Shown one piece after another: positions 1-61,871 of a stretch of 61,871 nt of DNA. This stretch comes from an uncultured Elusimicrobia bacterium. Its GTDB lineage: Bacteria > Elusimicrobiota > Elusimicrobia > UBA1565 > UBA9628. How positions within the stretch are numbered: position 1 is the stretch's first letter; each line of letters starts with the position of its first letter. Made by a program: the position numbers and the translations under genes. The stretch is from assembly GCA_964358065.1 (NCBI GenBank), contig CAYHNV010000001.1:1-61871 (forward strand), written 5' to 3'. The notes under the pieces are model-generated. The model made no database searches. It was not told the origin of the DNA and saw only the letters and a program-made list of their open reading frames with translations.

Positions 1-309
1 ACGGAAGGCCGGATCGTGTTCATAGGTGCGGTCGTACAGGATTTCCTTGACTAAGCAGCAGGCGGCATAGATATCCAGCTCGAAGATCAAGCCATCCGCG
101 GTGCGCACGACGGCTGGACGGCGCGAGAAGCCGAGTCGCCCGAGAATGCCGAGGGCGCGCAGACGGCTCACGGCCTGGGTCGCCCCCCACGCGCGAGCGG
201 CGACGTACAGGGCATAGTAGAGGCTCACGCATGAAAGTCGCGAGAACAGGCTTCCCTTCAAACGGAATTGGAAGGCGAGATCTTCGACGATATTCCGGAG
301 AGCCTGCAT
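1..309 (-). CDS. FkbM-like SAM methyltransferase, N-terminal fragment (gene runs off the left edge)
   Basis: My own minus-strand translation from the ATG at 309-307 reads MQALRNIVEDLAFQFRLKGSLFSRLSCVSLYYALYVAARAW...RTADGLIFELDIYAACCLVKEILYDRTYEHDPAFR and stays open to base 1. It is absent from the ORF track because there is no stop in the window. The DIY..C..KEILYDRTYE segment resembles the pre-Rossmann region of the FkbM gene at 16723-17541 (ILYRPHDRCIIDEVYGRSVY). Confidence 0.45.
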   Translation of the reverse strand, partial: MQALRNIVEDLAFQFRLKGSLFSRLSCVSLYYALYVAARAWGATQAVSRLRALGILGRLGFSRRPAVVRTADGLIFELDIYAACCLVKEILYDRTYEHDPAFR

Positions 310-318
310 GTTTAGATT

Positions 319-1857
319 CTAACAGATTCGCTCATCCAGGCCGTTCGTTTTGATTGACTTTTTCTCCCGTCGGTTCAGGATGCTGATGGCCAGCTCGCGA
401 TCCTCGATGGACAGCAGACGCCAGACCAGGCCGTAGCACAGAAGCCCCCCCGCGCTCCCGAGAATGAACAGGCGCGACCAGGTCGAACCCAGGGGATGCA
501 GCAGCATTGCCGCAGCCAGCAGCGTGCCGCTGCTGGTGAACGGGATGACGAGACAGTCGGCCAGGAAGCGCCGCCAGTCCAAACCCAGGAACTTCGCCTG
601 CACGAAGGCCGCGTAGGCCAGGGCGGGCAGCGCCTGCCCCGCGGCCGCGCCCGCGGCCGCGCCGAGGATGCCCCAGCGCGGTACGAGCAGGATCCAAAGC
701 AGCAGGCTCAAGCCCGCCTGAATCCACGACAGGATCGGGGAGAACATCGGGCGCCCGATCCCGATGACGACCGAGTTCGGCACGTACGCCATCACTCCAA
801 ACGCTTGGCCGACCACGAGGAGGCGCGCGGGCCAGACCGAGTCGTCGCCGAAGCGCCCTCCCAGCCACAGGCTCAGCAGTTGTGGCATGAACGCGAACAG
901 GAGCGCATAGGCCGGCCATAGCAGTGTCAGCATGATCCGCACCACTCGCGAATAAATCCGGCGTAGCGTCTCCCCCGACTCGTCCCGGCTGGCGGCGCTG
1001 AGCGTCGGCAACAGGACTGCGGCGACCGACGCGGGAAGAACCTGCAGGCGCTGTAGCGCGGACATGGGCACGGCGTAGAGCGTCAGTGACGTGAGCTGCT
1101 GGACGCGCAGGACGAACAGCTTGTCCACCTGGCTGCTGACGATCCAGGCCAGCGGTCCCGGACAGAGGCTGAGGCCGAACAGGAGGAAAGAACGGATGTT
1201 CGCTCGGGGTCCGTCCGCGGGAAGCGCCGCCACTTGACGCAGAACCAGAGTCGCTCCGATGAGGAAGAACACCGCGTTCAACGCAGCATACCACCAGGAG
1301 ATCGCGACCACGCCATGCGCGTACGCCATAAGGGAAAGCGCGCCAAGAGGCATCAGCACGCCCTGCGTCACGGCCAGGAAGTTCTGCAGGTCGAAGCGGC
1401 GCAGGCCCTGCAAGGCGGCTTGCGCCCAGAGGGAGCAGGAGAGGAAGACGCCTCCCAGCGTGGCGGCGTGCAGGACCAGGATCACATCGGCCGACTGCGC
1501 GCCGGACGCGCGCAGGATCGTTGCCGCCAGGCGAGGGGCGAGCGCCCACAGCATGGCGCCGCCCAACGCCGCGGTCGCGAAATGCATCAACATTCCGACG
1601 CGGAGGATATCGCGCATGGCGCGGCCTTCCCCCGCCCCTTCATGCTCCGACAGATATTTCACCGTGGCGGAGCCTGCCCCGAGAGACAGCGCCGGCAGAT
1701 AGGACGCGGCCGAATTCAGCAGGATGTAAAGACCATAGCCTTCGACTCCCAGCCCCCGGATCATTGTCGGAATGACGGTGATGTTGACCAGCGCCAGTCC
1801 GATTTGGCCTCCGAGGCTCCAGGAAACGTCAGAAATGAAGCGTCTCGAGCGGCTCAT
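319..1857 (-). CDS. wzx: Polysaccharide/oligosaccharide flippase, MOP (Wzx-like) family
   Basis: 512 aa and highly hydrophobic with many predicted TM segments. The N-terminus (SWSLGGQIGLALVNITVIPTMIRGLGVEGYGLYILLNS) is typical of polysaccharide biosynthesis (PST/MOP) flippases. ATG start at 1857. Located inside a glycan locus. Confidence 0.8.
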   Translation of the reverse strand: MSRSRRFISDVSWSLGGQIGLALVNITVIPTMIRGLGVEGYGLYILLNSAASYLPALSLGAGSATVKYLSEHEGAGEGRAMRDILRVGMLMHFATAALGGAMLWALAPRLAATILRASGAQSADVILVLHAATLGGVFLSCSLWAQAALQGLRRFDLQNFLAVTQGVLMPLGALSLMAYAHGVVAISWWYAALNAVFFLIGATLVLRQVAALPADGPRANIRSFLLFGLSLCPGPLAWIVSSQVDKLFVLRVQQLTSLTLYAVPMSALQRLQVLPASVAAVLLPTLSAASRDESGETLRRIYSRVVRIMLTLLWPAYALLFAFMPQLLSLWLGGRFGDDSVWPARLLVVGQAFGVMAYVPNSVVIGIGRPMFSPILSWIQAGLSLLLWILLVPRWGILGAAAGAAAGQALPALAYAAFVQAKFLGLDWRRFLADCLVIPFTSSGTLLAAAMLLHPLGSTWSRLFILGSAGGLLCYGLVWRLLSIEDRELAISILNRREKKSIKTNGLDERIC

Positions 1858-1908
1858 GCGGCCTATTCTATTAAAATGAGAGTAGTTGCCGATTTGCTAA
1901 CATTCAAA

Positions 1909-2943
1909 ATGGCCCAAGGAAAGTCGCCGCGCAAAGTCGGCATTTTCGGCGCCGGATTGATGGGGAAATTTCACGCGGAGAGCGCGGCAAGCTACGGGGC
2001 CCGCATCGTCAGCGTCTATGACCCGAGGATTGAAGCGGCGCGGGCGGTCGCGGCCAAACACGGCGCGTATGCCGCGGAGGATCCGACTGATTTCTTCGAC
2101 CGGCAACTGGATCTCGTCATCATTGCAACCCCGCCTGCGGTGCGCGTCGAGCCGGTCAGGATGGCGTGTGAGCGCGGCATCCATCTGCTCATCGAAAAAC
2201 CGCCGGCTCTCCGTCTCCACGACGCGCGCACTTGTCTTGGTCTCATTGAGAAAGCCGGCGTCATGGCCGGCTGCGGTTTCCAGCTGCGTTACGGGTCCGC
2301 CTTTGAGAAACTGCGAGACATGCTTGCCGATCAGACCGTGCATCTCGTCCGCACGCTGTTGACCACGGGCTCTTATCTCAACGCTCCGGCGAACTCCTGG
2401 TACCTGCAAAAGCGCCATAGCGGCGGCAGTATCAGTTCGGATGCCATCCATCCCCTGGATGCCGTCCGCTATATGCTCAATAACGCCCGTTGCGTGAAGG
2501 CCCACGCCTTGGCCGTGAAGAACATGGCTCAGGATTGGCCCGACACGGACTGCGAGAACTCCGTCCAGGTGACTTATGAACTGGATAACGGCGTTTTTGG
2601 GACGCACATGAACCACAGCGGATGCGAGGCGGGCGATATCAACTTCGAATTCATCGGCCCGCACCTGCGCCTTTATACCATCGGTTGGGGGAACGGCAGC
2701 ATAAAAGGGCGCTATAAAGGCAAGGACGTTAAGGAGCCGGTGACCGAACAAAGCCGCCTTGGGCTGGACAAAACGGGAGCGATGCTGCGCGCCATCGAAA
2801 CGGGCGACACGTCCCTCATCCGCAGCCCTTTCAGCGACGCGATCCACACCATGGAACTCGTTGAGGCGGCCAATCGAAGCATTCTCACCGGCCAATTCGT
2901 GCGCACGGAAGGTCTCGGACGGGAACTTCCCGTGCCGTCATAG
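1909..2943 (+). CDS. Gfo/Idh/MocA-family NAD(P)-dependent sugar oxidoreductase
   Basis: The C-terminal two thirds of track ORF 1234-2943 are real. The upstream part overlaps wzx antisense and is R/G-rich junk. Rossmann motif KVGIFGAGLMGKFHAE, then DLVIIATPP and HLLIEKPPA (the EKP motif). Start taken at ATG 1909, with an alternative at ATG 1876. The AT-rich stretch 1861-1908 looks like a divergent promoter region. Confidence 0.8.
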   Translation: MAQGKSPRKVGIFGAGLMGKFHAESAASYGARIVSVYDPRIEAARAVAAKHGAYAAEDPTDFFDRQLDLVIIATPPAVRVEPVRMACERGIHLLIEKPPALRLHDARTCLGLIEKAGVMAGCGFQLRYGSAFEKLRDMLADQTVHLVRTLLTTGSYLNAPANSWYLQKRHSGGSISSDAIHPLDAVRYMLNNARCVKAHALAVKNMAQDWPDTDCENSVQVTYELDNGVFGTHMNHSGCEAGDINFEFIGPHLRLYTIGWGNGSIKGRYKGKDVKEPVTEQSRLGLDKTGAMLRAIETGDTSLIRSPFSDAIHTMELVEAANRSILTGQFVRTEGLGRELPVPS

Positions 2944-2959
2944 GCGGCAGCGCTCGAAC

Positions 2960-3952
2960 ATGAGGGTGTGCGTGCTCGGCGGCACCGGCAACATCAGTGC
3001 GGAGATCGTCAAGCTCCTGCTCCGGCTCGGCCATGAGGTTACGTGCTACAACCGCGGCCAGAGCGGCGAGCCGCCCCGGGGTGTTCGTGTGATCCACGGA
3101 GATCGCCAAGATCGCGAGCGCTTCGAACAAGCCATGCAGGCCCAGAGATTCGACGCTGCCATCGACATGATTTGTTTCTCAAAAGACGACGCATCATCAA
3201 GCATTCGCGCTTTCCGCGGCGTGAGGCACTTCGTCCATTGCTCGACGACGACGACGTATGGTCTCGCATTCGATTGGCTGCCGGTGACCGAGGACCATCC
3301 GTTGCGCCCGACCATGGACTCCTCGAAGAATAAAGTTGAGGCGGACAATACGTTCCTGGCCGAATATTACGCCTCAGGCTTCCCGGTCACGATCATCAAG
3401 CCATCGACGACCTACGGTCCCAAGTTAGGCTGGGTGCGGCAAGCGGCTTTTGATCTCTATTGGATAGACCGCGTGCGCAAGGGGAAGCCTATCCTTATTT
3501 GCGGCGATGGCACGGCGATCCATCAATTCCTCCACGTTGAGGATGCGGCCCTGGGCTTCGCGCATGTCCTTGGGAGAAGCCGTTGTGTCGGCCAGACTTA
3601 CAATTTGGTCCGCCGGGAGCATGTTACGTGGCTGGATTACCACAAAACGGCGATGAGGATTCTAGGGCGAGAAGTCGAACTTGTCGGCATTCCGCTGGTC
3701 GACATGGAAGCCATGAGCATTCCCAACCTCGAACTCTGCAAGAATCTATTCGCGCATAATGCGATCTACAGCCCGGAGAAGATTTTCCGCGACGTGCCTG
3801 AGTTCCAGCCCCGCGTCTCGCTCGAGGAGGGATTGCAGCGAGTTCTTGAAACTCTTGACAGGGATCAGCGGGTCCGAAATTCGGATAAATACGACTGGGA
3901 AGACCGTGCCATCGCCGCGCAGCGCAATACGCGAACCGTCGCGATTCGCTGA
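2960..3952 (+). CDS. NAD-dependent epimerase/dehydratase (extended SDR) family protein
   Basis: Internal ATG of ORF 2759-3952. The N-terminus MRVCVLGGTGNISAEIVKLLLRLGHEV carries the GxxGxxG Rossmann motif. About 330 aa. Substrate unknown. It could be the reductase or epimerase partner of Gmd. Confidence 0.75.
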   Translation: MRVCVLGGTGNISAEIVKLLLRLGHEVTCYNRGQSGEPPRGVRVIHGDRQDRERFEQAMQAQRFDAAIDMICFSKDDASSSIRAFRGVRHFVHCSTTTTYGLAFDWLPVTEDHPLRPTMDSSKNKVEADNTFLAEYYASGFPVTIIKPSTTYGPKLGWVRQAAFDLYWIDRVRKGKPILICGDGTAIHQFLHVEDAALGFAHVLGRSRCVGQTYNLVRREHVTWLDYHKTAMRILGREVELVGIPLVDMEAMSIPNLELCKNLFAHNAIYSPEKIFRDVPEFQPRVSLEEGLQRVLETLDRDQRVRNSDKYDWEDRAIAAQRNTRTVAIR

Positions 3953-3976
3953 TAGCGCCCCCCCTGCGCATTTCTC

Positions 3977-4642
3977 CTAGAGTCCTTTCCCCGCCCAAAC
4001 CGTGTGGATCGTGTGGAGGAGGATCTCCGCGTCATACAGGAATCTTCCCGGGGGTGAATAAGCGCGGCATGCGCTGATATATTCGCTGTCGAGGTCCACG
4101 TCCGTTTTCATCGTTTTGACGCCTTTATGGACCTGCGTGAGGCCGCTCAATCCCGCTCGGATGACTTTCTTTTGAAACAGACCGCGCCGCAGATCTTCTT
4201 CGTAATCATTGATCGGGAATGGTCTGGGGCCCACCCAACTCATCTCTCCCCGCAGGATATTGAAAATCTGGGGCAGCTCGTCGAGATACCATTTCTTAAG
4301 ATAGCGCCCGACGACCGTGCAGTATTGTTTCTGCTCCAATGTCTTAAATCGGTCGCGGCGGTGTCGGCTGGGCTCTTCGTTCAGGACGCTGTTTTTTGTG
4401 ATTCGAAACTTATAGAGTGGGAATTCGCGGCCCTCGCTGATCCTCATTTGATGGTAAATGACCGGCCCGCGTGCCGCTGGATTTAACAATCCCTCCACCT
4501 TTATGAGGACGATGATCAGAAGATAAATCGGAAGCAGCACGATCAGCGCTCCCAATGCCAGGATTTTGTCGAAGCTCGCCTTCAGTAGGTCGCAAGGCAC
4601 GTGGGGAGGTTCGTTGTCGAGTCTCTTCTGGCTGTCGGACAT
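3977..4642 (-). CDS. Small monotopic phosphoglycosyl transferase (bacterial sugar transferase, PglC/WbaP C-terminal type)
   Basis: Starts at the internal ATG 4642 (MSDSQKRL...) of ORF 3977-5110. The upstream extension overlaps gmd out of frame. It has a re-entrant helix (ILALGALIVLLPIYLLIIVLI) and the signature YLDELPQIFNILRGEMSWVGPRP. Confidence 0.88.
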   Translation of the reverse strand: MSDSQKRLDNEPPHVPCDLLKASFDKILALGALIVLLPIYLLIIVLIKVEGLLNPAARGPVIYHQMRISEGREFPLYKFRITKNSVLNEEPSRHRRDRFKTLEQKQYCTVVGRYLKKWYLDELPQIFNILRGEMSWVGPRPFPINDYEEDLRRGLFQKKVIRAGLSGLTQVHKGVKTMKTDVDLDSEYISACRAYSPPGRFLYDAEILLHTIHTVWAGKGL

Positions 4643-4646
4643 AGGC

Positions 4647-5654
4647 TTATCCTGCCCGGGGAGGAGTCCACGGTGCTGCGAGCGCGTCGGTGCGACCGGA
4701 GCGCAAGCACTCGAGGTCCCATCGGACCATCGACTTGACGAGTTCTCCAAATCCAACACGTGGTTCCCATCCGAGAAGTCGGCGGGCCTTGGCGGGGTCG
4801 CCGCGAGGCTCGACCGGCTCATGGGGACGGCGTAGGCTCTCCTCGAGGACCACGTGCCTCTTCCAGTCGAGGTCGGCGGCACCGAAAGCCGTCTCAACGA
4901 AATCCTGGACGGAATGGGTCGCGCCCGTGGCGATGACGAAGTCCTCCGGGCGGGCGTAGCGGAGCATGCGGCGCATCGCGTCGACGTAGTCCCCCGCGAA
5001 GCCCCAGTCGCGGCGGGCGGCCAGGTCGCCGAGCCGCAGTTCCGAGGCGCGCCCGAGCTTGATCGCGGCGACGGCACGCGTGATCTTGCGCGTGACGAAG
5101 ACCGGGTCACGGCGCGGAGACTCGTGGTTGAAGCATAGGCCGCTGACCGCGAAAAGGCCGTGGTGCTCGCGGTAGATGGAGACGATGTGGTGCGCGTAGA
5201 CCTTCGCGGCCCCGTAGGGGCTGCGCGGGTTCAGCGGCGTCGCCTCGTCTTGCGGGCTCTGTGCGGGGAGGCCGAACATCTCGGACGACGAGGACTGGTA
5301 GAACCGGGCCTGCGGCGCAAGTCGGCGCACGGACTCGAGGAGGCGGGTCACGCCAAGTCCCGCCACTTCGCCGGCCAGCGCCGCCTCATCCCAGGTTGCC
5401 GGCATGAAGGATTGGGACGCGAAGTTGTAGATCTCATCGGGCCGCGAGGCGTTGATCGCCCGGTCGACCGAGCCCTGGTCGGTCAGGTCGGCCTCGACCA
5501 GCCGGATCCGGCCGCGCACGGCGCCGAGGCGCGTCAGCCCCGTCCGGCCTCCGGGACGGACGAGACCGAGGACCTCGTCGCCGCCGGCGACCAGGAGTTC
5601 CGCCAGGTAGGAGCCGTCTTGGCCGGCCGCGCCGATGATCAGCGCCCTTGTCAT
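4647..5654 (-). CDS. gmd: GDP-mannose 4,6-dehydratase
   Basis: Starts at the internal ATG 5654 (MTRALIIGAAGQDGSYLAELL). Motifs: YGAAKVYA (YxxxK) and LCFNHESPRR (GMD signature). It shares a 4-nt overlap with the upstream methyltransferase stop. Confidence 0.92.
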   Translation of the reverse strand: MTRALIIGAAGQDGSYLAELLVAGGDEVLGLVRPGGRTGLTRLGAVRGRIRLVEADLTDQGSVDRAINASRPDEIYNFASQSFMPATWDEAALAGEVAGLGVTRLLESVRRLAPQARFYQSSSSEMFGLPAQSPQDEATPLNPRSPYGAAKVYAHHIVSIYREHHGLFAVSGLCFNHESPRRDPVFVTRKITRAVAAIKLGRASELRLGDLAARRDWGFAGDYVDAMRRMLRYARPEDFVIATGATHSVQDFVETAFGAADLDWKRHVVLEESLRRPHEPVEPRGDPAKARRLLGWEPRVGFGELVKSMVRWDLECLRSGRTDALAAPWTPPRAG

Positions 5655-6400
5655 CGAGGCGAAAGCGGTCTTTGCGCGCAGGTGATGAAGTTGTCCGTCA
5701 AGATGTGGGAGGAGTGGATGAGCCCCGAGCCCGTGGCGGCGTGCAGGTAGATGCGGGCGCCCTGCTCGATGACGCGCCACATCAGGCGGCGCAGCAAGGC
5801 GCGAAATCCATTGCCGCAAGGACGCGAGGGCAATGAGGCCGGGGAGGCGAAGCCGCAGGTCAACAGAACCTGAGACATGCTGCCCGGTGTAAAGGCGTTC
5901 TCATGAGTGAAGTCGCCATAGCGGATGCGGCCCCAGCCAAAGGCCTCGGCGTTCACTGTCTGAATGATGAGCTTTCCCCCCGGTCGCAGCGCGGCGAGAC
6001 AAGTATCCAAGAAGGGCAGGACCTCGTCCTTTCTCAGGTGCTCGAGCACGTCGATGGCGAAGATTCGCTCAAAACCACGCTCACGCTCCTTCAGGAAAGA
6101 GACGGCGTCACCCTGCGTGACTCCGGTTATGCCCAAACGTCCGGCCGTGGCCGCCATCTCGGAACTGCCGTCGACGCCGCAGGAGTTCTTGTAGCCGCAC
6201 TGCTGAAGCCAGTGCAGCAGGGGACCGTAGCCGCATCCGACATCAGCGATGGGAGCGTCGAGATCGGCAGGGAGATGGGAGCGAAAGAATACCTCGTAGG
6301 AACGACCAGAGAGGGCAAGCCCTCCCGGTGTGGGGTTGCCCACCGTTTTCATGTGCGTGCTGACATAGGCGTCGTACAGCCTTTTTCGGTAGTCGGCCAT
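5651..6400 (-). CDS. Class I SAM-dependent methyltransferase
   Basis: 249 aa. Motif I is IADVGCGYGPLLHWL. Post-motif segments are IFAIDVLEHL and LRPGGKLIIQT. ATG at 6400. Confidence 0.8.
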   Translation of the reverse strand: MADYRKRLYDAYVSTHMKTVGNPTPGGLALSGRSYEVFFRSHLPADLDAPIADVGCGYGPLLHWLQQCGYKNSCGVDGSSEMAATAGRLGITGVTQGDAVSFLKERERGFERIFAIDVLEHLRKDEVLPFLDTCLAALRPGGKLIIQTVNAEAFGWGRIRYGDFTHENAFTPGSMSQVLLTCGFASPASLPSRPCGNGFRALLRRLMWRVIEQGARIYLHAATGSGLIHSSHILTDNFITCAQRPLSPR

Positions 6401-6471
6401 AGGTTGATTCTATCTTTTTCTCATTCTTGAGGCTTCCAGTCCCGCTGCAAACTGTTATTATTCACGGAACG

Positions 6472-7728
6472 ATGGCCTCCTACGTCGATGTCGCGCGATG
6501 CCGGGTCTGCGGGAATCCGGAGATGACCCAGTTGATGGCTCTTGGCGTCCAGGCGCTGACCGGCGTGTTCCCGCGTTCCCGCGACGAGAAGGTCACCAGC
6601 GGGCCATTGGACCTCGTCAAGTGCTTGGAGTCCCCCGGGGGACAGTCCTGCGGCCTCGTCCAGCTCCGCCAAACCTACAGCAAGGTCGAGATGTACGGCG
6701 GCCGTTATGGCTACCATTCCGGCCTCAACGCGTCGATGGTGAGCCATCTGCGGGGCAAGGTTGCCGACATCCTGAAGCAGGTGGGCCTCGGCGCGGGCGA
6801 CCTCGTCTTGGACATTGGCTCCAACGACTGCACCCTGCTGAAGGCCTACCCGGAAAGCGGGGCGAGCTTGGTCGGCGTGGACCCCACCGGCGAGCAGTTC
6901 CGTCGCTTCTATCCGCCGCACGTCGAGCTGATCGCTGATTTTTTCTCGGCGGACCTCTTTCGTCGGCGCTTTCCAGGCCGCAAGGCGAAGGTCGTGACTT
7001 CGATCGCGATGTTCTACGATCTCGACGCGCCGATGGACTTCGTCGCGGACGTGCGCGACATCCTCTCCGACGACGGCATATGGGTCGTCGAGCAAAGCTA
7101 CCTGCCGGCGATGCTTGAGGCGAGCGCTTACGACACGATCTGCCACGAGCACCTTGAGTACTACGGCGCGCGTCAGATGCGCTGGATGATGGAGCGCTCC
7201 GGGCTCAAGATCGTCGGCATCGAGCGCAACGCGATCAACGGCGGCAGCTTTTCGTTGACGGTCGCCAAGAAGTCCGCGCCGTATCCCGAGTGCGCGCGTG
7301 AGCTGAAGGCGTTCCTGCGCGCGGAAGAGGCCTGCGCGGGCCTGGAGCCGTACCGCGCCTTCGCTTCAGCGGTCGCGCGCCACCGCGAGGAGCTTGTCGC
7401 CTTCCTGTCACGCGCGCGCTCCGAGGGGAAGACGACGCTCGGTTATGGCGCCTCGACGAAGGGCAACGTGATCCTACAGTACTGCGGGCTCACCGAGAAG
7501 GACATTCCCCTCATCGGCGAGGTGAACCCGGATAAGTTCGGGTCCTTTACGCCGGGCACGCGCATCCCTATCGTCCCGGAGGCCGAGGTGCGCGCCCGGA
7601 AGCCGGACTATTTGCTGGCCCTTCCTTGGCATTTCCGCGACTTTATCGTCGAGAAAGAAGCCGGGTATTTGCGCGCGGGCGGCAGGCTGGTGTTCCCGCT
7701 GCCCAAGCTTCAGGTCGTCACCCAGTGA
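6472..7728 (+). CDS. NDP-hexose C-methyltransferase-like protein (Zn-ribbon N-domain, SAM MTase core, C-methyltransferase C-domain; TylCIII-like architecture)
   Basis: Starts at ATG 6472 (MASYVDVARCRVCGNPEM...). Motifs: CxxC N-terminal knuckle, YGYHSGLNASM, SAM motif VLDIGSNDCTLL, then ICHEHLEYY and GYGASTKGNVILQY. These are characteristic of sugar C3-methyltransferase-type enzymes. Confidence 0.7.
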   Translation: MASYVDVARCRVCGNPEMTQLMALGVQALTGVFPRSRDEKVTSGPLDLVKCLESPGGQSCGLVQLRQTYSKVEMYGGRYGYHSGLNASMVSHLRGKVADILKQVGLGAGDLVLDIGSNDCTLLKAYPESGASLVGVDPTGEQFRRFYPPHVELIADFFSADLFRRRFPGRKAKVVTSIAMFYDLDAPMDFVADVRDILSDDGIWVVEQSYLPAMLEASAYDTICHEHLEYYGARQMRWMMERSGLKIVGIERNAINGGSFSLTVAKKSAPYPECARELKAFLRAEEACAGLEPYRAFASAVARHREELVAFLSRARSEGKTTLGYGASTKGNVILQYCGLTEKDIPLIGEVNPDKFGSFTPGTRIPIVPEAEVRARKPDYLLALPWHFRDFIVEKEAGYLRAGGRLVFPLPKLQVVTQ

Positions 7729-8918
7729 AGGCCGTGCCTGTCTCCGTGGTCCTGGAGTGCGGACTGAACGCGGACTTCAAGCGCGGCATCGACTACTACG
7801 TCGACAACATGGTCGACGGCCTGGTCGAGGTCGATCAAAGAAATCGCTACCTGCTGTTCTCGTTCTTCTTCCGCGAGCATGCCCGCAAGAGCGCCAGGAT
7901 GCCGCACCCGGTCGCTCCGAACTTCAAGACGCTCTACCGGCGCTTCCCCGAGTCTCTGGTGACCGCGCTTGATCTTGAGCGCGGCGTGCCGGTCGTGGAG
8001 AAGGCCCTGCTGCGTGGGCGACGCTTCGACGTCTACCATGCGCTTTCCGGCGGTCGCCTGCCGCATGTGCGCGGCGCGAAGACCGTGGTGACGTTCTTTG
8101 ATCTTGTCGTCGAGGCCCACCCGTTGGCGGGAGGGCGTCCTGATCCGGGCCGCGTGATCTCGGACCCGGACACCTATGAATATGCGCGGCGCGCGGACTG
8201 CCTGGTCGCGACCGGCGATCAGACGAAGAAGGATCTCATGCGCTTCTACGCGATCCCGGAAGAGAAGATCGTGGTGATCCCGACCGGGGTCAACCTGAAA
8301 GTCTTCCATGAAGTCGCCGATGAGGGGGAGCGCCGGCGCGTCCGCGCGCGCTACGGCCTGCCCGAGCGCTACCTGATGGTCATCGGACCATACGTGCCGC
8401 CCCAGCGGACCAACGCGGAGAGCACTCTGCGCGCTTATGCGGCCCTGCGCCGCGCGGGGACGATTGGAGACTGCCGTCTCGTCTTCGTCGGCGCGGAGAA
8501 CGATCACCTTCGCAAACTGCTGGGTCTGGCCGAGGATCTTGGGGTGCGCGCGCAGTGTTCGACGACGGGCTACGTGGCGCTCGAGGACTTGGCCGCGGTA
8601 TACGGTCTGTCGAGCGGCGTCGTGCACCCGACGAGCATCGAGGGCTTCGGCTACGGGCTGGAGGTCCTGGCCTGCGGCGTGCCGTTCATCACATCGAACT
8701 TGCCCGGCGTGCTCGAGTCGGTCGGCGGGATCGCGTGGACGGTGACGCCCAACGACGTGCCCGCCATCGAGAAGGCGATGGGCGACGTCCTCTTGAAGCC
8801 GGAACTGTGCCGTGAGATGCGGGAGAAAGGTTTGGCGCGCGCCGCGAAGTATTCGTACAGCGTGGTCGCGGGACGGCTGGCGTCGCTCTACGAGCGGCTT
8901 GGGGCTGAGGCGAACTGA
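7725..8918 (+). CDS. GT4-family (GT-B fold) glycosyltransferase
   Basis: The GTG at 7725 overlaps the upstream stop (GTGA). An alternative start lies further in. The C-terminal motif HPTSIEGFGYGLEVLACGVPFITSNLPGVLESVG corresponds to the E-x7-E region of GT4 enzymes. Confidence 0.8.
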   Translation: MKAVPVSVVLECGLNADFKRGIDYYVDNMVDGLVEVDQRNRYLLFSFFFREHARKSARMPHPVAPNFKTLYRRFPESLVTALDLERGVPVVEKALLRGRRFDVYHALSGGRLPHVRGAKTVVTFFDLVVEAHPLAGGRPDPGRVISDPDTYEYARRADCLVATGDQTKKDLMRFYAIPEEKIVVIPTGVNLKVFHEVADEGERRRVRARYGLPERYLMVIGPYVPPQRTNAESTLRAYAALRRAGTIGDCRLVFVGAENDHLRKLLGLAEDLGVRAQCSTTGYVALEDLAAVYGLSSGVVHPTSIEGFGYGLEVLACGVPFITSNLPGVLESVGGIAWTVTPNDVPAIEKAMGDVLLKPELCREMREKGLARAAKYSYSVVAGRLASLYERLGAEAN

Positions 8919-8919
8919 G

Positions 8920-10848
8920 ATGTGTGGTATCTGCGGGGTGGTTTACGGCGACGGTCGCGTTGCCGACCAGGCTCTGCTGAAGAGGGCCAACGCCCTCATC
9001 GCTCACCGCGGCCCTGACGACGAAGGCTATCACGTTGACGGTCCCGCCGGCTTGGCCATGCGCCGGCTGGCCATCATCGACCTTTCGACGGGGCATCAGC
9101 CCCTCTCTTATGCCGACGAGTCCCTGTGGGTCGTGCTCAACGGCGAGATCTACAACTACCTCGAACTGCGCGCGGAGCTGGAGGGCAGAGGCCACCGCTT
9201 CAAGACGAAGTCCGACACCGAGGTGGTGCTGGCCCTCTATCAGGAGATGGGGGGGGGCTGCGTGCAGAAGCTGCGGGGGATGTTCGCCTTCGCGGTTTGG
9301 GATCGCAAGAAGCAGAGGCTCTTCATCGCCCGCGACCGCATCGGCAAGAAGCCTCTGGTCTATGCCGAGCGCCCCGGCGGCGGGCTTCTCTTTGCTTCGG
9401 AGATCCGCTGTCTCTTCGCCCTTGACCGCGGGCTTTCCCGTCAGACGGACCCCGTGGCTGTCGACATGTACCTTTCCCTTCAGTACATTCCCTCGCCGAA
9501 GACGGTTTACCGTGATGTCAAAAAACTCCCGCCCGGTCATACCCTCACCTGGGAGAACGGGAATACAACCATCGAACGATATTGGGACCTGCCGGTCGGT
9601 CAGCCTCCCATCACCACGGACATCGAGGAAGCGAAGAGACTCCTGCGGAATAAATTGACCGAGTCGGTGCGGTTGAGGATGATTTCAGACGTCCCGTTAG
9701 GGGCGTTCCTTTCCGGGGGGGTGGACTCGTCGGTCATCGTGGCGTTGATGAGCGGGCTGTCCTCCAAGCCGGTTAAGACATTTTCCATCGGCTTCGACGA
9801 GGAGCGCTTCTCCGAGATTCACTACGCCAAGATGGTCGCCGACAAGTATCACACCGATCATACGGAGTTCATCGTCAAGCCCAAGATGGCGGACGTGCTT
9901 CCCAAGCTGGCTTGGCATTACGGCGAGCCCTACGCCGACCCTTCGGCCCTGCCCACGTATTACGTCTCGCGCGAGACGCGCAAGTTCGTGACCGTGGCCT
10001 TGAACGGCGACGGCGGCGACGAGAACTTCGGCGGCTACCTGCGCTACTTCGCGATGAAGGCGGCTCGCCTGAGCGACGCGCTGCCCGGGCCGCTGCGCTC
10101 GGCGCTGAAGGCGGGGGCCGAACTCCTGCCCGAGCACGACGCGCCGCACGGCAACGTCTGGCGCGTCAAGCGCTTCCTGCGCTCGACCCTCTTCAACGAC
10201 CTGCCCGGCCGGCATCTTAAGATGATCAGCTACTTCGCCGAGGACGACAAGCCCGGGCTCTACGCCCCGGAGTTCGTGAAGGTCCTGGGGCCGGGGATGG
10301 GTGCGGCCGTCGGCTACATGTCCGACGCCTTCAAGGCCTGCGAGGGCGAGGATTTCGTCAACCGGCTGCTCTACGTCGACTTCAAGACCTATCTTCCCGA
10401 ATGCCTGATGGCCAAGGTGGACATCGCGTCGATGGCCTGCTCGCTTGAGGGGCGTTCGCCGCTGCTTGACCACGAGTTCGTGGAGCTGGCCTATCGGATG
10501 CCGGGGAACTGGAAGCTCAAGGGCCTGCGGGGACACAAATGGATCTTCAAGGAGACCTTCAAGGACCTCCTTCCGCCGGAGATCCTGACGCGCGGCAAGA
10601 TGGGCTTCGGTATTCCGCTTGGCTCGTGGTTTCGCGGGCCGCTGAAGGAGTACTGGGCCGGCCATGCGCTGTCGCGCGAGGCGCTGGGCCGCGGCTATTT
10701 CACCGGGGAAGGCCTGCGCTCACTCTGGGATGAACACCAGAGCGGCCGGCGCGACCACGGCTACCGCTTATGGGCTTTGCTGATGCTGGAACTCTGGCAT
10801 CGCCACGCCGACGGTCCCGGCGCCGCTATGTGTTCTCGCACATCGTAG
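8920..10848 (+). CDS. Asparagine synthase (glutamine-hydrolysing)-like amidotransferase
   Basis: Internal ATG 8920. MCGICG is the Ntn Cys2 nucleophile and FLSGGVDSSVIVALM is the PP-loop. About 640 aa. Given the glycan context, it is probably a sugar-acid or acetamidino amidotransferase rather than housekeeping AsnB. Confidence 0.85.
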   Translation: MCGICGVVYGDGRVADQALLKRANALIAHRGPDDEGYHVDGPAGLAMRRLAIIDLSTGHQPLSYADESLWVVLNGEIYNYLELRAELEGRGHRFKTKSDTEVVLALYQEMGGGCVQKLRGMFAFAVWDRKKQRLFIARDRIGKKPLVYAERPGGGLLFASEIRCLFALDRGLSRQTDPVAVDMYLSLQYIPSPKTVYRDVKKLPPGHTLTWENGNTTIERYWDLPVGQPPITTDIEEAKRLLRNKLTESVRLRMISDVPLGAFLSGGVDSSVIVALMSGLSSKPVKTFSIGFDEERFSEIHYAKMVADKYHTDHTEFIVKPKMADVLPKLAWHYGEPYADPSALPTYYVSRETRKFVTVALNGDGGDENFGGYLRYFAMKAARLSDALPGPLRSALKAGAELLPEHDAPHGNVWRVKRFLRSTLFNDLPGRHLKMISYFAEDDKPGLYAPEFVKVLGPGMGAAVGYMSDAFKACEGEDFVNRLLYVDFKTYLPECLMAKVDIASMACSLEGRSPLLDHEFVELAYRMPGNWKLKGLRGHKWIFKETFKDLLPPEILTRGKMGFGIPLGSWFRGPLKEYWAGHALSREALGRGYFTGEGLRSLWDEHQSGRRDHGYRLWALLMLELWHRHADGPGAAMCSRTS

Positions 10849-10880
10849 CTCGCACCGGTGCCAGTTTAGGACCTTATGGT

Positions 10881-11831
10881 TCATTTGGCTGCGGCGAAGA
10901 GCACGATGCCTTCCCAGCCGAACGCCGCGTAGGCCGCCCGGAAGAATGGATAGGCCGTCCAGGCCGCGGCGTCGAGGAGGGTCTGCTTGACCCCCACAAG
11001 AGACTTCACGAGGGCGGCTCGCGCGCCCGGCGCGGCGTCTCCTGCGGGGGCGTGACGGAGCTGATCCACGTTCAGGGCCTTCACGGCCAAGCCCAGGCGC
11101 AGGGAGTTGCGCAGTATCAGTTGGAGTACCGGCAGGGGGTAGGCCAACGGGCGGCACTCGATCACCGTGAAGCCCCCTCGCGTGAGCAGTCTCGAGAGGG
11201 CTCGCGCGTTCCAGCGGGTCAGGTGGTGAGGAGGCATGTCGACGTCCGTGATGCTCGGGTCCTTGAAGGGATCGAAGGTCCGGTCGCGGTTGGGCGTGCC
11301 GACGACCAGCAGGCCGCCGGGCTTGAGCAGGGATTTCGCCGACTTCAGCCATGCGAGAGGGTCGTCGAGGTGTTCGATGACCTGGAAGATCGTGACCGCG
11401 TCGAAGGAGGCGGGCGTCGCCCCGCGCGTGAATTCAGGCAGGCCGCCGTGAAAGACGTCAAAACCGCCCGCCTTCAGAGCCCTCGCGCGCGCGGAGTTGA
11501 AGTCCAGTCCCGCGACGGAGAAGCCGGCGGCGCGCGCGCGGTGCAGGAAGCCGCCGGAACCGCAGCCGACGTCCAGCAGGCGGCCCCCGGAAGGCACCTC
11601 CCGCCTCAGCAGAGCCAGAGCCTCATCGTATTCGAAGGTCATCGGATCCGTTTTCTCCGAGACCGAGACCGCGTAGAGGTCGGATTTTTGCTCGTAATAT
11701 CCCGAGCCTGGGTTTTTGAATGGGTCGCAGAATCCCGCGCCGCAGTCTGGGCAGTCATAGAGGCGGTACTCCGCCCAGCGGCGGACGAAGATCATCGGCG
11801 CGCGGGCCGCGCAGAGCGGGCACTCATCCAT
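10881..11831 (-). CDS. Class I SAM methyltransferase with N-terminal Zn-ribbon
   Basis: Motifs: MDECPLC...CPDCG (two CxxC knuckles), SAM motif LLDVGCGSGGFL, then IFQVIEHLDDP and PPHHLTRWN. It is a paralog of 14111-15130. Confidence 0.8.
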   Translation of the reverse strand: MDECPLCAARAPMIFVRRWAEYRLYDCPDCGAGFCDPFKNPGSGYYEQKSDLYAVSVSEKTDPMTFEYDEALALLRREVPSGGRLLDVGCGSGGFLHRARAAGFSVAGLDFNSARARALKAGGFDVFHGGLPEFTRGATPASFDAVTIFQVIEHLDDPLAWLKSAKSLLKPGGLLVVGTPNRDRTFDPFKDPSITDVDMPPHHLTRWNARALSRLLTRGGFTVIECRPLAYPLPVLQLILRNSLRLGLAVKALNVDQLRHAPAGDAAPGARAALVKSLVGVKQTLLDAAAWTAYPFFRAAYAAFGWEGIVLFAAAK

Positions 11832-12873
11832 GGAAGTGGTCCAGCAGGCGCCAGACCCAGCCCTGCATCCAGGCGGGATAGATCGACTCGTAGCGCGTGC
11901 AGTCCCGGCAGGCCTTGGGATAATCCCCGCGCGCGTGGCGCTCGAGCAAACCTCGGATCGGGGCTCCGGACAGGATATCCGACAGCGGTTCGGCGTGCAC
12001 GTCGCCGATGATCAGCGTGGCTTCGATGTCCCGGCAGCAGCAGGCATTGACGCGGCCGTCGGCCAGGACCGTGGGGCCGGTGAGCAGGCGCCGGCAGGGA
12101 CCGCGGTGGATGGGCGGGGGCTTGGGGACCAGGCCGGCCTGCCGGAGGGTCGTCTCCGAGATGTCGCCGCCCCAGTTGTCGAAATCATCGACGGCGTCCA
12201 CGGTGAGGAGGCCTTCGCGTTCTCTCCTGATGAGATAGTCCCAGAACTCGCCGCTCTCGCTGCCCTTGGGCGCGCGCAGGTTGACCTGGATGGAGATCTT
12301 GGAGCGTTTAAGCTCCTTCGCGTCGATGAGGCCGCGGATATTGGCGACCGCCTCATCGAACTTGTCGACGCCCATGACCCGGTGGTAGGTCTTGCGGTCA
12401 AAGCCGCCGAAGGAGCAGAAGATCGTGAAGCGGCCGTCGTAAGCGACCAGGCGCTCGAGGATGTCCGGCTTCATCAGGATCGCGTTCGTGTAGAAATGGA
12501 AGCCCTTCACCTCGGCGCGGGAGGCGAGGAAGTCCAGCCTTTCTAAGAGATGCCGGTCCACGAACGGGTCGCCGACGATGGGAGTCAAGTCCACCTCGGC
12601 GTGTCCCAACGCCAGGTATTGCTCCACCACGCGCTGGAAGGTCTCCATCGGCATGGTCGCTTTCGAGCGTTTCATCTGCGGGTATGCGCAGAAGACGCAG
12701 CGCGCGTTGCAGATATTGGTCCCCTCGATGTAAAGGGTGTGCGGACGGATCCGCATCAGCGCGTAACTAAGCAAGTCCCCGACCCGCTCCCGGGCGTCGG
12801 AGACTTCCCCCCGCAGCCGCGTGGGGACCGCAGCGCGCCACGCGGCCCTGGCTATTTTTGAGAAGACAGCCAT
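11824..12873 (-). CDS. Radical SAM protein with C-terminal SPASM/twitch-like Cys-rich domain
   Basis: Motifs: LYIEGTNICNARCVFCAY (CxxxCxxC), then GPCRRLLTGPTVLADGRVNACCCRD...GDYPKACRDCTRY as the auxiliary-cluster-type Cys pattern. It overlaps the downstream gene by 8 nt and the upstream gene by 22 nt. Confidence 0.8.
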   Translation of the reverse strand: MAVFSKIARAAWRAAVPTRLRGEVSDARERVGDLLSYALMRIRPHTLYIEGTNICNARCVFCAYPQMKRSKATMPMETFQRVVEQYLALGHAEVDLTPIVGDPFVDRHLLERLDFLASRAEVKGFHFYTNAILMKPDILERLVAYDGRFTIFCSFGGFDRKTYHRVMGVDKFDEAVANIRGLIDAKELKRSKISIQVNLRAPKGSESGEFWDYLIRREREGLLTVDAVDDFDNWGGDISETTLRQAGLVPKPPPIHRGPCRRLLTGPTVLADGRVNACCCRDIEATLIIGDVHAEPLSDILSGAPIRGLLERHARGDYPKACRDCTRYESIYPAWMQGWVWRLLDHFHG

Positions 12874-14114
12874 TCGCTCAGAGCCTCCAGGACAATCTCA
12901 GGCGTCATTCGGTTGAGGCAGTCGTGGTGTCCGCAGTTGCGGGAATTGATGACCCCCGCCCCCTCGCTCGATAGGGCCAGCTGGATGCAGGGCTGGCAGG
13001 GCAGTTCCATTTGGACCTCGCGGTGCCTCTGCGGGTCCCAGAAGGCACCGTTGTCGCGGCGGCTCGATGGTCCCCAGACCGAGAATGTCGGCACTCCCAG
13101 GGCCATGGCCGCCTTGACCGGGCCCGTGTCGCAGCCGAGGAAGAACTCGCAGCGGCGGATCGTCGCGAGCGTCTGCAGCAGGCTTGCGCGGCCGACGAGA
13201 TCGACGCAAGGCCCCGTGAAGATGGAACGAAATCGCCCCAAGGCTTCCACTTCCGAAGGCCCGCCGAGGATGACGAGGACGCAGGGATGGGAGCGGATCA
13301 TTTTCTCGCAGACTCGAGCCCACTGCTCAGCGGACCAGATCTTCCGGTACGGGTCGCCGGCGCTCCCGGCGGCGCCGAGATGCAGGCCGACGATCCTGCG
13401 GCCGGCGTGGGAGGCGAGCGTCCTCTCGGCGAAGGCGTGGTCGGAGTCCAGCTCAGGCAGGGCCGGGCGGACGGCGAGGGCTTCTTGCGCGTCATGGGAG
13501 CCTCCCAAGGCCTCGATGAGGCGCAGATTGCGGCGCACGGCGTGCTCCCGGCCTTCAGCGAGCCAGATCTTGAGGTTCAATGCCAGCCTTCGTTCGAACT
13601 CGCCGCTGATCACGCCGCGCTTGAGGCGCCACAGGGCGTAGCGCAGTCGCGACCAGCCGGCGTGCGGCGCGCTGAGCGGCCGGCAATGACCCGTGCGCAG
13701 TGGGATGTTGAGGATGGGCTGAGCGAACGCACGCATCGGCGTGCCGTGGCTGACGACGACGGCGTCGAAGCGGGCCGAGCGGATGCGCCGGAAGATCTCG
13801 CGCCGGCAGCGCGACCGGCCAAGTTCCGCGTGCTCGTAGAGCCAGATGTCGTCGACAAGATTGGAGGCGGGCAGAAGCTCTTTGGTGCCCGCGTAGCGGT
13901 CGGCAAGGAAGGTGACGCAGGCCTGGGGAAAGGCCTTGCGCAGGAGGCGGAGGGTCGGCAGAAGAAAGATGAGGTCGCCGATGGCGGCGTAGCCCAAGAC
14001 CAGGATGCGCCGCGGCGCGGCCTCCGCCGCGGCCTCGGAGCGCAGCGGCCAGCGCAAGAGCAAGGCTGCGTAGCTTGCGGCCAACGACGCTGCCTGGAGG
14101 CATTTCCCGATCAT
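12852..14114 (-). CDS. GT9-family glycosyltransferase (heptosyltransferase-like)
   Basis: Motifs: ILVLGYAAIGDLIFLLPTLRLLRKAFP and DLVGRASLLQTLATIRRCEFFLGCDTGPVKAAMALGVPTFSVWGPS. These match the GT9 N- and C-terminal signatures by eye. Confidence 0.8.
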   Translation of the reverse strand: MIGKCLQAASLAASYAALLLRWPLRSEAAAEAAPRRILVLGYAAIGDLIFLLPTLRLLRKAFPQACVTFLADRYAGTKELLPASNLVDDIWLYEHAELGRSRCRREIFRRIRSARFDAVVVSHGTPMRAFAQPILNIPLRTGHCRPLSAPHAGWSRLRYALWRLKRGVISGEFERRLALNLKIWLAEGREHAVRRNLRLIEALGGSHDAQEALAVRPALPELDSDHAFAERTLASHAGRRIVGLHLGAAGSAGDPYRKIWSAEQWARVCEKMIRSHPCVLVILGGPSEVEALGRFRSIFTGPCVDLVGRASLLQTLATIRRCEFFLGCDTGPVKAAMALGVPTFSVWGPSSRRDNGAFWDPQRHREVQMELPCQPCIQLALSSEGAGVINSRNCGHHDCLNRMTPEIVLEALSEWLSSQK

Positions 14115-15130
14115 TGCTTCTCGTCCGGACGCAGACGTGCCAGGGTGTAAAGGTGGTTTCCGCAGTGCGGTCGGATGAGACGATAATACGTCTTCAGAAC
14201 AAGGGCCGCGGGAGCAAAAAGGACGAGGAAGACGGCTCGCGCCGCGTTCACGAGCTTCTGTCGGAACAGCTTATCGCTCCAAATTCCAGAGGGGGCTTTT
14301 GCGTCGCGGGCGTAGAGTTCGCTTAAAGTCGCGCCCTTTTGAGTCCCGCGGCCTCTGAAAAGGACCTGTTTTGCCAGCGCGATCAGGCCCGGCATCAAGC
14401 GGTAGAAGAAAAAATGATCCGAGAGGTAGCAGAGCTTGAGGGAGTCGGCTTCCTGGCGCAGCACCTCGAAGCCGGCGCGCTCCAGGAACCCTTTCAAGGC
14501 CTCGGGGGTCCAGCGCGTGAAGTGGTGCGGGGGATAGTCGTGTTCTTCGCGTCCCCAAGGCAGGGGCCGCAGACCGTTGGGCAGGGTGATCGCGACATGA
14601 GCACCGGGCCTGAGCAGGCTCTTGATCCGGCCCAGGAACCAGGATGGTTCCGGCGTGTGTTCGAGCACGTCGAAGAGGGTCGCCGTATCGAATTCGGCGG
14701 GCCGGCGGCCGGTGATGAAGTCGGAGAACTCCATGGCATGGATGTCGGCAAGGCCCTTGGCGCGGGCCTGGTCCGCGACGCGGTCGTCATAGTCGAAGCC
14801 CGTGACGGAGAATCCTCGTCGAGCGGCCAGTGTCAGGAAGCCGCCGTCGCCGCAGCCCACGTCCAGCAGACGTCCCCGGGGAAGTCGATCGGAGAAGAAC
14901 TGGCGGAAGCGCCAGTCCGTGTCCGGCGCGGGGCGTTTCTCCAGGCCGCGCAGCGGCGCGCAGGCGGCGTACCAATCAGCTCCGACCGCTTGCCGGGGTT
15001 CGGAGAAGACGACCCCGCAGGCGGGGCAGAGCAGAAGCCGGTAGGTCTTGGAGCCGATGCGGTCGAAGTGGTCCTCGACGAAGAGCGGTTGCGTCGTGGA
15101 GGAACAGGCCGGACACCCGGACGGTGTCAT
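14111..15130 (-). CDS. Class I SAM methyltransferase with N-terminal Zn-ribbon (paralog of 10881-11831)
   Basis: Motifs: CPAC...CPACG, LLDVGCGDGGFL, LFDVLEHTPEP and PPHHFTRWT. A hydrophobic C-terminal tail follows (AVFLVLFAPAALVL). Confidence 0.8.
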   Translation of the reverse strand: MTPSGCPACSSTTQPLFVEDHFDRIGSKTYRLLLCPACGVVFSEPRQAVGADWYAACAPLRGLEKRPAPDTDWRFRQFFSDRLPRGRLLDVGCGDGGFLTLAARRGFSVTGFDYDDRVADQARAKGLADIHAMEFSDFITGRRPAEFDTATLFDVLEHTPEPSWFLGRIKSLLRPGAHVAITLPNGLRPLPWGREEHDYPPHHFTRWTPEALKGFLERAGFEVLRQEADSLKLCYLSDHFFFYRLMPGLIALAKQVLFRGRGTQKGATLSELYARDAKAPSGIWSDKLFRQKLVNAARAVFLVLFAPAALVLKTYYRLIRPHCGNHLYTLARLRPDEKQ

Positions 15131-15738
15131 CCGATTTTGAGCGCGGAGAGGATGAACTGGACCCCGATGGCGGCCAGGAGAAGTCCCATCAGGCGCGTGA
15201 TGATGTTGATCAGCGTCGAGGAGATGCGGCTGGCGCCGCTGGCGGCCAAAGTCAGCGTGTAGTAGCTGATCAGGGCCACGGCGGCGATGCAGATGAAGAA
15301 GATGCCCTTGTGCGCCAGGGTGTCGGCCTTGCCGGCCAGCACGATGGAGGTGGTAATCGCGCCGGGACCTGCCAGCATGGGCACGGCCAGCGGAGTGATG
15401 GCGATGTCGTCCTTGCCGCGGCCCTCGGCGGTCTCCTCGGGAGTCTCGCGCAGGGCGGACTTCTGGGCGCGCAGCATGTCCAGCGCGGCGAGGAGCAGGA
15501 CCAGGCCGCCGGCCAGCTGGAAGGCGGCCAGAGTGATCCCGAAGAGCTTGAAGATTGAAGGCCCCAGCAGGGCGAAGATCGCCATCACTCCCGCGCAGGT
15601 CAGGCAGGCCGTGCGGGCCATGCGGCGGCGCTGGCCGGGCGTGTCTTTCTCCGTCATCGCGAGGAAGGTCGGGATGGCCGCGAAGGGGTCTACGATCGCG
15701 AACAGAGAACCGAAGGTCAGGAAGGCGTACTCAAGCAT
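15127..15738 (-). CDS. MarC-family (UPF0056) integral membrane protein
   Basis: Start taken at ATG 15738 (MLEYAFLTFGSLFAIVDPFAAIPTFLAMT, the typical MarC N-terminus). About 6 TM segments. It sits inside the glycan operon with 4- and 8-nt overlaps to its neighbours. Confidence 0.75.
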   Translation of the reverse strand: MLEYAFLTFGSLFAIVDPFAAIPTFLAMTEKDTPGQRRRMARTACLTCAGVMAIFALLGPSIFKLFGITLAAFQLAGGLVLLLAALDMLRAQKSALRETPEETAEGRGKDDIAITPLAVPMLAGPGAITTSIVLAGKADTLAHKGIFFICIAAVALISYYTLTLAASGASRISSTLINIITRLMGLLLAAIGVQFILSALKIG

Positions 15739-16726
15739 CGGTTCGACCGTTGCGCAGCCGGGCATAGACGTCCTGGAGGTCCAGGTACAGTTCCGGGCAG
15801 ACGAGGACCAGGGAAAGCGCTGCCGCTTTCATCAGCCGCCGCATCCCCCCATACTGCGCGACCGATTCGACCCAACGACGCTTGGCCGCGGGCCAGTCGC
15901 CGGCGTAGCGGGCCAGGAAGAGGTCGTCAAGGAGTTCCTCGGAGCGCCGGCGCCGCCGCGCCGCATCCGACAGATTCCGTCCGCTGCCCGAGAGAAGCCG
16001 GGCGAGTTCGCGGTCCAGCGCGGAGAGCGCCTTGCGATGCTCGCGGAGCTTCGCCGGGTCTTGTAATCGCCCCGCGTAGCGGTTGCCCGCGTGGACGCGG
16101 CGCCAAGCCAGGACCTCGGGGATGTTGCCGACCGGGGCATCGAGGATCGAGTTGTAAAGGTAGCTGTCGGCGCAGATGCGCAGGTCCTCGGGCACGGGGA
16201 GGAGCTTGCGCAGGACCGAGGCCCGGAAGCTCAAGCCCGTCGTGCCCGTGAAGACGCAGCTGCCCCGGAGGAAGTCCTCGGTGCTGAAGCGAGGCGGCAC
16301 GGAGGGGTAGTGCGCGCAGACCAGCTTGCCGTCCAGATCGACTTCCTGACACCAGTGCTGGACGATTCCCAGGTCCTTCTCGGCGTCGAAGCGCTCGAGG
16401 ACGCGGCTCAGTTTCGTTTCCTCCCACCAGTCGTCGCTGTCGAGCAGGCAGAAGATCTCCCCGCTTGCGGCGGCAAAGCCCGCGTTGAAGGCCGCAGCCT
16501 GTCCGCGGTTCTCCGTCAGGAGGACGGCGCGCACGCGGGGCGCGAACCGCGCCAGGACCTCGCGGGAGTCGTCAGTGGAGCCGTCGTCGACCGCGACGAT
16601 CTCGACTGTGTCCATCGGGAAGCGCTGGTCCAGCACGCTCTGGAGAGCATGGCCGAGGAAGCGGCCGTAGTTGTGGTTGTTGATGAGGACCGAGACCCGC
16701 GGTGCGTCATTGCCGAGTCCGCTCAT
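15731..16726 (-). CDS. GT2-family glycosyltransferase
   Basis: Motifs: VSVLINNHNYGRFLGHALQSVLDQ, VAVDDGSTDDS and CLLDSDDWW (DxD). Confidence 0.85.
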   Translation of the reverse strand: MSGLGNDAPRVSVLINNHNYGRFLGHALQSVLDQRFPMDTVEIVAVDDGSTDDSREVLARFAPRVRAVLLTENRGQAAAFNAGFAAASGEIFCLLDSDDWWEETKLSRVLERFDAEKDLGIVQHWCQEVDLDGKLVCAHYPSVPPRFSTEDFLRGSCVFTGTTGLSFRASVLRKLLPVPEDLRICADSYLYNSILDAPVGNIPEVLAWRRVHAGNRYAGRLQDPAKLREHRKALSALDRELARLLSGSGRNLSDAARRRRRSEELLDDLFLARYAGDWPAAKRRWVESVAQYGGMRRLMKAAALSLVLVCPELYLDLQDVYARLRNGRTDA

Positions 16727-17541
16727 GCCGCCGCCGCCCGGCGCGCGTCGAGGATCACGCTGTCCGCGCTCTCAGAGACGCTCCGGCAGGTGAAGCCAAG
16801 GGCCTCCAGACGTCGGCGGACCTCGGCGGGGTCCACGCGCGGGGGATGGACCTCCATTGCGATGCGGCGGGTCCGGGCCAGAGTTCGGGGCGCGCCGTCC
16901 AGCACGCGCAGTTCCGCGCCCTCCACATCGATCTTGAGGTGGTCGACGGAGAAGATGCCTTCCTCGGCCAAGACGTCGTCGAGGCGACGCAGGCGCACGG
17001 AGACCTTTCCTCGTCCCGGCGTGTCACTGAGCGTGTCGGCTGCCGGGTTATTGCCGGCGTCATCGGCCACGAAAAGATCAGCGGAACCTTCGGTCTCGGC
17101 CAGCGCGACGGCGTGGTGCCGGACCCAGGAGAGGCCGTTGGCCTCCAGGTTGCGGCGCAGAACCTCCGCCGCGCGCGGCGAGGGTTCGAAGCAGACCACG
17201 TGTCCCTTCGGCCCGACGCGCCGCGCGGCCATCAGGGAGAAAACGCCGATGTGCGCGCCAACGTCCACCACGGTCTGTCCAGGAGAGATTTCCGTGCCGG
17301 AATAGACGCTCCGGCCGTAGACCTCATCGATGATGCACCTGTCGTGTGGCCGGTAGAGGATGTCGCTGCCGTCCGGCGCCCGGAAGCGCTCGAGCCAGAC
17401 CCGGCTTTTGAGCCCGTGCAGGCCTGTCTTGTCGATGATGAGATCGAAGCGCTCGGCACCGAGGAGGGAGCGCCCGGCCATCCGGAAAAAAATCCAGACC
17501 GACTGCGCTGTCGCGAACACTACGACTTTAAAGCGTTCCAC
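16723..17541 (-). CDS. FkbM-family SAM methyltransferase
   Basis: Motifs: VVDVGAHIGVFSLMAARR, FEPSP, then DHLKIDVEGAELRVL, which is the FkbM hallmark. The track start at 17541 is a GTG. An alternative ATG lies at 17481. Confidence 0.82.
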   Translation of the reverse strand: MERFKVVVFATAQSVWIFFRMAGRSLLGAERFDLIIDKTGLHGLKSRVWLERFRAPDGSDILYRPHDRCIIDEVYGRSVYSGTEISPGQTVVDVGAHIGVFSLMAARRVGPKGHVVCFEPSPRAAEVLRRNLEANGLSWVRHHAVALAETEGSADLFVADDAGNNPAADTLSDTPGRGKVSVRLRRLDDVLAEEGIFSVDHLKIDVEGAELRVLDGAPRTLARTRRIAMEVHPPRVDPAEVRRRLEALGFTCRSVSESADSVILDARRAAAA

Positions 17542-17597
17542 GGAGGTAGTTTACTTGATTGTACAGCGGCCGATGCGTCGCGGAGGATTTTGGTACG

Positions 17598-20000
17598 ATG
17601 CCCCGACCGATGAGCCAAGCGCCGGAACTCTCCGTTGTCCTGCCGACCCTCGACGAGGCCCCGGGCCTGCGCGTCCTTCTGCCGCGTTTGAAGGCCCTTT
17701 TCGTGCGCCTCGGCGTGCGCGGGGAGGTTCTGGTCATCGACGGGGGCTCGCGCGACGAGACGACTGCGGTCGCCGCGGAGCACGGCGCGCGCGTGCTGCG
17801 TCAGAAGGGCCTCGGCTTCGGCTCGGCCGTGCGCGAGGGACTGCGGGCCGCCGGCGCCGAGTGGGTCGCGCTGATGGACGCGGACGGCTCCCACGCGCCC
17901 GAAGACCTCGAGCGCTTCTGGGCGCGGCGCCAGGAGGCGCGGCTGATCGTGGGCTCGCGCTACTGCCGGGGCGGCTCGGCGGACATGCCTTTGCTGCGCC
18001 AGGTCCTCAGCCGCACGCTCAATATGGTCACGCGGCGCGTGCTGGACCTGTCCGTGCGCGAGTCTTCGAGCGGCTTCCGGCTCTATCATGGGCCCTCCGC
18101 CCGGGCCGTGCCCAGCGTCGCGACGGATTTCGGGGTCCAGCAGGACCTCCTCGTCGGCATCCTCGCCGCGGGCGGACGGGTGGTCGAGGAGCCGATCCAT
18201 TACGCGCCGCGCGTGGGGGGGGGCTCGAAGGCGAACGCCTGGAAGCTGGCCCCGGCCTACATGTGTCTGCTCCTGCGTCTGAAGCCCCTGCGCGGCGGTT
18301 GGCGCGCCGAGGCGGGACTCTTCTGCGTGTTGGCCCTAGGGCTTGCCACGGGCCTGTGCGGCATCACAGGCGGCCTGCCGGGTCCGGCCCGCTGGCGGGC
18401 ACTTCCCGAGGGGCTTCATCAGTCTCCCGTCTTCGCGCGCAGCCTCGCCGACTCCTGGGGGCGTCTTTATCAGGAGATCAAAAAATCCCACAACGAGATG
18501 CGCGCCGACGAGCCTCGCACCTCGGTCCAAGGGGTCGTCGAGATCGCCCCGGGCTGGACCTTCCCTCCCGACGAGCTGGTCAATGCCGCGCGCGCCCTGC
18601 TGACACAGTCCGTGAATCCCGACGAGAAGAAGTCCTTCATCATCCTGGCGCAGATGCGGCCGTGGCGTCTGGAGTTCAAGCCCCTCTATGCCCAATACGG
18701 CGGCGCGTTCATCTATCCTCTCGGCGCCTTCCTGGGGGTGGCGCATCTGCTTCATCTGGCGCGACTGACGCCCGACCTGGCCTATTATCTGGCCGCGCCG
18801 GAGGCGATGGCCCGCCTCTACCTCCTCGGCCGCTTTTTCACGCTCTTCTTCCACCTGGGCACGCTCTGGTTGCTCTACGAGTTGGGACGCATCCTTTCCG
18901 GACGCCGGACCGGGACCGTGGCGGCCCTTCTTTGGGCCCTCGCCCCGGTCGCGATCGTCAACGTCCACGTCCTCAAGCCTCATCCTGTCGCGGCCTTCTT
19001 TTTCCTGGCCGGAGCCTTCTGCGTGGTGCGCGCGGTGGAGGAGGGGCGTTGGGTGGACTACCTCCTGGCCGGGCTCGGCATGGGGCTGGCGGCCGGCGGC
19101 AGCCTGGCCCTCGGCTACGGCCTCGCGGCACCTCTCATCGCGCGGGCGTGCCGCCGCGAGGGGCCCTGGCGAGCGCCCCTTCTCGGCACGGCCGTCGGGC
19201 TCGCGGTCGTGATCGTCACCAGTCCATTTCTCGTCTTCTCGCCTCGGGACTTCGCCTGGGAGCTCACCATCTACTCCCCGTCTCGTTTCGGCCTCTCTCT
19301 CGGGGGCTTGGCCGCCTTCATCTTCCGCGTCGTCCCGGAGGGGCTCGGGGCCGCGCTGGCCGCGCTGGCCGCGGCGGGCCTGGCGCGCGCCCTCTTCTCG
19401 GACGCGCGCCGCCGCGCAGCGGCCCTGCTCGCCCTCGGGGGGATTTTCGTCGTGCTGCTCCGCTTCCCGGAGATATCGGCCGGCACCGGTTGCCTGCGCC
19501 TGTACTACCCGGCCGCGGCCCTGGGCGTTCTCTTCGCCGCCGACCTCCTGTCCGCGCTCCACTCCCCGGCGCTGGCCGGGCTCCTGCTGGCGGGCGTCTT
19601 GGCCGACACGGGCCTGCGCGGTGCCGTCTATCTCGAGAACCTCCGCCGAGAGGCCGGGCCATCGTCGACGAAAGCCCTCGCCGCGGACTGGGTGGACGCG
19701 AACATCCAGGCCGGAGCCTCGGTCGGTCTCCTGCGTTATCCCGAACCCGCGCACACCCCGCCCTTCCGCTGGGACCGCCTGCGCCTAGTCGTCTTCGAGT
19801 CGTTCCGGGACCTAAAAGCGCGCCCCGTGCCGGAGTGGATCGTCGCCAGCGCCTCGGGTTGGGATGCCGTGGACGAGGGCCTGCGCAGCCGCTATGATGA
19901 GGCTCGGAGCTTCGCGCCGGCTCGCCTGCTGTGGGCTGCGCCGCGCGACGACTCCTTCTTTGCGGACGCCGGCATGACCGTCCAGAGGCGCCGACCATGA
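17598..20000 (+). CDS. Fusion protein: DPM1/GtrB-like GT2 polyprenyl-phosphate sugar synthase (N-terminal) plus GT-C-fold membrane glycosyltransferase (C-terminal)
   Basis: ATG 17598 (MPRPMSQAPELSVVLPTLDEAPG...). GT2 motifs are VIDGGSRDET and LMDADGSH. From about 18300 onward there are more than 10 hydrophobic segments, with an acidic first-loop motif (NPDEKKSF) and a PMT_2/ArnT-like look. The frame is uninterrupted throughout. Confidence 0.75.
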   Translation: MPRPMSQAPELSVVLPTLDEAPGLRVLLPRLKALFVRLGVRGEVLVIDGGSRDETTAVAAEHGARVLRQKGLGFGSAVREGLRAAGAEWVALMDADGSHAPEDLERFWARRQEARLIVGSRYCRGGSADMPLLRQVLSRTLNMVTRRVLDLSVRESSSGFRLYHGPSARAVPSVATDFGVQQDLLVGILAAGGRVVEEPIHYAPRVGGGSKANAWKLAPAYMCLLLRLKPLRGGWRAEAGLFCVLALGLATGLCGITGGLPGPARWRALPEGLHQSPVFARSLADSWGRLYQEIKKSHNEMRADEPRTSVQGVVEIAPGWTFPPDELVNAARALLTQSVNPDEKKSFIILAQMRPWRLEFKPLYAQYGGAFIYPLGAFLGVAHLLHLARLTPDLAYYLAAPEAMARLYLLGRFFTLFFHLGTLWLLYELGRILSGRRTGTVAALLWALAPVAIVNVHVLKPHPVAAFFFLAGAFCVVRAVEEGRWVDYLLAGLGMGLAAGGSLALGYGLAAPLIARACRREGPWRAPLLGTAVGLAVVIVTSPFLVFSPRDFAWELTIYSPSRFGLSLGGLAAFIFRVVPEGLGAALAALAAAGLARALFSDARRRAAALLALGGIFVVLLRFPEISAGTGCLRLYYPAAALGVLFAADLLSALHSPALAGLLLAGVLADTGLRGAVYLENLRREAGPSSTKALAADWVDANIQAGASVGLLRYPEPAHTPPFRWDRLRLVVFESFRDLKARPVPEWIVASASGWDAVDEGLRSRYDEARSFAPARLLWAAPRDDSFFADAGMTVQRRRP

Positions 20001-21880
20001 ACCGCCCTCTGAGCCTCGTCTCCCCGACTGAACCTTGCGTGACCCTGCGCGCGGCGGGGCCCGGCGACCTAGAACAGCTTCGTGTCTGGAAAAACGCCAA
20101 CAAGAATGGCTTCTTCTTCCAGGGAGACATCACCCCGGAGATGCAGAAGGCCTGGTATGGCTCGTACCTCCTGCGCCCCGAAGACTTCATGTTTGTCGTC
20201 GAGCATGAGGGCCGCAAGGTCGGGTGCATGGGCTTCCGGCTCCAGAAGGACGGCTCGGCCGATGTCTACAACATCATCGCCGCGCCCGGCGGCGCGGGCC
20301 GGGGGCTCATGAAGGCGGCGATGGCGCTGATGTGCGCCCACATCGCGGCGCATCACACCAAGGACATCGGCTGTCTGGTCGTGAAGGGCAACCCGGCCGC
20401 GGCTTTCTACGAGCATTGCGGCTTCAAGATCGTCGCCGACGGCGGCGACCACCACATCCTGAAGCTCGCCGAAGACCCCGTCGTCGTCCTCGGGGCGGGC
20501 TGCGCGGGCCTCATGGCCGCGCGCCGCCTGCGCGAGAAGGGACGGCCGGTCCTGCTTGTGGAGGCCGAGGACCATGTCGGGGGTCTGGCCGGGGGCATCG
20601 TGCTCGGAGGCGACGTCTACGAGTACGGTCCCCACGTCTTCCACACCACCGACGCCGAGATCCTCGCCGACATCAAGACCCTCATGGGGAAAGACCTTCT
20701 TCCATATGAACGGACGATCCAAATCAAGTTCCTGGGCAACTACTTCAAGTTTCCGCTCTCTATCCCCGACGTCCTGCTCAAGCTCCCGTTGACGACGGTC
20801 CTCCTCGCGGCGGGGAGCTTCGTCTATCACTTCGTCAAGGGCGCCTGGGCCAAGCCCGTGCAGGAGAACTCCGAGACCCTCCTCCAGCGCTACTACGGCG
20901 ACGTGCTCTACCGACTTTTTTTCAAGGACTACATCCAACGCGTTTGGGGCATTCCCCCTTCGGCCTTCTCCCCGTCATTCGCGCGCGAACGCATCCCGCG
21001 CCTGAACATTCTGGACTTTCTCGATAAGGTCGTTGCGGCGGCGCGCGATGTTTTCTCCTCCGGCGCGGTCATGAAGACGGAGGGCTACGTCGAGAAGTTG
21101 GAGGGGCAGCTCTGGACCACGAAGAAGGGCTTCTCCATGATCTGCGAGCGCATGGCCGCCGACGCCTTGAAGAAAGGCGCCCGGCTGCGTCTCTCCACCC
21201 GCGCCGTCGCGGTGCGCCGCGAAGGCGGGAAGGTCACGGCCGTCGAACTGGAGTATGGAGGCAAGAGAGAGATCGTGCCTTGCTCCGGGATCGTGAACAC
21301 GCTGGCCATCAACGACGCGGCGCGGATGTTCACGCCGCCCTTGGGGGACGCGGCGGCGGCGGCGGCCGAGGCGCTCCGCTTTCGGGCCATCGTCTTTGTC
21401 GGGCTCAAAGTCCGTCGGCCGAAGGTCCTGCGCGCCTCCTTCATGTACTTCCGCGAGCATTCCTTCAACCGCATCACGGACCTCGCGCACTTCGGCTTCC
21501 ACATGGACCCGCCCGGGACCACGCTGTTGGTGGCGGAGGTCGCCTGCGACACGAAGGACCCCATCTGGATGGACGAGGCCCTGGCGGTGGAGGCCGTGGT
21601 CGCCGACCTTGTCCGTGAGGGCATCCTCGCCCGCGCGGAGGTGGCCTCCTCGCATGTCTTCCGCGCCCGCCACGCCCACCCCATGTACACCCTGGGCTAC
21701 GAAGCGGCGCTCAAGACGCTTCTTGACGCCTTCGCGGGCCTGTCGAACGCCGAGACCGCGGGCCGCCAGGGGCGCTTCCAGTACGTGAACACGCACGTGG
21801 CCATGAAGATGGGCCTGGACGCCGCCGACCGCCTGGACGCGAAGCTTCCCCGCATGGACAATAACGGGGAAATGCGCTAG
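19997..21880 (+). CDS. Fusion protein: GNAT N-acetyltransferase (N-terminal) plus FAD/NAD(P)-binding oxidoreductase of the UGM/amine-oxidase type (C-terminal)
   Basis: The ATG at 19997 overlaps the upstream stop (ATGA). GNAT motifs are VVEHEGRKVGCMGF and GGAGRGLMKAAM...FYEHCGFKIV. The dinucleotide motif VVVLGAGCAGLMAARRL follows, then FFKDYIQRVWG (compare FxxYxxKxWG in UDP-galactopyranose mutases). Confidence 0.7.
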   Translation: MNRPLSLVSPTEPCVTLRAAGPGDLEQLRVWKNANKNGFFFQGDITPEMQKAWYGSYLLRPEDFMFVVEHEGRKVGCMGFRLQKDGSADVYNIIAAPGGAGRGLMKAAMALMCAHIAAHHTKDIGCLVVKGNPAAAFYEHCGFKIVADGGDHHILKLAEDPVVVLGAGCAGLMAARRLREKGRPVLLVEAEDHVGGLAGGIVLGGDVYEYGPHVFHTTDAEILADIKTLMGKDLLPYERTIQIKFLGNYFKFPLSIPDVLLKLPLTTVLLAAGSFVYHFVKGAWAKPVQENSETLLQRYYGDVLYRLFFKDYIQRVWGIPPSAFSPSFARERIPRLNILDFLDKVVAAARDVFSSGAVMKTEGYVEKLEGQLWTTKKGFSMICERMAADALKKGARLRLSTRAVAVRREGGKVTAVELEYGGKREIVPCSGIVNTLAINDAARMFTPPLGDAAAAAAEALRFRAIVFVGLKVRRPKVLRASFMYFREHSFNRITDLAHFGFHMDPPGTTLLVAEVACDTKDPIWMDEALAVEAVVADLVREGILARAEVASSHVFRARHAHPMYTLGYEAALKTLLDAFAGLSNAETAGRQGRFQYVNTHVAMKMGLDAADRLDAKLPRMDNNGEMR

Positions 21881-21891
21881 CCTATCGCCGG

Positions 21892-22995
21892 ATGATCAAC
21901 GTTTTCGGCTCTCTGATGGGCCCGGAGGAGCTCGAGGAGGTCCGCACCAGTCTTGAGGCCCAGTGGATCGGCATCGGACCCAAGACCGCCGCTTTCGAGC
22001 AGGGTTTCGCGCAGCGCCTGGGGCTTCCCGGCTTCGTCCTGCTTGATTCCGGCTCCAACGCCCTGCACCTGGCGGTCAAGCTCCTCGACCTGCCTCCGGG
22101 CTCGGACATCCTGGTCCCCTCCTTCACCTGGATCGCCTGCGCGCATGCGGTCGTCCTGTCCGGCCATCGTCCCGTCTTCGCGGACGTGGACCTCGACACA
22201 CACAACATCACGCTGAAGACGGCCTCGGCGGCGCTCACGCCCAAGACCAAGGCCGTCATGGTCGTCCACTACGGGGGCCTGCCGGTCCGCGTCGATGAGA
22301 TCAAAACCTTGGGCCTGCCGATCATCGAGGACGCCGCCCATGCCGTGGATTCCCGTCTCAAGGACGCGGCCTGCGGCGGCATGGGTGAGGTCGGCATCTT
22401 CAGTTTCGACGCGATCAAGAACCTCGCGATGGGCGAGGGGGGCGGACTGACCGCCAAGGACCCCCAGCGCCTGGCGCGCGCGCGGCAGCTGCGCTACTGC
22501 GGCATCGGCAAGTCCGGCTTCGAGGCTTCGGCGTCGAAGGATCGCTGGTGGGAATACAACGTCACCGACTTCTTCCCGAAGATGCTGCCCAGCGACATCG
22601 CGGCCTCCATCGGCTTGGCCCAGCTGCGCAAGTTGGGCGCCATGCAGGCTTACCGCCGGAAGATATGGGAGCTCTACCAGAAAGAGTTCGCCTCCCTCGG
22701 CTGGCTCGCGCGGCCCCAGGACGCTCCGGCCGACGCCACTCATTCTTTTTTCACCTACTGCGTGCGGGTTCCGGCGGGCCGGCGAGACGCCTTCGCAAAA
22801 TACCTCTACCAGAACGGGATTTACACCACCTTGCGCTACCACCCGCTGCACATGAACAAGATATACGGCTCCTCAGCCCGGTTGCCGGTCTGTGAGCGCT
22901 TGAACGAGGAAGCCTTGAGCCTGCCTCTCCATCCGGGCCTCAAGGACGGCGATGTCGCCAAGATCGTGGACATGGTCAAGGCTTGGAAGGGATGA
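21892..22995 (+). CDS. DegT/DnrJ/EryC1/StrS-family PLP-dependent sugar aminotransferase
   Basis: Motifs: FEQGFAQRLG, DSGSNALHLA, PIIEDAAHAV and FSFDAIKNL (the PLP lysine). Confidence 0.88.
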   Translation: MINVFGSLMGPEELEEVRTSLEAQWIGIGPKTAAFEQGFAQRLGLPGFVLLDSGSNALHLAVKLLDLPPGSDILVPSFTWIACAHAVVLSGHRPVFADVDLDTHNITLKTASAALTPKTKAVMVVHYGGLPVRVDEIKTLGLPIIEDAAHAVDSRLKDAACGGMGEVGIFSFDAIKNLAMGEGGGLTAKDPQRLARARQLRYCGIGKSGFEASASKDRWWEYNVTDFFPKMLPSDIAASIGLAQLRKLGAMQAYRRKIWELYQKEFASLGWLARPQDAPADATHSFFTYCVRVPAGRRDAFAKYLYQNGIYTTLRYHPLHMNKIYGSSARLPVCERLNEEALSLPLHPGLKDGDVAKIVDMVKAWKG

Positions 22996-23015
22996 ACCTG
23001 TCAAGGAGTCGATCA

Positions 23016-23474
23016 ATGGGAAAGAAGATGTTTGTCGGCGGCTTGCCTTACGAAGTGACGGAGAGTCAATTGAGCGAGATGTTCTCCGCCTGCGGGCAGG
23101 TCGTGAGCGCGAAAGTGATCAAGGACCGCGACACCGGCCTCTCCAAGGGCTTCGGCTTCGTGGAGATGGGCAGTGACGCCGAGGCGGCGGCCGCGATTAT
23201 GAAGCTCCATAACAGTCCCGTGGGAGCGCGGCGCATCATCGTCAACGAAGCCCGTCCCATGGAGGCGCGCCCGAGCGGCGGTTTCGGCGAAAAGAAGAGC
23301 TTCGCCGGGCGGCCCGGGGGTTTTGCTCCCCGTCCCGGCGACGACAAGCCCGGAGGCCGCGGCGACCGCGGCGACCGCGGCGGCAAACGGGGCGGCTTCG
23401 ATGGCAAGCGCGGCGGCTTTGGCGGCAAGAAGGGCGGCAAGGGCCGCCGGGATGAGAGCGGCGACTCTTGGTGA
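23016..23474 (+). CDS. RRM-type RNA-binding protein with RGG/Gly-rich C-terminal tail
   Basis: AAGGAG at 23003-23008 lies 7 nt upstream of ATG 23016. MFVGGLPY is RNP-2 and KGFGFVEM is RNP-1. The tail reads GGRGDRGDRGGKRGGFDGKRGGFGGKKGGKG. Confidence 0.85.
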   Translation: MGKKMFVGGLPYEVTESQLSEMFSACGQVVSAKVIKDRDTGLSKGFGFVEMGSDAEAAAAIMKLHNSPVGARRIIVNEARPMEARPSGGFGEKKSFAGRPGGFAPRPGDDKPGGRGDRGDRGGKRGGFDGKRGGFGGKKGGKGRRDESGDSW

Positions 23475-23480
23475 GTTTGC

Positions 23481-24635
23481 TTATTTGACGCGGTGGTAGA
23501 AGAGGCCGAGGGCGAAGGAGACGAACACGCACTGGACTCCGGTCAGTACCGCGGCGATGGCGAGGATGGCCGCATCCAAGCGGAGCGTGTCGGGACCGCG
23601 AGGAAGGCGGTGGCCGTAGTATGAGATCGGCAGGTAGAAGAGGACGGCGCCGCCGAGCAGCGCCAACGCGCAGCCCAGGATGAGCCCTTTCTCCAGGCTG
23701 AAGGTCCGGTGCAGGAAGGCGCGGAGATGGCTGCGCGCGTCGTAGCGCTCCTGGTAGTCTGCTTCCTGGGCCACCACTCCAAGACCCAGGATGCTCGTGC
23801 CCATGAGCCAGAAGAGGAGCGCGGTCAGCATGTGCCGTGAGGTCAGCCAACCGAGCGCGTTCGGGGCCGCCCAATCGCGCGCCGTCAGTCCCAGCAGCAG
23901 CAGTCCGCCCACGGCCGAGCAGAAGACACCAGGGAAGAAGAACGTTCCCATGGGCGAGAAGAGGAGTATAAAGCGCAGATGACGCCAGCCGTCGCGCCAG
24001 GTGCGCAGATGCGGGGGCCGGTCGCGCAGATCCTTATAAAGATTGCAGGGGACCTCGGCGATCTTGAGGCTGATGAGAGAGGCTTTCACCAGCATCTCGG
24101 TGGCGAACTCCATGCCGTCGGCCTTCAGGCCCATGCGTTCGAAAGCATCGCGGCGCAGCGCGCGCATGCCGCAGTTGGTATCGCCCAGGCCCGCGCCGAA
24201 GAGCAGGTTCATGACGGCGGTCAGGACCGGGGTGCCCAGGTAGCGGTGCAGGAAGGGCATGGCCCCCGGGGCGATCACGCCCTGGAAGCGGTTGCCGACC
24301 ACGAGGTCGAAGCCCGCGCGCAGTTTCTCCACGTAAGCGCCGCATTCCTCGAAATCGTAGGAGCCGTCCGCATCCGCCATCAAAAGGAAGCGACCGCGCG
24401 CGGCGGAAAAACCGCCGCGCAGGGCCCGGCCGTAACCTCGGCCCTCGACCGGCACGACCCGGGCGCCCAGGGACTCGGAGATCTCCCGCGTCCGGTCGGT
24501 CGAGCCGTTGTCGGCGACCACGACTTCGCCGGGGACGGCGAGCGATGAGATCGCCTTGAGCGCCTTCTTGACGCAATGGGAGATCGTCTTCTCTTCATCG
24601 AGCGCGGGGATCACGATGGACAGCTCGATTTCCAT
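23481..24635 (-). CDS. DPM1/GtrB-like GT2 polyprenyl-phosphate sugar synthase with C-terminal TM helices
   Basis: Internal ATG 24635 (MEIELSIVIPALDEE). Motifs are VADNGSTDRT and LMADADGSYD, followed by about 4 C-terminal TM segments. It is a clear paralog of the N-domain of 17598-20000. Confidence 0.85.
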   Translation of the reverse strand: MEIELSIVIPALDEEKTISHCVKKALKAISSLAVPGEVVVADNGSTDRTREISESLGARVVPVEGRGYGRALRGGFSAARGRFLLMADADGSYDFEECGAYVEKLRAGFDLVVGNRFQGVIAPGAMPFLHRYLGTPVLTAVMNLLFGAGLGDTNCGMRALRRDAFERMGLKADGMEFATEMLVKASLISLKIAEVPCNLYKDLRDRPPHLRTWRDGWRHLRFILLFSPMGTFFFPGVFCSAVGGLLLLGLTARDWAAPNALGWLTSRHMLTALLFWLMGTSILGLGVVAQEADYQERYDARSHLRAFLHRTFSLEKGLILGCALALLGGAVLFYLPISYYGHRLPRGPDTLRLDAAILAIAAVLTGVQCVFVSFALGLFYHRVK

Positions 24636-24696
24636 AAGAATGAGGTTTCTCCGGTGGGCCGTGGAACGAATGCACTTTAGTATACTGGGGCCCAGA

Positions 24697-26385
24697 ATGA
24701 AATTCAAGCGCGCTTTTGTCGCCGGGTTGAAGCGCCATCGCGCCTTCCTGACGGTCGTTCCCCCGGCGGCGCTGCTGCGGCTGGTGGGGATCGGCTACGG
24801 TCTGCCGGCGGTGTTCAACGGCGACGAACCCCATCACGTCAACGTGGCCATGTCCTTCGGCCGCGGCAGCCTCAACCCAGGGATATTCAAATATCCGACG
24901 CTGTGGATGTACGTCCTGTTCGCGGCCTATGCGGGCGGGTTTATCCTGTGGTCGGGAGCGGGGTTGCTGGGATCCGCGCAGGAATTCGGGGAGCTGTTCG
25001 TCTGGCGCCACTCGGGTTTCTACCTTGCCGGCCGCCTGCTTTCGACCGCGTTCTCCCTGGGGGGATTATGGTGGGTCTATCGCGCGGCCGGCCTGGCGGG
25101 GGGCCGCCCGTCGGGAGTGTTGGCCGCCGCTCTTCTCGCCGTCTCCGCCCCGATGATCGAGTCGGCTCATTCGGTCAAGCCGGACTGTCTGATGTTCTTC
25201 TTCGCCGCCTGGTCCTGGTGGCAGGCGATGGCGTACTTGGAACTCGGCGGCTGCCGTCGACTGCTGCTGTGCGCGGCGGCGGTGGGGCTGTCCGTATCGA
25301 GCCAGTACACGGCGGCGCCGCTGGCCGTTCTAGTCCCGGTGGTCTGGCTGGCGCGCCGCCGCCTGCGTCCCGGCCGGGCCGATGGAGCGGGAGTTCTGGC
25401 GGCGGCTCTGGCGGTCGTGGGACTGCTCTTCTTGGCGGGGACTCCATTCGCCCTGCTGGACGCGCCGACTTTCGCTCGGGATGTGCGAGACAGTTGGGCC
25501 GCGCACGGTGCGGGCCAAGCCATGACGGCGGGCTGGCGTCCGTTGTTCAATCTGATGGGATTCTCCGCGTCTTGGCCGCTGGGGGCCGTCGTGCTGTCGG
25601 CGGGGATCGTCCGGCTTGGGCGGCGCAGTCCGGCGCACGCCTTGTGCCTGTTGCTGCCTTGCGCGGCGACCGTCCTCTTCTTCTCCCGTCAGGCCGTCGG
25701 GGGCAACGCCCGGTATCTGTACAGCGTATTTCCCGCCGTCGCGATCCTTTCCGCGTTGGGGGTTCGGACGTTGGTCGGACGTGGAGGAGTCTTCCCGGTG
25801 GGCATTCGGCTGAGGTGGGTGGTCTTCCTTCTGCTGTTGTTGCCGGGAGCCCGGGCGAGTTGGAGCTTCGACCGGGAACTCCTTCTTCCCGACACGCGTA
25901 CGTTGGCATCCCTATGGGTTGGTGAGAACCTGCCGGCCGGCACGAGGATCCTCTCCGATCATGAGGCGGACGCGCCGCGCATCGCGATGAGCCGCGATTT
26001 CGCGCTTCACCTTTATGAACTGATGAAGGCCTCCGGTCATCCGCGCCGGCGGTACTATCAGTTGATGGCCTCCGGCCATCCGGGCGGCGGCTATGAGGTC
26101 TATCAGGTCCATCGGGCGGCGGCGGAGCTGTTAAGCGGGCCCTGGCACGCGCAGTGGTCCGCGGCCGGGCGACCGGTGATGGATGTCCGGGAGGGACTCG
26201 ACGTCGCTCGGAAGGCCGGCGTCGAGGTGGTGATCCTGACCAGCTTCGGCTTGGCCAGGAACGAGAGCGAGCCTTACGTGCTTCAGACCCGCTCACAGGG
26301 GCGTCTGCTGTCCGAGTTCCGGCCCGAGACGGGGAAGATCCGTGGTCCCCATATCGAGATCTACCGCGTCGGGTCGGAGAGATGA
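24697..26385 (+). CDS. GT-C-fold membrane glycosyltransferase (ArnT/PMT_2-like)
   Basis: ATG 24697 (MKFKRAFVAGL...), with an alternative ATG at 24670. It has the first-loop motif VFNGDEPHHVN, more than 10 TM segments, and a soluble C-terminal domain. It is divergent from the GT2 at 23481-24635. Confidence 0.75.
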   Translation: MKFKRAFVAGLKRHRAFLTVVPPAALLRLVGIGYGLPAVFNGDEPHHVNVAMSFGRGSLNPGIFKYPTLWMYVLFAAYAGGFILWSGAGLLGSAQEFGELFVWRHSGFYLAGRLLSTAFSLGGLWWVYRAAGLAGGRPSGVLAAALLAVSAPMIESAHSVKPDCLMFFFAAWSWWQAMAYLELGGCRRLLLCAAAVGLSVSSQYTAAPLAVLVPVVWLARRRLRPGRADGAGVLAAALAVVGLLFLAGTPFALLDAPTFARDVRDSWAAHGAGQAMTAGWRPLFNLMGFSASWPLGAVVLSAGIVRLGRRSPAHALCLLLPCAATVLFFSRQAVGGNARYLYSVFPAVAILSALGVRTLVGRGGVFPVGIRLRWVVFLLLLLPGARASWSFDRELLLPDTRTLASLWVGENLPAGTRILSDHEADAPRIAMSRDFALHLYELMKASGHPRRRYYQLMASGHPGGGYEVYQVHRAAAELLSGPWHAQWSAAGRPVMDVREGLDVARKAGVEVVILTSFGLARNESEPYVLQTRSQGRLLSEFRPETGKIRGPHIEIYRVGSER

Positions 26386-27848
26386 ACGAAGCAGCCTCCG
26401 AGCGCCGTCTCGTCGGCGTGGTCTTTATTTCCTGCCTGCTGCTGTATCTTTCTTTCCGCTCGCTGTACTTCAACTTCGACGGGATCGCCTGCGCCACCGC
26501 GGTCGAACTTTCCGATTTCAAGCACCTGGTCCATGGCAACCATCTGGTTTACGGGGTGCTGGGGTGGCTTTTCGATCAAGGGTGGCGCCTCCTCGGTTAC
26601 GGCGGCCGCGCCATCCTCTCGCTCCAGGTCCTGGATGGAATTCTTGGCGCGGCCGCAGCCGCGGTCTTCGCCTCGATCCTGCACCGCGCCGGGCGCGGCG
26701 AGCGCGAGGCGGCGCTCGGCGCGGCCGCGCTGGCGGTCTCGCAGGCCTGGTGGTTCTGGAGCCTGGAGGCGCAGGTCTACATGCTGGGAGCGCTCTTTGC
26801 CGCACTCTCCGCGCGTGAGGCCCTGGCCGACAGTCCGAGTCCGGAACGTCTCGGACTCTGGCATGCGGGCGCGGTGTTGGGACACGTCGGGCACGTGATG
26901 GCGCTTCCGGCGCTGATCTTCATCCTGACGCGCAAGCGCGGGTGGGCGAGCGTTGTCCCCTATGGCGGCGTCCTGGCCGGGGCGGTGCTTGCTTCTTACG
27001 CGCTCGCGGGCGTCTTCGCCGTACGCCCCCAAGCCCTCGCGGAACTATGGTTGTGGCTGGTGGGCAGCGCCGCGCTCGGTCCCGACCGGGCCTTCTCCTG
27101 GCATGCACCGACCTTTGTCGCCGCCTTCCCGGATTGGGGCCGGATGACACTGCGAATCTTCTGCGATTTTGTCGGGAGCTCGGGTGCCGTCTGGTGCGCC
27201 GGCGTCATCCTGGCGGCGCTGCCGTTGGCCGCCGCCGTCGTCGGGGCCGTCCGGGGAGGGCTTGTGGGGCGCTTCTGGATCCTCTGGCTGGGCGGCTACG
27301 CGGCGCTTTACCTGACCTGGGAACCAGCCACGGTCGTCTATCGTGTCAGCGACCTGCTCGCACTATGGGCCTTGGGGCAAATTGCCATCGCGCGCCGGCC
27401 TTCTTGGATGCGCAGCGGCGCGCTTGCAGCCTGGGTCGCGGCGGCCTTCGCCTACAACCTCATCTTCCTCGTGCGCCCGTCCGCCGATCCGGCGTCCAAC
27501 GCGGACCTCGTCGAAGCGCGTTGGACCGGGGAGCACGTGCCCGAGGACGCATGGGTGTTGGCCAACAGCCGCGGCGCCATCTACCTGCCGTACTTCATGG
27601 GTCTTAAGCCCCTGAACCTGCGCTACTTCATGGCTGGGGATGCCCTCTTTGCCCGGCTCGACGCGCTGGCGAAGAACGGCGAAGCCGTTTATGCGACGGA
27701 TCGCACGATGGAGCATGTCGGGGTGCGTGAAGCGCTGGGGCGCTATGGGTTGGAGGATGCTGTTTCCGGCGAAGGGCTTAGGCTCTACCGCGTCAGGCGA
27801 AAGGCGGGCAAACGCGAGCACCATCGATATGGTAAAGTAAAAAAATGA
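26382..27848 (+). CDS. Polytopic membrane protein, probable GT-C-like (DUF2723/TMEM260-like appearance)
   Basis: The ATG at 26382 overlaps the upstream stop (ATGA). The N-terminus SLYFNFDGIACATAVELSDFKHLVHGNHLVYGVLGWLF is followed by many TM segments and a soluble C-terminal region. Confidence 0.5.
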   Translation: MNEAASERRLVGVVFISCLLLYLSFRSLYFNFDGIACATAVELSDFKHLVHGNHLVYGVLGWLFDQGWRLLGYGGRAILSLQVLDGILGAAAAAVFASILHRAGRGEREAALGAAALAVSQAWWFWSLEAQVYMLGALFAALSAREALADSPSPERLGLWHAGAVLGHVGHVMALPALIFILTRKRGWASVVPYGGVLAGAVLASYALAGVFAVRPQALAELWLWLVGSAALGPDRAFSWHAPTFVAAFPDWGRMTLRIFCDFVGSSGAVWCAGVILAALPLAAAVVGAVRGGLVGRFWILWLGGYAALYLTWEPATVVYRVSDLLALWALGQIAIARRPSWMRSGALAAWVAAAFAYNLIFLVRPSADPASNADLVEARWTGEHVPEDAWVLANSRGAIYLPYFMGLKPLNLRYFMAGDALFARLDALAKNGEAVYATDRTMEHVGVREALGRYGLEDAVSGEGLRLYRVRRKAGKREHHRYGKVKK

Positions 27849-28624
27849 CCATAAAGGTGGCCATTTTAGCCGGCGGTCTTGGCTCCAGACTCTCCGAGAT
27901 GACGGATCGCCTCCCCAAGCCCATGGTCGAGATCGGCGGCCGGCCGATCCTCTGGCACATCATGAAGCATTACGCCCACTTCGGCATGCGCGACTTTGTG
28001 ATCGCGTTGGGATATAAGGGAGAGGTCATCAAGGACTATTTCGTCAACTATCACCTCCACAGCAATCATCTCACCGTTCGCCTCAAGACGGGCGCCGTCG
28101 AGGTTTCGGAAGGCGGCCATGAGGATTGGAAGGTCCATCTTCTCGATACCGGGGAAAAAACACAGACCGGCGGGCGCGTGCGGCGGGTCATGCAGTCCGT
28201 GGGCCGGGAGCCCTTGATGCTGGCCTATGGCGACGGGGTTTCCAATGTGGATATCGGGAAACTCCTCAAGTTCCATCGCGCTCACGGCAAGCTTGCGACG
28301 GTGACCGCGATGCGGCCCCCCGCGCGCTTCGGCGCGCTGCAGCTCAAGGCCGACAGGGTCACGCGCTTCATCGAAAAGCCCCAGGCCGGCGACGGCTGGA
28401 TCAACGGCGGTTTTTTTGTGCTCGAGCCGGGCGTCATCGATTATATCGAGGGAGACCTCACCCTTTTCGAGAAGGAGCCGCTGGAGCGTTTGGCGCGCGC
28501 GGGGCAGCTCGTCGCCTACCGCCATGATGATTTCTGGCAGTGCATGGACACCGTCCGGGATGTGCGGCTGCTCGAGGACCTCTGGGGCGGGGGCAAGGCC
28601 CCATGGAAACTGTGGAAGCGATGA
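27845..28624 (+). CDS. rfbF: Glucose-1-phosphate cytidylyltransferase
   Basis: Motifs: ILAGGLGSRLSEMTDRLPKPMVEIGGRPILWHIMKHY, GGRV and INGGFFVLEP. Length is about 259 aa. ATGA overlaps at both ends. Confidence 0.92.
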   Translation: MTIKVAILAGGLGSRLSEMTDRLPKPMVEIGGRPILWHIMKHYAHFGMRDFVIALGYKGEVIKDYFVNYHLHSNHLTVRLKTGAVEVSEGGHEDWKVHLLDTGEKTQTGGRVRRVMQSVGREPLMLAYGDGVSNVDIGKLLKFHRAHGKLATVTAMRPPARFGALQLKADRVTRFIEKPQAGDGWINGGFFVLEPGVIDYIEGDLTLFEKEPLERLARAGQLVAYRHDDFWQCMDTVRDVRLLEDLWGGGKAPWKLWKR

Positions 28625-29604
28625 AGGATCCCTGGTCCAAGAGCCGCGTGCTTGTCACGGGCGCCACCGGCATGGTCGGCGCATGGCTCGTCAAGGAGCT
28701 CCTCCGGCGGGGCGCTTACGTCGCGGCCCTGGTCATGGACGGCGACCCGCAATCCGAACTCTATCGCAGCGGCGATGTCCAACGAACGTCGGTCGTCAAC
28801 GGCCGTCTGGAGGATTTTAGGACGCTTGAGAGAGCCGTCAGCCTCCATGAGATCGACACCGTGTTCCACCTGGGCGCACAGGCGATCGTGGGGGCCGCCC
28901 AGCGCATCCCCCTGGCCACCTTCGAGGCGAACATCCGAGGCACCTACAACCTGCTCGAGGCCTGCCGCCTGCACCGAGACCTGGTCCGGCGCGTCGTGAT
29001 CGCCTCCAGCGACAAGGCATACGGCGATCAGGGCAAGAAGCCCTACGAAGAAACGATGGAGCTCAGGGGCCGCCGTCCCTACGAGGTATCCAAGAGCTGC
29101 GCGGACCTGCTCGCGCAGAGCTACCACCACAGCTACGGGTCGCCCGTCGCCATCGCGCGCTGCGGCAACATCTATGGGGGAGGCGATCTCAATTGGAGCC
29201 GCATCGTCCCCGGCACAATCCGCAGTCTTCTGCGCGGTGAGCGTCCCCTCATCCGCAGCAACGGCGCCTATGTGCGGGACTATTTCTTCGTGAAGGACGC
29301 CGTCGCCGCTTATCTGGGATTGGCGGAGAACTTGGCGGACAGCCGCGTGCGCGGGGAGTGCTTCAACTTCGGGCCGAAGAAGCCGTCGACCGTCACGGAG
29401 ATCGTCGCCGAGATCCAGAGACTGATGGGAACCCGCCTCAAACCCGACATCCGTGACCAGGTGCGCGGCGAGCTTGTGAGCCAGCATGTCTGTTCAGCCA
29501 AGGCGGAAGCCTTGCTCGGCTGGAAGACAGGGTATGGGCTCGAGCAGGGTCTGGCGGAGACCATCGCGTGGTACAAAGATTTCCTGCAGGGTCCCCTCAG
29601 ATGA
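28621..29604 (+). CDS. rfbG: CDP-glucose 4,6-dehydratase
   Basis: ATG 28621 (MKDPWSKSRVLVTGATGMVGAWL). YEVSKSCAD is the YxxxK motif, and WSRIVPG is also present. It sits directly downstream of rfbF. Confidence 0.85.
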   Translation: MKDPWSKSRVLVTGATGMVGAWLVKELLRRGAYVAALVMDGDPQSELYRSGDVQRTSVVNGRLEDFRTLERAVSLHEIDTVFHLGAQAIVGAAQRIPLATFEANIRGTYNLLEACRLHRDLVRRVVIASSDKAYGDQGKKPYEETMELRGRRPYEVSKSCADLLAQSYHHSYGSPVAIARCGNIYGGGDLNWSRIVPGTIRSLLRGERPLIRSNGAYVRDYFFVKDAVAAYLGLAENLADSRVRGECFNFGPKKPSTVTEIVAEIQRLMGTRLKPDIRDQVRGELVSQHVCSAKAEALLGWKTGYGLEQGLAETIAWYKDFLQGPLR

Positions 29605-30050
29605 TCGACGGCGTCACCATCCGCCCCTTACGCCAGATCCCGGACGAGCGCGGCAAGGTCATGCACATGCTGAGGCGCGACGATCCATGGTATGAAGAGT
29701 TCGGAGAGATCTATTTCTCCTGCGTCTATCCGGGCGCGATCAAGGCGTGGCATCTGCACAGGAGCATGATCCTCTCTTACGCGGTCGTCAGCGGTGCGAT
29801 CAAGCTGGTCTTATACGATGCCCGCTCCCGCTCCAAGACCAAGGGGATGCTTCAGGAGGTATTCACCGGAGAGTCCCAGTACTCGCTGATCCGGGTCCCT
29901 CCCGGCGTCTGGAACGGCTTCAAAGGGCTCGGCGAGACGATGTCGATCGTGGCCAACTGCGCCTCCGAGCCTCACGATCCCCAAGAGATCGTCCGTCTCG
30001 ACCCCTCGTCCAAGAAGATCCCCTACGACTGGGCGCTCAAGAATGGGTAA
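29601..30050 (+). CDS. RmlC-like cupin sugar-nucleotide epimerase (dTDP-4-dehydrorhamnose 3,5-epimerase family, short form)
   Basis: ATG 29601 (MIDGVTIRPLRQIPDERGKVMHMLR). Motif: IKAWHLHRSMILSYAVVSGAIKLVLYDARSRSKTKG. About 149 aa. Confidence 0.75.
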   Translation: MIDGVTIRPLRQIPDERGKVMHMLRRDDPWYEEFGEIYFSCVYPGAIKAWHLHRSMILSYAVVSGAIKLVLYDARSRSKTKGMLQEVFTGESQYSLIRVPPGVWNGFKGLGETMSIVANCASEPHDPQEIVRLDPSSKKIPYDWALKNG

Positions 30051-32274
30051 GGCGCTGGTCATCGGCGTCTCCGGTCAGGTGGGCTCCGCGATCAAGGCCG
30101 TTCTAGAGCGAGAGGGCATCGAGACGGTCGGGACCCATGGCCGCCGCCCCGAGTCGGGCTCTCGGAGCCTCGACGTGCGCGACGGCCGAGCGGTGGAGCT
30201 CTGTTTCAACGACGTCAAGCCGAGCGTCGCCTTCATCGCGGTCAATCCTCCAGGAGGCGTCGACCACTGCGAGAGAAATCCCGAGGAATGTTTCGCGACG
30301 ATCGTCGCGGGAACGCGGAACATCGTCGCGTCGGCGGCGAAACACAAGACCAAACTCGTCTACTACTCCAGCGATTATGTCTTCGACGGCGCGTCGGGGC
30401 CCAATTCCGAAGAAGACCCGCCTCGACCGCTCAACGTCTACGGACAGGCCAAAGTGCGGGCGGAAGAGGCGGTGCGCGAGGATTCCCCCGAGCATCTGAT
30501 CCTGAGGACCACGGCGGTGTTCAGCTGGAAGCGTCCCTCCGCCAACTTCGCCATGCAGGTATGGGAGACCCTCCAGGCGGGTAAGCCGCTGAGAGTCCCG
30601 AGCGACCAATGGGGCAACCCCACTCTCGCTGAATACCTCGCCGAAGCCACCCTTCGCCTGGTGTCCGCCGGAGAGAAAGGGACGTTCAACGTGGTCGGCA
30701 AGGACCGCATACCCCGCTCGGAACTGGCGGCGTTGCTCGCCAAGGCGATGGGTCTCGATCCACGACTGATCGTCCTGGTCGCCACGACCACGCTGGGTCA
30801 GGCCGCCGCGCGCCCGCTCCAAGGGGGGCTCAAGACCGAGAAAATGCGGCGCGTGCTGGGGACCGAACCTCTCGCCCTCGACGAGGCTCTCAAGCGCCTG
30901 ACCCGCCAATGGCGCCGCGACACCCACGTCAAGCCCGCCGGAGGGGCGTCGACCGCGCAGCGGACGCTCAAGGATGAGATCCTCCAGGCGGTCAAACGCT
31001 ACCATGCGGCCGCCCACCGGCCGGACGGATTCATCCCATTCAAAAGCCGCGTCCAATACGCCGGTCGGGTGTTCGGCGAGACCGAACTCGTGAACCTCGT
31101 CGACAGCTCGCTCGATTTCTGGCTGACGCTGGGTCCTTATGGCGACCTTTTCGAGCAAAAGATGCGGGGGTTCTTCGGCTCGCGGGATTTCATCATGGTG
31201 AACTCCGGCTCGACGGCCAATCTGACCGCGGTGATGGCGCTGATGTCCGCGCAACGCGAGCGCGCCCTCAAGCCCGGCGACGAAGTGATCACGCCGGCCG
31301 TCACCTTTCCGACGACGGTCGCCCCCCTGGTGCACAGCGGGTTGATCCCCGTGTTCGTCGACTGCGAGGTCGGGACGTACAACATCGATCCGCGGCGTAT
31401 CGAAGGAGCGATCTCCTCCAAGACGCGTGCGCTGTTCATCCCGCACACCCTCGGCAACCCATGCGACATGGATGCCATCATGGACATTGCCCGCCGCCGC
31501 CGCCTGTTCCTCATCGAGGATGCCTGCGACGCGCTCGGCTCGCGATTCCGGGGCAAACTCGTGGGGACCTTCGGGGAGCTGGCGACGCTGAGCTTTTTCC
31601 CCGCCCATCACATCACGACCGGGGAGGGCGGCGGCGTCATCGTCAACGATCCCGCGCTGTCGCGCATCGTCCGTTCGGTGCGCGATTGGGGACGCGATTG
31701 TTGGTGCGCTCCGGGCGAGACGAACACCTGCGGCAAGCGGTTCGGGTGGGAGCTGGGCGGTCTTCCCTGCGGGTACGACCACAAATACATCTACTCCAAC
31801 CTCGGCTACAACTTCAAACCCACGGACATGCAGGCCGCCATCGGGGCCGCCCAAGCCGACCGCATCCCCGATTTCACGCAAGCCCGCCGCCGCAACTTCA
31901 ACCGTCTTTATCAGGGGCTCGAGAGATTCTCGGACCACCTGGTGCTCCCGACGCTCGATCCAAGATCAGAGCCGTCGTGGTTCGGCTTGCCGATCACGGT
32001 CAGGGGCGTCGCGCGCGGAGAGCTCGTCGGGTGGCTGGAGAACGCCAATATCGAGACACGACAGGTCTTCGGCGGCAATATCCTCAAGCAGCCGGGATAT
32101 CGGAACATCCAGATGCGTCAATCCGGGACCCTCGAGCAGACGGATCGGATCATGAGGGACACATTCTTCATCGGCGTCTACCCGGGTCTGACCGAGGAGA
32201 TGATCGATTTCGTCTTGGAACGCTTCACGGGATTCTTCGCCGCGAGGGCGCATCACTCGAATGCCGGGATCTAA
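30043..32274 (+). CDS. Fusion protein: RmlD-like NAD(P)H sugar 4-ketoreductase (N-terminal) plus CDP-6-deoxy-4-keto-hexose 3-dehydrase E1 (RfbH/DdhC/AscC-like, C-terminal)
   Basis: N-terminal motifs: KALVIGVSGQVGSAI, VYYSSDYVFDG and YGQAKVRAEE (YxxxK). C-terminal motifs: NSGSTANL, EDACDALGS, and SFFPAHHITTGEGGG, where His replaces the PLP Lys as in E1. DCWCAPGETNTC (31699-31731) has C-x1-C-x7-C spacing like the E1 2Fe-2S site. GYDHKYIYSNLGYNFKPTDMQAA is also present. Confidence 0.85.
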   Translation: MGKALVIGVSGQVGSAIKAVLEREGIETVGTHGRRPESGSRSLDVRDGRAVELCFNDVKPSVAFIAVNPPGGVDHCERNPEECFATIVAGTRNIVASAAKHKTKLVYYSSDYVFDGASGPNSEEDPPRPLNVYGQAKVRAEEAVREDSPEHLILRTTAVFSWKRPSANFAMQVWETLQAGKPLRVPSDQWGNPTLAEYLAEATLRLVSAGEKGTFNVVGKDRIPRSELAALLAKAMGLDPRLIVLVATTTLGQAAARPLQGGLKTEKMRRVLGTEPLALDEALKRLTRQWRRDTHVKPAGGASTAQRTLKDEILQAVKRYHAAAHRPDGFIPFKSRVQYAGRVFGETELVNLVDSSLDFWLTLGPYGDLFEQKMRGFFGSRDFIMVNSGSTANLTAVMALMSAQRERALKPGDEVITPAVTFPTTVAPLVHSGLIPVFVDCEVGTYNIDPRRIEGAISSKTRALFIPHTLGNPCDMDAIMDIARRRRLFLIEDACDALGSRFRGKLVGTFGELATLSFFPAHHITTGEGGGVIVNDPALSRIVRSVRDWGRDCWCAPGETNTCGKRFGWELGGLPCGYDHKYIYSNLGYNFKPTDMQAAIGAAQADRIPDFTQARRRNFNRLYQGLERFSDHLVLPTLDPRSEPSWFGLPITVRGVARGELVGWLENANIETRQVFGGNILKQPGYRNIQMRQSGTLEQTDRIMRDTFFIGVYPGLTEEMIDFVLERFTGFFAARAHHSNAGI

Positions 32275-33046
32275 GATCGCGATCTTCATTCCCGCCTACA
32301 ACGCGGCCTATACATTGCCGGTGGTCCTCGACCGCATCCCACCCGAGATCAAGGAGAAGGTCCAGAAAATCTTCGTCATCGACAACGCCAGTCCCGACAA
32401 CACCTATCTGATCGGCATCGGATATCGGCAGGCCAAGGGCCTCGATAAGCTGGAGGTGTTCCGCAACGACAAGAATCGCGGCTATGGGGGCAGCCAGAAG
32501 ATCGCTTACCGCTACGCCATCGACAACGGCTTCGACATCGTCGTGATGCTTCACGGGGACGCCCAATACGCCCCGGAAAAGATCCCCGCCCTGCTCGAAC
32601 CACTGGAACTCGGCCAGGCGGACATGGTCTTCGGGTCCCGCATCGCGGGCCTCCCGCTCAAGGGCGGCATGCCGCTCTACAAGTTCCTCGGCAACAAGTT
32701 CCTGACCTGGGTCCAGAACAGGGTGCTCGGCATGGATTTAAGCGAGTTCCATTCCGGCTTCCGCCTTTTTAGCTGTGCGGCGCTGGCGCAACTTCCGTTC
32801 GATCTTTGCGCCGATGACTATCATTTTGACACCGACATCCTCCTGCAGTTCAAGATCAAGAGACTGCGTATCGTGGAATTGCCGATACCGACCTACTATG
32901 GAAAGGAAAAATGCGGCGTCAACGTGATCAGCTATGGCCTGAACGTCTTAAAATCGACGCTGGAGTACTGGCTCTGGTCGAAGGGCCTGCTCCGGGCCAA
33001 AAAATTCACGGCATGCCTTCGTCCGGCCGAGGTCCTGGCGCGATGA
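32261..33046 (+). CDS. DPM1-like GT2 polyprenyl-phosphate sugar synthase (soluble type)
   Basis: Motifs: IAIFIPAYNAAYTL, VIDNASPDNT, GYGGSQK and MLHGDAQYAPE. It is a paralog of 54524-55291 and is followed by a GT-C gene with an ATGA overlap. Confidence 0.82.
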   Translation: MPGSKIAIFIPAYNAAYTLPVVLDRIPPEIKEKVQKIFVIDNASPDNTYLIGIGYRQAKGLDKLEVFRNDKNRGYGGSQKIAYRYAIDNGFDIVVMLHGDAQYAPEKIPALLEPLELGQADMVFGSRIAGLPLKGGMPLYKFLGNKFLTWVQNRVLGMDLSEFHSGFRLFSCAALAQLPFDLCADDYHFDTDILLQFKIKRLRIVELPIPTYYGKEKCGVNVISYGLNVLKSTLEYWLWSKGLLRAKKFTACLRPAEVLAR

Positions 33047-34260
33047 GCCGCGGCCGGCTGTTGCTGGCACTCGGGGCTCTCGGCTTGATGCTTCGCGTCG
33101 GCTATGCGAGTCATGTTTATTTCAGCGGCGTCAGCCACCCGGCGATGGATGAGTATGAGACGATCGCGCGCCAGCTTGTCGCGCACGGGCGCTACGATTG
33201 CGAGCCGGGCGTGCCGACCGCGGCCCGAGAGCCGGCCTATCCGTTCTTCATCGCTTTGGTCTACGTTGTCGCAGGACTCAATCCCTATGCGATCTTCCTT
33301 GCGCACGCCCTTCTCGGCCTGCTGACTTGCGTCTTCATCCGGTTGACCGCCCGGAGAGTCTTCGGGGAGACGGCCGGCGACGTTGCGTTCGCGATATCTC
33401 TATTCTACCCGTACTTCATCTTCTACACGGGCTACACCTACCGGGAGACCTTCCTGTGCTTTGCCGTCTCGGCGGCGCTCTTTCTTCTGGGGCGCCTCGT
33501 CGAGAGTCCGGGGCTGGGCAGGGCGGCGCTCGCCGGCGGCGCGGTCGGGCTTTGCTCCGTGACACTCTCGACCTGGGTGCCGGTCTGCGCCGTGATGGGT
33601 GCCTGGACGGCCTGGAACCTCCGGAACGCGCGCCGGGCACTCATGGCTTTCCTGCTCATCGCCGCGCTTCTGCCCTCGGCGTGGCTGCTTCGCAATATCG
33701 TCACCTTTAGACGCTTTATACCGGGCAGCACGCTGGGGGGCTTTAATCTCTACACGGCGCTCATCGTTCCTGAGGATTTTCGCGGCACCGAGCGCGAGCA
33801 CGAGTTCGAGGCCTCCGACCCGCATTGGAGCCGTATCCTTGCCATGAGCACGCTCTACGCCGATGATGGGCACCAGCAGGAGGCCTTCGTGGCCGCGGCC
33901 GGCGCGCGCATCCGCGAGCGCCCGGGCGAGTACCTTGCGCATGTGCGGCGCCAGGCGGTCAAGCTCTGGCGCCCATATCCGTACCCGCGTCAATACCAAC
34001 ATTCATACGTCTGGATCAAGCTCCTGAGTCTCATCTCCGATGGGTGGTTGATCCCGCTCGGGTTCTGGGGCCTGTGGATCCAGCGCAAGAAATCCCCCGA
34101 ACTCGCGCTGCTCATTGCCGTGCCGCTCAGCGCGACGGCTGTCTGCGCCCTTATTTCAGCGATTCTGCGCTACCGCCTGCCGCTGATGATCCCGTTGATC
34201 ATCGCGTCCTCGGCCGTCATCGGATCTTTCCTCGACAGGAGATCAGCCGTGAAGTCTTAA
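33043..34260 (+). CDS. GT-C-fold membrane glycosyltransferase (ArnT/PMT_2-like)
   Basis: ATG 33043 (MSRGRLLLALGALGLMLRVGYA...). It has the first-loop motif HPAMDEYETIA and about 10 or more TM segments. Confidence 0.75.
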   Translation: MSRGRLLLALGALGLMLRVGYASHVYFSGVSHPAMDEYETIARQLVAHGRYDCEPGVPTAAREPAYPFFIALVYVVAGLNPYAIFLAHALLGLLTCVFIRLTARRVFGETAGDVAFAISLFYPYFIFYTGYTYRETFLCFAVSAALFLLGRLVESPGLGRAALAGGAVGLCSVTLSTWVPVCAVMGAWTAWNLRNARRALMAFLLIAALLPSAWLLRNIVTFRRFIPGSTLGGFNLYTALIVPEDFRGTEREHEFEASDPHWSRILAMSTLYADDGHQQEAFVAAAGARIRERPGEYLAHVRRQAVKLWRPYPYPRQYQHSYVWIKLLSLISDGWLIPLGFWGLWIQRKKSPELALLIAVPLSATAVCALISAILRYRLPLMIPLIIASSAVIGSFLDRRSAVKS

Positions 34261-34281
34261 GGATTAGTACAATGACCGCCC

Positions 34282-36903
34282 ATGGCTGACGCCCGCAAAG
34301 GGACCTTTAAGGAAACCCGTCTTGGCCCCGAGATCTTTGCCCACAAGGCGATCACCCTCTGGCTTCCCGTCCTTTATTTCCTAATTTCCTCGCTGTTCTT
34401 CCTGCGCACCTACGATTCCGCCCAGGTCAAGATCACGATGATGCAGATGGGCGGCGTGGGCCTGCTGACCTTATGGCTGTGCCGTCTGGTCTTGGCCGGA
34501 CGCCGGGCCCTCAACAAAGACGACCTGATCTGTCTTGCCCCGTTTCTGGCCTATCTGCTCGTCGGTATCCTGTCCTTCCTGCACGCTCCCTACCGCATGG
34601 CGAGCATGGACTTCTTCATCCGCCAGATGTTCTACATGCTCGTGGCTCTCATCGTCATCTACGAGCTCGACGAGGCCGCGGTCCACCATCTGTTCAAGTG
34701 GCTTATCTGGACGGCCTGGGTTGCCATCGGCTACGGCATGCTCCAGTTCATTGATACCCGGTGGTTTCCGCCCGGCGCCGGCAAAGGACTCGATCCCTTC
34801 GTGTGGCGGGGCGCCTTCGGTTCCCGTGTCTTCTCGACTTACGGCAACCCAAACTTCTACGGCGATTTCCTCGTCATCATGTTCCCCATCCTGCTGACCC
34901 AGTTCCTAAAGACCAGGCGCTGGAGCCTGGTGCCGCTCTTGGCCATGCTCCTGATCAGCCTCGTGGCGACCGGGACCAAGGGCGCCTGGCTTGGCTTCGC
35001 CATGGTCTGCGTTCTTTTCGGGGCCGCCTCCCTCGTCTACTTCAAGGAGTTCAGCCGCCCCTATCGGGCTCGGATCCTCGGCGTCGCCGCTTTCTGCGCC
35101 CTGGGCCTTATCGGCTACACGGCCAAGGACCTGCAGACGCGCGTCGTCTCGATCAACTTCCGCCTCTTCACCTGGGAGGCCGCCTGGGAGCTTATCCGCA
35201 CCCAGCCGCTGATCGGCTCCGGGGTCGGGGCCTTCCCGCCTCTCTACCCCGCTTTCCGTCGTCCTTCGATCTTCCACATCGAAGGCAAGCATAACACCGA
35301 GACCGACCACGCCGAGAACGAGTACATCGAACAACTCCTCGACAACGGCATCATCGGCTTCGGCATCTTCCTGTGGCTCATTGTCAGCACCCTCTTCATC
35401 GGCTGCAGGTCCCTGGGGCAGTTGACCACCTCCCTGGCGCTCAAGGACGGCCGCCCGCCGCCTCGCGCTTATGACCTGACGGGACTGCTCGTTTCCTTCT
35501 GCGGGATGCTCGGACACAACTTCTTCGACGTGAGCCTGCGCTTCGTGTCCTCGGGCGTCTACCTGGGGCTCTTGGCCGGCCTCATCGTCAACGTGGCCCG
35601 CGGCCGAGCCCTGTACGAGCGCCATAGCGTCCCGGACGCGCTTTCTTCCGCCCAGGCGGCCTCCGCGGAACCTTCGATCTGGCGGACTCTCTCGGAGTTC
35701 ATCCTCTGGCCCGCGCGGCTGGCCGCGCTCGGCGGCGTCCTCTATTGCGCTTTCCTGATGGATTGGGGCCGTCTTGGGCGCCTGATCGGTTTCGGCGGTT
35801 TCTTCGGCGATTTCGCGGCCCTGCTGGGGCCGCTCTCCCGCGTATCGCCCAACGGCGACCTCCTGCAGTGGTGGGCGGCCTGGGGGGTCTTCGCGGGCTG
35901 CATGTTCAGCCTCGGTTATGCCGTCCTCCGTCTCTGCTTCATGTCCGAGAACCCCGTGATCTCGCTGCTGGTCCTGGCCATGCTCGCCCCCTTAAACCTC
36001 TTTTGGGGCTACTTCAAGGCCGACATCCATCATAATGTCGCCATCTATTTCTCGAAGGCGCGCAATTGGGACGCGGCCGTGGCCAACTACCTCATCGTCA
36101 ATAAGCTCAACCGCGACTTTGTCATGGCGAAGTACTTCCTGGGGAACGTCTTTAACGACCGCTTCAACATGACGAAGGTCTACAACCCGAACTGGGGAGA
36201 CAAGGACGACGTTGCGATGGATGACTACGAGCGCGCCTTATACTGGTACAACGAGGTCCGGCGCCTGTCTCCGAACTATGTCCAGATGCATCACCAGGTC
36301 GGCAATCTCCACCTGCGGCGCGCCCAGTGGGCCACGGACAACAAGCGTCCGGAGGAAGCCGCGAAGTACCTGGACCTGGCGGTCAATCGCTACCGCCTCT
36401 ACCAGGCGATAGACCCCGTCTTCGCGCCCAACTACTACCGCATGGGCCAGCTCTATATGATGCGCCAGCAGTACGACGAGGCGACCAAGGTCTACGAGGA
36501 TCTGATCAATGCTCCGCAGTGCGAAGTGGCCGACTCGATCCTTTCAAAAAACATCCTGCGCGGCACCATCCTGTCCTACCAGCAGTACGTTCTGGAGGAC
36601 GGGCGCTGGGCCCATCGCCACGCCATCCCGCGAGAACCGCACATCCGAGAGGGCGCTGAGGCCTACACGAGCCTGGCCAACGCCCATTTCATGGCGGGCC
36701 GTCTCGAGGAGTCCGAAAAGTTCTACAAGAAGGCCCTGTCTTTCGACCCGGCTTTCGAACAGGCCAAGCGCAACCTCGAAGTGGCCTATCGGAAGGCTCA
36801 GTCGGAAGGTCGTCTGAAACAACTGCCTCCGCCCGCCAAGCTGCCGGGTCCCGGGGAGAGTCCCTTCACCGGCTATGAAGTCGCTCCAAAACCTAGGAAG
36901 TAG
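34282..36903 (+). CDS. O-antigen ligase/polymerase-like (Wzy_C domain) membrane protein with C-terminal TPR repeats
   Basis: The N-terminal half has more than 10 TM segments. The HNTETDHAENEYIEQLLDNGIIGFGIF loop is a Wzy_C-type H..N.Y...L.e.G motif. The C-terminal roughly 300 aa are TPR-like (YERALYWYNEVRRLSPNY, YDEATKVYEDLI, LEESEKFYKKALSFDPAF). Confidence 0.8.
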   Translation: MADARKGTFKETRLGPEIFAHKAITLWLPVLYFLISSLFFLRTYDSAQVKITMMQMGGVGLLTLWLCRLVLAGRRALNKDDLICLAPFLAYLLVGILSFLHAPYRMASMDFFIRQMFYMLVALIVIYELDEAAVHHLFKWLIWTAWVAIGYGMLQFIDTRWFPPGAGKGLDPFVWRGAFGSRVFSTYGNPNFYGDFLVIMFPILLTQFLKTRRWSLVPLLAMLLISLVATGTKGAWLGFAMVCVLFGAASLVYFKEFSRPYRARILGVAAFCALGLIGYTAKDLQTRVVSINFRLFTWEAAWELIRTQPLIGSGVGAFPPLYPAFRRPSIFHIEGKHNTETDHAENEYIEQLLDNGIIGFGIFLWLIVSTLFIGCRSLGQLTTSLALKDGRPPPRAYDLTGLLVSFCGMLGHNFFDVSLRFVSSGVYLGLLAGLIVNVARGRALYERHSVPDALSSAQAASAEPSIWRTLSEFILWPARLAALGGVLYCAFLMDWGRLGRLIGFGGFFGDFAALLGPLSRVSPNGDLLQWWAAWGVFAGCMFSLGYAVLRLCFMSENPVISLLVLAMLAPLNLFWGYFKADIHHNVAIYFSKARNWDAAVANYLIVNKLNRDFVMAKYFLGNVFNDRFNMTKVYNPNWGDKDDVAMDDYERALYWYNEVRRLSPNYVQMHHQVGNLHLRRAQWATDNKRPEEAAKYLDLAVNRYRLYQAIDPVFAPNYYRMGQLYMMRQQYDEATKVYEDLINAPQCEVADSILSKNILRGTILSYQQYVLEDGRWAHRHAIPREPHIREGAEAYTSLANAHFMAGRLEESEKFYKKALSFDPAFEQAKRNLEVAYRKAQSEGRLKQLPPPAKLPGPGESPFTGYEVAPKPRK

Positions 36904-38148
36904 CGCCGCAACGCTTGCCTTGGGAGCGCTCCTTTGCGCGGGAGCCGCCGTCGCCGAGCCCCTGGGCAGCGAGCCTGTCCCCCCAAACCGCATCTTTCGT
37001 GCGCTTGAAGCAGAGATGGCGCGCAGCCTCAGGTTTCTCAAGCAAGATCGCTTCGGCCCGCCCTATTTCCTGGCCTACCGGCTCCATGACGCGCGCCGCT
37101 ACGATGTTACGGCCTCTCTCGGCGCCATCGTCGGAAACGAGGACGCCGATTACCGCCTCGCCTACGCGGAGGCGCGCTACGGCGGCCGCGACATCGACAA
37201 TACGGACCTTAACTATCAGGGAGCCGCCTCCAGCGCGCCCTCGGACCCGGAGGTCCTGCGTCAGACCTTCTGGCAGTTGACCGATACGGTCTACAAGGGC
37301 GCTCTCTCCGGCTGGCTTGAGAAGAAGGCCAAACGCGCCACGGAACTCATCACGGATCCGCTCGACGACTTCACGCTTGAAGCCTCCACGGTCGCCGTCG
37401 CGGTCCCGACTTCTCCCGTTTACGACGGCCGCAAGCTCCGGGCCTTGGTTCTGCGTTTGAGCGATGTCTTCCGCGCCTATCCCGATATCCAGGAATCCAA
37501 CGCCTCGGCGACCGTTTCCTGGGCGCGCCGCTCCACGGCTCTTATGACTTCGACTCCGAAGGCTCGCCTTCTCGTCGGACGACCCTCGTGTCGCGCGGAC
37601 TGCTGCGCGAGTTTCTGATGTCGCGCTGGCCGGTAAAGGGATTTGCGCGGACGAACGGCCACGGACGCTCCGATGGGAGGTCTCATCCCACGGGCCGCAT
37701 GGCCAATCTGATCGTCTCGGCGGAGGGCGCGGTCCCGCTCGCGCGGCTGGAAGATCGCCTGCTTGAGCTGACGCGCCTTGCCGGCAAGCCCTATGGGTTT
37801 CTCCTCGTGGGGGCATTCGGCGGGGAGAACCCCACGACGCGCGACTCGGCGCAGACCCTGGAGGTGCGGCCGCGGCTGGTCTATCGCGTGGACGCCAAGA
37901 CCGGCGCGAAGACCCTCGTGCGCGGCGTCAAGCTTGTCGGCACTCCGATTGTGGTCCTTAACCGCATCGTGGCGGCCGGCGACGACATGAGGATCTCGAA
38001 CGGCTTCTCGTGCGGCGCCGAGTCAGGCTGGGTTCCGGTCAGCCAGACCGCGCCGAGCCTGCTCTTCTCCGAAGTCGAACTCCAGCGTCTGCCCGAGGAC
38101 CGTTCGCGGCCGCCGATCCTGCCTTCTCCGCTCCATGACCCTCGCTAG
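36875..38148 (+). pseudogene. Secreted TldD/PmbA-fold protein, disrupted copy (internal deletion plus frameshift near 37530)
   Basis: ORF 36875-37618 has a signal peptide (MKSLQNLGSSAATLALGALLCAGAAVA) and parallels the N-terminal third of gene 38135-39781. A second frame (track ORF 37588-38148, open from further upstream) reads GSYDFDSEGSPSRRTTLVSRGLLREFLMSRWPVKGFARTNGHGR... and parallels the paralog's C-terminal third (GRYEYDDQGVPARRTVLVERGVLKGFLLSRYPVKGFVRSNGHGRG). The middle, about 150 aa, is missing, and the two halves are out of frame. Confidence 0.5.
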
Positions 38149-39781
38149 CATCCTCGTCCTCCTCTTGTCGCCCGTCGCGGCCGCCCCGGCCGCCGACGAG
38201 GCGCTCGAGCGCGCCGTCGCGACGGAGCTGGGGCGGGCCAAGCAGGAGCTGAAGGACGATGGTTATCCCCCGGTCTATCACGCCGCGCTGAATCTTTGGG
38301 ACTTCGACGATTGGGACCGTTGGGGGGCCATGGGGGCCACGCGGGCCGAGGCCACGATGAGTCAACGCATTCTTCTTCCGGATATTCGCGTGGGCGGGCC
38401 CGAACTTGACAATCATCCCGTCACTGCGAAGACGGAATATCTCGGAATCGCCGTTTCCCTGGAGAGCGACGAGTTCGCCTTGCGCCACGCGCTGTGGCGC
38501 GCGCTTGACGGCGCCTATAAGACGGCTTCCGCGGACTACCTGCGCAAGCAGGCTCAGGTGGTCACGCGCGGCAAGGCCGAGTACGACACCGATGATTTGT
38601 CCGCCGAGGCCGCGCTCGCGTGCCGGGCTTCTCGTCCGGCCTCGTCTTGGGACTTGGACCGCCTGCGTCGGCTCGAGGACGCGATTTCCGGTCCGTTTTC
38701 GCGGGTTCCGTGGCTTCTGCACGCGGAGTCGCATGTCGGCCTGCGCCGCCTCTGGACGCGGCGCCGCGACACCGACGGCACGGCGGTGGACAAGGCGGAG
38801 GACTGGGCGCGCGTGGACATGGAGGCCGCGGCGCTGTCCGCGGACGGCCTGCGCCAGAGCGTCTACCGCGAGTTCTACGCCCGCACGCCCGCCGATCTTC
38901 CCTCGGAGGGCACGGTCCGCGCGGCGGCCGACGACATGCTCAAGGACTTGGGCGAGATGCGCGCGGCGGTCACGACCTCACCTTTCAACGCTCCGGCGCT
39001 GGTGGACCCCTCGGTCGCGGCGGCCCTGGTCTTCGCCCTCGGCCAGCGCCTGTCTGGAGAGGAGCAGCGCAACCCCGCCGGCGCGCAGACTTTCCGAGGC
39101 CGGCTCATGGAGAAGATCCTGCCGGAGGAGTTGACGCTCGTCGACGATCCGACGCGGAACGCTTTCCGCGGCCGCGCTCTCTTCGGGCGCTACGAGTACG
39201 ACGACCAGGGCGTGCCCGCCCGTCGCACGGTGCTCGTGGAGCGCGGCGTGCTCAAGGGCTTCCTGCTGTCGCGCTATCCCGTGAAAGGCTTCGTTCGCTC
39301 CAACGGCCACGGCCGCGGTCCCATCGGGCAGATGCCTGTCGGTACGCCCGGCAACCTTTTCCTGAGCTCCGAGCGGCCGCGTTCCGCCGCCGACCTCCTG
39401 GCGCGCCTGCGCGCCGAGTGCCGCCGCGCGGGCAAGTCCCACGGCCTTTGGGTGCGCAAGCTGCGCGCGTATGTCCAGCAGCAGAGCGGCAGCGCCCAGG
39501 GCTCGATCCGTTTCCTGGCGCAGGTCTTCCTTGTCGACGCGGAGAGCGGCAAGACACTGCGGGTGCGCGATCTGGACTTGGTCGGCACGCCCTTGGTGAT
39601 GGCCGGCGGCATCCTGGAGGCCGGCGCGGACGCGGAGGTCAACGAGGCCTACCAGGGGTCTCCCGTGGCGGTGGTCTCGCCGAGCCTCCTGCTCGCAGAC
39701 GTCGAGCTCCAACGCTCGCAGACCAAGCCCGAGAAAGCCCCCCTCCTGCCTCCGCCCACAGCGCCTCCCGTGCGGCCGTGA
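38135..39781 (+). CDS. Secreted TldD/PmbA-family (metallopeptidase-fold) protein lacking an HExxxH motif
   Basis: Signal-like N-terminus MTLASILVLLLSPVAAAPAADE. The C-terminal family-like block reads YEYDDQGVPARRTVLVERGVLKGFLLSRYPVKGFVRSNGHGRG...PGNLFL...VGTPLVM. No HE dipeptide occurs anywhere in the translation. Confidence 0.65.
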   Translation: MTLASILVLLLSPVAAAPAADEALERAVATELGRAKQELKDDGYPPVYHAALNLWDFDDWDRWGAMGATRAEATMSQRILLPDIRVGGPELDNHPVTAKTEYLGIAVSLESDEFALRHALWRALDGAYKTASADYLRKQAQVVTRGKAEYDTDDLSAEAALACRASRPASSWDLDRLRRLEDAISGPFSRVPWLLHAESHVGLRRLWTRRRDTDGTAVDKAEDWARVDMEAAALSADGLRQSVYREFYARTPADLPSEGTVRAAADDMLKDLGEMRAAVTTSPFNAPALVDPSVAAALVFALGQRLSGEEQRNPAGAQTFRGRLMEKILPEELTLVDDPTRNAFRGRALFGRYEYDDQGVPARRTVLVERGVLKGFLLSRYPVKGFVRSNGHGRGPIGQMPVGTPGNLFLSSERPRSAADLLARLRAECRRAGKSHGLWVRKLRAYVQQQSGSAQGSIRFLAQVFLVDAESGKTLRVRDLDLVGTPLVMAGGILEAGADAEVNEAYQGSPVAVVSPSLLLADVELQRSQTKPEKAPLLPPPTAPPVRP

Positions 39782-39800
39782 AACGGGCTGGCGGCCCAAC

Positions 39801-39829
39801 TTGACGCCGGGCGCCAATGCGGATAGACT
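39801..39829 (+). promoter_or_regulatory. Putative sigma70-like promoter (TTGACG-N17-TAGACT) for the GT2/radical-SAM genes
   Basis: TTGACG at 39801-39806, a 17-nt spacer, then TAGACT at 39824-39829. The ATG at 39840 has no Shine-Dalgarno sequence, which implies a very short leader or a leaderless mRNA. Confidence 0.3.
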
Positions 39830-39839
39830 TCCATCTGTT

Positions 39840-40853
39840 ATGACGAGCGCGGAACCACTTTTTTCCATCATTGTCCCGACCTACAACCGCGCCCGCATGC
39901 TGCCCGGCGCGTTGCAGACGGTCAAGGACCAGACCTGCGCAGACTACGAGGTCCTGATCGTCGACGACGGCTCGACCGACGACACCGCCCGCGTGATGCA
40001 GGACTGGGTCAAGGATTCACGCTTCAAGTATCGCCGCCTTGAGAAGAACATCGGCAACATGGCCTGCCGCAACCTGGCCCTGGGCATGGCGGGCGGCAGA
40101 TGGATCACGAATATCGACTCCGATGATTACTGGCTTCCCGAACGCTTGCAGGAGTTCGCTCATTTCATCAAGACGCGTCCCCAGGTCGGCTTTCTGTTCT
40201 CCAACGGATACCTCTACCGCTACGGCCGCATCATCGGCATGGCCTTCGATCCGGCGCGCCCCATCGCCGAGGGGAAGGTTCCCGGACACTACGCCGTTGG
40301 CGAGGAGTTCCTTCCGTACCTGACGACCAACCTCGCCATCCCCCGCGCGCTGTACCAGAAGTACGGACACTATCGCAAGGACATGATCATCCTCGACAAC
40401 GAGCTGTACGCCCGCATGCTCGCCGACGGCGTCGAGGTGGGCGTGATTCGCCGGCCCCTCGCGGTCCGGCGCATCCACGGCGGGCAGGTCACGCACAAGT
40501 GGATTGAGGAGTATCCCGAGGCGGTGGAGGCGCTGAAGGCCGGCGGCGCACCGCCCGAGGTTTTTGCCGCCGAGAAGATCAAGCTCGTGCTGGAGGTCGC
40601 CAAATACCTCTGGCGCAACATCCAACCCCGGAAGGCCCGCGAGTTCATGGAGAAGGAACTGGGGTCCGCCGCCCAGGGGCACTCACTCTATCTCAAGACC
40701 TTCCTGCCTGCTTCGGTCCTGAGCCTGGCCAAAACCCTGCGTCAAGGCGGTCTGATGCTGCGGCATCACCCCCTCTGGGCGTCCGAGGATGAGCAACGAG
40801 TCTACCGGATCATCAACCCGCTGATTGCGCGGGAGACGGCGCCCAGGTCCTAG
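39840..40853 (+). CDS. GT2-family glycosyltransferase
   Basis: ATG 39840 (MTSAEPLFSIIVPTYNRARML). Motifs are LIVDDGSTDDT and NIDSDDYW (DxD). Confidence 0.85.
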   Translation: MTSAEPLFSIIVPTYNRARMLPGALQTVKDQTCADYEVLIVDDGSTDDTARVMQDWVKDSRFKYRRLEKNIGNMACRNLALGMAGGRWITNIDSDDYWLPERLQEFAHFIKTRPQVGFLFSNGYLYRYGRIIGMAFDPARPIAEGKVPGHYAVGEEFLPYLTTNLAIPRALYQKYGHYRKDMIILDNELYARMLADGVEVGVIRRPLAVRRIHGGQVTHKWIEEYPEAVEALKAGGAPPEVFAAEKIKLVLEVAKYLWRNIQPRKAREFMEKELGSAAQGHSLYLKTFLPASVLSLAKTLRQGGLMLRHHPLWASEDEQRVYRIINPLIARETAPRS

Positions 40854-40854
40854 C

Positions 40855-43779
40855 GTGCGGACGATCTGCCTGATCATACCGCCCTCGGTCTTCCTGCTCG
40901 ACGAGCGGGTGTTCATGGCCCTGGGCATCCTCAAGGTGGCCGCGGTGCTTGAGAAGACCGGCCATGCCGTCGAGCTGCTCGACCTCTCCGGCGTCGAGAA
41001 CTTCGAAGAGGTCGTCACACGGCACGCCTCATCCTCCAAAGCCTCCGTGTTCGGCCTGACGGCCACGACCCCCCAACTGCCGGCCGCGGCGAAGATCGTC
41101 GCCGCGCTGCGACGCGCGCGCCCCGACGCGCGCGCTATCCTGGGCGGGCCGCACGTGACCCTCGTCAACGCCGCCTGCAAGCGTGAGACGGCCGCGGGCC
41201 ATGAGGGCCGGGCCGCGACCGCCTTCCAGAAGCTCCAGACGATGTTCGACGTGCTGGTCGCCGGCGACGGCGAGGAGTCCATCCTGCTCGCCGTCAAGGA
41301 CGACGCCCCCAAGCTGATCGACGCCGATGACCCGGCTTCGCCGCTGTTCCTGACGAGCGCGAGGCTGACCGAACTCCCGTTTCCGGCACGCCACCTGGTC
41401 GACGTGGGCAGCTACCGCTATCAGATCGAGGGCCTGCCGGCCATCTCCCTGATCGCCCAGCTCGGCTGCCCGTTTGAATGCGGCTTCTGCGGCGGCCGCC
41501 AGTCCCCGATGCTGCGGCGCATCCGCATGCGCACGACCGAGAACATCGTCGCCGAGATCGAGATGCTGCACCGCGCCTACGGCGTGCGCGGCTTTATGCT
41601 CTACGACGACGAACTCAACGTCAACACGCGCATGATCGAGCTGATGCGCGCGATCCGAGCCCTGCAGGACCGTCTCGGCGTCGAGTTCCGCCTGCGCGGC
41701 TTCGTCAAATCCGAATTATTCAACGACGAGCAGGCCGAGGCCATGCGCCAGGCGGGCTTCCGCTGGATCCTCACCGGCTTTGAGTCCGGCTCGCCGCGCA
41801 TCCTGAAGAACATCAACAAGAAGGCCACGCGAGAGGAGAACACCCGTTGCGTGGAGATCGCGCACAAGCATGGCCTCAAGGTGAAGGCCCTGATGTCGAT
41901 CGGCCATCCGGGAGAGTCGGAGCAGACGATCGCCGAGACGCGAGATTGGCTGCTCTCGGCCAAGCCCGAGGACTTCGACGTGACCATCATCACCACCTAT
42001 CCCGGCACGCCCTACTACGACCGCGCCGTTCCCGTGCCGGGAAAGCCCGGACTCTGGTCCTACACTTATGAGAAGACCGGCGACCGCCTTTTTTCGCAGG
42101 AGGTCGACTATACCGAGGTCGCCGACTACTACAAGGGAAGCCCGGACGGCGGATATAAGTCCTTCGTCTATACCGACCACCTGAGCGCGGAGAAGATCGT
42201 CGAGCTGCGCGACCAGACCGAGCGCGACGTCCGCCGAATTCTCGGCATCCCGTTCAACCCCTGCCGCGTCGCCCACCGCTATGAGCACTCGATGGGCCAG
42301 ACGGAGCTATCCGCCGAGGTGCTGCGCGTCAGCCGCCCCGGCCGGAATTACAGGATACGCTTTGTGGCGCTGCTGCTTGTCGTTGTCGCCCTTTGGCTCG
42401 GGCGGTCGCGGCAGGTCCGCGTGACCCCTCCGCCGGCCAGGCCCGAACCGAGCCCACTTTCCAGGCTCGCAAAAACCCCCCCGCCTCGACCTGCGCCGCA
42501 GCCGCCTGCCGCTCCACCGGCGGCGCCCATTGCTTCCCCGCCGGTCGCGGACATCCCGGCGACTGCCCCGGAGCCGAAGACCGAACTTCATCAAAATCTC
42601 ATCCCAAAGGATATCAGCATTATCCGCAGCTATTACTCTCAAGAGATCTTGGCGCCGGGCTCATCGTTCGGATTGGACATCAACGGTTCTGGATTCACCT
42701 CGGAGTTCGGGCGGATGATCACGATTGATCCAGGCGGCGCGGACATGGCGGTCAAGGACCTGCGCCTGGTGACGGCCAACCAGATCAACGCGAGCATCGA
42801 GGTCGGCACCGATGCGAAAACGGCTTTCTATTACCCCCAAGTCATGATCAAGGGATTGCCGGTCTTCCGCGCCACGCAGCCGTTTGGCGTGGTTCGGCGG
42901 GGGGAGGTTCTGGCGATTAGACAGTTGTCGGTGGCCGAGGACAGCCGCTCGATGCGATTTAGCGTGATCACGAATTTAACCGAGAACATGGTTAAGCAGT
43001 TCTGGGTCGCGCCGACCAAGCCGGACCTGGAAATATCCTCCTTGGAACCGAAACTGCCGTTTGCCGTGGAAGGCACGCTGCGCATCGGCAAGGCCTCGGA
43101 GAGCGGCGCCTCCGGGCTCATCGTTTTTCTCTTCTCCCGTGAAATTTACAGGAGCCGCGACATGGTCAATCTTGCGCTGCCCAACTTGGGCAAGGCCGGA
43201 TTGACGCGAGGAATCAGCGCCGTCGATGCGTTCCATCGCCCGGGCGATACGATCTCTCTTTGGGTGCGAGGCGCTGGTTTTACACCTTCCGATGCGGGCC
43301 TGCTGACTGGTCGCATCGATGGTCTTGACGCGGGTCCGGCCTCGTTCGTCTACGCCTCGCCGACTGAAATATCATTCTCTTTTATTCTGCCGGCGACCGC
43401 TCCAGAGGGTTCCTATGGCGTAACGGTTAATGACGCCGCGGGGAAGGTCCTGGCACGGGCTCAAGACGCCTTGACCATCGTTGCCCCGCTGTGGCTGCGA
43501 GGGGTGGAGGTTTCCCCAAAGGCCCTGGCGGGGCGGACGGCCGTTCTCCATGTCTCAGGACGCGATTTCACCCCCGAGTTCGCCCGGGGCTTCCAGGCCG
43601 CATCCGAGGAACCGGGGATACGCATTTCGCGATTTACGCTGGCCGATCCCTCGACGCTCTCGGCCGAAATCACGATCGGTCCTTCGGTCGCGGCGGGAGA
43701 CTATTGGCTGACGTTCAGCTCCCTCGGCAAACCGGTCCAGCCCCAGTTTCCCGGCTTGATCAAGATTTCGGCCCCATGA
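40855..43779 (+). CDS. B12-binding-domain radical SAM enzyme fused to a TM helix, Pro-rich linker and C-terminal Ig/IPT-like repeats
   Basis: GTG 40855 lies 1 nt after the GT2 stop, with an alternative TTG at 40825. The N-terminal Rossmann-like region reads ICLIIPPSVFLLDERVFMALGILKVAAVLEKTGHAV. The radical SAM motif CPFECGFC is at 41467-41490. The hydrophobic helix FVALLLVVVALWLG lies at about 42358-42402. The Pro-rich segment lies at about 42420-42560. The remainder is beta-rich repeats (INGSGFTSEF, VRGAGFTPSD...GSYGVTVND, VSGRDFTPEF...GDYWLTFSS). Confidence 0.7.
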   Translation: MRTICLIIPPSVFLLDERVFMALGILKVAAVLEKTGHAVELLDLSGVENFEEVVTRHASSSKASVFGLTATTPQLPAAAKIVAALRRARPDARAILGGPHVTLVNAACKRETAAGHEGRAATAFQKLQTMFDVLVAGDGEESILLAVKDDAPKLIDADDPASPLFLTSARLTELPFPARHLVDVGSYRYQIEGLPAISLIAQLGCPFECGFCGGRQSPMLRRIRMRTTENIVAEIEMLHRAYGVRGFMLYDDELNVNTRMIELMRAIRALQDRLGVEFRLRGFVKSELFNDEQAEAMRQAGFRWILTGFESGSPRILKNINKKATREENTRCVEIAHKHGLKVKALMSIGHPGESEQTIAETRDWLLSAKPEDFDVTIITTYPGTPYYDRAVPVPGKPGLWSYTYEKTGDRLFSQEVDYTEVADYYKGSPDGGYKSFVYTDHLSAEKIVELRDQTERDVRRILGIPFNPCRVAHRYEHSMGQTELSAEVLRVSRPGRNYRIRFVALLLVVVALWLGRSRQVRVTPPPARPEPSPLSRLAKTPPPRPAPQPPAAPPAAPIASPPVADIPATAPEPKTELHQNLIPKDISIIRSYYSQEILAPGSSFGLDINGSGFTSEFGRMITIDPGGADMAVKDLRLVTANQINASIEVGTDAKTAFYYPQVMIKGLPVFRATQPFGVVRRGEVLAIRQLSVAEDSRSMRFSVITNLTENMVKQFWVAPTKPDLEISSLEPKLPFAVEGTLRIGKASESGASGLIVFLFSREIYRSRDMVNLALPNLGKAGLTRGISAVDAFHRPGDTISLWVRGAGFTPSDAGLLTGRIDGLDAGPASFVYASPTEISFSFILPATAPEGSYGVTVNDAAGKVLARAQDALTIVAPLWLRGVEVSPKALAGRTAVLHVSGRDFTPEFARGFQAASEEPGIRISRFTLADPSTLSAEITIGPSVAAGDYWLTFSSLGKPVQPQFPGLIKISAP

Positions 43780-43807
43780 GCCTGGAGTCAAGGGCAGCGC
43801 CAGCATG

Positions 43808-44641
43808 TTATTCGTCAGCGGCGGGCAGGGGGGTGAGTATACCTTTGTGGTGCAGGAATCCGCTGGATCGGGGGTAGTCGTAGCAATTGGCCAACCCGCA
43901 CTTGTTTAATATTTTTTCGCTGAAATGACTGCAGTTATTGCTCAGATAACCAAATCTAAAGGCCTTTTTTGTATAGACTTTGGCCCTGCCATCCAAGCAA
44001 TCCTTGTACCAAGCAAGAGATTCTCGCGGCTCTTTACCATTCAGGCAAACAGGCATTGAAGACAGGTGCGGGTTCCATGCTTCCAAGCTTTTCCGTTCGT
44101 CAGCGTCTTCATAAAGAATAACATCGCCCTTCCCCGAGGAAACAGAATACCCCATGAGCGTCGCCTTGATCCCATATCGGGTAAATTGAGGTTCTTTGAT
44201 GCGGTTGTATTCGTTGCTGTCTTGAAGTTCCAGCTGCCAAAAAGAACCATCTTCGTCTACGATTCGAACAGCGGCATGGCTCAAAATGCGCAATGCCTGG
44301 TAAAATTCCAGACTGATGCCCGGAACAATTATTGAAAAATCGCCATCAACGCGAGCGGGCGAGGTCGCGCTGGTCTGGGGGGCGGCAGGGGCCTTGATTG
44401 CTCCGGCTTCAGACAGGAACTCGTCGACAGCCAGGCTCTGCCCCGCGCCAAATCCCGCATCTTGCCCCCAGGAGGACCCCGCGGAAACGGCGATCAGACA
44501 AAGAAATCCCGCCGCCACGACTCCGGCTCGATTTTTCTCCACTCGTTCAGCCCCCCACCGTCGAATGTTGTGAGTATAGCCTGGGCGCCGGCTTTCGTGT
44601 CTGGGCCGGAGGACCCACAGAAGAAGCGCTAAGAGGCCCAT
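43808..44641 (-). CDS. Secreted hypothetical protein with LRAT/NlpC-P60-like (NCxHF) C-terminal domain
   Basis: ATG 44641, with an alternative GTG at 44542 just before the signal-like AGVVAAGFLCLIAVSAGSSWG. The C-terminal motif FGYLSNNCSHFSEKILNKCG resembles the NCEHF catalytic-Cys motif of LRAT/H-rev107 enzymes. An upstream His lies in ILSHAAVRIVDEDG. The gene body is conspicuously AT-richer than its flanks. Confidence 0.5.
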   Translation of the reverse strand: MGLLALLLWVLRPRHESRRPGYTHNIRRWGAERVEKNRAGVVAAGFLCLIAVSAGSSWGQDAGFGAGQSLAVDEFLSEAGAIKAPAAPQTSATSPARVDGDFSIIVPGISLEFYQALRILSHAAVRIVDEDGSFWQLELQDSNEYNRIKEPQFTRYGIKATLMGYSVSSGKGDVILYEDADERKSLEAWNPHLSSMPVCLNGKEPRESLAWYKDCLDGRAKVYTKKAFRFGYLSNNCSHFSEKILNKCGLANCYDYPRSSGFLHHKGILTPLPAADE

Positions 44642-44706
44642 CCTTTTTACTTGCGCGTCGCCATGTATCAGGCCCCGTAATTTGCCATACTAGGGGCAGG
44701 TAGAAA

Positions 44707-45732
44707 ATGCCACAACCTTGGGACGATCCCGCAGAAGAGATCAGCAACATGCTGAAGGAGCTTTCGGCGAAGTTGAATGCAAACTTCCCGGGACAGGGGC
44801 TCGTGGTGGCGGTCGTGGCGGTGTTCGGGGCGGTACTCCTGTTCAGCTCGGTCTACACCGTCGAGCCCAGTGAGCAGGCGGTCATCATTCGCTTCGGTCG
44901 ATACGTCTCCACGGAAGCCCCCGGGCTTCATTTCAAGCTGCCCTTCGCCATCGACCGGGCGATCAAGGTCAAGACCAAGGTCATCCTGCAAGAGGAATTC
45001 GGGTTCCGGTCGTCCGGGCAGGTCGGTGCCCGAACCGACTACGCCGACCAAGACTTCAAGCAGGAATCCCTGACCCTGACAGGCGACCTGAACGTGGCCA
45101 ACGTCGAGTGGATTGTGCAGTATCAGATATCAGACCCCAAGAAATACCTTTTCAACGCGCGGGAGGTGCTGAAAAACCTGAGAGACGTTTCTCAATCGGT
45201 CCTGCGCCGCGTGGTGGGGGACCGTATCGTCAATGAGGTTTTGACCACCGGCCGCGTTGAGATTGCGGAGGAAGCCCACCGCTTGACCCAGGAGGTGCTC
45301 GACCGCTACGACATCGGCATCCGCATCGTGACGGTGAAGCTCCAGGACGTGAACCCGCCCGAGTCGGTGCGCCCGGCTTTCAACGAGGTCAACGCCGCCA
45401 AGCAGGAGCAGGAACAGGCCATCAACCAAGCCGAGCAAGGCTACAACAAGGTCATCCCCGAGGCCAGCGGCAATGCCGAAAAGAGCATCCGCGACGCGCA
45501 GGGCTATGCCACGGCGGCGGTCAACCGGGCCCAGGGGGACGCGGCGCGTTTCCGATTTATGCTGGAGGCCTATCGCGCTGCCCCCGCCGTCACCCGGACC
45601 AGGCTCTATCTGGAATCGATGGAGGAGCTGTACAGCCGCTTTAAGACACTGACCATCGTGGACAAGGGGGTGCAGGGGCTTTTGCCGGTTTTCTCCCAGC
45701 CCCAGACGCCTTCTTCGGAGGCTTCCCGATGA
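44707..45732 (+). CDS. hflK: FtsH protease modulator HflK (SPFH/band-7 family)
   Basis: A single N-terminal TM segment is followed by VYTVEPSEQAVIIRFGRYV...GLHFKLPF and by DVNPPESVRPAFNEVNAAKQEQEQ. A 4-nt overlap joins it to hflC. Confidence 0.9.
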   Translation: MPQPWDDPAEEISNMLKELSAKLNANFPGQGLVVAVVAVFGAVLLFSSVYTVEPSEQAVIIRFGRYVSTEAPGLHFKLPFAIDRAIKVKTKVILQEEFGFRSSGQVGARTDYADQDFKQESLTLTGDLNVANVEWIVQYQISDPKKYLFNAREVLKNLRDVSQSVLRRVVGDRIVNEVLTTGRVEIAEEAHRLTQEVLDRYDIGIRIVTVKLQDVNPPESVRPAFNEVNAAKQEQEQAINQAEQGYNKVIPEASGNAEKSIRDAQGYATAAVNRAQGDAARFRFMLEAYRAAPAVTRTRLYLESMEELYSRFKTLTIVDKGVQGLLPVFSQPQTPSSEASR

Positions 45733-46703
45733 GTCCCGATCGGAGATTGGCGACGATCGCGGGCGCCGTTGCGGCCTTTTTTCTGCTGAACGCATCGGTG
45801 TACACCCTGTCGGAATGGGAGCAGGTCGTCATCACTCAATTCGGGCGTCCCGTTGGATCTCCCGTCAACACGGCCGGGCTCCATTTCAAGCTGCCGTTCA
45901 TCCAGATGGTGCGCCGCCTGGACAAGCGCATTCTCAACTGGGACGGCTATCCCAACCAGATACCCACCAAAGACAAGAAGTACATCGTGGTCGACACGAC
46001 TGCCCGCTGGCGCATCATCAATCCCCTGCTCTTCATCCAGACCGTTCAGACGGAAGCCGGGGCGCGCTTGCGGCTGGACGGCATCCTGGACGCCGTGACG
46101 CGCGACACCATCTCCAACCACAATCTGGTGGAGGCGGTCCGCAACTCCAACGCCATCCTGGAAAGGGTGCGAAAGAAATCGCAAGCCCTGAAGACTCAGG
46201 AGCTCCAGCCCGGCGCCGAGGAAGAGGAGGTGACCGGCGAGGTTGAGGGCATTGCCGTTGGACGGGAGGCCTTGAGCGGCATCATCATCGAAAAGGCCCG
46301 CGCCGGCCTTAAGGAATTCGGCATTGAGATCATCGACGTGCAGTTGCGGCGCATCGCCTATGAGGCCAGCGTGGAGGCCAAGGTCTACGAGCGCATGATC
46401 TCCGAACGCCAAAGAATCGCCCAGAAGATTCGCTCGGTGGGGTTGGGCGAGCAGGCCAAGATCCAGGGCAAGACAAACAAGGACCTGCAGGGCATCGAGT
46501 CGGAGGCTTACCGTAAAGTCCAATCCATCAAAGGGGAGGCGGACGCCAAGGCCATCCGCATCTACGCGCAGGCCATGAATGCCGACCCCGGCTTCTACGA
46601 GTTCGTCCGAACGCTGGAGGCCTACCGGAAGGCCATCCCCGCCGGCAGCACGCTCATCTTATCCACGGACAACAAATTCCTGGAACTTATGCGCAAGCGC
46701 TGA
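45729..46703 (+). CDS. hflC: FtsH protease modulator HflC (SPFH/band-7 family)
   Basis: Motifs: VYTLSEWEQVVITQFGRPV...GLHFKLPFIQ and IIDVQLRRIAY...ERMISERQRIA. Pairing with hflK supports the call. Confidence 0.9.
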   Translation: MSPDRRLATIAGAVAAFFLLNASVYTLSEWEQVVITQFGRPVGSPVNTAGLHFKLPFIQMVRRLDKRILNWDGYPNQIPTKDKKYIVVDTTARWRIINPLLFIQTVQTEAGARLRLDGILDAVTRDTISNHNLVEAVRNSNAILERVRKKSQALKTQELQPGAEEEEVTGEVEGIAVGREALSGIIIEKARAGLKEFGIEIIDVQLRRIAYEASVEAKVYERMISERQRIAQKIRSVGLGEQAKIQGKTNKDLQGIESEAYRKVQSIKGEADAKAIRIYAQAMNADPGFYEFVRTLEAYRKAIPAGSTLILSTDNKFLELMRKR

Positions 46704-46714
46704 GTGCTGCGCGC

Positions 46715-46966
46715 TCAGTCCCGGCTTCGTGCCGCGTGCGTCGCCGCGCAGTCCGGGCCGCAGAAGTAGAGGACACTGCCTCGGATGTGCCGGGTCACGG
46801 CGCGATTCTTCAGGACATAGACCCGGCATTCGTGATCAAGAACCATCTCCCCGTCGGCCGAGTCCGGCCGAGTCGGCTTCGGCGGCGTCCGGCGCAGCCG
46901 ACGGAGGACGGCCCGGACCGCGTAGTAGACGAGGATGAGGTAGACGGCGAGCATGATGGCACGCAT
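46715..46966 (-). CDS. Small membrane-anchored protein with Cys-containing C-terminal domain (PP0621-like appearance)
   Basis: 83 aa. TM segment AIMLAVYLILVYYAV, basic stretch RRLRRTPPKP, then DHECRVYVLKNRAV...LYFCGPDCAATH. Confidence 0.45.
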   Translation of the reverse strand: MRAIMLAVYLILVYYAVRAVLRRLRRTPPKPTRPDSADGEMVLDHECRVYVLKNRAVTRHIRGSVLYFCGPDCAATHAARSRD

Positions 46967-47106
46967 GGTCTTGCCCCCATCTTATCAAAGAGCGCGCGGC
47001 TTGTTTCCCCCGCCTGAACGGGCTGTAAGTCCCGCCGGGGATAGGACGAAATCCGGCCTTCTCTTGGGTCCCTTGGCCCATCTTCGTCCGACGGGGCCGT
47101 GATAGG

Positions 47107-49335
47107 ATGCTCCCGATGCTGATCCTAGCGCTCCTTCACCTCCTGTCCGCCTCACCCGTCCACGCGGCAGGCGTCGTCGGCCAGACCCGAGTCCAGGCCC
47201 ACGCGACGCAAACCGGGCCGATCCCGCTTCCCTCATGGGTTGGAAACCACGCGCCCATCGGCTTGCCGGGTGCCAGCCTCGGCCTCCAGACCAATCTTCC
47301 GGGCTTTCAGGCTCCGGCCATCGTCCGCTCGCAGGCCGCTCCCATCCCGGCCGCCGCAGTCCTGGCGGGCCCTCTTCCGGCTGCCGCGTTCTTCGACCGC
47401 GCCCGGCCCGACAGCCGGGCCGAGGCGGTCCGGCTGGACTACTCCCGGTTCCTCGGGGAGGTGGGGTTCCGCGACTATCCTTCGGCGATCTCCGCGAACC
47501 TTGCCAAGCCCGGCCTCACGGATCTCCAACGCAAGGTGCTTGGGTTCAACGCCAAGCGCTATCGCGTCATGATCGCCGCGCGCGACCTCGCCTCCGAGGT
47601 CATGGCGGGCCTGGTGGAGCAGGACTATGCCCCGGAGGCCGTCGAGACCGCGGCGGAGCTGGCCGCGAGGCTCTTGAGCCTCCAGCCGCTCGACCCGCCT
47701 TCGAGCCTTCCCGCGGACATCGCCCGCACGGACAAAGACTCCATTCGTGGCTGGCTGGTGGCGGTCACGGTCCAGAAGCTCACCGCCCAGTTGGGCCAGG
47801 TCGTTTCGGACGTCTCCAAGGCCGCGGTCCCCTCCGTCCTGTTGAAGCAGGGGCTCAAGGACTTCTCAGAGGGCCGCAGGGAGTCCACAGCGGCGCGCGA
47901 GGTCGCGGGCCGGGTGGGCAGGATCAAGGACCTGGCCGAGGTCCTCCTGGTCGCGGCCTACACCGACGCCGAAGCGGGGCAGACTCGCTACGCCGGCCGC
48001 GCCCTGGCCGCGTCCCTTGTCCGCTACTCACGCATGAACGAGAGACCGCAGGTTGAGGAGCTTCTTCGAGCGAAGGTCTCGCAGCGGGGCCAGCACCTGG
48101 AGAATTTCATCGGCGACACCCTCGTTGTCCCGGACCGGAGCTCATCTGCGGGCGTGAAGCGCCTCAAGCTCCACACCGGCGACTTTCTCGGTGAGCGCAG
48201 CGGCGGACGGGAAGCCGCGGAGATCACCTTCGGCGTGCGCCCCCCGCTCAAGCTGTGGTGGAAGGCGCTGCGGTCCAGGCTCCTCGGCCACCCTCTCGGG
48301 CTCTGGGCGAACCCGAAGGAGGGAGTCAAGCTCAAGCCCGGCCAGCCCGTTCGCAACCGGCTCAGGCAGCTCTTGGCGGGCTTCCAGCGCTGGTTGGCGA
48401 ACCGGCGGTTTCTGCACAACGGCTACTCGCACGTGGGCATGGCCTCTCTTGAAGAGTCCGACGGCGTGGTCATGGCCTGGGCGCTCGACAACTACCCCAA
48501 TGCCGGGGAGGGCGGCATCCGCAAAATCGGCATCGCGGAGGAGTTCGCCCAGCATGGGCCGTTCGTCAAGCTTGGGGTGGCCCATCTGGACGCGGACCGG
48601 GTCTGGGATTCCTTCCAAGCCCAGGCGGCCCGGGACGGATACAGGGAAGCTGTCTACAGATCGGGGGACGGCTATTGGCCTTCGCTGATGACTCCGGAGG
48701 AGCACCGGGCCCTGCTCGCCATTCCGCGCTCGGATTCGGCCCGCCTCCTGGCCGAGCTTGCCCGCCGCGCCGCGGCCTCGATCGAGGATTTGATGACGCG
48801 TCTGGGCACGGGCTTCGCCTACGGATTCGTCAATGAGATCTGGCGCGCTTACTGCAGCTCGACGATGATGCTCGCTTACCGCATGGGCGGGCAGTTCGAG
48901 ATCCAGGCCGCGCCCGACCATTTTCACCCCCTGGTCCTCCTCATGAAGAAGCTCGGCCTTCCGGGCGCCAAAGACCAGAACACCGATGGCCGCATCATCT
49001 GGCCGGGCAGCCTCTTCATCGATCCCAAGGTCGCCAGCCACCAGACGGCGGACTACACCGAGTACCGCGAGGTCGGCAAGATCACCAACCCCTATACGGT
49101 TGCCGCCTACGTCGAGATGGATCCGGCCCTGACCCGGGACATCATGGTCCTGGCGAGGCTCTCGGGTCTGGAGATCACGCCGGACAAGGGTCTCATCGCG
49201 GCCGTGCTCATCAATCACCTCGACAATCGGGCCCAGAAGGCGCGGTCCAAGACCGGCTACGCGACGGGCGCAGCCCCGGCGACCGGCTACTCGTCGGGGC
49301 TTGAGGGTCTTCTTGAGGATCTCGGCGGGGACTGA
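47107..49335 (+). CDS. Large secreted hypothetical protein. The C-terminal half has a possible permuted papain-like amidase (YaeF/YiiX-like) domain
   Basis: Signal peptide MLPMLILALLHLLSASPVHAAG. The motif NGYSHVGMA, followed about 130 aa later by WRAYCSSTMMLAY, resembles the His-then-Cys order and local motifs (ySHvGi ... yCSelv..ay) of the YiiX family. Confidence 0.5.
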   Translation: MLPMLILALLHLLSASPVHAAGVVGQTRVQAHATQTGPIPLPSWVGNHAPIGLPGASLGLQTNLPGFQAPAIVRSQAAPIPAAAVLAGPLPAAAFFDRARPDSRAEAVRLDYSRFLGEVGFRDYPSAISANLAKPGLTDLQRKVLGFNAKRYRVMIAARDLASEVMAGLVEQDYAPEAVETAAELAARLLSLQPLDPPSSLPADIARTDKDSIRGWLVAVTVQKLTAQLGQVVSDVSKAAVPSVLLKQGLKDFSEGRRESTAAREVAGRVGRIKDLAEVLLVAAYTDAEAGQTRYAGRALAASLVRYSRMNERPQVEELLRAKVSQRGQHLENFIGDTLVVPDRSSSAGVKRLKLHTGDFLGERSGGREAAEITFGVRPPLKLWWKALRSRLLGHPLGLWANPKEGVKLKPGQPVRNRLRQLLAGFQRWLANRRFLHNGYSHVGMASLEESDGVVMAWALDNYPNAGEGGIRKIGIAEEFAQHGPFVKLGVAHLDADRVWDSFQAQAARDGYREAVYRSGDGYWPSLMTPEEHRALLAIPRSDSARLLAELARRAAASIEDLMTRLGTGFAYGFVNEIWRAYCSSTMMLAYRMGGQFEIQAAPDHFHPLVLLMKKLGLPGAKDQNTDGRIIWPGSLFIDPKVASHQTADYTEYREVGKITNPYTVAAYVEMDPALTRDIMVLARLSGLEITPDKGLIAAVLINHLDNRAQKARSKTGYATGAAPATGYSSGLEGLLEDLGGD

Positions 49336-49351
49336 GCAATTCAGCCCCCTA

Positions 49352-49379
49352 TTGACAGCCCGCCGAGGCCTGTTATACT
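49352..49379 (+). promoter_or_regulatory. Near-consensus sigma70 promoter with extended -10, predicting a leaderless mRNA
   Basis: TTGACA at 49352-49357, a 16-nt spacer ending in TGT, then TATACT at 49374-49379. The ATG of the next gene begins at 49386, 7 nt after the -10 element. No Shine-Dalgarno sequence is present. Confidence 0.45.
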
Positions 49380-49385
49380 CACGTT

Positions 49386-49979
49386 ATGAAACCCTCGAAC
49401 GCGCTATTGCTTCTCGGCCTTTTCCTTTGCTGGCCCATCGTCGCCCGCGCAGCCGGCCGGCACAACGGCGAGGCGGATAAAATACGAGCAACCATCATTT
49501 TTATCAATCCGTATGGGCAGACCACGGCTGACGGTTCCGGCACGACCTATAACATTCCTCAATGGAACTGGCGGTACTACGACAGCTCCCTGATCTACGC
49601 TCCGCAATGCCGCGGCACTGTGCCGCTCTACATCGTGGGTCTGCCGATGAGCTTTGATGTCACGCTGACCAATCTCGCGCCTCACGGCGACAAACCCTTC
49701 AAGATCCGCGTCCAGGCTCTCAGCAATGTATTGGAAACCAGCTGCTCCGCGGGCCAATCGCTGGGCAGCCAGGAGTTCCTCGTCGAGGATTTGCGCCCCG
49801 GCGAGACGCGGACGCTGCACTACTCGCTGAACATCAACGATCCGAACCTTCCGAGCGGCCTTGACGTCACCAAAATACGCATCCTACATCTGAACCAGGG
49901 CAATAATGAAGATGCCGGGGTGATTCTTGAAAGCTCCGCCTACTGGTGTCCGCCCAGCCTCAGGCTCAGCCATCCGTAG
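49386..49979 (+). CDS. Secreted hypothetical protein, CARDB/Ig-like beta-sandwich appearance
   Basis: Signal peptide MKPSNALLLLGLFLCWPIVARAAG. The pattern FDVTLTNLAPHGDKPFKIRVQAL...VEDLRPGETRTLHYSL is typical of CARDB-like domains. It is AT-richer than the window average by eye. Confidence 0.55.
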   Translation: MKPSNALLLLGLFLCWPIVARAAGRHNGEADKIRATIIFINPYGQTTADGSGTTYNIPQWNWRYYDSSLIYAPQCRGTVPLYIVGLPMSFDVTLTNLAPHGDKPFKIRVQALSNVLETSCSAGQSLGSQEFLVEDLRPGETRTLHYSLNINDPNLPSGLDVTKIRILHLNQGNNEDAGVILESSAYWCPPSLRLSHP

Positions 49980-49982
49980 GCG

Positions 49983-50507
49983 CTAAGGACCGGGGGGCTG
50001 CTTCCTCAGCGCGGCCTGAACGTCGCGTTCGACTTCCACCATGTCCTTCGCGCCGAACCAGCGCCGGAGCACCATGCCGTCCCGGCCGATCAGGTAGGCC
50101 GTGGGAAATCCGGGGGTCGACCAGCCGGTCGGCGGACGTTCGCTGTCGTTGAGGATCACGGGGTAGGCGATATCATGCTTGGCCCTGAACCGCTTGACCG
50201 CCTTCTCGCCTTCATCGTCCATCGAGACGCCAAGGACGGTAAAGCCCTTGGTCTGGAACTTCTTATGGAGGGCGTCGAGGTCCGGGATCTCGGCCACGCA
50301 CGGGTCGCACCAGGTAGCCCAGAAGTCCACGAGCACGACCTTGCCCGCGTAGTCGGAGAGCGCGGCTTTGCCGCCGCCGGAGAGCGGGCCCGCGAGCGCG
50401 GGAGCCTTCATGGAGCCCTTCGGCGCCTGAGACGGCGGGCCGGCGATGAGGAGGTAGACGAGCGCTGCGATTGCCGTCAGCGCGGCGCAAATTCCCAGTT
50501 TTTTCAT
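49983..50507 (-). CDS. TlpA/ResA-family membrane-anchored thiol-disulfide oxidoreductase
   Basis: ATG 50507 (MKKLGICAALTAIAALVYLL). The track start at 50516 is a GTG. Motif: VLVDFWATWCDPCVAEIP (CxxC). Confidence 0.88.
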   Translation of the reverse strand: MKKLGICAALTAIAALVYLLIAGPPSQAPKGSMKAPALAGPLSGGGKAALSDYAGKVVLVDFWATWCDPCVAEIPDLDALHKKFQTKGFTVLGVSMDDEGEKAVKRFRAKHDIAYPVILNDSERPPTGWSTPGFPTAYLIGRDGMVLRRWFGAKDMVEVERDVQAALRKQPPGP

Positions 50508-50512
50508 GACGC

Positions 50513-51250
50513 TCACATGGCCAGCCGGGTCATGCCCGTGGGCATGAGGCGGATGAGCGCGGTCAGGCGGTTGGAGAAGATGAGGATGCCCACGATGACA
50601 AGGAGAAGGCCTGCGCAGACCTCGCCGGCGCGGATGTATTTTTTATACCGGGAGAAAAAGCGCATGAACGCCCCGACCGCGAAGCCCGTGACGATGAAGG
50701 GGATGCCCAGGCCCATGGAATAGACGAAGAGCAGGCGCATGCCCTGGCCCACGGTCTCGCGCGTGGCGGCCAGGGCGAGGATGCCGGAGAGGATGGGCCC
50801 GATGCAGGGTGTCCAACCGCAGGCGAAGGCCAATCCCATCAAAAAGGAGCCGAGGTAGCCCGATTTGAAGGCTCCGGCGTCGGCGCGCTTGTGGTAGTAA
50901 AGGATGGGGATGTGGATGATCCCGGTCATATGCAGGCCGAAGAGCACGATGAGCCCGCCCGCGACCTTGGTCACGATGGGCATGTTGGCGGCCAGGAAGG
51001 CGCCTGCGGCCGAGGCGCTGGCCCCCAGGGCCGTGAAGACCACGGAAAAGCCCAACACAAAGAAGACGGACTCCCAGCCCGCGTGTCGGAAGGTCGTGCC
51101 GGATTTGGCGCCGTGGCCGAGTTCTTCCAAGGAAAGCCCGGACATGAAGGAGATGTAGCCGGGCACCAGCGGGAGCACGCAGGGCGACAGGAAGGAGACG
51201 ATCCCCGCGAGGAGTGCCGCGCCATAGCCGACGGTATCGACTTGGTTCAT
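50513..51250 (-). CDS. ccdA: Cytochrome c biogenesis/thiol-disulfide electron transporter CcdA (DsbD beta-domain family)
   Basis: Motifs: [17 protein letters not shown] and [16 protein letters not shown], the two conserved Cys-Pro motifs. 6 TM segments. Confidence 0.9.
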
Positions 51251-51355
51251 GAGGGGGATACTAGCAATTCATTTGCAGGTCCGTTCGAGTCGCCGGTGAT
51301 GGGCGCCGGTCCGGCGCGAATTGTTACACTTGCGCGTGGGTGGACGGAGGGTAAT

Positions 51356-52390
51356 ATGACAATAAGAATCTTGCTCGCGCTGGTGTTGTCTTTAGTCGGG
51401 GCTCACGCCGACATCTTCGCCCAGGAGGCGTCTCGGATGAAAAAGAAGCATCAGGAATATCGCCGGCCTTCTGACGCGGAGTTGCGCAAGAAACTGACCC
51501 CGGAGCAGTACGCGGTCGCCTGCAACGCCGACACCGAGCCCGCCTTCCAGAACGCTTTCTGGAACAACCACGCCGCGGGCATCTACGTCGATATCGTCAG
51601 CGGCGAGCCCCTTTTCTCCTCGCTCGACAAGTTCGACTCCGGCTCGGGCTGGCCCAGCTTCACCAAGCCCCTGCTGCCGGGCAACGTCAAGGAGAAGTCC
51701 GACCGCCAGTTCGGCATGACCCGCACCGAGGTCCGCTCCGTTCACGGCGACAGCCACCTCGGCCACGTCTTCCCGGACGGGCCGAAGGACAAGGGCGGCC
51801 TTCGTTTTTGCATCAACTCCGCGTCCCTGCGCTTCATCCCGGCCGAGAAGCTGGAGGCCGAGGGCTACGGCGAGTTCCTGCCGCTCTTCGCCAAAGAGTC
51901 CAAGGAGACCGTCGAATTGGCGGGGGGGTGTTTCTGGGGGATGCAGCACATCCTGCGCAAGATCCCCGGCGTGCTGCGCACCGAGGCCGGTTACGCCGGC
52001 GGCAAGGTCGAGCATGCGACCTACAAGAACCACGAAGGCCACGCCGAGGCGGTCCAAGTGGTCTATGACCCGAAGAAACTGCCTTTCGAAGAGCTCCTGC
52101 GCTGGTATTTCCGGATGCACGACCCGACGACCTTGAACCGGCAGGGCAACGACACCGGCACTTCCTACCGCTCGGCCGTCTTCTACCACACCGAGGAGCA
52201 GCGCAAGGCCGCCGCGGCGATGAAGGAGAGGCTCAACAAGAAGGGCAAGTGGGGCGGCCCGCTCGTGACGGAGATCACCAAGGCGGGAGCCTTCTGGAAG
52301 GCCGAAGAGGACCATCAGGACTATCTGGTGAAGTATCCGACCGGCTACACCTGTCACTTCCTAAGGCCCGAGTCCGTTCTCGGGGACTAA
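51356..52390 (+). CDS. Secreted bifunctional methionine sulfoxide reductase MsrB-MsrA
   Basis: GGAGG lies 5 nt upstream of ATG 51356. Signal peptide [18 protein letters not shown]. MsrB motifs are GWPSF and RFCINSASL. MsrA motifs are GGCFWG and RSAVFY. Confidence 0.9.
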
Positions 52391-52446
52391 TCGAGGGCCC
52401 GGCCATTTTGTATCATCGGCTCGTCTAGATATCGGAGGAGCCTGCC

Positions 52447-53859
52447 ATGACCATGACCGCCGCCAAGACCCGCGTCGAGAAGGACACCATGGGAGAGATC
52501 CCGGTGGCCGCCGACCGCTACTGGGGCGCCCAGACCGAGCGCTCTCTCCACCATTTCCAGGCTGGCGCCGGCCGCGACACGCTCACCCGCGAGTTGATCC
52601 GCGCCATGGGCGTCTTAAAAAAAGCCGCCGCCATGGCCAACGCCGAATTGGGTCTGCTCCCCAAGGAGAAGGAGAAGCTCATCCTTGCCGCCGCCGAGGA
52701 GGTCATCGAAGGCAAACTCGATACACATTTCCCGCTGGTGGTCTGGCAGACGGGCTCCGGTACTCAGTCGAACATGAATTCCAATGAAGTGATCTCCAAC
52801 CGTGCCATCGAGCTAGCCGGCGGGGCCCTGGGCTCCAAGAAGCCCATCCATCCCAACGACGATGTGAACAAGTCCCAGTCCTCCAACGACACCTTCCCGA
52901 CGGCTATGCACATTGCGGCGGCTGAGGTGCTCGTCCATGAATTGGTGCCCGCGGCGAAAGGCCTTCGCGACGCGCTGAAGAAAAAATCCATTGAATTTAA
53001 ATCGATCGTCAAGATCGGCCGCACCCATTTGATGGACGCCGTGCCCCTCACCCTCGGCCAGGAGGTCGGCGGCTGGGTCGCGCACCTGGACGCCGACCTT
53101 GCCCGCATCGAGATGGTCCTGCCCGGCATCTACGAGCTCGCCATTGGCGGCACCGCCGTCGGGACCGGCCTCAACACCCATCCGGACTTCGATCGGAAGG
53201 CCTCGGCTCATATCGCCAAGCTGACCAAGCTCCCCTTCAAGCCCGCCCCCAATAAGTTCGAGGCCTTGGCCGGCCACGACGCCCTCGTTTTCGCTCATGG
53301 CGCGTTGAAGACCCTGGCCTGCTCCCTGATGAAGATCGCCAACGATGTGCGCTGGCTGGCCTCCGGTCCACGCGCCGGCCTGGCCGAACTGCGCATCCCG
53401 GAAAACGAGCCCGGCAGCTCCATCATGCCCGGCAAGGTCAATCCCACCCAGTGCGAGGCGCTCACCATGATCGCCGCCCAGGTCCTGGGCAACGACGTCG
53501 CCATCAACATCGGCGGCGCCTCGGGAAACTTCGAGCTCAACGTCTTCAAGCCCCTGATCATCCACAACTTCCTGAACTCGGCCAAGCTCCTGGCGGCCGG
53601 CTGCCGTGGTTTCACCGAGCACTGCGCCGTCGGCATCCAGGCCGACGAGAAACGCATCGACGAGCTGATGCGCAGGAGCCTGATGCTGGTGACCGCGCTG
53701 AACACCCACATCGGCTACGACAGCTCGGCCAAGATCGCCAAGACCGCCCACGCCGAGGGCCTGACGCTCAAGGAAGCGGCGCTCAAGTTGGGCCTTGTCA
53801 CCGAGGGCCAGTTCGCCGATTGGATCAAGCCCGAAGAGATGTGCAAGCCGGGGCTCTGA
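52447..53859 (+). CDS. fumC: Class II fumarate hydratase
   Basis: Motifs: [35 protein letters not shown] and [16 protein letters not shown] (fumarate lyase signature). Confidence 0.95.
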
Positions 53860-53860
53860 C

Positions 53861-54523
53861 ATGGACGATGCCCAGGCCGATTTGATCCGCCGCATCGCCT
53901 CCGTCGTCGGTCACGAGCTGCGCAATCCGATGGCCGTGATCAATAATTCCGCCTACTTCGTGAAAGCGAAGCTTGGGCAGGGGGCGCTCGACCCGAAGGT
54001 CGAGAAGCACCTGAAGATCATCGAGAGCGAGATCGCCCGCGCCGACGGCCTTATCAGCGACATCTTGGCCTACTCGCGCAAGTGCGAGCCGACGGCCGAC
54101 ATCCGCGCCATGGACTTGACCGTGAAGGAAGCCGTGGACTCCTTCAAGACGCCCGCGGGCTGTCGGCTCGACTTCAAGCCGGGAGCCAAGGACGCGAAGG
54201 TAAAAACCGATGCGCAAATGCTCTCGGATTCGCTCCAGCGTCTCATCGACAACGCGTTCGCCGCACAGGACGGAAAGGGGACCGTGAAGGTCGCCACCGG
54301 CGCGGGCAAGGAAGGCGTCTGGGTCTCCGTGTCGGATACCGGAACCGGCGTTGACACGAAGGTCAAGGATAACCTCTTCGAGCCCTTCGTCACCACCAAG
54401 CCCCGCGGCCTCGGCCTGGGGCTGGCCCTGGTCAAGAAGCTTATCACGGCCAACGGCGGCTCGGCCCACTGCGAATCCGGGCCCCAGGGTTCGACCTTTC
54501 GCCTGATCCTGCCGAAGGCTTAG
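53861..54523 (+). CDS. Cytoplasmic histidine kinase core (HisKA plus HATPase_c) without a sensor or TM domain
   Basis: ATG 53861 lies 1 nt after the fumC stop. H-box VVGHELRNPMAVI, N-box RLIDNAFAA, G1 SDTGTGV, G2 GLGLGLALVKKL. Only about 220 aa. Confidence 0.8.
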   Translation: MDDAQADLIRRIASVVGHELRNPMAVINNSAYFVKAKLGQGALDPKVEKHLKIIESEIARADGLISDILAYSRKCEPTADIRAMDLTVKEAVDSFKTPAGCRLDFKPGAKDAKVKTDAQMLSDSLQRLIDNAFAAQDGKGTVKVATGAGKEGVWVSVSDTGTGVDTKVKDNLFEPFVTTKPRGLGLGLALVKKLITANGGSAHCESGPQGSTFRLILPKA

Positions 54524-55291
54524 ATGACCCCCGAGACCATGGCCAAGCCCAAAGTCATCGTCGTCATGCCGGCCTATAACGCCGAGAAGACTCTGGAGAG
54601 GACCATCAAGGACATCCCCGCCGGTGTCGTGGACGAGATCATCCTTGTCGACGATTGCTCGCGCGATGGGACCGTCGCGCTCGCCAAGAGGCTGGGCTTG
54701 ACCGTCATCCAGCATGAAAAGAACAAAGGCTACGGCGGCAACCAGAAGACCTGCTACACCGAGGCACTGAAGCGCGGCGCCGAGGTGGTCGTCATGGTCC
54801 ACCCGGACTACCAGTACGACGCGCGACTGGTGCCCATCATGGCGGCGCTGATCACCAGCGACATCTGCGACATGGTCTGCGGCAACCGGATCCGCACCCG
54901 CTGGGAAGCGCTCCAAGGGGGGATGCCGGTCTACAAGTACCTCTTCAACCGTCTTCTCACCGGGCTGGAGAACGAGGTGATGGGGCAGAATCTGGGCGAG
55001 TGGCATTCCGGCCTGCGCGCCTACTCGCGCCGGTGCCTGGAGACGGTGCCGTGGGAGAATAACTCCGACGATTTCGTCTTCGACCAGCAGTTTCTGATCC
55101 AGGCCGCCATGCTCAAACAGCGCCTGGGCGACGTGCCCGTGCCTGCGCGCTACTTCTCGGAGGCCTCCTCCATCAACTTCCGCCGCTCCTGCGTCTACGG
55201 GCTGTCGGCCCTCTACTATCTGGCCCTTTCCGTGGTCCAACGCCTGGGACTTGCGAGCTTCGACCTCTTTAAGTCCAAGCAGGCGCGATGA
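54524..55291 (+). CDS. DPM1-like GT2 polyprenyl-phosphate sugar synthase (soluble type)
   Basis: Motifs: [31 protein letters not shown] and [10 protein letters not shown]. It is a paralog of 32261-33046 and is followed by a GT-C gene with an ATGA overlap. Confidence 0.82.
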
Positions 55292-57228
55292 CCGCCGCTC
55301 TCTTCGCCGTTCTGACGGCCGCAATCGCCGCGGCGGTCGCCGCGGACGGACCTCTGCCTGCCTTGCGGCCGGGGATCCTTCCGCTGCTCCTGCTGGTCCT
55401 CTCGGGCACGGCCGCGGCCGGCGCGGGTCGGCGACTGGTCGGCCTTCTGACAAACGATTTGGATGAGGAAGAGAAGACGGTCGCGGGGGCGACGCTCGGA
55501 CTAGGATGTTTGTCGGTTGGGGTGTTTGCCCTCGGAGCCGTCGGCCTTTTCAAGCCGTGGGCCTGTTCGATGTTGTTGGGGGTGTTCTGGCTCGCCGCCT
55601 GGCCTGAAATCCAGCCGATGACGGATTCACTCCGTGCCGGGGTAAACCGTGCCGCTGAGAAACCGTGGCTGTGCGCGCTGATCGGCTTGCCGCTGCTCCT
55701 CGTGCTGTGGGCGTGCCTGGTGCCCCCGCACCAGTACGACTCGCTCGTCTACCATTTGGAGCTCCCTCAGGAGTATCTCCGCGCGGGTCGTTTGCACGCT
55801 CCTGAGGGCTTGGTGTATGCGCACTTCCCTCAGAACGGCGAGATGTTGTTCACCCTCGCTCTCCTCCTCGGTTCAGACGTCTTGGCTCAGATGTTCGTCT
55901 GGCTCTCCACGGCGTTGACCGTGGGTTGGCTGCTCACTTTCGGCCGTCGCCTCACGATCGCCGCCCCCTGGGCCGCCGTGCTCGTCGCCACGCATTCCGC
56001 AGTCCTGGCCATGTCCTCGACGACGTATGTCGAACCCCTGGTGATGCTGTGGTGCACCGCCGCGATCCTGGCCTTTGAGGCCTCCGATGTCGGCGCCAAG
56101 AAAGGCCTCCTCATCTTGTCGGCGGCGTTCACCGGCCTGGCCCTGGGCACCAAGTATTACGCGGGCCTGACGGCTATTCTGCTTGTTGCTCGTCTGGTCT
56201 ACCGTGACCGCCTGCGCGAGAGCGTGCTGTTTACACTCATCGCCACGGCGGTGTTCTCCCCGTGGCTGATCAAGAATGCCGTTCTCATCGGCAATCCGGT
56301 TTTTCCGTTTCTTTACCAGATTTTTCCAGCGACTTCTCTCGGTTGGACCGCTGATCTTGCCTCCGGTTATTTCTCGGTCCTGAGCGAGTACGGCCACGCG
56401 CATGGCTGGCTCCGCGATCTGGCGTCTTTGCCCATACTTCTTTTCCGCAATCCCCTGCGCTTCGGCGGCGGCATGGATGTCCTGGGAGACATCGGCTGGG
56501 ATCTGACGCTCTGGCTGTGGCCCGTCGGCTTATGGGCGGCGTGGCGGGGGAAGGCGCCCAAAGGTCTGGCGGTGTTCAGCGTTCTCTACTTCGCGGGCTG
56601 GTTTGCGACGGGCGTGGTCCTGCGCTTCCTGACCGCGGTCGCACCCGTGCTGGCGCTGCTGGGTGCTGCGGGCGGCGCGGGCATCTTCGAGCGGGGCTCC
56701 GCGCCTTTGCGCGGCCTCGCCGCGGCCGCGGTCGGCGTGATGATTGCCTCGCACCTCTTCCTCGTCTTGTTCGTTCACGGCGTCTTCGGCTCGGGATCCT
56801 TCCTGCTGGCCCTCGAGGACCGCGAGACGTTCCTCTCGCGGCGGCTGGACTACTATCCGTGCGCGGCCTACCTCGCGCGCGGCCCAGCAAGCGGCGGCAA
56901 GACTCTCATCGTGGGCGAGCAGCGCGGCTACTACTTCTCCACGGCGCATCGGACCAGCACGGTGCATGCTCCCAACCCCTATTTTCTCCGTGCCGATGCG
57001 GCCGCTTCCCCCGAGGACCTGGTCCGCGCCTTGCGCTCCGACGGCTACGCGCGCCTGGTCTTCGTGCCGCGCGAGACGCGCCGCCTGAACGCCGGACTGG
57101 GGACTTTGAGCGAGCGCGGCAAGGCCAACTGGCTCGGCATGCAACCCCTGCTGAAGACGGAGTTCCGCGGCAGCGCTTGCCTGGTCGCTTCCTTGGGGAG
57201 CGCGCCATATGAGGTGCTCCCAAAATGA
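55288..57228 (+). CDS. GT-C-fold membrane glycosyltransferase (PMT_2-like)
   Basis: More than 12 TM segments. Early-loop motif [18 protein letters not shown]. Soluble C-terminal domain. Pairing with the GT2 supports the call. Confidence 0.7.
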
Positions 57229-58259
57229 AAGCCGACTTCGGCCTCTATGCCGCCTGCTTCGCGGTGGCGGCCACGATCTCGTTTTTTTTGACGCCCTTCG
57301 TGCGCTTCTTTGCGGTCCGTTTCGGTTTTCTGGACGCCCCCAGTTCCGAGGTCAAGACGCACAAGTCGCCCACGCCCGTCTTCGGCGGGGTGGCCATCTA
57401 CGCGGGTTTTGCGGGCGCGGTCCTGCTCATGCGCCTGACCACGAATTTCCCCTCCGGCACGCTCTACAACCTGCGTGCCCTCTTGATGGGGGCGACGCTG
57501 GTCTTCGCGCTCGGCCTCATCGACGACCTCAGGCGCCCGCAGGGTTTGGATTACAAGCCCAAATTCGTCGTCCAGTTCCTGGCCACCGCGATCCTGGTGC
57601 TCTTCGGTCTGCGCATCCGTTTCATCAGCCCGACCTGGGTCGCGGGAATCATCACCGCCGTCTGGGTGGTCGGGGTTACAAACTCCTTCAACATCATCGA
57701 CATCATGGACGGCCTGGCGACGAGCCAGGCCGCCGTCGCCGCCTTCGGCTTCCTGCTCATCTCCCTGCCCTCCGAGGAACTTTACGTCAATTTCGCCGCC
57801 GCCGCCCTTGCGGGTGCGGCGTTGGGCTTCCTGCCGTGGAATCTTTCCAAGAGACATAAGATCTTCATGGGAGATTGCGGCAGCCTGACGCTCGGCTTCC
57901 TGCTGGCGGGCCTTTCCCTGGGCGTGCGCTATTCGGATGTCAACGACGTGGGCGTCTTCGCGCCTCTGGTCATCCTTTTCGTGCCCATCTTCGACACTTT
58001 TTTCGTGAGCATCCTGCGCCTCAACCAGGGCCGCTCGCCTTTTCTAGGCTCGCGCGACCATTTCGCCCTGCGGCTGGAGCGCATGGGCTTTCTGCGCGGC
58101 CACGTCGTGCTGATGGCCACGCTGGCGGCCAGCTTCTTCTCTTTCTGCGCGTTCCTGGCGACCATCTATCCCCTCAAGGGCGCTCTTGCCATGTACGCCT
58201 TGGTTGCCGCGGCGGTATACTGGCTGGGACGGCGGATGGCGCTCATCGACATGCGATGA
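57225..58259 (+). CDS. Polyprenyl-phosphate N-acetylhexosamine-1-phosphate transferase (MraY/WecA, glycosyltransferase 4 family)
   Basis: Motifs: LGLIDDL, VTNSFNIIDIMDGL (NxxNxxDGxDGL-type), LPWN and FMGDCGSLTLGF. Confidence 0.88.
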   Translation: MKADFGLYAACFAVAATISFFLTPFVRFFAVRFGFLDAPSSEVKTHKSPTPVFGGVAIYAGFAGAVLLMRLTTNFPSGTLYNLRALLMGATLVFALGLIDDLRRPQGLDYKPKFVVQFLATAILVLFGLRIRFISPTWVAGIITAVWVVGVTNSFNIIDIMDGLATSQAAVAAFGFLLISLPSEELYVNFAAAALAGAALGFLPWNLSKRHKIFMGDCGSLTLGFLLAGLSLGVRYSDVNDVGVFAPLVILFVPIFDTFFVSILRLNQGRSPFLGSRDHFALRLERMGFLRGHVVLMATLAASFFSFCAFLATIYPLKGALAMYALVAAAVYWLGRRMALIDMR

Positions 58260-59614
58260 AGACCGACGTTCTCATCCTGGGCGGAGGCTTGGCCGGCCTC
58301 TCGACGGCCTATCACCTGGGCCGCCTCGGCGCACGCTCGCGTCTGGTCCTTGAGGCCCAGCCGACCATCGGCGGCGCCGCGAGTTCCGTTTCCCAGGACG
58401 GCTTCATCTTCGATCACACAGGGCATCTCCTCCACCTGCACGACCTGTATGGCAAGAAGCTGATCCTGGATCTGCTGAAAGGCAATCTTGCCGTCCACGA
58501 GCGTCGGGCGGCCATCTTCTCCAAGGGGACGCTGACCCGTTATCCATTCCAGGCCAACACGAAAGGCCTGCCGCGCAGCGTGATCGTCGATTGCGTCGCC
58601 GGTTTCCTGGAGACAGTCCACCGTCCGCGCCCCCTGCCTCGCGCCCCCGATTTTCTCTCCTGGTGCCGCGTCGTTTTCGGAAACGGCATCACTCATCACT
58701 TCCTGAAGCCCTACAACGAGAAGCTCTGGCAGATGAGCCTCGCGAAAATGACGACGGAGTGGCAGGGCCGCTTCGTGCCCAAGCCTACCTCCTCCGAGGT
58801 TCTTTATGGGGCCCTGACCGACTCCAACAAGCTCTTCGGCTACAATGCGACCTTTCGTTATCCCCTGCGCGGCGGCATCCAATGTCTGCCCGACGCCCTG
58901 GCCGGGCGCCTGGAGGAGGGGGTTGTCAGGACAAACTGCCGCGTCACGGACGTCGACTTGAGGGAGAAGACCGTCCGGGTCGCGGGATTAGGCGAAGTGC
59001 ATTACGACCGGCTGGTGAACACCTTGCCCTTGTCGTCGTTTTTGGACATGATCGGGGCGCTGCCGGCCCCCGTGCGGGACGCGCGGCGCCGGCTGCGCTG
59101 GACCACCGTCTGGAACCTCAACCTCGGCGTGGCCCGGAGGGCTGTCACCGACAAGCACTGGATTTATTTCCCCGAGAAGAAGTTCCCGTTCTATCGCGTC
59201 GGCTCATCCAGCAATTTCTCATCCTCCGTCGCTCCGGCGGGCCACAGCGCGCTCTATGTCGAGGTCGCGCGGCCGCAAGGCGCGCGCGTGGACAAGGCCC
59301 GTCTCGAAGAGGATATCCTCGGCGGCCTGCGTGAGTGCGGCTTGCTTAGAAGGACCGACGAGCTCTCGGCGCGGATCTGGATGCCGATCGAGGTCGGGTA
59401 TGTCGTGTACGACTTCGCGCGCACGCCGTCGGTGAAGACCATCTTCCGCCATCTGGACGGCCTCTGCGTGGAGTCCATCGGCCGCTACGGGGCGTGGAAG
59501 TATTCCTTCATGGAAGAGACGTTGCTTGACGGCAAACGCTGCGCCGAACGCCTGGCCGGCGTCGCCTCCTCTTCCGTGGCCGTGGAAGACGGGGAGTTGC
59601 GCGTCCTCAAATGA
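58256..59614 (+). CDS. FAD/NAD(P)-binding oxidoreductase, UGM/amine-oxidase-like (paralog of the C-domain of 19997-21880)
   Basis: The ATG at 58256 overlaps the upstream stop. Motifs: DVLILGGGLAGLSTAYHL, FLKPYNEKLW and GRYGAWKY. Confidence 0.75.
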   Translation: MKTDVLILGGGLAGLSTAYHLGRLGARSRLVLEAQPTIGGAASSVSQDGFIFDHTGHLLHLHDLYGKKLILDLLKGNLAVHERRAAIFSKGTLTRYPFQANTKGLPRSVIVDCVAGFLETVHRPRPLPRAPDFLSWCRVVFGNGITHHFLKPYNEKLWQMSLAKMTTEWQGRFVPKPTSSEVLYGALTDSNKLFGYNATFRYPLRGGIQCLPDALAGRLEEGVVRTNCRVTDVDLREKTVRVAGLGEVHYDRLVNTLPLSSFLDMIGALPAPVRDARRRLRWTTVWNLNLGVARRAVTDKHWIYFPEKKFPFYRVGSSSNFSSSVAPAGHSALYVEVARPQGARVDKARLEEDILGGLRECGLLRRTDELSARIWMPIEVGYVVYDFARTPSVKTIFRHLDGLCVESIGRYGAWKYSFMEETLLDGKRCAERLAGVASSSVAVEDGELRVLK

Positions 59615-59997
59615 GACGCTTGGTCCTCCCGCTTTGCGTCGGCGTGTTCCTCTCGGCCTGCGTGGCCGAGAGCGTGGAGCGCCGTCGTCCGCGCAAAGGG
59701 CCGATCAAAGAGGTCGGTTACGTGGACTACGGCGGAGGCTCCGTGCGCTACGCCCTGTCGGGCTGGTCATGGTTCGTCAAGGGCCGTCGGCGCGACGCCC
59801 TGCGCCGCATGCGCAAGAACTGCGGCAGGGATCTGGAGCCGCTCGTGATCGATGAGTACGCGCGGACGGATGCCGACGCGTCCTATGTGGGCGACGACCT
59901 CGCCGTCAGCATCCAGCTGGGGGGTGAGCATTATAAAATCGAGCCCTTCGTCCACCTCCTCTATGAATGCCGTCCGCGCTCGGAGACACCCCAATGA
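59611..59997 (+). CDS. Hypothetical lipoprotein
   Basis: MRRLVLPLCVGVFLSAC carries the lipobox LSAC. 128 aa. ATGA overlaps at both ends. Confidence 0.6.
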   Translation: MRRLVLPLCVGVFLSACVAESVERRRPRKGPIKEVGYVDYGGGSVRYALSGWSWFVKGRRRDALRRMRKNCGRDLEPLVIDEYARTDADASYVGDDLAVSIQLGGEHYKIEPFVHLLYECRPRSETPQ

Positions 59998-60797
59998 TTA
60001 AGCCAACTTCAATAATGAAGCTCGACCGTCCGCTCTGCGTTTTCGATCTGGAAGCCACCGGCACCGATCCGCTCAATGACCGCATCGTCGATGTCTGCGT
60101 CCTGCGCCACGACCTGGACGGCAAGGAGACGCTCCTGTCGTCTCTCGTCGACCCCGGCGTGCCGATTCCCGCCGAATCCACGGCGATCCATCGGATCACC
60201 GACGCGATGGTTCGCGGCGAACCGACCCTCAAGGACCTGGCTCCCAGGCTTCTGGAGATCTTCGAGGGGGCCGACCTCTCCGGCTTCAACGCGGCTCGCT
60301 ATGACATCCCTCTGCTGACGACGGAGCTCAAGCGCGCGGGTTTCGACTGGCCGTTGGCGGGCAAGCGGGTGGTGGATTGCTACACCATCTTCGCGCGCAA
60401 GGAGCGCCGCGACCTGAGCGCCGCCTATCGGTTCTATTGCGGCAAGGACCATTCCGGCGCCCACCGCGCGGAGGCCGACGCGCGCGCCACCGCCGAGATT
60501 CTCTTCGCCCAGGTGGAGCGCTACCCCGACCTCCCGAAGGATGTGGCGGGCCTCGACGCCTTCTGCTCGCAGATCGACCCCAGCCGCGTCGACGCGGAGG
60601 GCAAGTTCGTCTGGAAGAACGGCGAGGCCGCCTTCAACTTCGGCAACAAGCACAAGGGCAAGACCCTGCGCGAGGTTGTCGCGCGGGACCGCGCCTACAT
60701 CAACTGGATGGTGGATAAGGGCAATTTCTCGGCCGACGTGATCCGAATCTGCCGCGAGGCGCTCGAAGGGAAGTTCCCGGCGAAGAAAGCTCCATGA
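59994..60797 (+). CDS. DEDDh 3'-5' exonuclease (DnaQ/epsilon-like) with C-terminal extension
   Basis: Exo I is FDLEATGTD, Exo II is GFNAARYDIPLL and Exo III is HRAEADARAT. Start at ATG 59994, or at ATG 60015 (MKLDRP). Confidence 0.85.
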   Translation: MIKPTSIMKLDRPLCVFDLEATGTDPLNDRIVDVCVLRHDLDGKETLLSSLVDPGVPIPAESTAIHRITDAMVRGEPTLKDLAPRLLEIFEGADLSGFNAARYDIPLLTTELKRAGFDWPLAGKRVVDCYTIFARKERRDLSAAYRFYCGKDHSGAHRAEADARATAEILFAQVERYPDLPKDVAGLDAFCSQIDPSRVDAEGKFVWKNGEAAFNFGNKHKGKTLREVVARDRAYINWMVDKGNFSADVIRICREALEGKFPAKKAP

Positions 60798-61462
60798 AGA
60801 AGACGGCGATCATCCTCCTGTCGGGCGGTCTGGACTCGACGACGTGTCTCTTCTGGGCGCTCAAGAAAGGCTATGCCCCCATTGCGCTGTCGATCCGCTA
60901 CGGTCAAAGGCACGACCGAGAACTCTGTGCCGCGCGCGCGGTGGCCAAGAAGGCGGGGGTGCCGATCCATGAACTGTCGTTCATGCTTCCATGGTTGGCG
61001 GGATCGTCGTTGACGAACCGCCGTTTGAAGCTCCCGCGCTTGAGGCTGTCCCGGATCGGTCGCGGTGGGATTCCTTCCACCTACGTCCCGGGCCGCAACA
61101 CGATCTTCCTTTCCCTGGCGACGTCCCTCGCGGATTCGGTCGGCGCGGAGGCGATTGTCATCGGAGCCAATGCCTTGGATTATTCCGGCTATCCCGACTG
61201 CAGACCTCCATTTCTCAGCGCCTTTGCCGAAGTCGCCCGGCTGGGAACCAAGCGCGGGACTGAGAAGAAGCCGCTGCGGGTCTTGGCGCCGTTGCTTCGT
61301 CTCGACAAGAAGGGCGTCGTCCGTCTGGCGAAGAGGGTCGGAGTGCCGCTCTCGCTGACCTGGTCATGCTACGCCGGCGGCTCTCGCCCGTGCGGACGAT
61401 GTGATTCTTGCCAGCTCCGAGCCAAGGGCTTTCGAGAGGCCGGCGTCGTCGATCCGGCGTAA
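60794..61462 (+). CDS. queC: 7-cyano-7-deazaguanine synthase
   Basis: LLSGGLDSTT is the PP-loop. GANALDYSGYPDCR is present, and the C-terminal Zn site reads SCY...CGRCDSCQLR. Confidence 0.92.
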   Translation: MKKTAIILLSGGLDSTTCLFWALKKGYAPIALSIRYGQRHDRELCAARAVAKKAGVPIHELSFMLPWLAGSSLTNRRLKLPRLRLSRIGRGGIPSTYVPGRNTIFLSLATSLADSVGAEAIVIGANALDYSGYPDCRPPFLSAFAEVARLGTKRGTEKKPLRVLAPLLRLDKKGVVRLAKRVGVPLSLTWSCYAGGSRPCGRCDSCQLRAKGFREAGVVDPA

Positions 61463-61607
61463 CGCCGAGGATAATCCGAAGACACGATCAACCAGATCGG
61501 CACGTCGCGTAGCAAGACGTTGGTGAAAAATACGCCATTGGATTGATCCGCCAGCGCGTCGGCACAAGCGCATGGTTATGCGCCGACGCTGGTGCTAAAG
61601 CGGTTAT

Positions 61608-61871
61608 TCAACGGAGTTGGATTACAAGATTACGGTCAAGCGCGCTGGCTATTTTTGACAGAGTTGCGAGCGTCAAATTCTGATCCGCCCGCTCGATGCG
61701 CGAAATCACAGACTGTGTTGTGCCAATCGCTTTCGCGAGCTGATTTTGCGTCAAATGCGCGTGGTCCCGGGCTTTTGCAATATCGATGGCCATGCGCACT
61801 TCAATATCAGCCTTGGCATAGGCAGCCTTCCATGCGGGGCTCTTCTCCGCTTTTGAAAAAACTTCATCCAG
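61608..61871 (-). CDS. XRE-family HTH protein, antitoxin-like (HigA/HipB-type); 5' end beyond the right edge
   Basis: The track ORF starts at GTG 61799. My own translation shows the frame stays open to base 61871: LDEVFSKAEKSPAWKAAYAKADIEVRMAIDIAKARDHAHLTQNQLAKAIGTTQSVISRIERADQNLTLATLSKIASAL. This layout is typical of TA-antitoxin XRE proteins. Confidence 0.65.
   Translation of the reverse strand: MDEVFSKAEKSPAWKAAYAKADIEVRMAIDIAKARDHAHLTQNQLAKAIGTTQSVISRIERADQNLTLATLSKIASALDRNLVIQLR

Follow-up and report, generated by a model that had tools for sequence, protein, structure and literature searches.

GtrABC-type systems cover O-antigen, LTA/WTA, and streptococcal rhamnan side chains. The accessible portions of the literature on them describe a common logic in which a GT2 synthase acts first, its lipid-linked product is flipped, and a GT-C transferase follows (PMC11127046, PMC4944223). 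Those portions, including the two cited papers, mention no GT2::GT-C fusion, and the portions of the broader literature on GT2/GT-C systems that were accessible to us likewise yielded no natural fusion of this kind, only engineered fusions, GacI-GacJ, and Ppm1. That the two steps are normally performed by separate proteins, as the original prediction for the present locus had it, is true. In the Arn pathway, an N-acylated amino sugar is attached to undecaprenyl phosphate inside by a GT2 enzyme, ArnC, and transferred outside by a GT-C enzyme, ArnT; the two are distinct polypeptides, and ArnC carries two transmembrane (TM) helices of its own. Among the DPMS classes, the catalytic domain of type II human DPM1 is devoid of TM helices and anchored by a partner, DPM3. 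The type III Pyrococcus furiosus DPMS (PfDPMS) joins its GT2 domain to a GtrA-like four-TM domain, and a 2026 proposal assigns the flipping of the product, Dol-P-Man, to its TM helices (PMC12992685). In Mycobacterium tuberculosis, the TM-less mycobacterial PPM synthase forms one polypeptide with a membrane partner (Ppm1, Rv2051c); in Mycobacterium smegmatis, the two are separate, interacting proteins (Ppm1/Ppm2) (PMC3485146). More generally, the identity of the flippases for polyprenyl-phosphate sugars and the supply of donors to GT-C enzymes are poorly resolved.

A GT2::GT-C fusion in Elusimicrobia

In a stretch of 61,871 nucleotides from an uncultured Elusimicrobia bacterium (contig CAYHNV010000001.1; here termed the window), we characterized a gene that encodes both types of glycosyltransferase in one polypeptide.

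17581 to 17586, + strand: Shine-Dalgarno-like GGAGGA, read off the sequence, with the ATG at 17598 11 nt after it
17598 to 20000, + strand: whole GT2::GT-C fusion gene (single ORF, GC3, Pfam, AlphaFold, homologs)

The reading frame extends without interruption for 800 codons from this ATG to a stop at 19998 to 20000, and an ORF finder returns a single plus-strand ORF spanning 17559 to 20000. Its GC3 of 0.86 is uniform across the entire ORF and in the usual range for genes of the window. Pfam assigns residues 12 to 163 to Glycos_transf_2 (E = 9e-20; 71.7 bits versus a cut-off of 23.3) and residues 412 to 546 to PMT_2 (E = 1e-8; 35.9 bits versus a cut-off of 26.1). The full-length AlphaFold model of the fusion protein has a pLDDT of 94.2 and a pTM of 0.92, with pLDDT values of 81 to 98 over junction residues 200 to 260. 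About 58 full-length fused homologs, 40 to 87% identical and collinear at the junction, are present in independent Elusimicrobia metagenome assemblies. The covalent GT2 plus GT-C fusion that had been proposed is thus borne out by the one ORF, the two Pfam matches, and the collinear homologs. All four motif strings on which the proposal drew (LSVVLPTLDE, VIDGGSRDET, LMDADGSH, and NPDEKKSF) occur in the translation. A search of other genomes for the same fusion recovered these approximately 58 orthologs, with no frameshift between the domains. The fusion is real and conserved.

The N-terminal GT2 domain

17598 to 18236, + strand: cytoplasmic GT-A catalytic domain, residues 1 to 213, of the DPM1/ArnC/GtrB clade (profile and Foldseek)
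17877 to 17885, + strand: D94-A-D96 (DxD) donor/metal motif, inside DADGSH, aligning to 89-DADLQH-94 of PfDPMS

Residues 1 to 232 constitute a GT2 of the DPM1/ArnC/GtrB type without a TM helix of its own, as hydropathy reveals no hydrophobic TM segment. Profile searches identified PfDPMS (5mlz; E = 1.8e-35) as its closest solved relative, with ArnC (E = 5e-21 to 4e-19) and GtrB structures next, and the same three are the top Foldseek matches of the full-length model; the proposed assignment to the polyprenyl-phosphate-type GT2s is therefore upheld for the N-terminal approximately 230 aa. D94, D96, H99, R121, R134, S138, R205, and K211 correspond to PfDPMS D89, D91, H94, R117, R131, S135, R202, and K208, which are ligands of the donor/metal and of the Dol-P phosphate (PMC5526996). 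The first three are present in all fused homologs, and the acceptor-phosphate residues R121, R134, and S138, together with R205 and K211 of the acceptor loop, are retained in 55 to 59 of about 59 sequences. Two PfDPMS ligands are not retained, Gln93 being replaced by Ser and Lys178 by Gly (G/S among the homologs). Eukaryotic DPM1 likewise has Ser at the position of Q93. Helices 132 to 149 and 214 to 232 of the model align with the PfDPMS interface helices IFH1 and IFH2. The residue conservation and the profile and Foldseek matches suggest that the domain is a polyprenyl-phosphate glycosyltransferase.

The junction, the GT-C domain, and the predicted topology

18237 to 18293, + strand: interface helix, residues 214 to 232, following the RxxGxSK acceptor loop and running into TM1 (model; PfDPMS IFH2 alignment)
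18300 to 18368, + strand: GT-C TM1, residues 235 to 257 (hydropathy peak 1.99)
18369 to 18695, + strand: long first extracytoplasmic loop with juxtamembrane helices, residues 258 to 366 (model; placed outside by the positive-inside rule)
18618 to 18626, + strand: P341-D342-E343, candidate catalytic acidic motif
18696 to 19652, + strand: GT-C transmembrane core, residues 367 to 685, with the PMT_2 match (Pfam; Foldseek)
18966 to 18983, + strand: invariant H457-x-x-K460-P461-H462 motif (alignment of relatives)
19653 to 19997, + strand: C-terminal alpha/beta domain, residues 686 to 800, predicted to be periplasmic (strands and helices of the model at 691 to 798)

The junction retains a short linker in the approximately 58 homologs, comprising the RxGGxSK loop, the interface helix (four K/R and no D/E), and TM1; unfused orthologs start at the position equivalent to TM1 (e.g., P0057 and P0071). 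The pTM of the full-length model suggests that the two domains sit in a fixed orientation to each other.

A profile built from 57 relatives of the GT-C half retrieved no PDB sequence even at E ≤ 10, so a comparison of folds was needed. As the full-length query was dominated by GT-A matches, Foldseek was rerun with a separate model of residues 233 to 800 (pLDDT 95, pTM 0.94). All 26 PDB matches at E ≤ 0.001 are GT-C enzymes (TM-score 0.34 to 0.47), including ALG9/12, STT3, ArnT, AglB, AftA/D, Pmt4, DPY19, and EmbC, confirming for the C-terminal approximately 570 aa the GT-C fold that had been foreseen. ALG9/12, STT3, ArnT, AglB, and Pmt4 rank within one to two orders of magnitude of each other with similar TM-scores, and PMT_2, the sole family match of this half (35.9 bits), is a generic model. 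Accordingly, Foldseek, profile, and Pfam comparisons reveal no affinity to ArnT (GT83) or PMT (GT39) over other GT-C families.

The acidic motif predicted in the first outer loop is found there as P341-D342-E343, with the loop placed by hydropathy and charge. This motif, R412, HxxKPH, and R634 are invariant in all 78 fused and unfused sequences. E. coli ArnT too has a PDE after TM1. The lysine of K361-P362, considered as a counterpart of ArnT K85, was rejected, as it is Glu in most relatives.

On the basis of hydropathy and charge, the positively charged loops 434 to 439, 516 to 525, and 599 to 607 all lie on the GT2 side of the membrane, and the PDE motif, HVLKPHP, and the C-terminal domain on the opposite side, the last of these placed by helix counting and charge distribution. 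This topology fits the anticipated two-step scheme, with the GT2 domain inside and the Pro-Asp-Glu loop and C-terminal domain outside. Its fold and motifs suggest that the GT-C domain uses a lipid-phosphate-linked sugar donor on the outer face.

Gene neighborhoods and paralogs in the window

19997 to 21880, + strand: GNAT acetyltransferase fused to a UDP-galactopyranose-mutase (UGM)-like flavoprotein, downstream (Pfam Acetyltransf_1 plus Amino_oxidase/NAD_binding_8)
21892 to 22995, + strand: DegT-family sugar aminotransferase (Pfam DegT, E = 1e-84)
23481 to 24635, - strand: stand-alone GT2 paralog whose C-terminal part has four TM helices (Pfam, NCBIfam, hydropathy peaks)
24697 to 26385, + strand: stand-alone GT-C paralog, divergently transcribed (Pfam PMT_2)
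32261 to 34260, + strand: second TM-less GT2 translationally coupled to a GT-C gene (Pfam; start-codon positions)

The GNAT-flavoprotein gene is translationally coupled to the fusion gene through an ATGA overlap; in the PDB it matches UGMs best (E = 1.8e-16), and its homologs adjoin the GT-C gene in 16 to 18 related loci. Of the partners of the GT-C gene, the DegT gene (top PDB matches TlmJ, 5uid, 4.8e-87, and ArnB, 2e-55) is the best conserved, with 75 to 92% identity in 17 related loci, whether fused or unfused. Overall, DegT, GNAT, and the flavoprotein lie alongside the GT-C gene in 16 to 22 loci. Genes for GT9 heptosyltransferase-like and Wzy_C/O-antigen-ligase-like proteins also recur nearby, GT9 in SAR11 too.

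The stand-alone GT2 at 23481 to 24635 is indeed a paralog of the fused GT2 domain, as had been noted (33% identity over 156 aa; E = 4e-18). Its four TM helices are not assignable to a GtrA-like flippase domain, with no Pfam GtrA match at E ≤ 0.1. The divergent GT-C paralog is 31% identical to the fusion protein over the PMT_2 core (E = 6e-6). In the coupled pair, the GT2 occupies 32261 to 33046 and lacks a TM segment, and the GT-C extends from the ATG at 33043 to 34260; related loci carry the same triad of TM-less GT2, GT-C, and Wzy_C/TPR gene. Thus, the other GT2/GT-C pairs of the window include one translationally coupled and one divergent. Altogether, at least three more DPM1-like GT2s and three or four more GT-C-like proteins are encoded in the window, and cross-talk with these may occur.

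Pfam searches of nearly all genes of the window detected no small flippase of the GtrA, ArnE/F, or a similar type, and four annotated related loci (one with an unfused and three with fused orthologs) contain no small flippase gene. The sole flippase-type gene of the window is Wzx-like (319 to 1857). A 128-aa ORF at 59611 to 59997 was considered as a GtrA candidate and rejected; with a single hydrophobic segment, at the N terminus, preceding a Cys, it resembles a lipoprotein.

The locus resembles the Arn pathway in its ArnB-like DegT enzyme, the Pro-Asp-Glu after TM1, and the matches of the C-terminal model to ArnT (5f15/5ezm; Foldseek, E about 1e-5). However, it lacks equivalents of ArnA, ArnD, and ArnE/F, with a GNAT in place of the formyltransferase. 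Further, the first outer loop of the fusion protein has an insertion of about 80 residues, and its NCBIfam scores are all far below the equivalog cut-offs. The GtrABC systems share with it the relationship of GtrB to the GT2 domain, but here the first and third components are one polypeptide and no GtrA-like second component is nearby.

Fused, unfused, and split relatives

In the immediate family of the window protein, 58 of 78 members (about three quarters) are fused; among the best 150 family representatives, only about 14 are. In the tree of the GT-C domain, a rough neighbor-joining tree without support values, unfused orthologs of 560 to 590 aa and fused orthologs interleave, and this alternation is at odds with one ancient fusion defining a clade. 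The "family 39" name that unfused relatives carry at NCBI is automatic.

In two loci (L025 and L027) a separate gene for a TM-less 238-aa GT2 (E = 1e-57 to 1e-59) accompanies an unfused GT-C ortholog; a third (L028) has a contig-truncated copy (E = 8e-26), and two others (L021 and L033) have similar copies (E = 1.7e-41 and 2.9e-61). In the SAR11 relatives, retrieved by patterns that included Pro-Asp-Glu, the GT-C gene is directly followed by a 226- to 227-aa GT2 gene. Many unfused orthologs (e.g., L001 and L017 to L019) have no similar GT2 within 8 to 10 kb, indicating that the pairing is not obligatory in cis; the GT-C enzyme could take donors from other synthases. The interspersed unfused orthologs and the separate occurrence of the GT2 half in some loci show that the pathway can do without the covalent linkage. 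The fusion is evolutionarily optional.

Nor is it unique, as independent, uncharacterized GT2 plus PMT_2 and GT87 plus GT2 fusions occur in other phyla. P0101 and P0102 (741 to 764 aa; the latter named Thermoanaerobaculia by its source) combine GT2 and PMT_2, as do P0103, P0107, P0108, and P0154, all but the last with YkcB_C; in P0104 and P0105, GT87 precedes GT2. Their GT-C domains differ in belonging to other subfamilies, so that only the GT2 part aligns (25 to 29% coverage), and fused members are few in the P0103 family, at 4 of the 120 best matches.

Functional prediction and alternatives

Our preferred reading, which we consider likely, is that the protein is a bifunctional inner-membrane glycosyltransferase, a synthase covalently docked on its GT-C consumer in a three-component periplasmic glycosylation system. 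It would unite components 1 and 3 of the GtrB/GtrA/GtrC, ArnC/ArnEF/ArnT, and Dpm1/PMT scheme. Judging from the conserved residues, the cytoplasmic GT-A domain would move the sugar from a nucleotide sugar onto undecaprenyl phosphate (Und-P). Since the GT2 domain lacks TM helices and its last interface helix enters TM1, the GT-C domain can be seen as its membrane anchor. A separate protein would then flip the lipid-linked sugar, a step for which the fusion gene does not account. Finally, as its fold and motifs suggest, the GT-C domain would use its outer Pro-Asp-Glu loop to pass the sugar on to an acceptor in the envelope. The DegT, GNAT, and flavoprotein neighbors point to an Arn-like logic and to an N-acetylated amino sugar as the probable sugar; LPS or another surface glycan is the probable acceptor, as the GT9 and Wzy_C/O-antigen-ligase-like neighbors suggest. 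The fusion would ensure 1:1 stoichiometry and colocalization with no new chemistry, making covalent a partnership that in relatives is noncovalent or merely genetic, where the genes are adjacent, translationally coupled, or split.

This arrangement recalls type II DPM1 in its TM-less, partner-anchored catalytic domain. However, in contrast to the DPMS classes, the anchoring partner is the presumed downstream GT-C consumer, covalently attached, with the GT-C domain taking the place of the GtrA-like domain of PfDPMS. The alternation of fused and split forms parallels that of Ppm1, whose six-TM membrane domain is N terminal and not a GT-C glycosyltransferase, whereas here the membrane domain is C terminal and presumably consumes the product.

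A different, rather unlikely reading is that one domain merely anchors the other and the two active sites serve different pathways: another GT-C enzyme of the locus would use the Und-P-sugar that the GT2 domain makes, and the fused GT-C would be fed from elsewhere. The frequent absence of an orthologous GT2 near unfused orthologs and the several other GT2 and GT-C genes of the window are compatible with this reading, as is the precedent of mycobacterial Ppm1, whose fused membrane partner is not the consumer of its product (PMC3485146). However, purifying selection acts strongly on both active sites, and the synthase and transferase are genetically linked, being fused here and split within a locus or adjacent in relatives. 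The split pair, the SAR11 adjacency, and the independent fusions match the donor/consumer prediction.

The suggestion that the fusion implies substrate channeling and possibly a built-in flipping route gains no support from the comparison with unfused orthologs and separate GT2 halves. In its strongest form, it envisages a self-contained synthase-flippase-transferase that moves the Und-P-sugar along its own TM domain to its own outer active site without a separate flippase, the GT-C membrane domain standing in for the GtrA-like one in type III DPMS. The C-terminal TM domain proposed to flip Dol-P-Man in PfDPMS (PMC12992685) has been lost from the GT2 domain, the high full-length pTM suggests a rigid assembly, and the lack of a small flippase gene in the window and the four annotated neighborhoods points the same way. 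Yet flippases are often encoded elsewhere, which makes their absence in cis weak evidence, and the alternation of fused and unfused orthologs, with few representatives fused, indicates that the pathway works without covalent coupling. GT-C enzymes are not known to flip their own donors, and we consider such a self-contained machine improbable. Because the fusion is optional, it points to a physical partnership rather than to a new transport mechanism.

Still less probable is that one domain is a degenerate noncatalytic remnant, leaving the protein effectively monofunctional. Ser542, where 76 of 78 relatives have Asn, and the missing equivalents of PfDPMS K178 and Q93 could be read in this way, but the remaining donor, metal, and acceptor-phosphate ligands checked in the GT2 domain are retained down to 40% identity, and the GT-C motifs are invariant. 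A frameshift or a chimeric join of two adjacent genes, in assembly or sequencing, has a negligible chance of being the origin of the fusion and is excluded by the same collinear junction and linker in about 58 independent homologs from different studies and assemblers, in line with the uniform GC3 and the confident model across the junction.

Implications

The fusion alone does not change the accepted mechanism. It does provide a Rosetta stone argument for physical docking of TM-less DPM1-like synthases on the GT-C enzymes that they feed, and in genomes rich in both it offers a means of matching orphan GT-C enzymes to their donor synthases. As a single-chain synthase/transferase with a pLDDT of 94 and intact active-site residues, the protein is also an attractive target for cryo-EM and reconstitution of the lipid-intermediate route. 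In Elusimicrobia, with distant relatives in SAR11, the fusion marks an Arn-like modification of the envelope, probably with an acetamido sugar on LPS.

A single gene encodes a GT2 and a GT-C domain

ORF finding places the fused gene in a single plus-strand frame (17559-20000), in which an ATG at 17598, 11 nt 3' of a GGAGGA motif, yields a product of 800 residues, and the TGA stop (19998-20000) forms an ATGA overlap with the start of the next gene. The GC3 value of 0.86 across the entire ORF is similar to that of the remaining genes of the window. Pfam searches recovered, above their gathering scores, a Glycos_transf_2 domain (residues 12-163; E = 9e-20) and a PMT_2 domain (residues 412-546; E = 1e-8). 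The original prediction of a fusion at 17598-20000 is thus correct in its coordinates, and all four peptide strings that it quoted are found in the translation; its assignment of an N-terminal GT2 and a C-terminal GT-C domain is likewise correct.

It had also proposed a search for the same fusion elsewhere. Among 99 close relatives retrieved from 5.8 billion protein clusters, about 58 are full-length fused proteins (approximately 790-830 aa, 40-87% identity, 99% query coverage), nearly all with precomputed PF00535 and PF13231 annotations; all of those with a source name come from Elusimicrobia metagenome-assembled genomes. The window protein itself is matched at 100% identity by one partial cluster entry. 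When one genome of each species was scanned, 36 Elusimicrobia loci emerged, and reanalysis of their ORFs showed that both domains share one reading frame in 14 (L002 and L004-L016); they are also in one frame in L026, at a contig end, and in L003 the GT2 domain starts in a separate, overlapping frame. Relatives share a short junction of conserved layout, in which an RxGGxSK loop leads through one helix into TM1; AlphaFold modeled it with a pLDDT of 81-98. Because the fused homologs are collinear and the junction is both conserved and confidently modeled, a frameshift or chimeric join can be excluded for practical purposes.

The N-terminal domain is a predicted DPM1-like synthase

The family profile matched the Pyrococcus furiosus dolichyl-phosphate mannose synthase (PfDPMS; 5mlz) over residues 4-245 (E = 1.8e-35), followed by ArnC (E = 5e-21 to 4e-19) and GtrB (E of about 1e-18), and the top three Foldseek matches of the full-length model are likewise PfDPMS, ArnC, and GtrB. 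Residue equivalences were obtained by reading the HMMER alignment against the published roles of PfDPMS residues.

Residues of the fusion protein, their PfDPMS equivalents, and the roles of the latter (PMC5526996)
D94-A-D96; D89-A-D91; donor/metal motif
H99; H94; donor sugar contact
R121; R117; Dol-P phosphate ligand
R134; R131; Dol-P phosphate ligand
S138; S135; Dol-P phosphate ligand
R205; R202; acceptor loop
K211; K208; acceptor loop

These donor and acceptor positions are kept in 55-59 of about 59 fused homologs. The equivalent of PfDPMS Q93 is a serine in the window protein, as in eukaryotic DPM1, and that of K178 is Gly or Ser. Since hydropathy analysis found no hydrophobic segment in the GT2 domain and its second interface helix (214-232) runs straight into TM1 (235-257), we predict that it is a TM-less, DPM1-like polyprenyl-phosphate glycosyltransferase anchored by the domain that follows.

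The C-terminal domain adopts a GT-C fold

A sequence profile search retrieved no PDB match to the GT-C domain. Modeling residues 225-800 on their own with AlphaFold (pLDDT 95.0; pTM 0.94) nevertheless supports the predicted fold: all 26 Foldseek matches at an E of ≤0.001 are GT-C enzymes, including ALG9, ALG12, STT3, ArnT, AglB, AftD, AftA, Pmt4, DPY19, and EmbC, with TM-scores of 0.34-0.47. As no one family prevails among them, we rejected an assignment to ArnT or PMT proper; the model instead points to a divergent GT-C domain. Invariant in all 78 fused and unfused relatives are P341-D342-E343 (PDE, the candidate catalytic acidic motif), R412, H457, K460, P461, and R634. One TM helix has at its end a conserved N-P-Y/F-L motif; at residue 542 (19221-19223), which belongs to this motif, 76 of 78 relatives carry Asn but the window protein carries Ser.

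Topology, whose prediction had likewise been proposed, was derived from hydropathy, helix positions, and charge, with mutually consistent results. The Arg-rich loops 434-439, 516-525, and 599-607 are predicted to be cytoplasmic, like the GT2 domain, whereas the 110-residue first loop with its PDE motif, the loop containing HVLKPHP, and the α/β domain at the C terminus (686-800) are predicted to be outside, an arrangement that would correspond to that of ArnT and PMT.

Fused and split forms are intermixed

Unfused orthologs (547-608 aa, 41-55% identity) start exactly at TM1. A rough neighbor-joining tree built from GT-C domains shows them scattered among the fused proteins, with P0060 lying within a fused clade, P0071 beside P0042, and P0079 beside P0044. 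Loci L025 and L027 carry the GT2 half as a gene of its own, 238 aa long and TM-less (E = 1e-57 to 1e-59), which in L025 lies at 14324-15037, with the GT-C gene at 9971-11752; split copies resembling these occur in L021 and L033, and that of L028 is cut off by the contig end (E = 8e-26). No similar GT2 lies within reach of the GT-C gene in L001 and L017-L019. Distant relatives (20-24% identity) that have the PDE and YGGAFIYP motifs in common are found in Pelagibacteraceae and other Alphaproteobacteria, where a GT-C gene of about 516-520 aa is directly followed by a TM-less GT2 gene of 226-227 aa (L040, L042, and L043); in L043, the single case whose upstream side was inspected, the pair comes after a gene resembling GT9 heptosyltransferases. 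The SAR11-type couple thus shows the pairing as two separate genes, in a phylum far removed from Elusimicrobia.

An exhaustive profile search gave 820 representatives of the family (50% identity clusters; E of ≤1e-30). Of the 150 top-scoring ones, about 14 are long proteins whose GT-C part begins near residue 230-250, and an N-terminal GT2 was confirmed in three of the more distant of these. Because unfused orthologs are intermixed with fused ones and the GT2 half is separate in some loci, the fusion appears to have formed or broken repeatedly. It is frequent only in the immediate family of the window protein.

Further pairs and the gene neighborhood

A surface-glycan locus occupies the first 37 kb of the window and codes for a Wzx-like flippase, a Bac_transf initiating transferase, methyltransferases, GT4, AsnB, GT9, several sugar-nucleotide enzymes, and a Wzy_C/TPR protein. 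The window holds the following neighbor of the fused gene and further GT2/GT-C pairs:

19997-21880, plus strand: GNAT domain fused to a UDP-galactopyranose mutase (UGM)-like FAD protein, ATGA-coupled to the GT2::GT-C gene
23481-26385: divergent pair of a GT2 with four TM segments and a GT-C
32261-34260, plus strand: TM-less GT2 (261 aa) and translationally coupled GT-C (405 aa), the GT2 overlapping the ATG at 33043
32261-36903, plus strand: triad of these two genes and a Wzy_C O-antigen ligase-like protein with TPR repeats (873 aa)
54524-57228, plus strand: GT2 (255 aa) translationally coupled to a 646-aa multi-TM protein, a possible fourth pair

The triad is conserved beside the fused gene in three related loci. 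The 646-aa protein, which has a soluble C-terminal domain and gives no Pfam match, is possibly a further unrecognized GT-C partner. Directly after the GT-C at 24697-26385, a multi-TM protein (26154-27848, plus strand) gives only a weak TMEM260-like match (E = 4e-4); with it, the GT-C-like genes of the window would number four or five.

The GNAT/flavoprotein gene is followed by a DegT aminotransferase gene, whose product is 75-92% identical among related loci, better conserved than the GT-C, and most similar to TlmJ and ArnB. All three functions co-occur with the GT-C gene, fused or unfused, in 16-22 related loci; in L001 and L044, GNAT and flavoprotein are separate genes with DegT between them. 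This association suggests an Arn-like logic, in which a keto sugar would be converted to an amino sugar and then an N-acetyl sugar, loaded as Und-P-sugar, and transferred outside. The GT9 and Wzy_C genes that recur near the GT-C gene make LPS a probable acceptor. Pfam scans of nearly all window genes, and four annotated related loci, revealed no gene for a flippase of the GtrA/ArnEF type.

The window contains several other genes of note. A MarC/NAAT-family six-TM protein (15127-15765, minus strand) has counterparts of 68-82% identity in 11 related loci, each time within a few kilobases of the GT-C gene; so close a link to a glycan locus is unusual for a supposed amino acid transporter. Mid-locus, flanked by the DegT gene and by the paralogous GT2 at 23481-24635, lies a gene (22983-23474, plus strand) for an RNA-binding protein of the RRM type whose tail is rich in Gly and Arg; it is conserved only in L003, the closest relative. 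A 743-aa protein (30043-32274, plus strand) combines an RmlD-like reductase domain with a second DegT aminotransferase, and its gene sits in a run of sugar-nucleotide genes comprising an NTP transferase (27845-28624), a 4,6-dehydratase (28540-29604), and a small dTDP-sugar isomerase/epimerase (29568-30050). A radical-SAM/SPASM protein (11824-12873, minus strand) within the locus and a 984-aa B12-binding radical-SAM protein (40825-43779, plus strand) adjoining another GT2 (39801-40853) hint at unusual sugar or lipid modifications.

Precedents and meaning of the fusion

Comparable architectures occur in GT-C subfamilies unrelated to that of the window, always with a DPM1-like GT2 part: GT2 plus PMT_2 (P0101 and P0102), GT2 plus PMT_2 plus YkcB_C (P0103, whose family is fused in only 4 of the 120 best matches), and GT87 followed by GT2 (P0104 and P0105). 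The GT2/GT-C architecture is therefore recurrent and already visible in database annotations. Full-text literature searches turned up no published description of such a fusion. The closest cases in print are mycobacterial Ppm1, which is fused to or split from a membrane partner (PMC3485146) that, unlike the partner here, is not a GT-C; the GacJ-GacI fusions; and PfDPMS, a GT2 joined to a GtrA-like TM domain, for which a 2026 study proposed that it flips the lipid-linked product that it makes (PMC12992685).

The original prediction had extrapolated from the fusion to substrate channeling and possibly a built-in flipping route. For the present family this extrapolation is unsupported, because close relatives manage without the covalent link, and we consider it very improbable that the fusion protein flips its own lipid-linked sugar. 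Most likely, DPM1-like synthases that lack TM segments act while docked on the GT-C enzyme that they feed, an association that is hard-wired here. Uncharacterized in the literature searched yet not rare in databases, the GT2::GT-C fusion can serve as a Rosetta stone and is a useful target for structural work.

Follow-up and report, generated by a model that had tools for sequence, protein, structure and literature searches.

Probable Gtr/Arn-type extracytoplasmic glycosylation systems in four GT2/GT-C gene sets of an uncultivated Elusimicrobiota bacterium

Described systems and the Elusimicrobiota region

In the Gtr system of O-antigen glucosylation, the flippase GtrA and the Und-P-Glc synthase GtrB are joined by a serotype-specific GT-C enzyme (Gtr*), and counterparts in Gram-positives include CsbB/GtcA/YfhO and GacI/GacL. 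The Arn pathway, which modifies lipid A with aminoarabinose, consists of the aminotransferase ArnB, ArnA, the GT2 enzyme ArnC, ArnD, ArnE/F and the GT-C enzyme ArnT; beside it can be set the GalN systems FlmF/FlmK of Francisella and PpgS/Rv3779 of mycobacteria. The pentofuranose and mycobacterial arabinan systems comprise PPPRS/DPPRS, a MATE or SMR flippase and a GT-C of the GT136, Emb or Aft kind, the periplasmic GT-Cs using a lipid-monophosphate furanose donor on a WecA-primed glycan (PMC11127046). A fourth comparison is offered by the Dpm1 (Ppm1)/PMT O-mannosylation of eukaryotes and Actinobacteria.

The window (the whole stretch of DNA analysed here, 62 kb) belongs to a metagenome-assembled genome of an uncultivated bacterium of the Elusimicrobiota and is rich in glycan genes throughout, carrying Wzx, Bac_transf, a GT9 heptosyltransferase-like gene and GT4s. 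A 40-kb part of it encodes four GT2s and five GT-Cs (Table 1), and their ORFs, translations and junctions bear out the positions given in an earlier note on this DNA, which had however counted five sets where there are four. The whole window holds six GT2 genes, and the four listed are those adjoining a GT-C.

Table 1. Features of the four sets and their neighbouring genes
Feature	Position	Strand	Basis	Acidic motif (nt)
Set 1 GT2/GT-C fusion	17598..20000	+	Pfam GT2 (Glycos_transf_2, N-terminal ~240 aa) and PMT_2 (C-terminal part), both above cut-off	NPDE (18615-18626)
GNAT N-acetyltransferase fused to UGM-like/PRK07208-type flavoprotein	19997..21880	+	Pfam	
DegT-family sugar aminotransferase (ArnB/PseC-like)	21892..22995	+	Pfam E 1e-84	
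Set 2 GT2, ArnC/GtrB-like polyprenyl-phosphate glycosyltransferase	23481..24635	-	Pfam GT2 (Glycos_transf_2), above cut-off	
Set 2 GT-C a, PMT_2 type	24697..26385	+	Pfam PMT_2 33.5 bits (cut-off 26.1); TM helices	NGDE (24817-24828)
Set 2 GT-C b, without passing Pfam match	26382..27848	+	AF2 fold, Foldseek	NFDG (26472-26483)
CDP-3,6-dideoxyhexose supply genes (next four rows)	27845..32274	+	NCBIfam, Pfam	
Glucose-1-P cytidylyltransferase	27845..28624	+	NCBIfam equivalog, 373 bits (cut-off 300)	
CDP-glucose 4,6-dehydratase-like	28621..29604	+	NCBIfam match under cut-off	
RmlC-like cupin	29568..30050	+	Pfam	
RmlD-like reductase fused to RfbH 3-dehydrase	30043..32274	+	RfbH NCBIfam equivalog, 627 (cut-off 423)	
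Set 3 GT2, DPMS-like, 261 aa	32261..33046	+	Pfam GT2 (Glycos_transf_2), above cut-off	
Set 3 GT-C, PMT_2 type	33043..34260	+	Pfam PMT_2 29.8 bits (cut-off 26.1)	MDEY (33145-33156)
Wzy_C (O-antigen ligase/polymerase-like) membrane protein, C-terminal TPR repeats	34282..36903	+	Pfam Wzy_C, TPR	
Set 4 GT2, PpgS/Dol-P-hexose-transferase-like, 255 aa	54524..55291	+	Pfam GT2 (Glycos_transf_2), above cut-off; PpgS E 3e-17	
Set 4 GT-C, DUF8201/LIC_10190-like	55288..57228	+	AF2 fold, Foldseek; no Pfam match	YDS (55735-55743)
WecA-like polyprenyl-phosphate HexNAc-1-phosphate transferase	57225..58259	+	Pfam Glycos_transf_4	
Eukaryote-type UDP-galactopyranose-mutase-like flavoenzyme	58256..59614	+	Sequence match to UGMs	

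Class and coupling of the GT2 and GT-C genes

The best NCBIfam matches of all four GT2s are polyprenyl-phosphate sugar synthases (AglJ, dolichyl-phosphate hexose transferase, PpgS and ArnC), with PpgS, as in the GalN systems, among the best matches of each, and none of the four reaches an equivalog cut-off. Of the other two GT2s of the window, at 15731-16726 and 39801-40853, the latter was compared with NCBIfam too, and its best matches are Leloir GT2s (TuaG, WcaA). By PDB sequence comparison the nearest solved relatives of the GT2s of sets 1-3 are P. furiosus DPMS, ArnC and GtrB: the set-1 domain matches DPMS (5mlz, E 1e-15) with its DAD...H, GSRY and SGFR motifs aligned, the set-2 protein matches ArnC (9bhc, E 5e-15 over aa 29-334) and, in NCBIfam, AglJ (E 2e-36), and the set-3 protein matches DPMS (5mlz, E 4e-9) and ArnC, with AglJ and PpgS in NCBIfam. 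The case for a polyprenyl-phosphate synthase is weakest at set 4, whose GT2 appears DPMS/ArnC-like only weakly by PDB sequence, where GpgS, DPMS and another GT2 of unassigned type match about equally weakly. The GT2s therefore group with polyprenyl-phosphate sugar synthases and not with processive GT2s (by NCBIfam, and by PDB for sets 1-3), as the earlier note had proposed, and the four enzymes probably charge a membrane lipid with sugars. The co-duplication of GT2 and GT-C paralogues that it raised finds no support; the paralogues are anciently diverged rather than recent co-duplicates.

All five membrane partners are classed as GT-C glycosyltransferases, three by Pfam PMT_2 and two by predicted fold; the two tests by which the earlier note could have been refuted, on the GT2s and on these partners, thus leave its proposal standing. 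Of the two classed by fold, GT-C b of set 2 has only a sub-threshold TMEM260-like Pfam match and the set-4 GT-C just a faint match to DUF8201, and every significant Foldseek match of either is a GT-C enzyme. The AF2 model of the former (pLDDT 89.4, pTM 0.88) matches STT3, ranked first, AftD, DPY19, ALG12 and ArnT (TMq 0.62), and that of the latter (pLDDT 79.7, pTM 0.84) matches STT3, ArnT (TMt 0.58), AftA, ALG9, Pmt4 and PglB. Each of the acidic motifs pointed out previously occurs once, directly past a hydrophobic helix, and the three that were compared are invariant: D342/E343 of NPDE in 34 homologues, D33 of FDG in 42 (with the whole of N31-F32-D33-G34 invariant in a protein that has 200 homologues in the Elusimicrobiota) and D151 of YDS in 38. 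These five membrane enzymes probably hand lipid-linked sugars to the cell surface.

The coupling of GT2 with GT-C is real, taking the form of one in-frame fusion, one divergent pair with 61 bp between the genes (set 2, GT-C a) and two ATGA overlaps, at 33043 and 55288, where they had been described for sets 3 and 4. Further ATGA overlaps occur at 19997, 26382, 27845, 57225 and 58256, and such overlaps suggest translational coupling. It could be argued that the genes adjoin only because a large glycan island is crowded, and that their products form no donor/transferase pairs, given the density of glycan genes in the window and given the closest relative, in which the set-2 GT2 orthologue does not adjoin any set-2 GT-C orthologue, so that the pairing within set 2 may be looser. 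This very improbable reading is already disfavoured by the overlaps, by the in-frame fusion of set 1, which is kept down to 45% identity, by the existence of GT2+GtrA+PMT_2 triple fusions in metagenomic sequences, and by the order GT2, GT-C, WecA-like, UGM-like of set 4, which 65-71 of 75 species-level genomes across the phylum share. Since this order recurs so widely and the four GT-C-adjoining GT2s best match polyprenyl-phosphate sugar synthase models, the grouping is not due to chance.

Like the Gtr system, the sets place the gene of a GtrB/ArnC-like GT2 synthase beside that of a GT-C whose acidic motif would lie in the first external loop, and the set-2 GT2 has four predicted C-terminal TM helices (its orthologue bears GT2_TM_C); the set-3 GT2 has no TM helix. 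Unlike Gtr, a single region here has four synthases alongside five GT-Cs, with one pair joined in one polypeptide and two GT-C families without a passing family match, and the sets are conserved phylum-wide instead of being serotype or phage-borne accessories. The GtrA-type flippase gene of Gtr is not among their neighbours; neither it, ArnE/F nor a dedicated MATE flippase was found adjoining any set.

Sugar supply at sets 1 to 3

Set 1 is a single ORF that joins a DPMS/ArnC-like GT2 (aa ~1-240), one TM helix (aa 252-270, counted from the start at 17559) and a PMT_2-type GT-C (aa ~240-800), and the helix, as predicted from the sequence, would place the NPDE motif on the face opposite the GT2 domain. 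The Elusimicrobiota have about 57 full-length fusions of this kind, as well as about 35 homologues that are not fused, and fused and unfused versions in relatives share neighbours. The start of the next gene overlaps the fusion's stop; its flavoprotein part matches PRK07208 in NCBIfam (E 1e-60) and has UDP-galactopyranose mutases as its best PDB sequence matches, and in two relatives (L001, L081) GNAT and flavoprotein are separate genes adjoining the set-1 GT-C. Orthologues of the aminotransferase, 76-88% identical, adjoin it there as well, so this gene, whose NCBIfam matches are all under cut-off, travels with set 1. Aminotransferase, N-acetyltransferase and mutase-like flavoprotein together suggest an acetamido sugar. 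Set 1 resembles the Arn pathway in that its DegT aminotransferase is ArnB-like, its GT2 is ArnC/DPMS-like, its GT-C is of the same Pfam family as ArnT and an N-acyl transferase accompanies them, but lacks an ArnA-like dehydrogenase/decarboxylase, an ArnD deacylase and ArnE/F, has a GNAT in place of the formyltransferase, and adds the UGM-like flavoprotein. At the sequence level, moreover, the GT-Cs of this region match no solved GT-C, ArnT included.

Between sets 2 and 3 lies a run of CDP-3,6-dideoxyhexose genes in which no E3 reductase, required for 3,6-dideoxyhexose synthesis, was seen, and the set-3 GT2 overlaps the end of the RfbH gene. The Wzy_C-TPR gene closes the run. In one relative (L080) an orthologue of the set-3 GT-C (55%) precedes an orthologue of this gene (62%) at the same position, the gene occurs also in L001, and its product is a candidate for handling the acceptor glycan.

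Since each set adjoins a different supply route (GNAT, aminotransferase and mutase-like flavoprotein at set 1, the CDP-3,6-dideoxyhexose pathway at sets 2 and 3, a WecA-like enzyme and a mutase at set 4), the sets probably carry different sugars, and the several sugars suggested previously are supported by these differing nucleotide-sugar genes. As in Dpm1/PMT O-mannosylation, there are DPMS-like GT2s (5mlz is the best PDB match for sets 1 and 3) and PMT_2-family GT-Cs with a DE motif in loop 1; unlike it, the window proteins have no MIR domains or above-threshold PMT (PF02366) match, and the adjoining sugar genes indicate amino, dideoxy and furanose sugars, not mannose. The GT-Cs might nevertheless be protein O-glycosyltransferases of the PMT, TMEM260 or TfpW-like kind, using Pol-P-sugars directly to modify secreted proteins or those of the envelope, for instance pilins or S-layer proteins, instead of decorating a glycan or lipid. 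The three PMT_2 members, the weak TMEM260 likeness of GT-C b and the fold matches to Pmt4 and DPY19 are consistent with this, as is the Wzy_C-TPR protein in the same operon, whose family includes PglL-like O-oligosaccharyltransferases; and TfpW, a bacterial GT-C, is reported to glycosylate pilins with a furanose (bioRxiv 10.1101/2020.04.19.049825). PMT_2, however, covers ArnT-type lipid and glycan transferases too, so that membership is silent on the acceptor, the classic polysaccharide/LPS genes listed above abound in the window, and no linked Ser/Thr-rich target gene is obvious. We consider protein O-glycosylation distinctly unlikely.

The set-4 operon and the proposed mechanism

The set-4 GT-C is present in 75 genomes, all of them Elusimicrobiota, with the GT2 at 63-90% identity in 71, the WecA-like gene (WecA E 8e-28 versus MraY 4e-12) at 68 and the UGM-like gene at 65 of these loci. 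The latter matches the UGMs of A. fumigatus (E 5e-46) and T. cruzi (E 5e-45, full length), the residues at the positions of the UGM His loop, R327, Y419, R447 and Y453 align, and a hexofuranose is suggested. GlfT enzymes are GT2-family galactofuranosyltransferases, and set 4 could instead be a minimal en bloc pathway in which Und-PP-HexNAc comes from the WecA-like enzyme, the 255-aa GT2, working as a Leloir galactofuranosyltransferase, adds Galf from the mutase's UDP-Galf, and the Und-PP-linked glycan, once flipped, is the substrate of the GT-C as oligosaccharyltransferase, ligase or polymerase. The operon does have a primer enzyme and a UGM without any other glycosyltransferase, the PDB matches of the GT2 are weak and non-specific, STT3 and OST head the fold matches of the GT-C, and its C-terminal domain is weakly like the C-terminal globular domain of AglB. 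But the best families of this GT2 are Pol-P-sugar synthases (PpgS, Dol-P-hexose transferase, AglJ), it is 37% identical to the set-3 GT2, no WWDxG-type OST motif is seen in the GT-C sequence, ArnT fits that protein about equally, and STT3 also ranks first for GT-C b of set 2, so that the ranking may mirror the number of OST structures in the library. The en bloc pathway is on this evidence unlikely.

As a three-component system, set 4 has a parallel in the pentofuranose and arabinan systems, since it contains a WecA-like enzyme, a furanose-forming mutase and a GT-C whose fold matches AftA and Emb. The predicted donor synthase differs from theirs in being a GT2 that would use an NDP-sugar rather than a UbiA-type phosphoribosyltransferase using PRPP, and the UGM-like mutase would provide the furanose in the form of a hexofuranose; the literature searched yielded no description of a Pol-P-hexofuranose/GT-C system.

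The best reading of the four sets, to which we give a probability of about 0.72, is that they are several parallel Gtr/Arn-type extracytoplasmic glycosylation systems delivering different sugars. By the mechanism established for the Gtr, Arn, Gac, YfhO and GT136 systems (PMC11127046; PMC5836110), a GT2 of the DPMS/ArnC/GtrB/PpgS kind, facing the cytoplasm, would transfer one sugar from a nucleotide sugar to polyprenyl phosphate, a putative flippase would carry the lipid-linked sugar to the outer face of the inner membrane, and the neighbouring GT-C, through the invariant acidic residue in its predicted first periplasmic loop, would transfer the sugar to a periplasmic acceptor. We agree with the earlier note that the acceptor is not evident from the window; the likeliest candidate is a conserved glycoconjugate of the envelope, which would be LPS or a glycan primed on Und-PP and assembled by the window's own Wzx, phosphoglycosyl transferase, Wzy_C-TPR protein and Leloir glycosyltransferases. 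What the analysis shows directly are the families and folds, the gene coupling, the synteny and the conservation of the motifs; the donor lipid, the sugars, the topology, the flipping and the acceptor are predictions from these. The overall mechanism is of an already known kind, of which the fused set-1 enzyme and the phylum-wide set-4 operon are uncharacterised variants.

Four GT2/GT-C sets and their family assignment

The positions that the earlier note had given for a series of DPM1-like GT2 and GT-C genes were all confirmed (see table), but its count of five sets has to be reduced: the genes are present, and with four GT2s and five GT-Cs they form four sets, set 2 having two GT-Cs, here called GT-C a and GT-C b. 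All four GT2s match Pfam Glycos_transf_2 above the cut-off, in the set-1 fusion through its N-terminal ~240 amino acids. NCBIfam matches them best to AglJ, Dol-P-hexose transferase, PpgS and ArnC, in no case at the equivalog cut-off, so that by closest family all four, set 4 most weakly, would belong to the class of polyprenyl-phosphate (Pol-P) sugar synthases rather than to Leloir or processive GT2s, as had been proposed. Two more GT2s lie at 15731-16726 and 39801-40853. The comparison covered the four set members and 39801-40853, and gave the Leloir enzymes TuaG and WcaA as best matches of 39801-40853; this Leloir-type gene shares 29 nt with the start of a gene for a 984-aa B12-binding radical SAM protein.

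Sequence searches of the PDB place P. furiosus DPMS first for the set-1 GT2, followed by ArnC and GtrB, and the DAD..H, GSRY, SGF and R..GxSK motifs align with DPMS. The set-3 GT2 matches DPMS and ArnC, and the set-4 GT2, which is 37% identical to that of set 3, has weak matches (E 5e-4 to 1e-2) to GpgS, DPMS, ArnC and another GT2 of unassigned type. For set 2 the alignment to ArnC extends through the membrane part, and four C-terminal TM helices are predicted. Sets 1 and 2 carry the motifs DADGSH/DADGSY, G(S/N)R and SGFR/CGMR, while sets 3 and 4 have HGDAQY/HPDYQY, with His in place of the first Asp, and retain G(S/N)R and SG(F/L)R.

Features of the window discussed in the text
Feature	Positions (strand)	Set	Motif or detail
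Distant Wzx-like gene	319-1857		
Sugar C-methyltransferase	6427-7728 (+)		upstream island
AsnB-type amidotransferase	8812-10848 (+)		upstream island
Radical SAM/SPASM protein	11824-12873 (-)		upstream island
MarC-family protein	15127-15765		six TM
MarC-family and FkbM genes	15127-17541 (-)		upstream of fusion
GT2::GT-C fusion	17598-20000	1	NPDE
GNAT::flavoprotein	19997-21880	1	flavoprotein part 20450-21880
RRM_1 protein	22983-23474		
GT2	23481-24635 (-)	2	
GT-C a	24697-26385	2	NGDE
GT-C b	26382-27848	2	FDG
Sugar-nucleotide operon	27845-32274		
GT2	32261-33046	3	
GT-C	33043-34260	3	MDEY
TldD/PmbA-like genes	36875-39781		first copy 36875-37618 + 37588-38148
Leloir-type GT2	39801-40853		
Leloir-type GT2 and radical SAM gene	39801-43779		
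Histidine-kinase core	53795-54523		242 aa
GT2	54524-55291	4	
GT-C	55288-57228	4	YDS
WecA-like transferase	57225-58259	4	
UGM-like flavoprotein	58256-59614	4	
128-aa ORF	59611-59997		

Three of the membrane partners (the C-terminal part of the fusion, GT-C a and the set-3 GT-C) match PMT_2 above the Pfam cut-off. GT-C b has only a sub-threshold Pfam match, to the TMEM260-like family, and the set-4 GT-C has no Pfam match, a weak match to the LIC_10190 family and a faint DUF8201 annotation. For these two proteins homologues were gathered and aligned, and structures were predicted by AF2 and compared by Foldseek to the PDB. The models (mean pLDDT 79.7 and pTM 0.84 for set 4; 89.4 and 0.88 for GT-C b) matched at E<=1e-3 GT-C enzymes exclusively (STT3, ArnT, AftA/AftD, ALG9/ALG12, DPY19, Pmt4, PglB), and sequence searches with the GT-C proteins found no match among solved structures. 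The earlier assignment of the membrane partners as GT-C glycosyltransferases thus stands, three by PMT_2 and two by predicted fold.

Each GT-C also has the acidic motif ascribed to it, the five motifs occurring once each directly behind a hydrophobic helix, in what is probably the first periplasm-facing loop. Conservation was assessed for set 1, GT-C b and set 4: D342 and E343 of set 1 are invariant in 34 homologues, D33 of GT-C b in 42 and D151 of the set-4 GT-C in 38. From the fold and the coupling to GT2s we infer that the GT-Cs use lipid-phosphate-linked sugar donors extracytoplasmically. For set 4 the top fold match is STT3, and its GT-C could instead be an OST-like or ligase enzyme, with the GT2 acting as a Leloir Galf-transferase on the WecA product; however, the WWDxG motif of OSTs (STT3/PglB/AglB) is absent from the GT-C sequence, the fold scores of ArnT, AftA and ALG9 are similar to that of STT3, and the family matches of the GT2 favour Pol-P synthases.

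Gene coupling and conservation in Elusimicrobiota

Synthase and GT-C are encoded together as one fusion, two pairs with ATGA start/stop overlaps (sets 3 and 4) and one divergent pair. ATGA overlaps likewise link GT-C a with GT-C b, GT-C b with the following cytidylyltransferase gene, the set-4 GT-C with the WecA-like gene and that gene with the mutase gene; another links the fusion with the gene behind it. Synteny is kept for sets 1, 3 and 4, and together with the fusion it rules out a chance adjacency of GT2 and GT-C genes.

The set-1 fusion is 87% identical to a protein of Elusimicrobia bacterium GWC2_65_9 and has ~57 full-length homologues down to 45% identity, the named ones all from Elusimicrobiota, besides ~35 unfused GT-C homologues. 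In one unfused relative (locus L081) the gene order is GT2, flavoprotein, GT-C, GNAT, DegT, and in GWC2_65_9 it is fusion, GNAT, DegT, flavoprotein; in the window GNAT and flavoprotein are also fused to each other. The gene that separates DegT from the set-2 GT2 encodes a small RNA-binding protein (RRM_1) whose tail is rich in Gly and Arg.

The set-4 GT-C, 84% identical to an RBG_16_66_12 protein, was found in 75 loci, exclusively from Elusimicrobiota, when a single genome of each species was scanned. By tblastn it is accompanied in order by the GT2 in 71/75, the WecA-like gene in 68/75 and the UGM-like gene (UGM, UDP-galactopyranose mutase) in 65/75, most or all absent neighbours falling at ends of the examined sequence; across the loci the GT2 has 63-90% identity and the GT-C 37-84%. 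Two other genes flank the operon. A histidine-kinase core (HisKA and HATPase) that lacks both sensor and TM parts stops one base short of the GT2 and is matched in 2/75 loci (85% and 30% identity), and the 128-aa ORF after the mutase, which has a predicted lipoprotein signal, one hydrophobic segment and no family match, is kept in that place in 35/75 Elusimicrobiota loci.

The pairing of set 2 is looser, the GT2 orthologue of the closest relative (82%) adjoining no orthologue of GT-C a or GT-C b. A Wzy_C-TPR protein is encoded by the last gene of the set-2/3 operon, as in relatives. After the Wzy_C-TPR/GT-C genes come TldD/PmbA-like peptidase genes, both in the window and at two loci of relatives (L080, 17181-18403; L081, 14061-17361); the first copy in the window is apparently split, which may reflect a frameshift or an assembly error.

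Co-duplication of the pairs, which the earlier note had raised for phylogenetic testing, found no support, and a recent event of this kind is rejected on the low identity of the GT2 paralogues (24-37%) and on GT-Cs that can barely or not be aligned. Sets 1 and 2 are mutual nearest paralogues for both GT2 and GT-C. The GT2s of sets 3 and 4 are mutually nearest, with no similarity detectable between their GT-Cs, and profile-profile comparison by hhalign of the two GT-C families without a passing Pfam match gave a probability of 0.2%.

Sugar supply and membrane transport

Envelope-glycan biosynthesis accounts for most of the 62 kb (Pfam, all large ORFs); the G+C of the window is 59-70%, and the closest relatives of its proteins are from Elusimicrobiota MAGs. 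Ahead of the sets Pfam identifies a Wzx-like flippase, a Bac_transf phosphoglycosyl transferase, a GDP-mannose dehydratase, C- and O-methyltransferases, GT4, GT9-like and Leloir GT2 enzymes, and an asparagine synthase. The radical SAM/SPASM, sugar C-methyltransferase and AsnB-type genes in this upstream part of the island suggest additional unusual sugar modifications.

Between sets 2 and 3 lies a glucose-1-phosphate cytidylyltransferase gene (373 bits, NCBIfam cut-off 300), followed by genes for a CDP-glucose 4,6-dehydratase-like enzyme, an RmlC-like cupin and an RmlD-like reductase fused to RfbH (627 bits for the RfbH part, cut-off 423). By sequence, this operon is the predicted core of a CDP-3,6-dideoxyhexose route, and with its 5-epimerase-like cupin and 4-reductase it resembles the ascarylose branch. 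The RmlD-like reductase::RfbH fusion is unusual. The pathway normally requires an E3 reductase (RfbI/AscD), and none was seen in the operon.

Set 1 is accompanied by an ArnB/PseC-like aminotransferase, the GNAT and a flavoprotein with distant UGM likeness only. The transferase behind set 4 is WecA-like (E 8e-28); its reading as MraY was rejected, since MraY matches at 4e-12 and there is no dcw context. The flavoprotein that follows is a full-length match to eukaryote-type UGM (A. fumigatus, E 5e-46; T. cruzi, aa 4-443, E 5e-45), with GH, FYR, GY and GRYGAWKY aligning to residues that we take to be the His loop, R327, Y419, R447 and Y453 of UGM (catalytic; flavin and diphosphate-binding). Pfam labels both flavoproteins, which are 20% identical to each other, as amine oxidases; for the set-4 protein an amine oxidase or carotenoid desaturase was rejected, as it is UGM-like throughout its length.

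No GtrA-like or SMR-like ORF and no dedicated MATE adjoins any set in the window, and no set has the dedicated small flippase (GtrA, ArnE/F-SMR or MATE) of a Gtr-type system. The window offers only the distant Wzx-like gene and the MarC-family protein, the latter a candidate for the missing membrane component. The MarC and FkbM methyltransferase genes upstream of the fusion also occur in a 47%-identity relative (locus L080, 4184-5601; 81% and 57% identity). Two metagenomic proteins of ~945 aa (P0104, P0105) combine GT2, GtrA and PMT_2, all three Gtr-type components, in a single chain.

Proposed mechanism, likely acceptor and significance

Several parallel Gtr/Arn-type systems offer the best explanation of these loci. 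In each, the GT2 would charge polyprenyl phosphate with a sugar on the cytoplasmic side, the lipid-sugar would be flipped across the membrane, and the adjacent GT-C would transfer the sugar in the periplasm, a mechanism well established as a kind (PMC11127046; PMC5836110). With a single TM helix between the fusion domains, the NPDE loop would lie across the membrane from the GT2 domain, which fits the proposed topology. Because phylum-wide conservation is seen for sets 1 and 4 and for GT-C b, a conserved envelope structure is a more likely acceptor than a strain-variable O-antigen branch; less probably, the GT-Cs glycosylate proteins directly, like PMT, TMEM260 or TfpW.

A more far-reaching reading, which we consider rather unlikely, is that the set-4 operon (GT2, DUF8201 GT-C, WecA-like, UGM-like) builds a core Elusimicrobiota envelope glycan on Und-PP-HexNAc, its GT-C using a Pol-P-hexofuranose such as Und-P-Galf, and that in parallel the set-1 fusion makes and consumes its lipid-linked sugar within a single chain and may need no separate flippase. 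If true, set 4 would parallel, with a hexofuranose, the DPA-dependent arabinan synthesis of mycobacteria, and its donor would represent a new class of glycosyl donor; no description of a Pol-P-hexofuranose donor was found in the literature searched, nor anything specific on Pol-P-galactofuranose with a GT-C, on GT2/GT-C fusions, or on Elusimicrobia envelope glycosylation or envelope chemistry. The mechanism is of a known kind. What appears to be uncharacterised in that literature is the GT2::GT-C fusion, the strictly conserved four-gene set-4 operon, the association of GT2/GT-C pairs with a UGM-like mutase and with a CDP-3,6-dideoxyhexose pathway, and the two GT-C families without a passing family match (DUF8201-like and that of GT-C b), which could seed new CAZy families.

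The set-1 fusion is a natural example of a synthase and transferase linked across the membrane and bears on the general problem of Pol-P-sugar flipping, and the set-4 operon could serve as a marker of the phylum. Elusimicrobiota are almost wholly uncultivated; the loci predict heavy extracytoplasmic decoration of their envelope with unusual sugars, of acetamido, 3,6-dideoxy and furanose types, from lipid-monophosphate carriers, and supply concrete genes with which the envelope chemistry of the phylum can be tested.

Follow-up and report, generated by a model that had tools for sequence, protein, structure and literature searches.

A predicted CDP-3,6-dideoxyhexose cassette with an RmlD-like::E1 fusion in an uncultured Elusimicrobia bacterium

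The stretch of DNA that we analysed (the window, 61,871 nt, from an uncultured Elusimicrobia bacterium) carries at 27845-32274, on the forward strand, four overlapping genes encoding a glucose-1-phosphate cytidylyltransferase (rfbF), a CDP-glucose 4,6-dehydratase-like SDR, a small cupin, and a 743-aa protein in which an RmlD-like domain precedes an E1 domain (RmlD-like::E1). The open reading frames span 27845-28624, 28540/28621-29604, 29568/29601-30050 and 30043-32274. The original prediction described four translationally coupled genes, which was borne out by ATGA start/stop overlaps at 27845, 28621 and 29601 and by an 8-nt overlap between the cupin and fusion genes, and its description of a CDP-3,6-dideoxyhexose-type cassette was supported by family assignments. 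We conclude that the four genes form a genuine operon for the synthesis of a CDP-activated 3,6-dideoxy sugar. Upstream lie the genes for two PMT_2/TMEM260-like membrane proteins (24508..27848, forward strand; Pfam), the second of which has its stop in the ATGA overlap with the rfbF start, and the cassette is therefore part of a longer operon. The same gene order is kept in related loci (L001-L003, L005 and L085-L087), where the cupin gene sits between the dehydratase and fusion genes; at the locus of the closest fusion homolog (L088, 86% identity), rfbF and the cupin gene have no dehydratase gene separating them. The window also encodes a fumarase with 77-90% identity to Elusimicrobia MAG proteins.

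The first gene, rfbF (27845..28624, +; 259 aa), begins at the ATG of the overlap with the upstream stop, and its product matches the TIGR02623 equivalog at 373 bits (curated cutoff 300) and is 54% identical to Salmonella RfbF. The second encodes a divergent dehydratase-like SDR (28621..29604, +; 327 aa from the ATG at 28621, with alternative starts at 28603 and 28540) that scores 205 bits against TIGR02622 (CDP-glucose 4,6-dehydratase), under the cutoff of 278, and is 30% identical to Salmonella RfbG. Its top PDB matches are CDP-glucose 4,6-dehydratases, 1WVG (131 bits) and 1RKX (126 bits). The third gene (29601..30050, +) encodes a 149-aa cupin that matches PF00908 at 34 bits (cutoff 27) and has no NCBIfam match in a profile search. 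Sequence comparison places it in the uncharacterised subfamily of PDB 3EJK ("dTDP sugar isomerase"), distant from RmlC: it matches 3EJK at 132 bits across its full length, and genuine RmlC structures at only E~0.003. The structural-genomics cupin 3EJK is itself without an assigned function, so no function can be transferred from it to the window protein.

The N-domain of the fusion (aa 1-294; 30043..30924, +) is a predicted RmlD-like NAD(P)H 4-ketoreductase, as the original prediction had proposed from the motifs YSSDYVFDG (aa 107-115) and YGQAK (aa 133-137), both of which we found. Residues 4-289 match PF04321 (RmlD_sub_bind) at 179 bits (cutoff 27), and residues 4-286 match TIGR01214 (rmlD) at 168 bits, under the cutoff of 224. 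The GxxGxxG, Ser/Asp-Tyr and YxxxK motifs are all intact, with G8/G11/G14, S109, D111, Y112, Y133 and K137 at least 90% conserved in homologs, and there is one extra conserved cysteine, Cys76. Because both the dehydratase and this domain fall under the NCBIfam equivalog cutoffs, their substrate and stereochemistry may differ from those of the reference families. The AF2 model of the N-domain has a pLDDT of ~90. It is followed by a linker (aa 295-305; 30925..30957, +) of variable sequence and length in 116 full-length homologs, with pLDDT <50 at aa 296-300. The pTM for the whole fusion is 0.58 and domain packing is undefined, so the model gives no structural support for channelling.

The C-domain (aa 306-743; 30958..32274, +) is predicted from sequence and fold comparison to be a true E1/RfbH-type CDP-4-keto-6-deoxyglucose 3-dehydrase with PMP and a [2Fe-2S] cluster. 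Residues 305-733 match NF011936 (RfbH) at 627 bits (cutoff 423), identity to Salmonella RfbH is 52%, and the top Foldseek matches are 3BB8 and 3BCX (TM 0.92). The domain matches Yersinia E1 (3BCX) at 470 bits and ColD at 196 bits. All of the E1 (RfbH/AscC) hallmarks quoted in the original prediction are present: the motif PAHHITTGEGG contains His522 (31606-31608), and DCWCAPGETNTC contains Cys553 (31699-31701), Cys555 (31705-31707) and Cys563 (31729-31731). In the alignment, His522 falls on Yersinia E1 His220, and Cys495/553/555/563 fall on Cys193/251/253/261. Cys495 (31525-31527), the fourth cluster ligand, had been left out of that prediction; it lies X57 before Cys553 and completes an exact C-X57-C-X1-C-X7-C spacing. 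The E1 ligands are invariant in 46 homologs.

These assignments suggest the following route. RfbF would make CDP-glucose, the divergent SDR would carry out 4,6-dehydration, and the E1/RfbH-type C-domain would strip the 3-OH via a PMP-glucoseen intermediate, which must receive two electrons one at a time. The small cupin, the presumed C5 epimerase for CDP-4-keto-3,6-dideoxyglucose, would act next, and the N-terminal RmlD-like domain would then use NAD(P)H to reduce the 4-keto group. If this domain shares the stereochemistry of RmlD, CDP-ascarylose (3-deoxy-L-rhamnose) would be formed, and by analogy with the Yersinia asc pathway an ascarylose-like product is plausible. Since the epimerase role of the cupin is itself inferred, so is the L-configuration of the sugar. 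In the rhamnose pathway, the classical substrates of RmlD-like reductases are L-configured 4-keto sugars that have already been epimerised. This speaks against the alternative that the cupin is dispensable or is no 5-epimerase, and that the module yields a paratose- or abequose-like 3,6-dideoxyhexose of the D-series, or some other isomer. So do the translational coupling of the cupin gene and its tight retention between dehydratase and fusion in most fused loci. The D-series alternative gains from the remote relationship of the cupin to RmlC, from our reading of the alignment, where it has no obvious counterpart of the RmlC catalytic Tyr, and from the sub-cutoff RmlD score of the N-domain. The cassette also varies, with a reductase and E1 and no cupin within the flanks in L004 and L017. 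We consider a D-series product unlikely, though worth keeping in view.

As a source of electrons for 3-deoxygenation, no E3 was found in the window. Pfam scans of ~50 of its ORFs gave no Fer2, FAD_binding_6 or NAD_binding_1 domain, tblastn with Salmonella RfbI (E<=10) gave no match in its 62 kb, and a search for motifs in all six frames turned up none of the ferredoxin type; no single ORF matched the loose FNR-type signatures for both FAD and NAD, each of which gave isolated matches only. The original prediction of no E3 in the window thus stands, but the strangeness that it attached to this absence does not. None of 81 related E1 loci had an E3-like gene (tblastn, E<=10; flanks of up to 10 kb on each side where the contig allowed), with unfused E1 genes lacking a nearby E3 as often as fused ones, and no E3 was annotated in the 8-kb flanks of rfbFGH clusters in two cultured alphaproteobacteria. 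Linkage of E3 to E1 thus seems to be peculiar to enteric bacteria. There is a precedent in SpnQ, an E1-type enzyme that uses general Fd/FNR or Fld/FldR pairs (PMC8987622), and the window E1 would most likely draw its electrons from housekeeping ferredoxin/flavodoxin reductase systems in the same way, or alternatively from an unlinked FNR-family reductase.

The visible part of the genome is 62 kb only, and a dedicated E3 (an AscD/RfbI-type Fer2-FAD-NAD reductase) could be encoded elsewhere, making this an ordinary E1/E3 pathway whose genes are not linked. Reductases of the FNR family occur widely among bacteria. In Yersinia, ddhD already lies apart from ddhC, with ddhA and ddhB between them (PMC5399914). 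Against this, one would expect at least occasional linkage of a dedicated partner, which the 81 loci do not bear out, and the fused loci have no conserved redox gene alongside the cassette. An unlinked dedicated E3 is thus improbable, if still worth keeping in mind, and we prefer housekeeping electron donors.

Far less credible is the idea that the fused SDR domain replaces E3, its NAD(P)H feeding 3-deoxygenation in a self-sufficient enzyme. An NAD(P)H-binding domain with a conserved extra Cys76 is covalently joined to E1, and every fused locus is without E3. However, SDRs donate hydride and have neither a flavin nor a metal centre that could split two electrons, and the retained [2Fe-2S] ligands imply one-electron chemistry. 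In some loci the reductase is encoded by a gene of its own, the AF2 model has no defined domain interface, and the cassette would be left without a 4-ketoreductase for its last step. Nor does fusion correlate with E3 loss, because unfused E1 genes are without E3 just as often. A ColD-type, E3-independent C-domain that recycles PMP with glutamate would fit the His-for-Lys substitution common to both and the lack of a nearby E3, but this is effectively refuted by the four E1 cluster cysteines, invariant and exactly spaced, by the gap between E1 and ColD scores, and by the RfbH equivalog match well over its cutoff; ColD lacks the [2Fe-2S] cluster (PMC8987622).

Nothing was found to favour an artefact of assembly or a frameshift near 30900-30960, and this idea is refuted by 116 independent full-length homologs (assemblies from NCBI, ENA, JGI and Logan) whose reading frame continues across the junction between conserved flanks, ...LKRxxRxWRxDTH / LKxEIL.... 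The predicted fusion is therefore real, with at least 116 full-length homologs (clusters at 90% identity; 63-86% identity), all with a continuous reading frame, in Elusimicrobia, Omnitrophota, Chloroflexi, Rokubacteria and Vicinamibacterales. The view that joining the first post-dehydratase enzyme to the last enzyme is unusual did not hold up, as the fusion forms a large conserved family. At 50% identity there are six RmlD_sub_bind::E1 clusters and two Epimerase-type SDR::E1 clusters, and reverse-order E1::SDR fusions were also found. In three other genomes (L015, L063, L017) the two are split, the reductase gene lying directly upstream of, and overlapping, the E1 gene. This adjacency explains the fusion, whose simplest origin would be the joining of a reductase gene to the E1 gene that follows it, the two being neighbours in an operon and translationally coupled. 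The fusion would fix a 1:1 stoichiometry and co-localise the two enzymes, and it does not imply new chemistry.

Downstream, the fusion gene overlaps by 14 nt a gene for a small GT2 glycosyltransferase (32261..33046, +; 261 aa; PF00535), a candidate polyprenyl-phosphate dideoxyhexose synthase whose top PDB matches are the Dol-P-Man synthase 5MLZ (E 4e-9) and ArnC. Its stop overlaps (ATGA) the start of a gene for a PMT_2 (GT-C fold) membrane glycosyltransferase (33043..34260, +; PF13231), a candidate user of the lipid-linked sugar. GT2 genes (243-255 aa) also follow the fusion in L087 and L088, and PMT_2 genes the cassette in L001, L085 and L088. The presence of DPMS/ArnC-like GT2 and GT-C genes suggests delivery through a polyprenyl-phosphate carrier: the GT2 would probably move the sugar onto polyprenyl phosphate, and the neighbouring GT-C transferases would then place it on a surface glycan or glycoprotein. 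Taken whole, a self-contained, horizontally mobile four-gene module that converts Glc-1-P to a CDP-3,6-dideoxyhexose, with housekeeping electrons and lipid-carrier delivery, is the reading we hold to be probable. Because uncultured bacteria commonly show both the fusion and the lack of a gene for the partner reductase, the cassette is an uncharacterised yet widespread variant of a known pathway, and presents no paradox.

The Yersinia pseudotuberculosis asc/ddh pathway leads to CDP-ascarylose through AscA/DdhA, AscB/DdhB, AscC/DdhC (E1), AscD/DdhD (E3), AscE and AscF. The window shares the cytidylyltransferase, 4,6-dehydratase and E1, followed by an epimerase and a 4-reductase likened by role to AscE/AscF, and its E1 domain (470 bits) conserves His220 and Cys193/251/253/261. 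It differs in having no linked E3, a reductase fused to E1, a dehydratase with ~30% identity to its enteric counterpart, and a 3EJK-type cupin as epimerase candidate. The Salmonella rfb module for CDP-abequose (RfbI, the E3; RfbF, RfbG, RfbH and Abe synthase) resembles it in RfbF (54% identity), RfbH (52%) and the rfbF-rfbG-...-rfbH order. However, in Salmonella the E3 gene directly precedes rfbF and there is an Abe synthase as a separate protein, whereas the window has neither of these and instead has the cupin and the fused RmlD-like domain. In the GDP-colitose pathway, ColC combines 5-epimerisation and 4-reduction after 3-deoxygenation to give a 3,6-dideoxy-L-hexose. ColD has the fold and the His-for-Lys active site of the window C-domain, but it is without an Fe-S cluster, recycles PMP with glutamate, works on a GDP-mannose-derived substrate and is far outscored by E1 as a match to the C-domain. 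SpnQ, the TDP-4-keto-2,6-dideoxyglucose 3-dehydrase of Saccharopolyspora spinosa, differs in its TDP-2,6-dideoxy substrate, its natural-product cluster and its freedom from any fused reductase, but is likewise an E1-type PMP and [2Fe-2S] enzyme encoded in a cluster without a dedicated E3 (PMC8987622).

Profile searches and structure-based alignments recovered the whole cassette of four translationally coupled genes outlined in the original prediction, with overlapping junctions throughout. The first gene, rfbF (27845-28624, forward strand), scored 373 bits against TIGR02623, passing the equivalog cutoff of 300. It is followed by a CDP-glucose 4,6-dehydratase-like SDR (28621-29604, with longer alternative starts at 28603 and 28540), which scored 205 bits against the CDP-glucose 4,6-dehydratase (RfbG/DdhB) model TIGR02622, under its equivalog cutoff of 278; the gene adjoins the 3' end of rfbF, and its best solved relatives, 1WVG and 1RKX, are both CDP-glucose 4,6-dehydratases. 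A small cupin (29601-30050) and a 743-aa protein matched by both RmlD_sub_bind and RfbH (30043-32274) complete the set. ATGA overlaps join rfbF to the SDR gene (at 28621) and the SDR gene to the cupin gene (at 29601), the cupin and fusion genes overlap by 8 nt, and the fusion gene overlaps the next gene by 14 nt. An ATGA overlap also links rfbF to the gene before it, so the cassette is part of a longer operon.

By sequence, the C-domain of the fusion is an E1/RfbH-type dehydrase with a predicted [2Fe-2S] cluster and PMP. The RfbH match spans residues 305-733 (NF011936, 627 bits, above the equivalog cutoff of 423), and the best Foldseek matches of the AF2 model were 3BB8 and 3BCX, at a TM of 0.92. 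The hallmarks first read from the sequence, a His in place of the PLP Lys and a Cys motif, both align with the Yersinia E1: His522 falls on His220, the very column occupied by Lys in the H220K mutant 3BB8, while Cys495, Cys553, Cys555 and Cys563 fall on Cys193, Cys251, Cys253 and Cys261, giving C-X57-C-X1-C-X7-C spacing at the positions reportedly assigned as the [2Fe-2S] ligands of E1. None of these five residues varies across 46 aligned homologs. An extra Yersinia cysteine, Cys257, is replaced by Glu in the window protein, which is consistent with Cys257 being a non-ligand. The proposed comparison with ColD, an enzyme without an Fe-S cluster (PMC8987622), also came out E1-type: the full Cys motif, a score of 470 bits against the Yersinia E1 (3BCX) compared with 196 bits against ColD, and the RfbH match above cutoff together rule out a ColD-type C-domain.

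The N-domain fits an RmlD-like extended SDR reductase. RmlD_sub_bind matched residues 4-289 with 179 bits, the domain is 30% identical to Salmonella RmlD, and the nucleotide-binding, S/T-D-Y and YxxxK motifs expected of such a reductase are all there (GxxGxxG at G8/G11/G14, S109-D111-Y112, and the pair Y133/K137), with their residues at least 90% conserved across homologs. The domain is not an RmlD equivalog, scoring 168 bits against TIGR01214 with a cutoff of 224.

Judged from its homologs, the fusion is real and widespread. A search of 5.8 billion proteins yielded 120 listed matches, 116 of them 700-790 aa long with 95-100% query coverage and 63-86% identity. NCBI, ENA, JGI and Logan assemblies all contributed; where a source is named, it is an Omnitrophica, Chloroflexi, Elusimicrobia, Rokubacteria or Vicinamibacterales MAG, and homologs with an annotation are called just RfbH or E1. 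One fused locus, L005, belongs to an Elusimicrobia MAG. In an alignment of these 116 listed homologs the frame runs unbroken through the linker (aa 295-305), which is short (about 10 residues), variable and flanked by a conserved SDR end (LKRxxRxWRxDTH) and a conserved E1 start (LKxEIL), and the catalytic motifs of both domains are more than 95% conserved. A frameshift or assembly artefact at the junction, a concern raised at the outset, is ruled out by this continuous reading frame. Clustering at 50% gave six RmlD_sub_bind::E1 clusters and two clusters in which an Epimerase-type SDR is joined to E1, and the inverse order, E1::SDR, also occurs. No paper on an RmlD::RfbH fusion, and no biochemistry of the fused protein, came up in full-text literature searches.

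The same two activities also occur as separate adjacent ORFs, in an Omnitrophota locus (L015), a deltaproteobacterial locus (L063) and a Planctomycetales locus (L017), where the two genes overlap at the reductase stop and the E1 start, in different frames; in the first two of these the gene order is rfbF, rfbG, cupin, reductase, E1. With the reductase and E1 as operon neighbours, a frame-restoring loss of a stop codon would be enough to join them. The C-domains of the split loci are not the nearest relatives of the fused clade. The fusion of the first and last post-dehydratase enzymes had been presented as an oddity, and this was overstated, given at least 116 fused homologs in addition to the adjacent split pairs. 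In the AF2 model both domains are well predicted and the inter-domain geometry is undefined (pTM 0.58), so the model is uninformative on channelling.

The genuine E3 used as a query was RfbI from the Salmonella rfb cluster, where it is located directly 5' of rfbF. As originally claimed, the 62 kb hold no E3: in Pfam searches none of about 50 high-GC3 ORFs that together cover the window matched Fer2, FAD_binding_6 or NAD_binding_1, tblastn with RfbI at E<=10 gave no match in the window, and scanning all six frames for motifs gave no ferredoxin motif and only isolated, loose FNR-type FAD and NAD signature matches, never both in one ORF. The peculiarity implied by this absence did not hold up. 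RfbI had no tblastn match at E<=10 in any of 81 related E1 loci with flanks of up to 10 kb (fused and unfused E1 from bacteria and archaea in 80 GTDB representative genomes, plus the fused locus L001), no E3-type domain was found in the Pfam-annotated surroundings of five fused homologs, and no E3 is annotated within 8 kb on either side of the rfbF-rfbG-rfbH clusters of the cultured alphaproteobacteria Methylovirgula and Azospirillum. No conserved redox partner emerged from the genes next to fused loci, where the search returned just generic glycosyltransferases. An absent or unlinked E3 is thus the norm in this part of the family, and it shows no correlation with the fusion.

The characterised E1-type enzyme SpnQ provides a precedent, with ferredoxin/ferredoxin reductase or flavodoxin/flavodoxin reductase pairs taking the place of E3 (PMC8987622). 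Together with the unlinked E3 across loci, this precedent makes service by housekeeping one-electron carriers the most economical reading for the window E1 domain. A dedicated reductase may instead be encoded elsewhere in the genome, beyond the visible 62 kb. We consider it highly improbable that the fusion is a self-sufficient 3-deoxygenase/4-reductase, in which NAD(P)H bound by the SDR would feed reduction of the [2Fe-2S]/PMP-glucoseen directly or via an unrecognised cofactor, with no E3 or ferredoxin, since single electrons are beyond the capability of an SDR, the Fe-S ligands are kept in the fusion, unfused E1 genes are without E3 just as often, and the pathway would lose its terminal reductase. 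It is more likely than such an SDR-fed E1 that most environmental E1 enzymes work without a dedicated reductase, the textbook E1/E3 pair being an enteric speciality.

In the asc pathway the E1 step is reportedly followed by the 5-epimerase AscE and then by the 4-reductase AscF. If the cassette works in the same way, the E1 step would be followed by 5-epimerization and RmlD-like 4-reduction to yield CDP-ascarylose, the sugar of which is 3-deoxy-L-rhamnose. We infer this product by analogy and put it no more firmly because the cupin subfamily is functionally uncharacterised and barely RmlC-like, the N-domain lies under the RmlD equivalog cutoff, two other E1 loci (L004 and L017) have no cupin inside their flanks, and a further fused locus, L088, has no dehydratase gene between rfbF and cupin. 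The cupin had no NCBIfam match, its PF00908 score of 34 bits is marginally above the cutoff of 27, and BLAST found no match between it and Salmonella RmlC; it matched 3EJK with 132 bits and true RmlC structures at E~0.003. The sole solved member of its subfamily is 3EJK, a structural-genomics protein without an assigned function. The L088 contig (278-3741, Logan SRR22388013) encodes the closest fusion among the matches listed (86% identical), and there the cupin gene comes straight after rfbF.

Glycosyltransferase genes flank the cassette on both sides. Two PMT_2-like genes lie directly before rfbF (24508-27848), and the segment downstream (32261-34260) encodes a 261-aa GT2, which overlaps the fusion stop and has Dol-P-Man synthase and ArnC as best solved relatives, and an ATGA-coupled PMT_2 (GT-C) gene. 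A gene for a Wzy_C-TPR protein is also found downstream. In four fused loci (L001, L085, L087 and L088) the cassette is likewise followed by a small GT2 gene, by a PMT_2 gene or by both. This gene pattern suggests a candidate lipid-phosphate-linked, presumably polyprenyl-phosphate-linked, dideoxyhexose donor that would supply GT-C transferases outside the membrane.

About 60 kb around the cassette form a large glycan-biosynthesis region. Amine-oxidase-type flavoproteins are encoded at 19931-21880 and 57875-59614, one with a fused N-terminal GNAT acetyltransferase, and together with a DegT-family aminotransferase gene (21892-22995) they hint at a second, amino-sugar pathway. Amid the glycosyltransferase genes lies one for a 163-aa RRM_1 RNA-recognition-motif protein (22983-23474), and a 984-aa B12-binding radical SAM protein (40825-43779), with about 600 residues past the radical SAM domain that had no Pfam match, adjoins a GT2. 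Two short overlapping ORFs, at 36875-37618 (no Pfam match) and 37588-38148 (matching only the C-terminal part of PmbA_TldD_3rd), lie 5' of a full PmbA/TldD-like gene (38135-39781) and may together represent a TldD/PmbA partner gene that is split or frameshifted. The class II fumarase at 52447-53859 shares 77-90% identity with proteins named from Elusimicrobia/Elusimicrobiota MAGs, which makes an Elusimicrobiota genome the probable source of the window. Scans of the whole window for tRNA genes and Rfam families found neither.

Inteins interrupt several fused and unfused E1 homologs at three different positions in the active site, none of them occupied in the window; the intein domains were identified by Pfam as Intein_splicing, Hint and LAGLIDADG. 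Six proteins (P0086, P0088, P0089, P0100, P0130 and P0143) have the insertion at the position of window codon 31699, Cys553 (WGRD-intein-CWCAPG), two (P0142 and P0150) at codon 31525, Cys495 (EDC-intein-CDALG), and one (P0178) at about codon 31618, Thr526, just past the catalytic His (PAHH..-intein-TGEGG). At the first two sites the +1 extein nucleophile is an Fe-S ligand Cys. Other E1 proteins of 544-599 aa (P0132, P0134, P0139, P0147, P0156 and P0200) are extended at the N-terminus by about 100-190 residues that match nothing in Pfam and may reflect mis-called starts or an extra domain, and a PGK::E1 chimera (P0182) is probably an assembly artefact. On plasmid pHY1 of Methylovirgula, a cultured methanotroph relative, two transketolase-subunit genes come after rfbH (L083, 9355-11108), with no E3 annotated nearby, an arrangement that recalls the synthesis of branched-chain (yersiniose-type) 3,6-dideoxy sugars.

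To our knowledge, the mechanism of C-3 deoxygenation in 3,6-dideoxyhexose synthesis is known from the enteric E1/E3 pair alone. Among the environmental E1 genes compared here, fused and unfused alike, most lack a linked E3, and in a large clade E1 is joined to the terminal reductase. If housekeeping reductants suffice, the four genes of the cassette would form a compact route to a CDP-3,6-dideoxy-L-hexose that glycoengineering could use, and ascarylose-like sugars would be expected on the surfaces of uncultured phyla (Elusimicrobiota, Omnitrophota and Chloroflexota). Taken as a whole, the enzymology of the original prediction stood and its degree of oddity did not. The pathway and the E1 enzymology were already known, and the cassette, with its fused RmlD-like::E1 protein, is an uncharacterised form of a well-understood pathway rather than a new kind of system.
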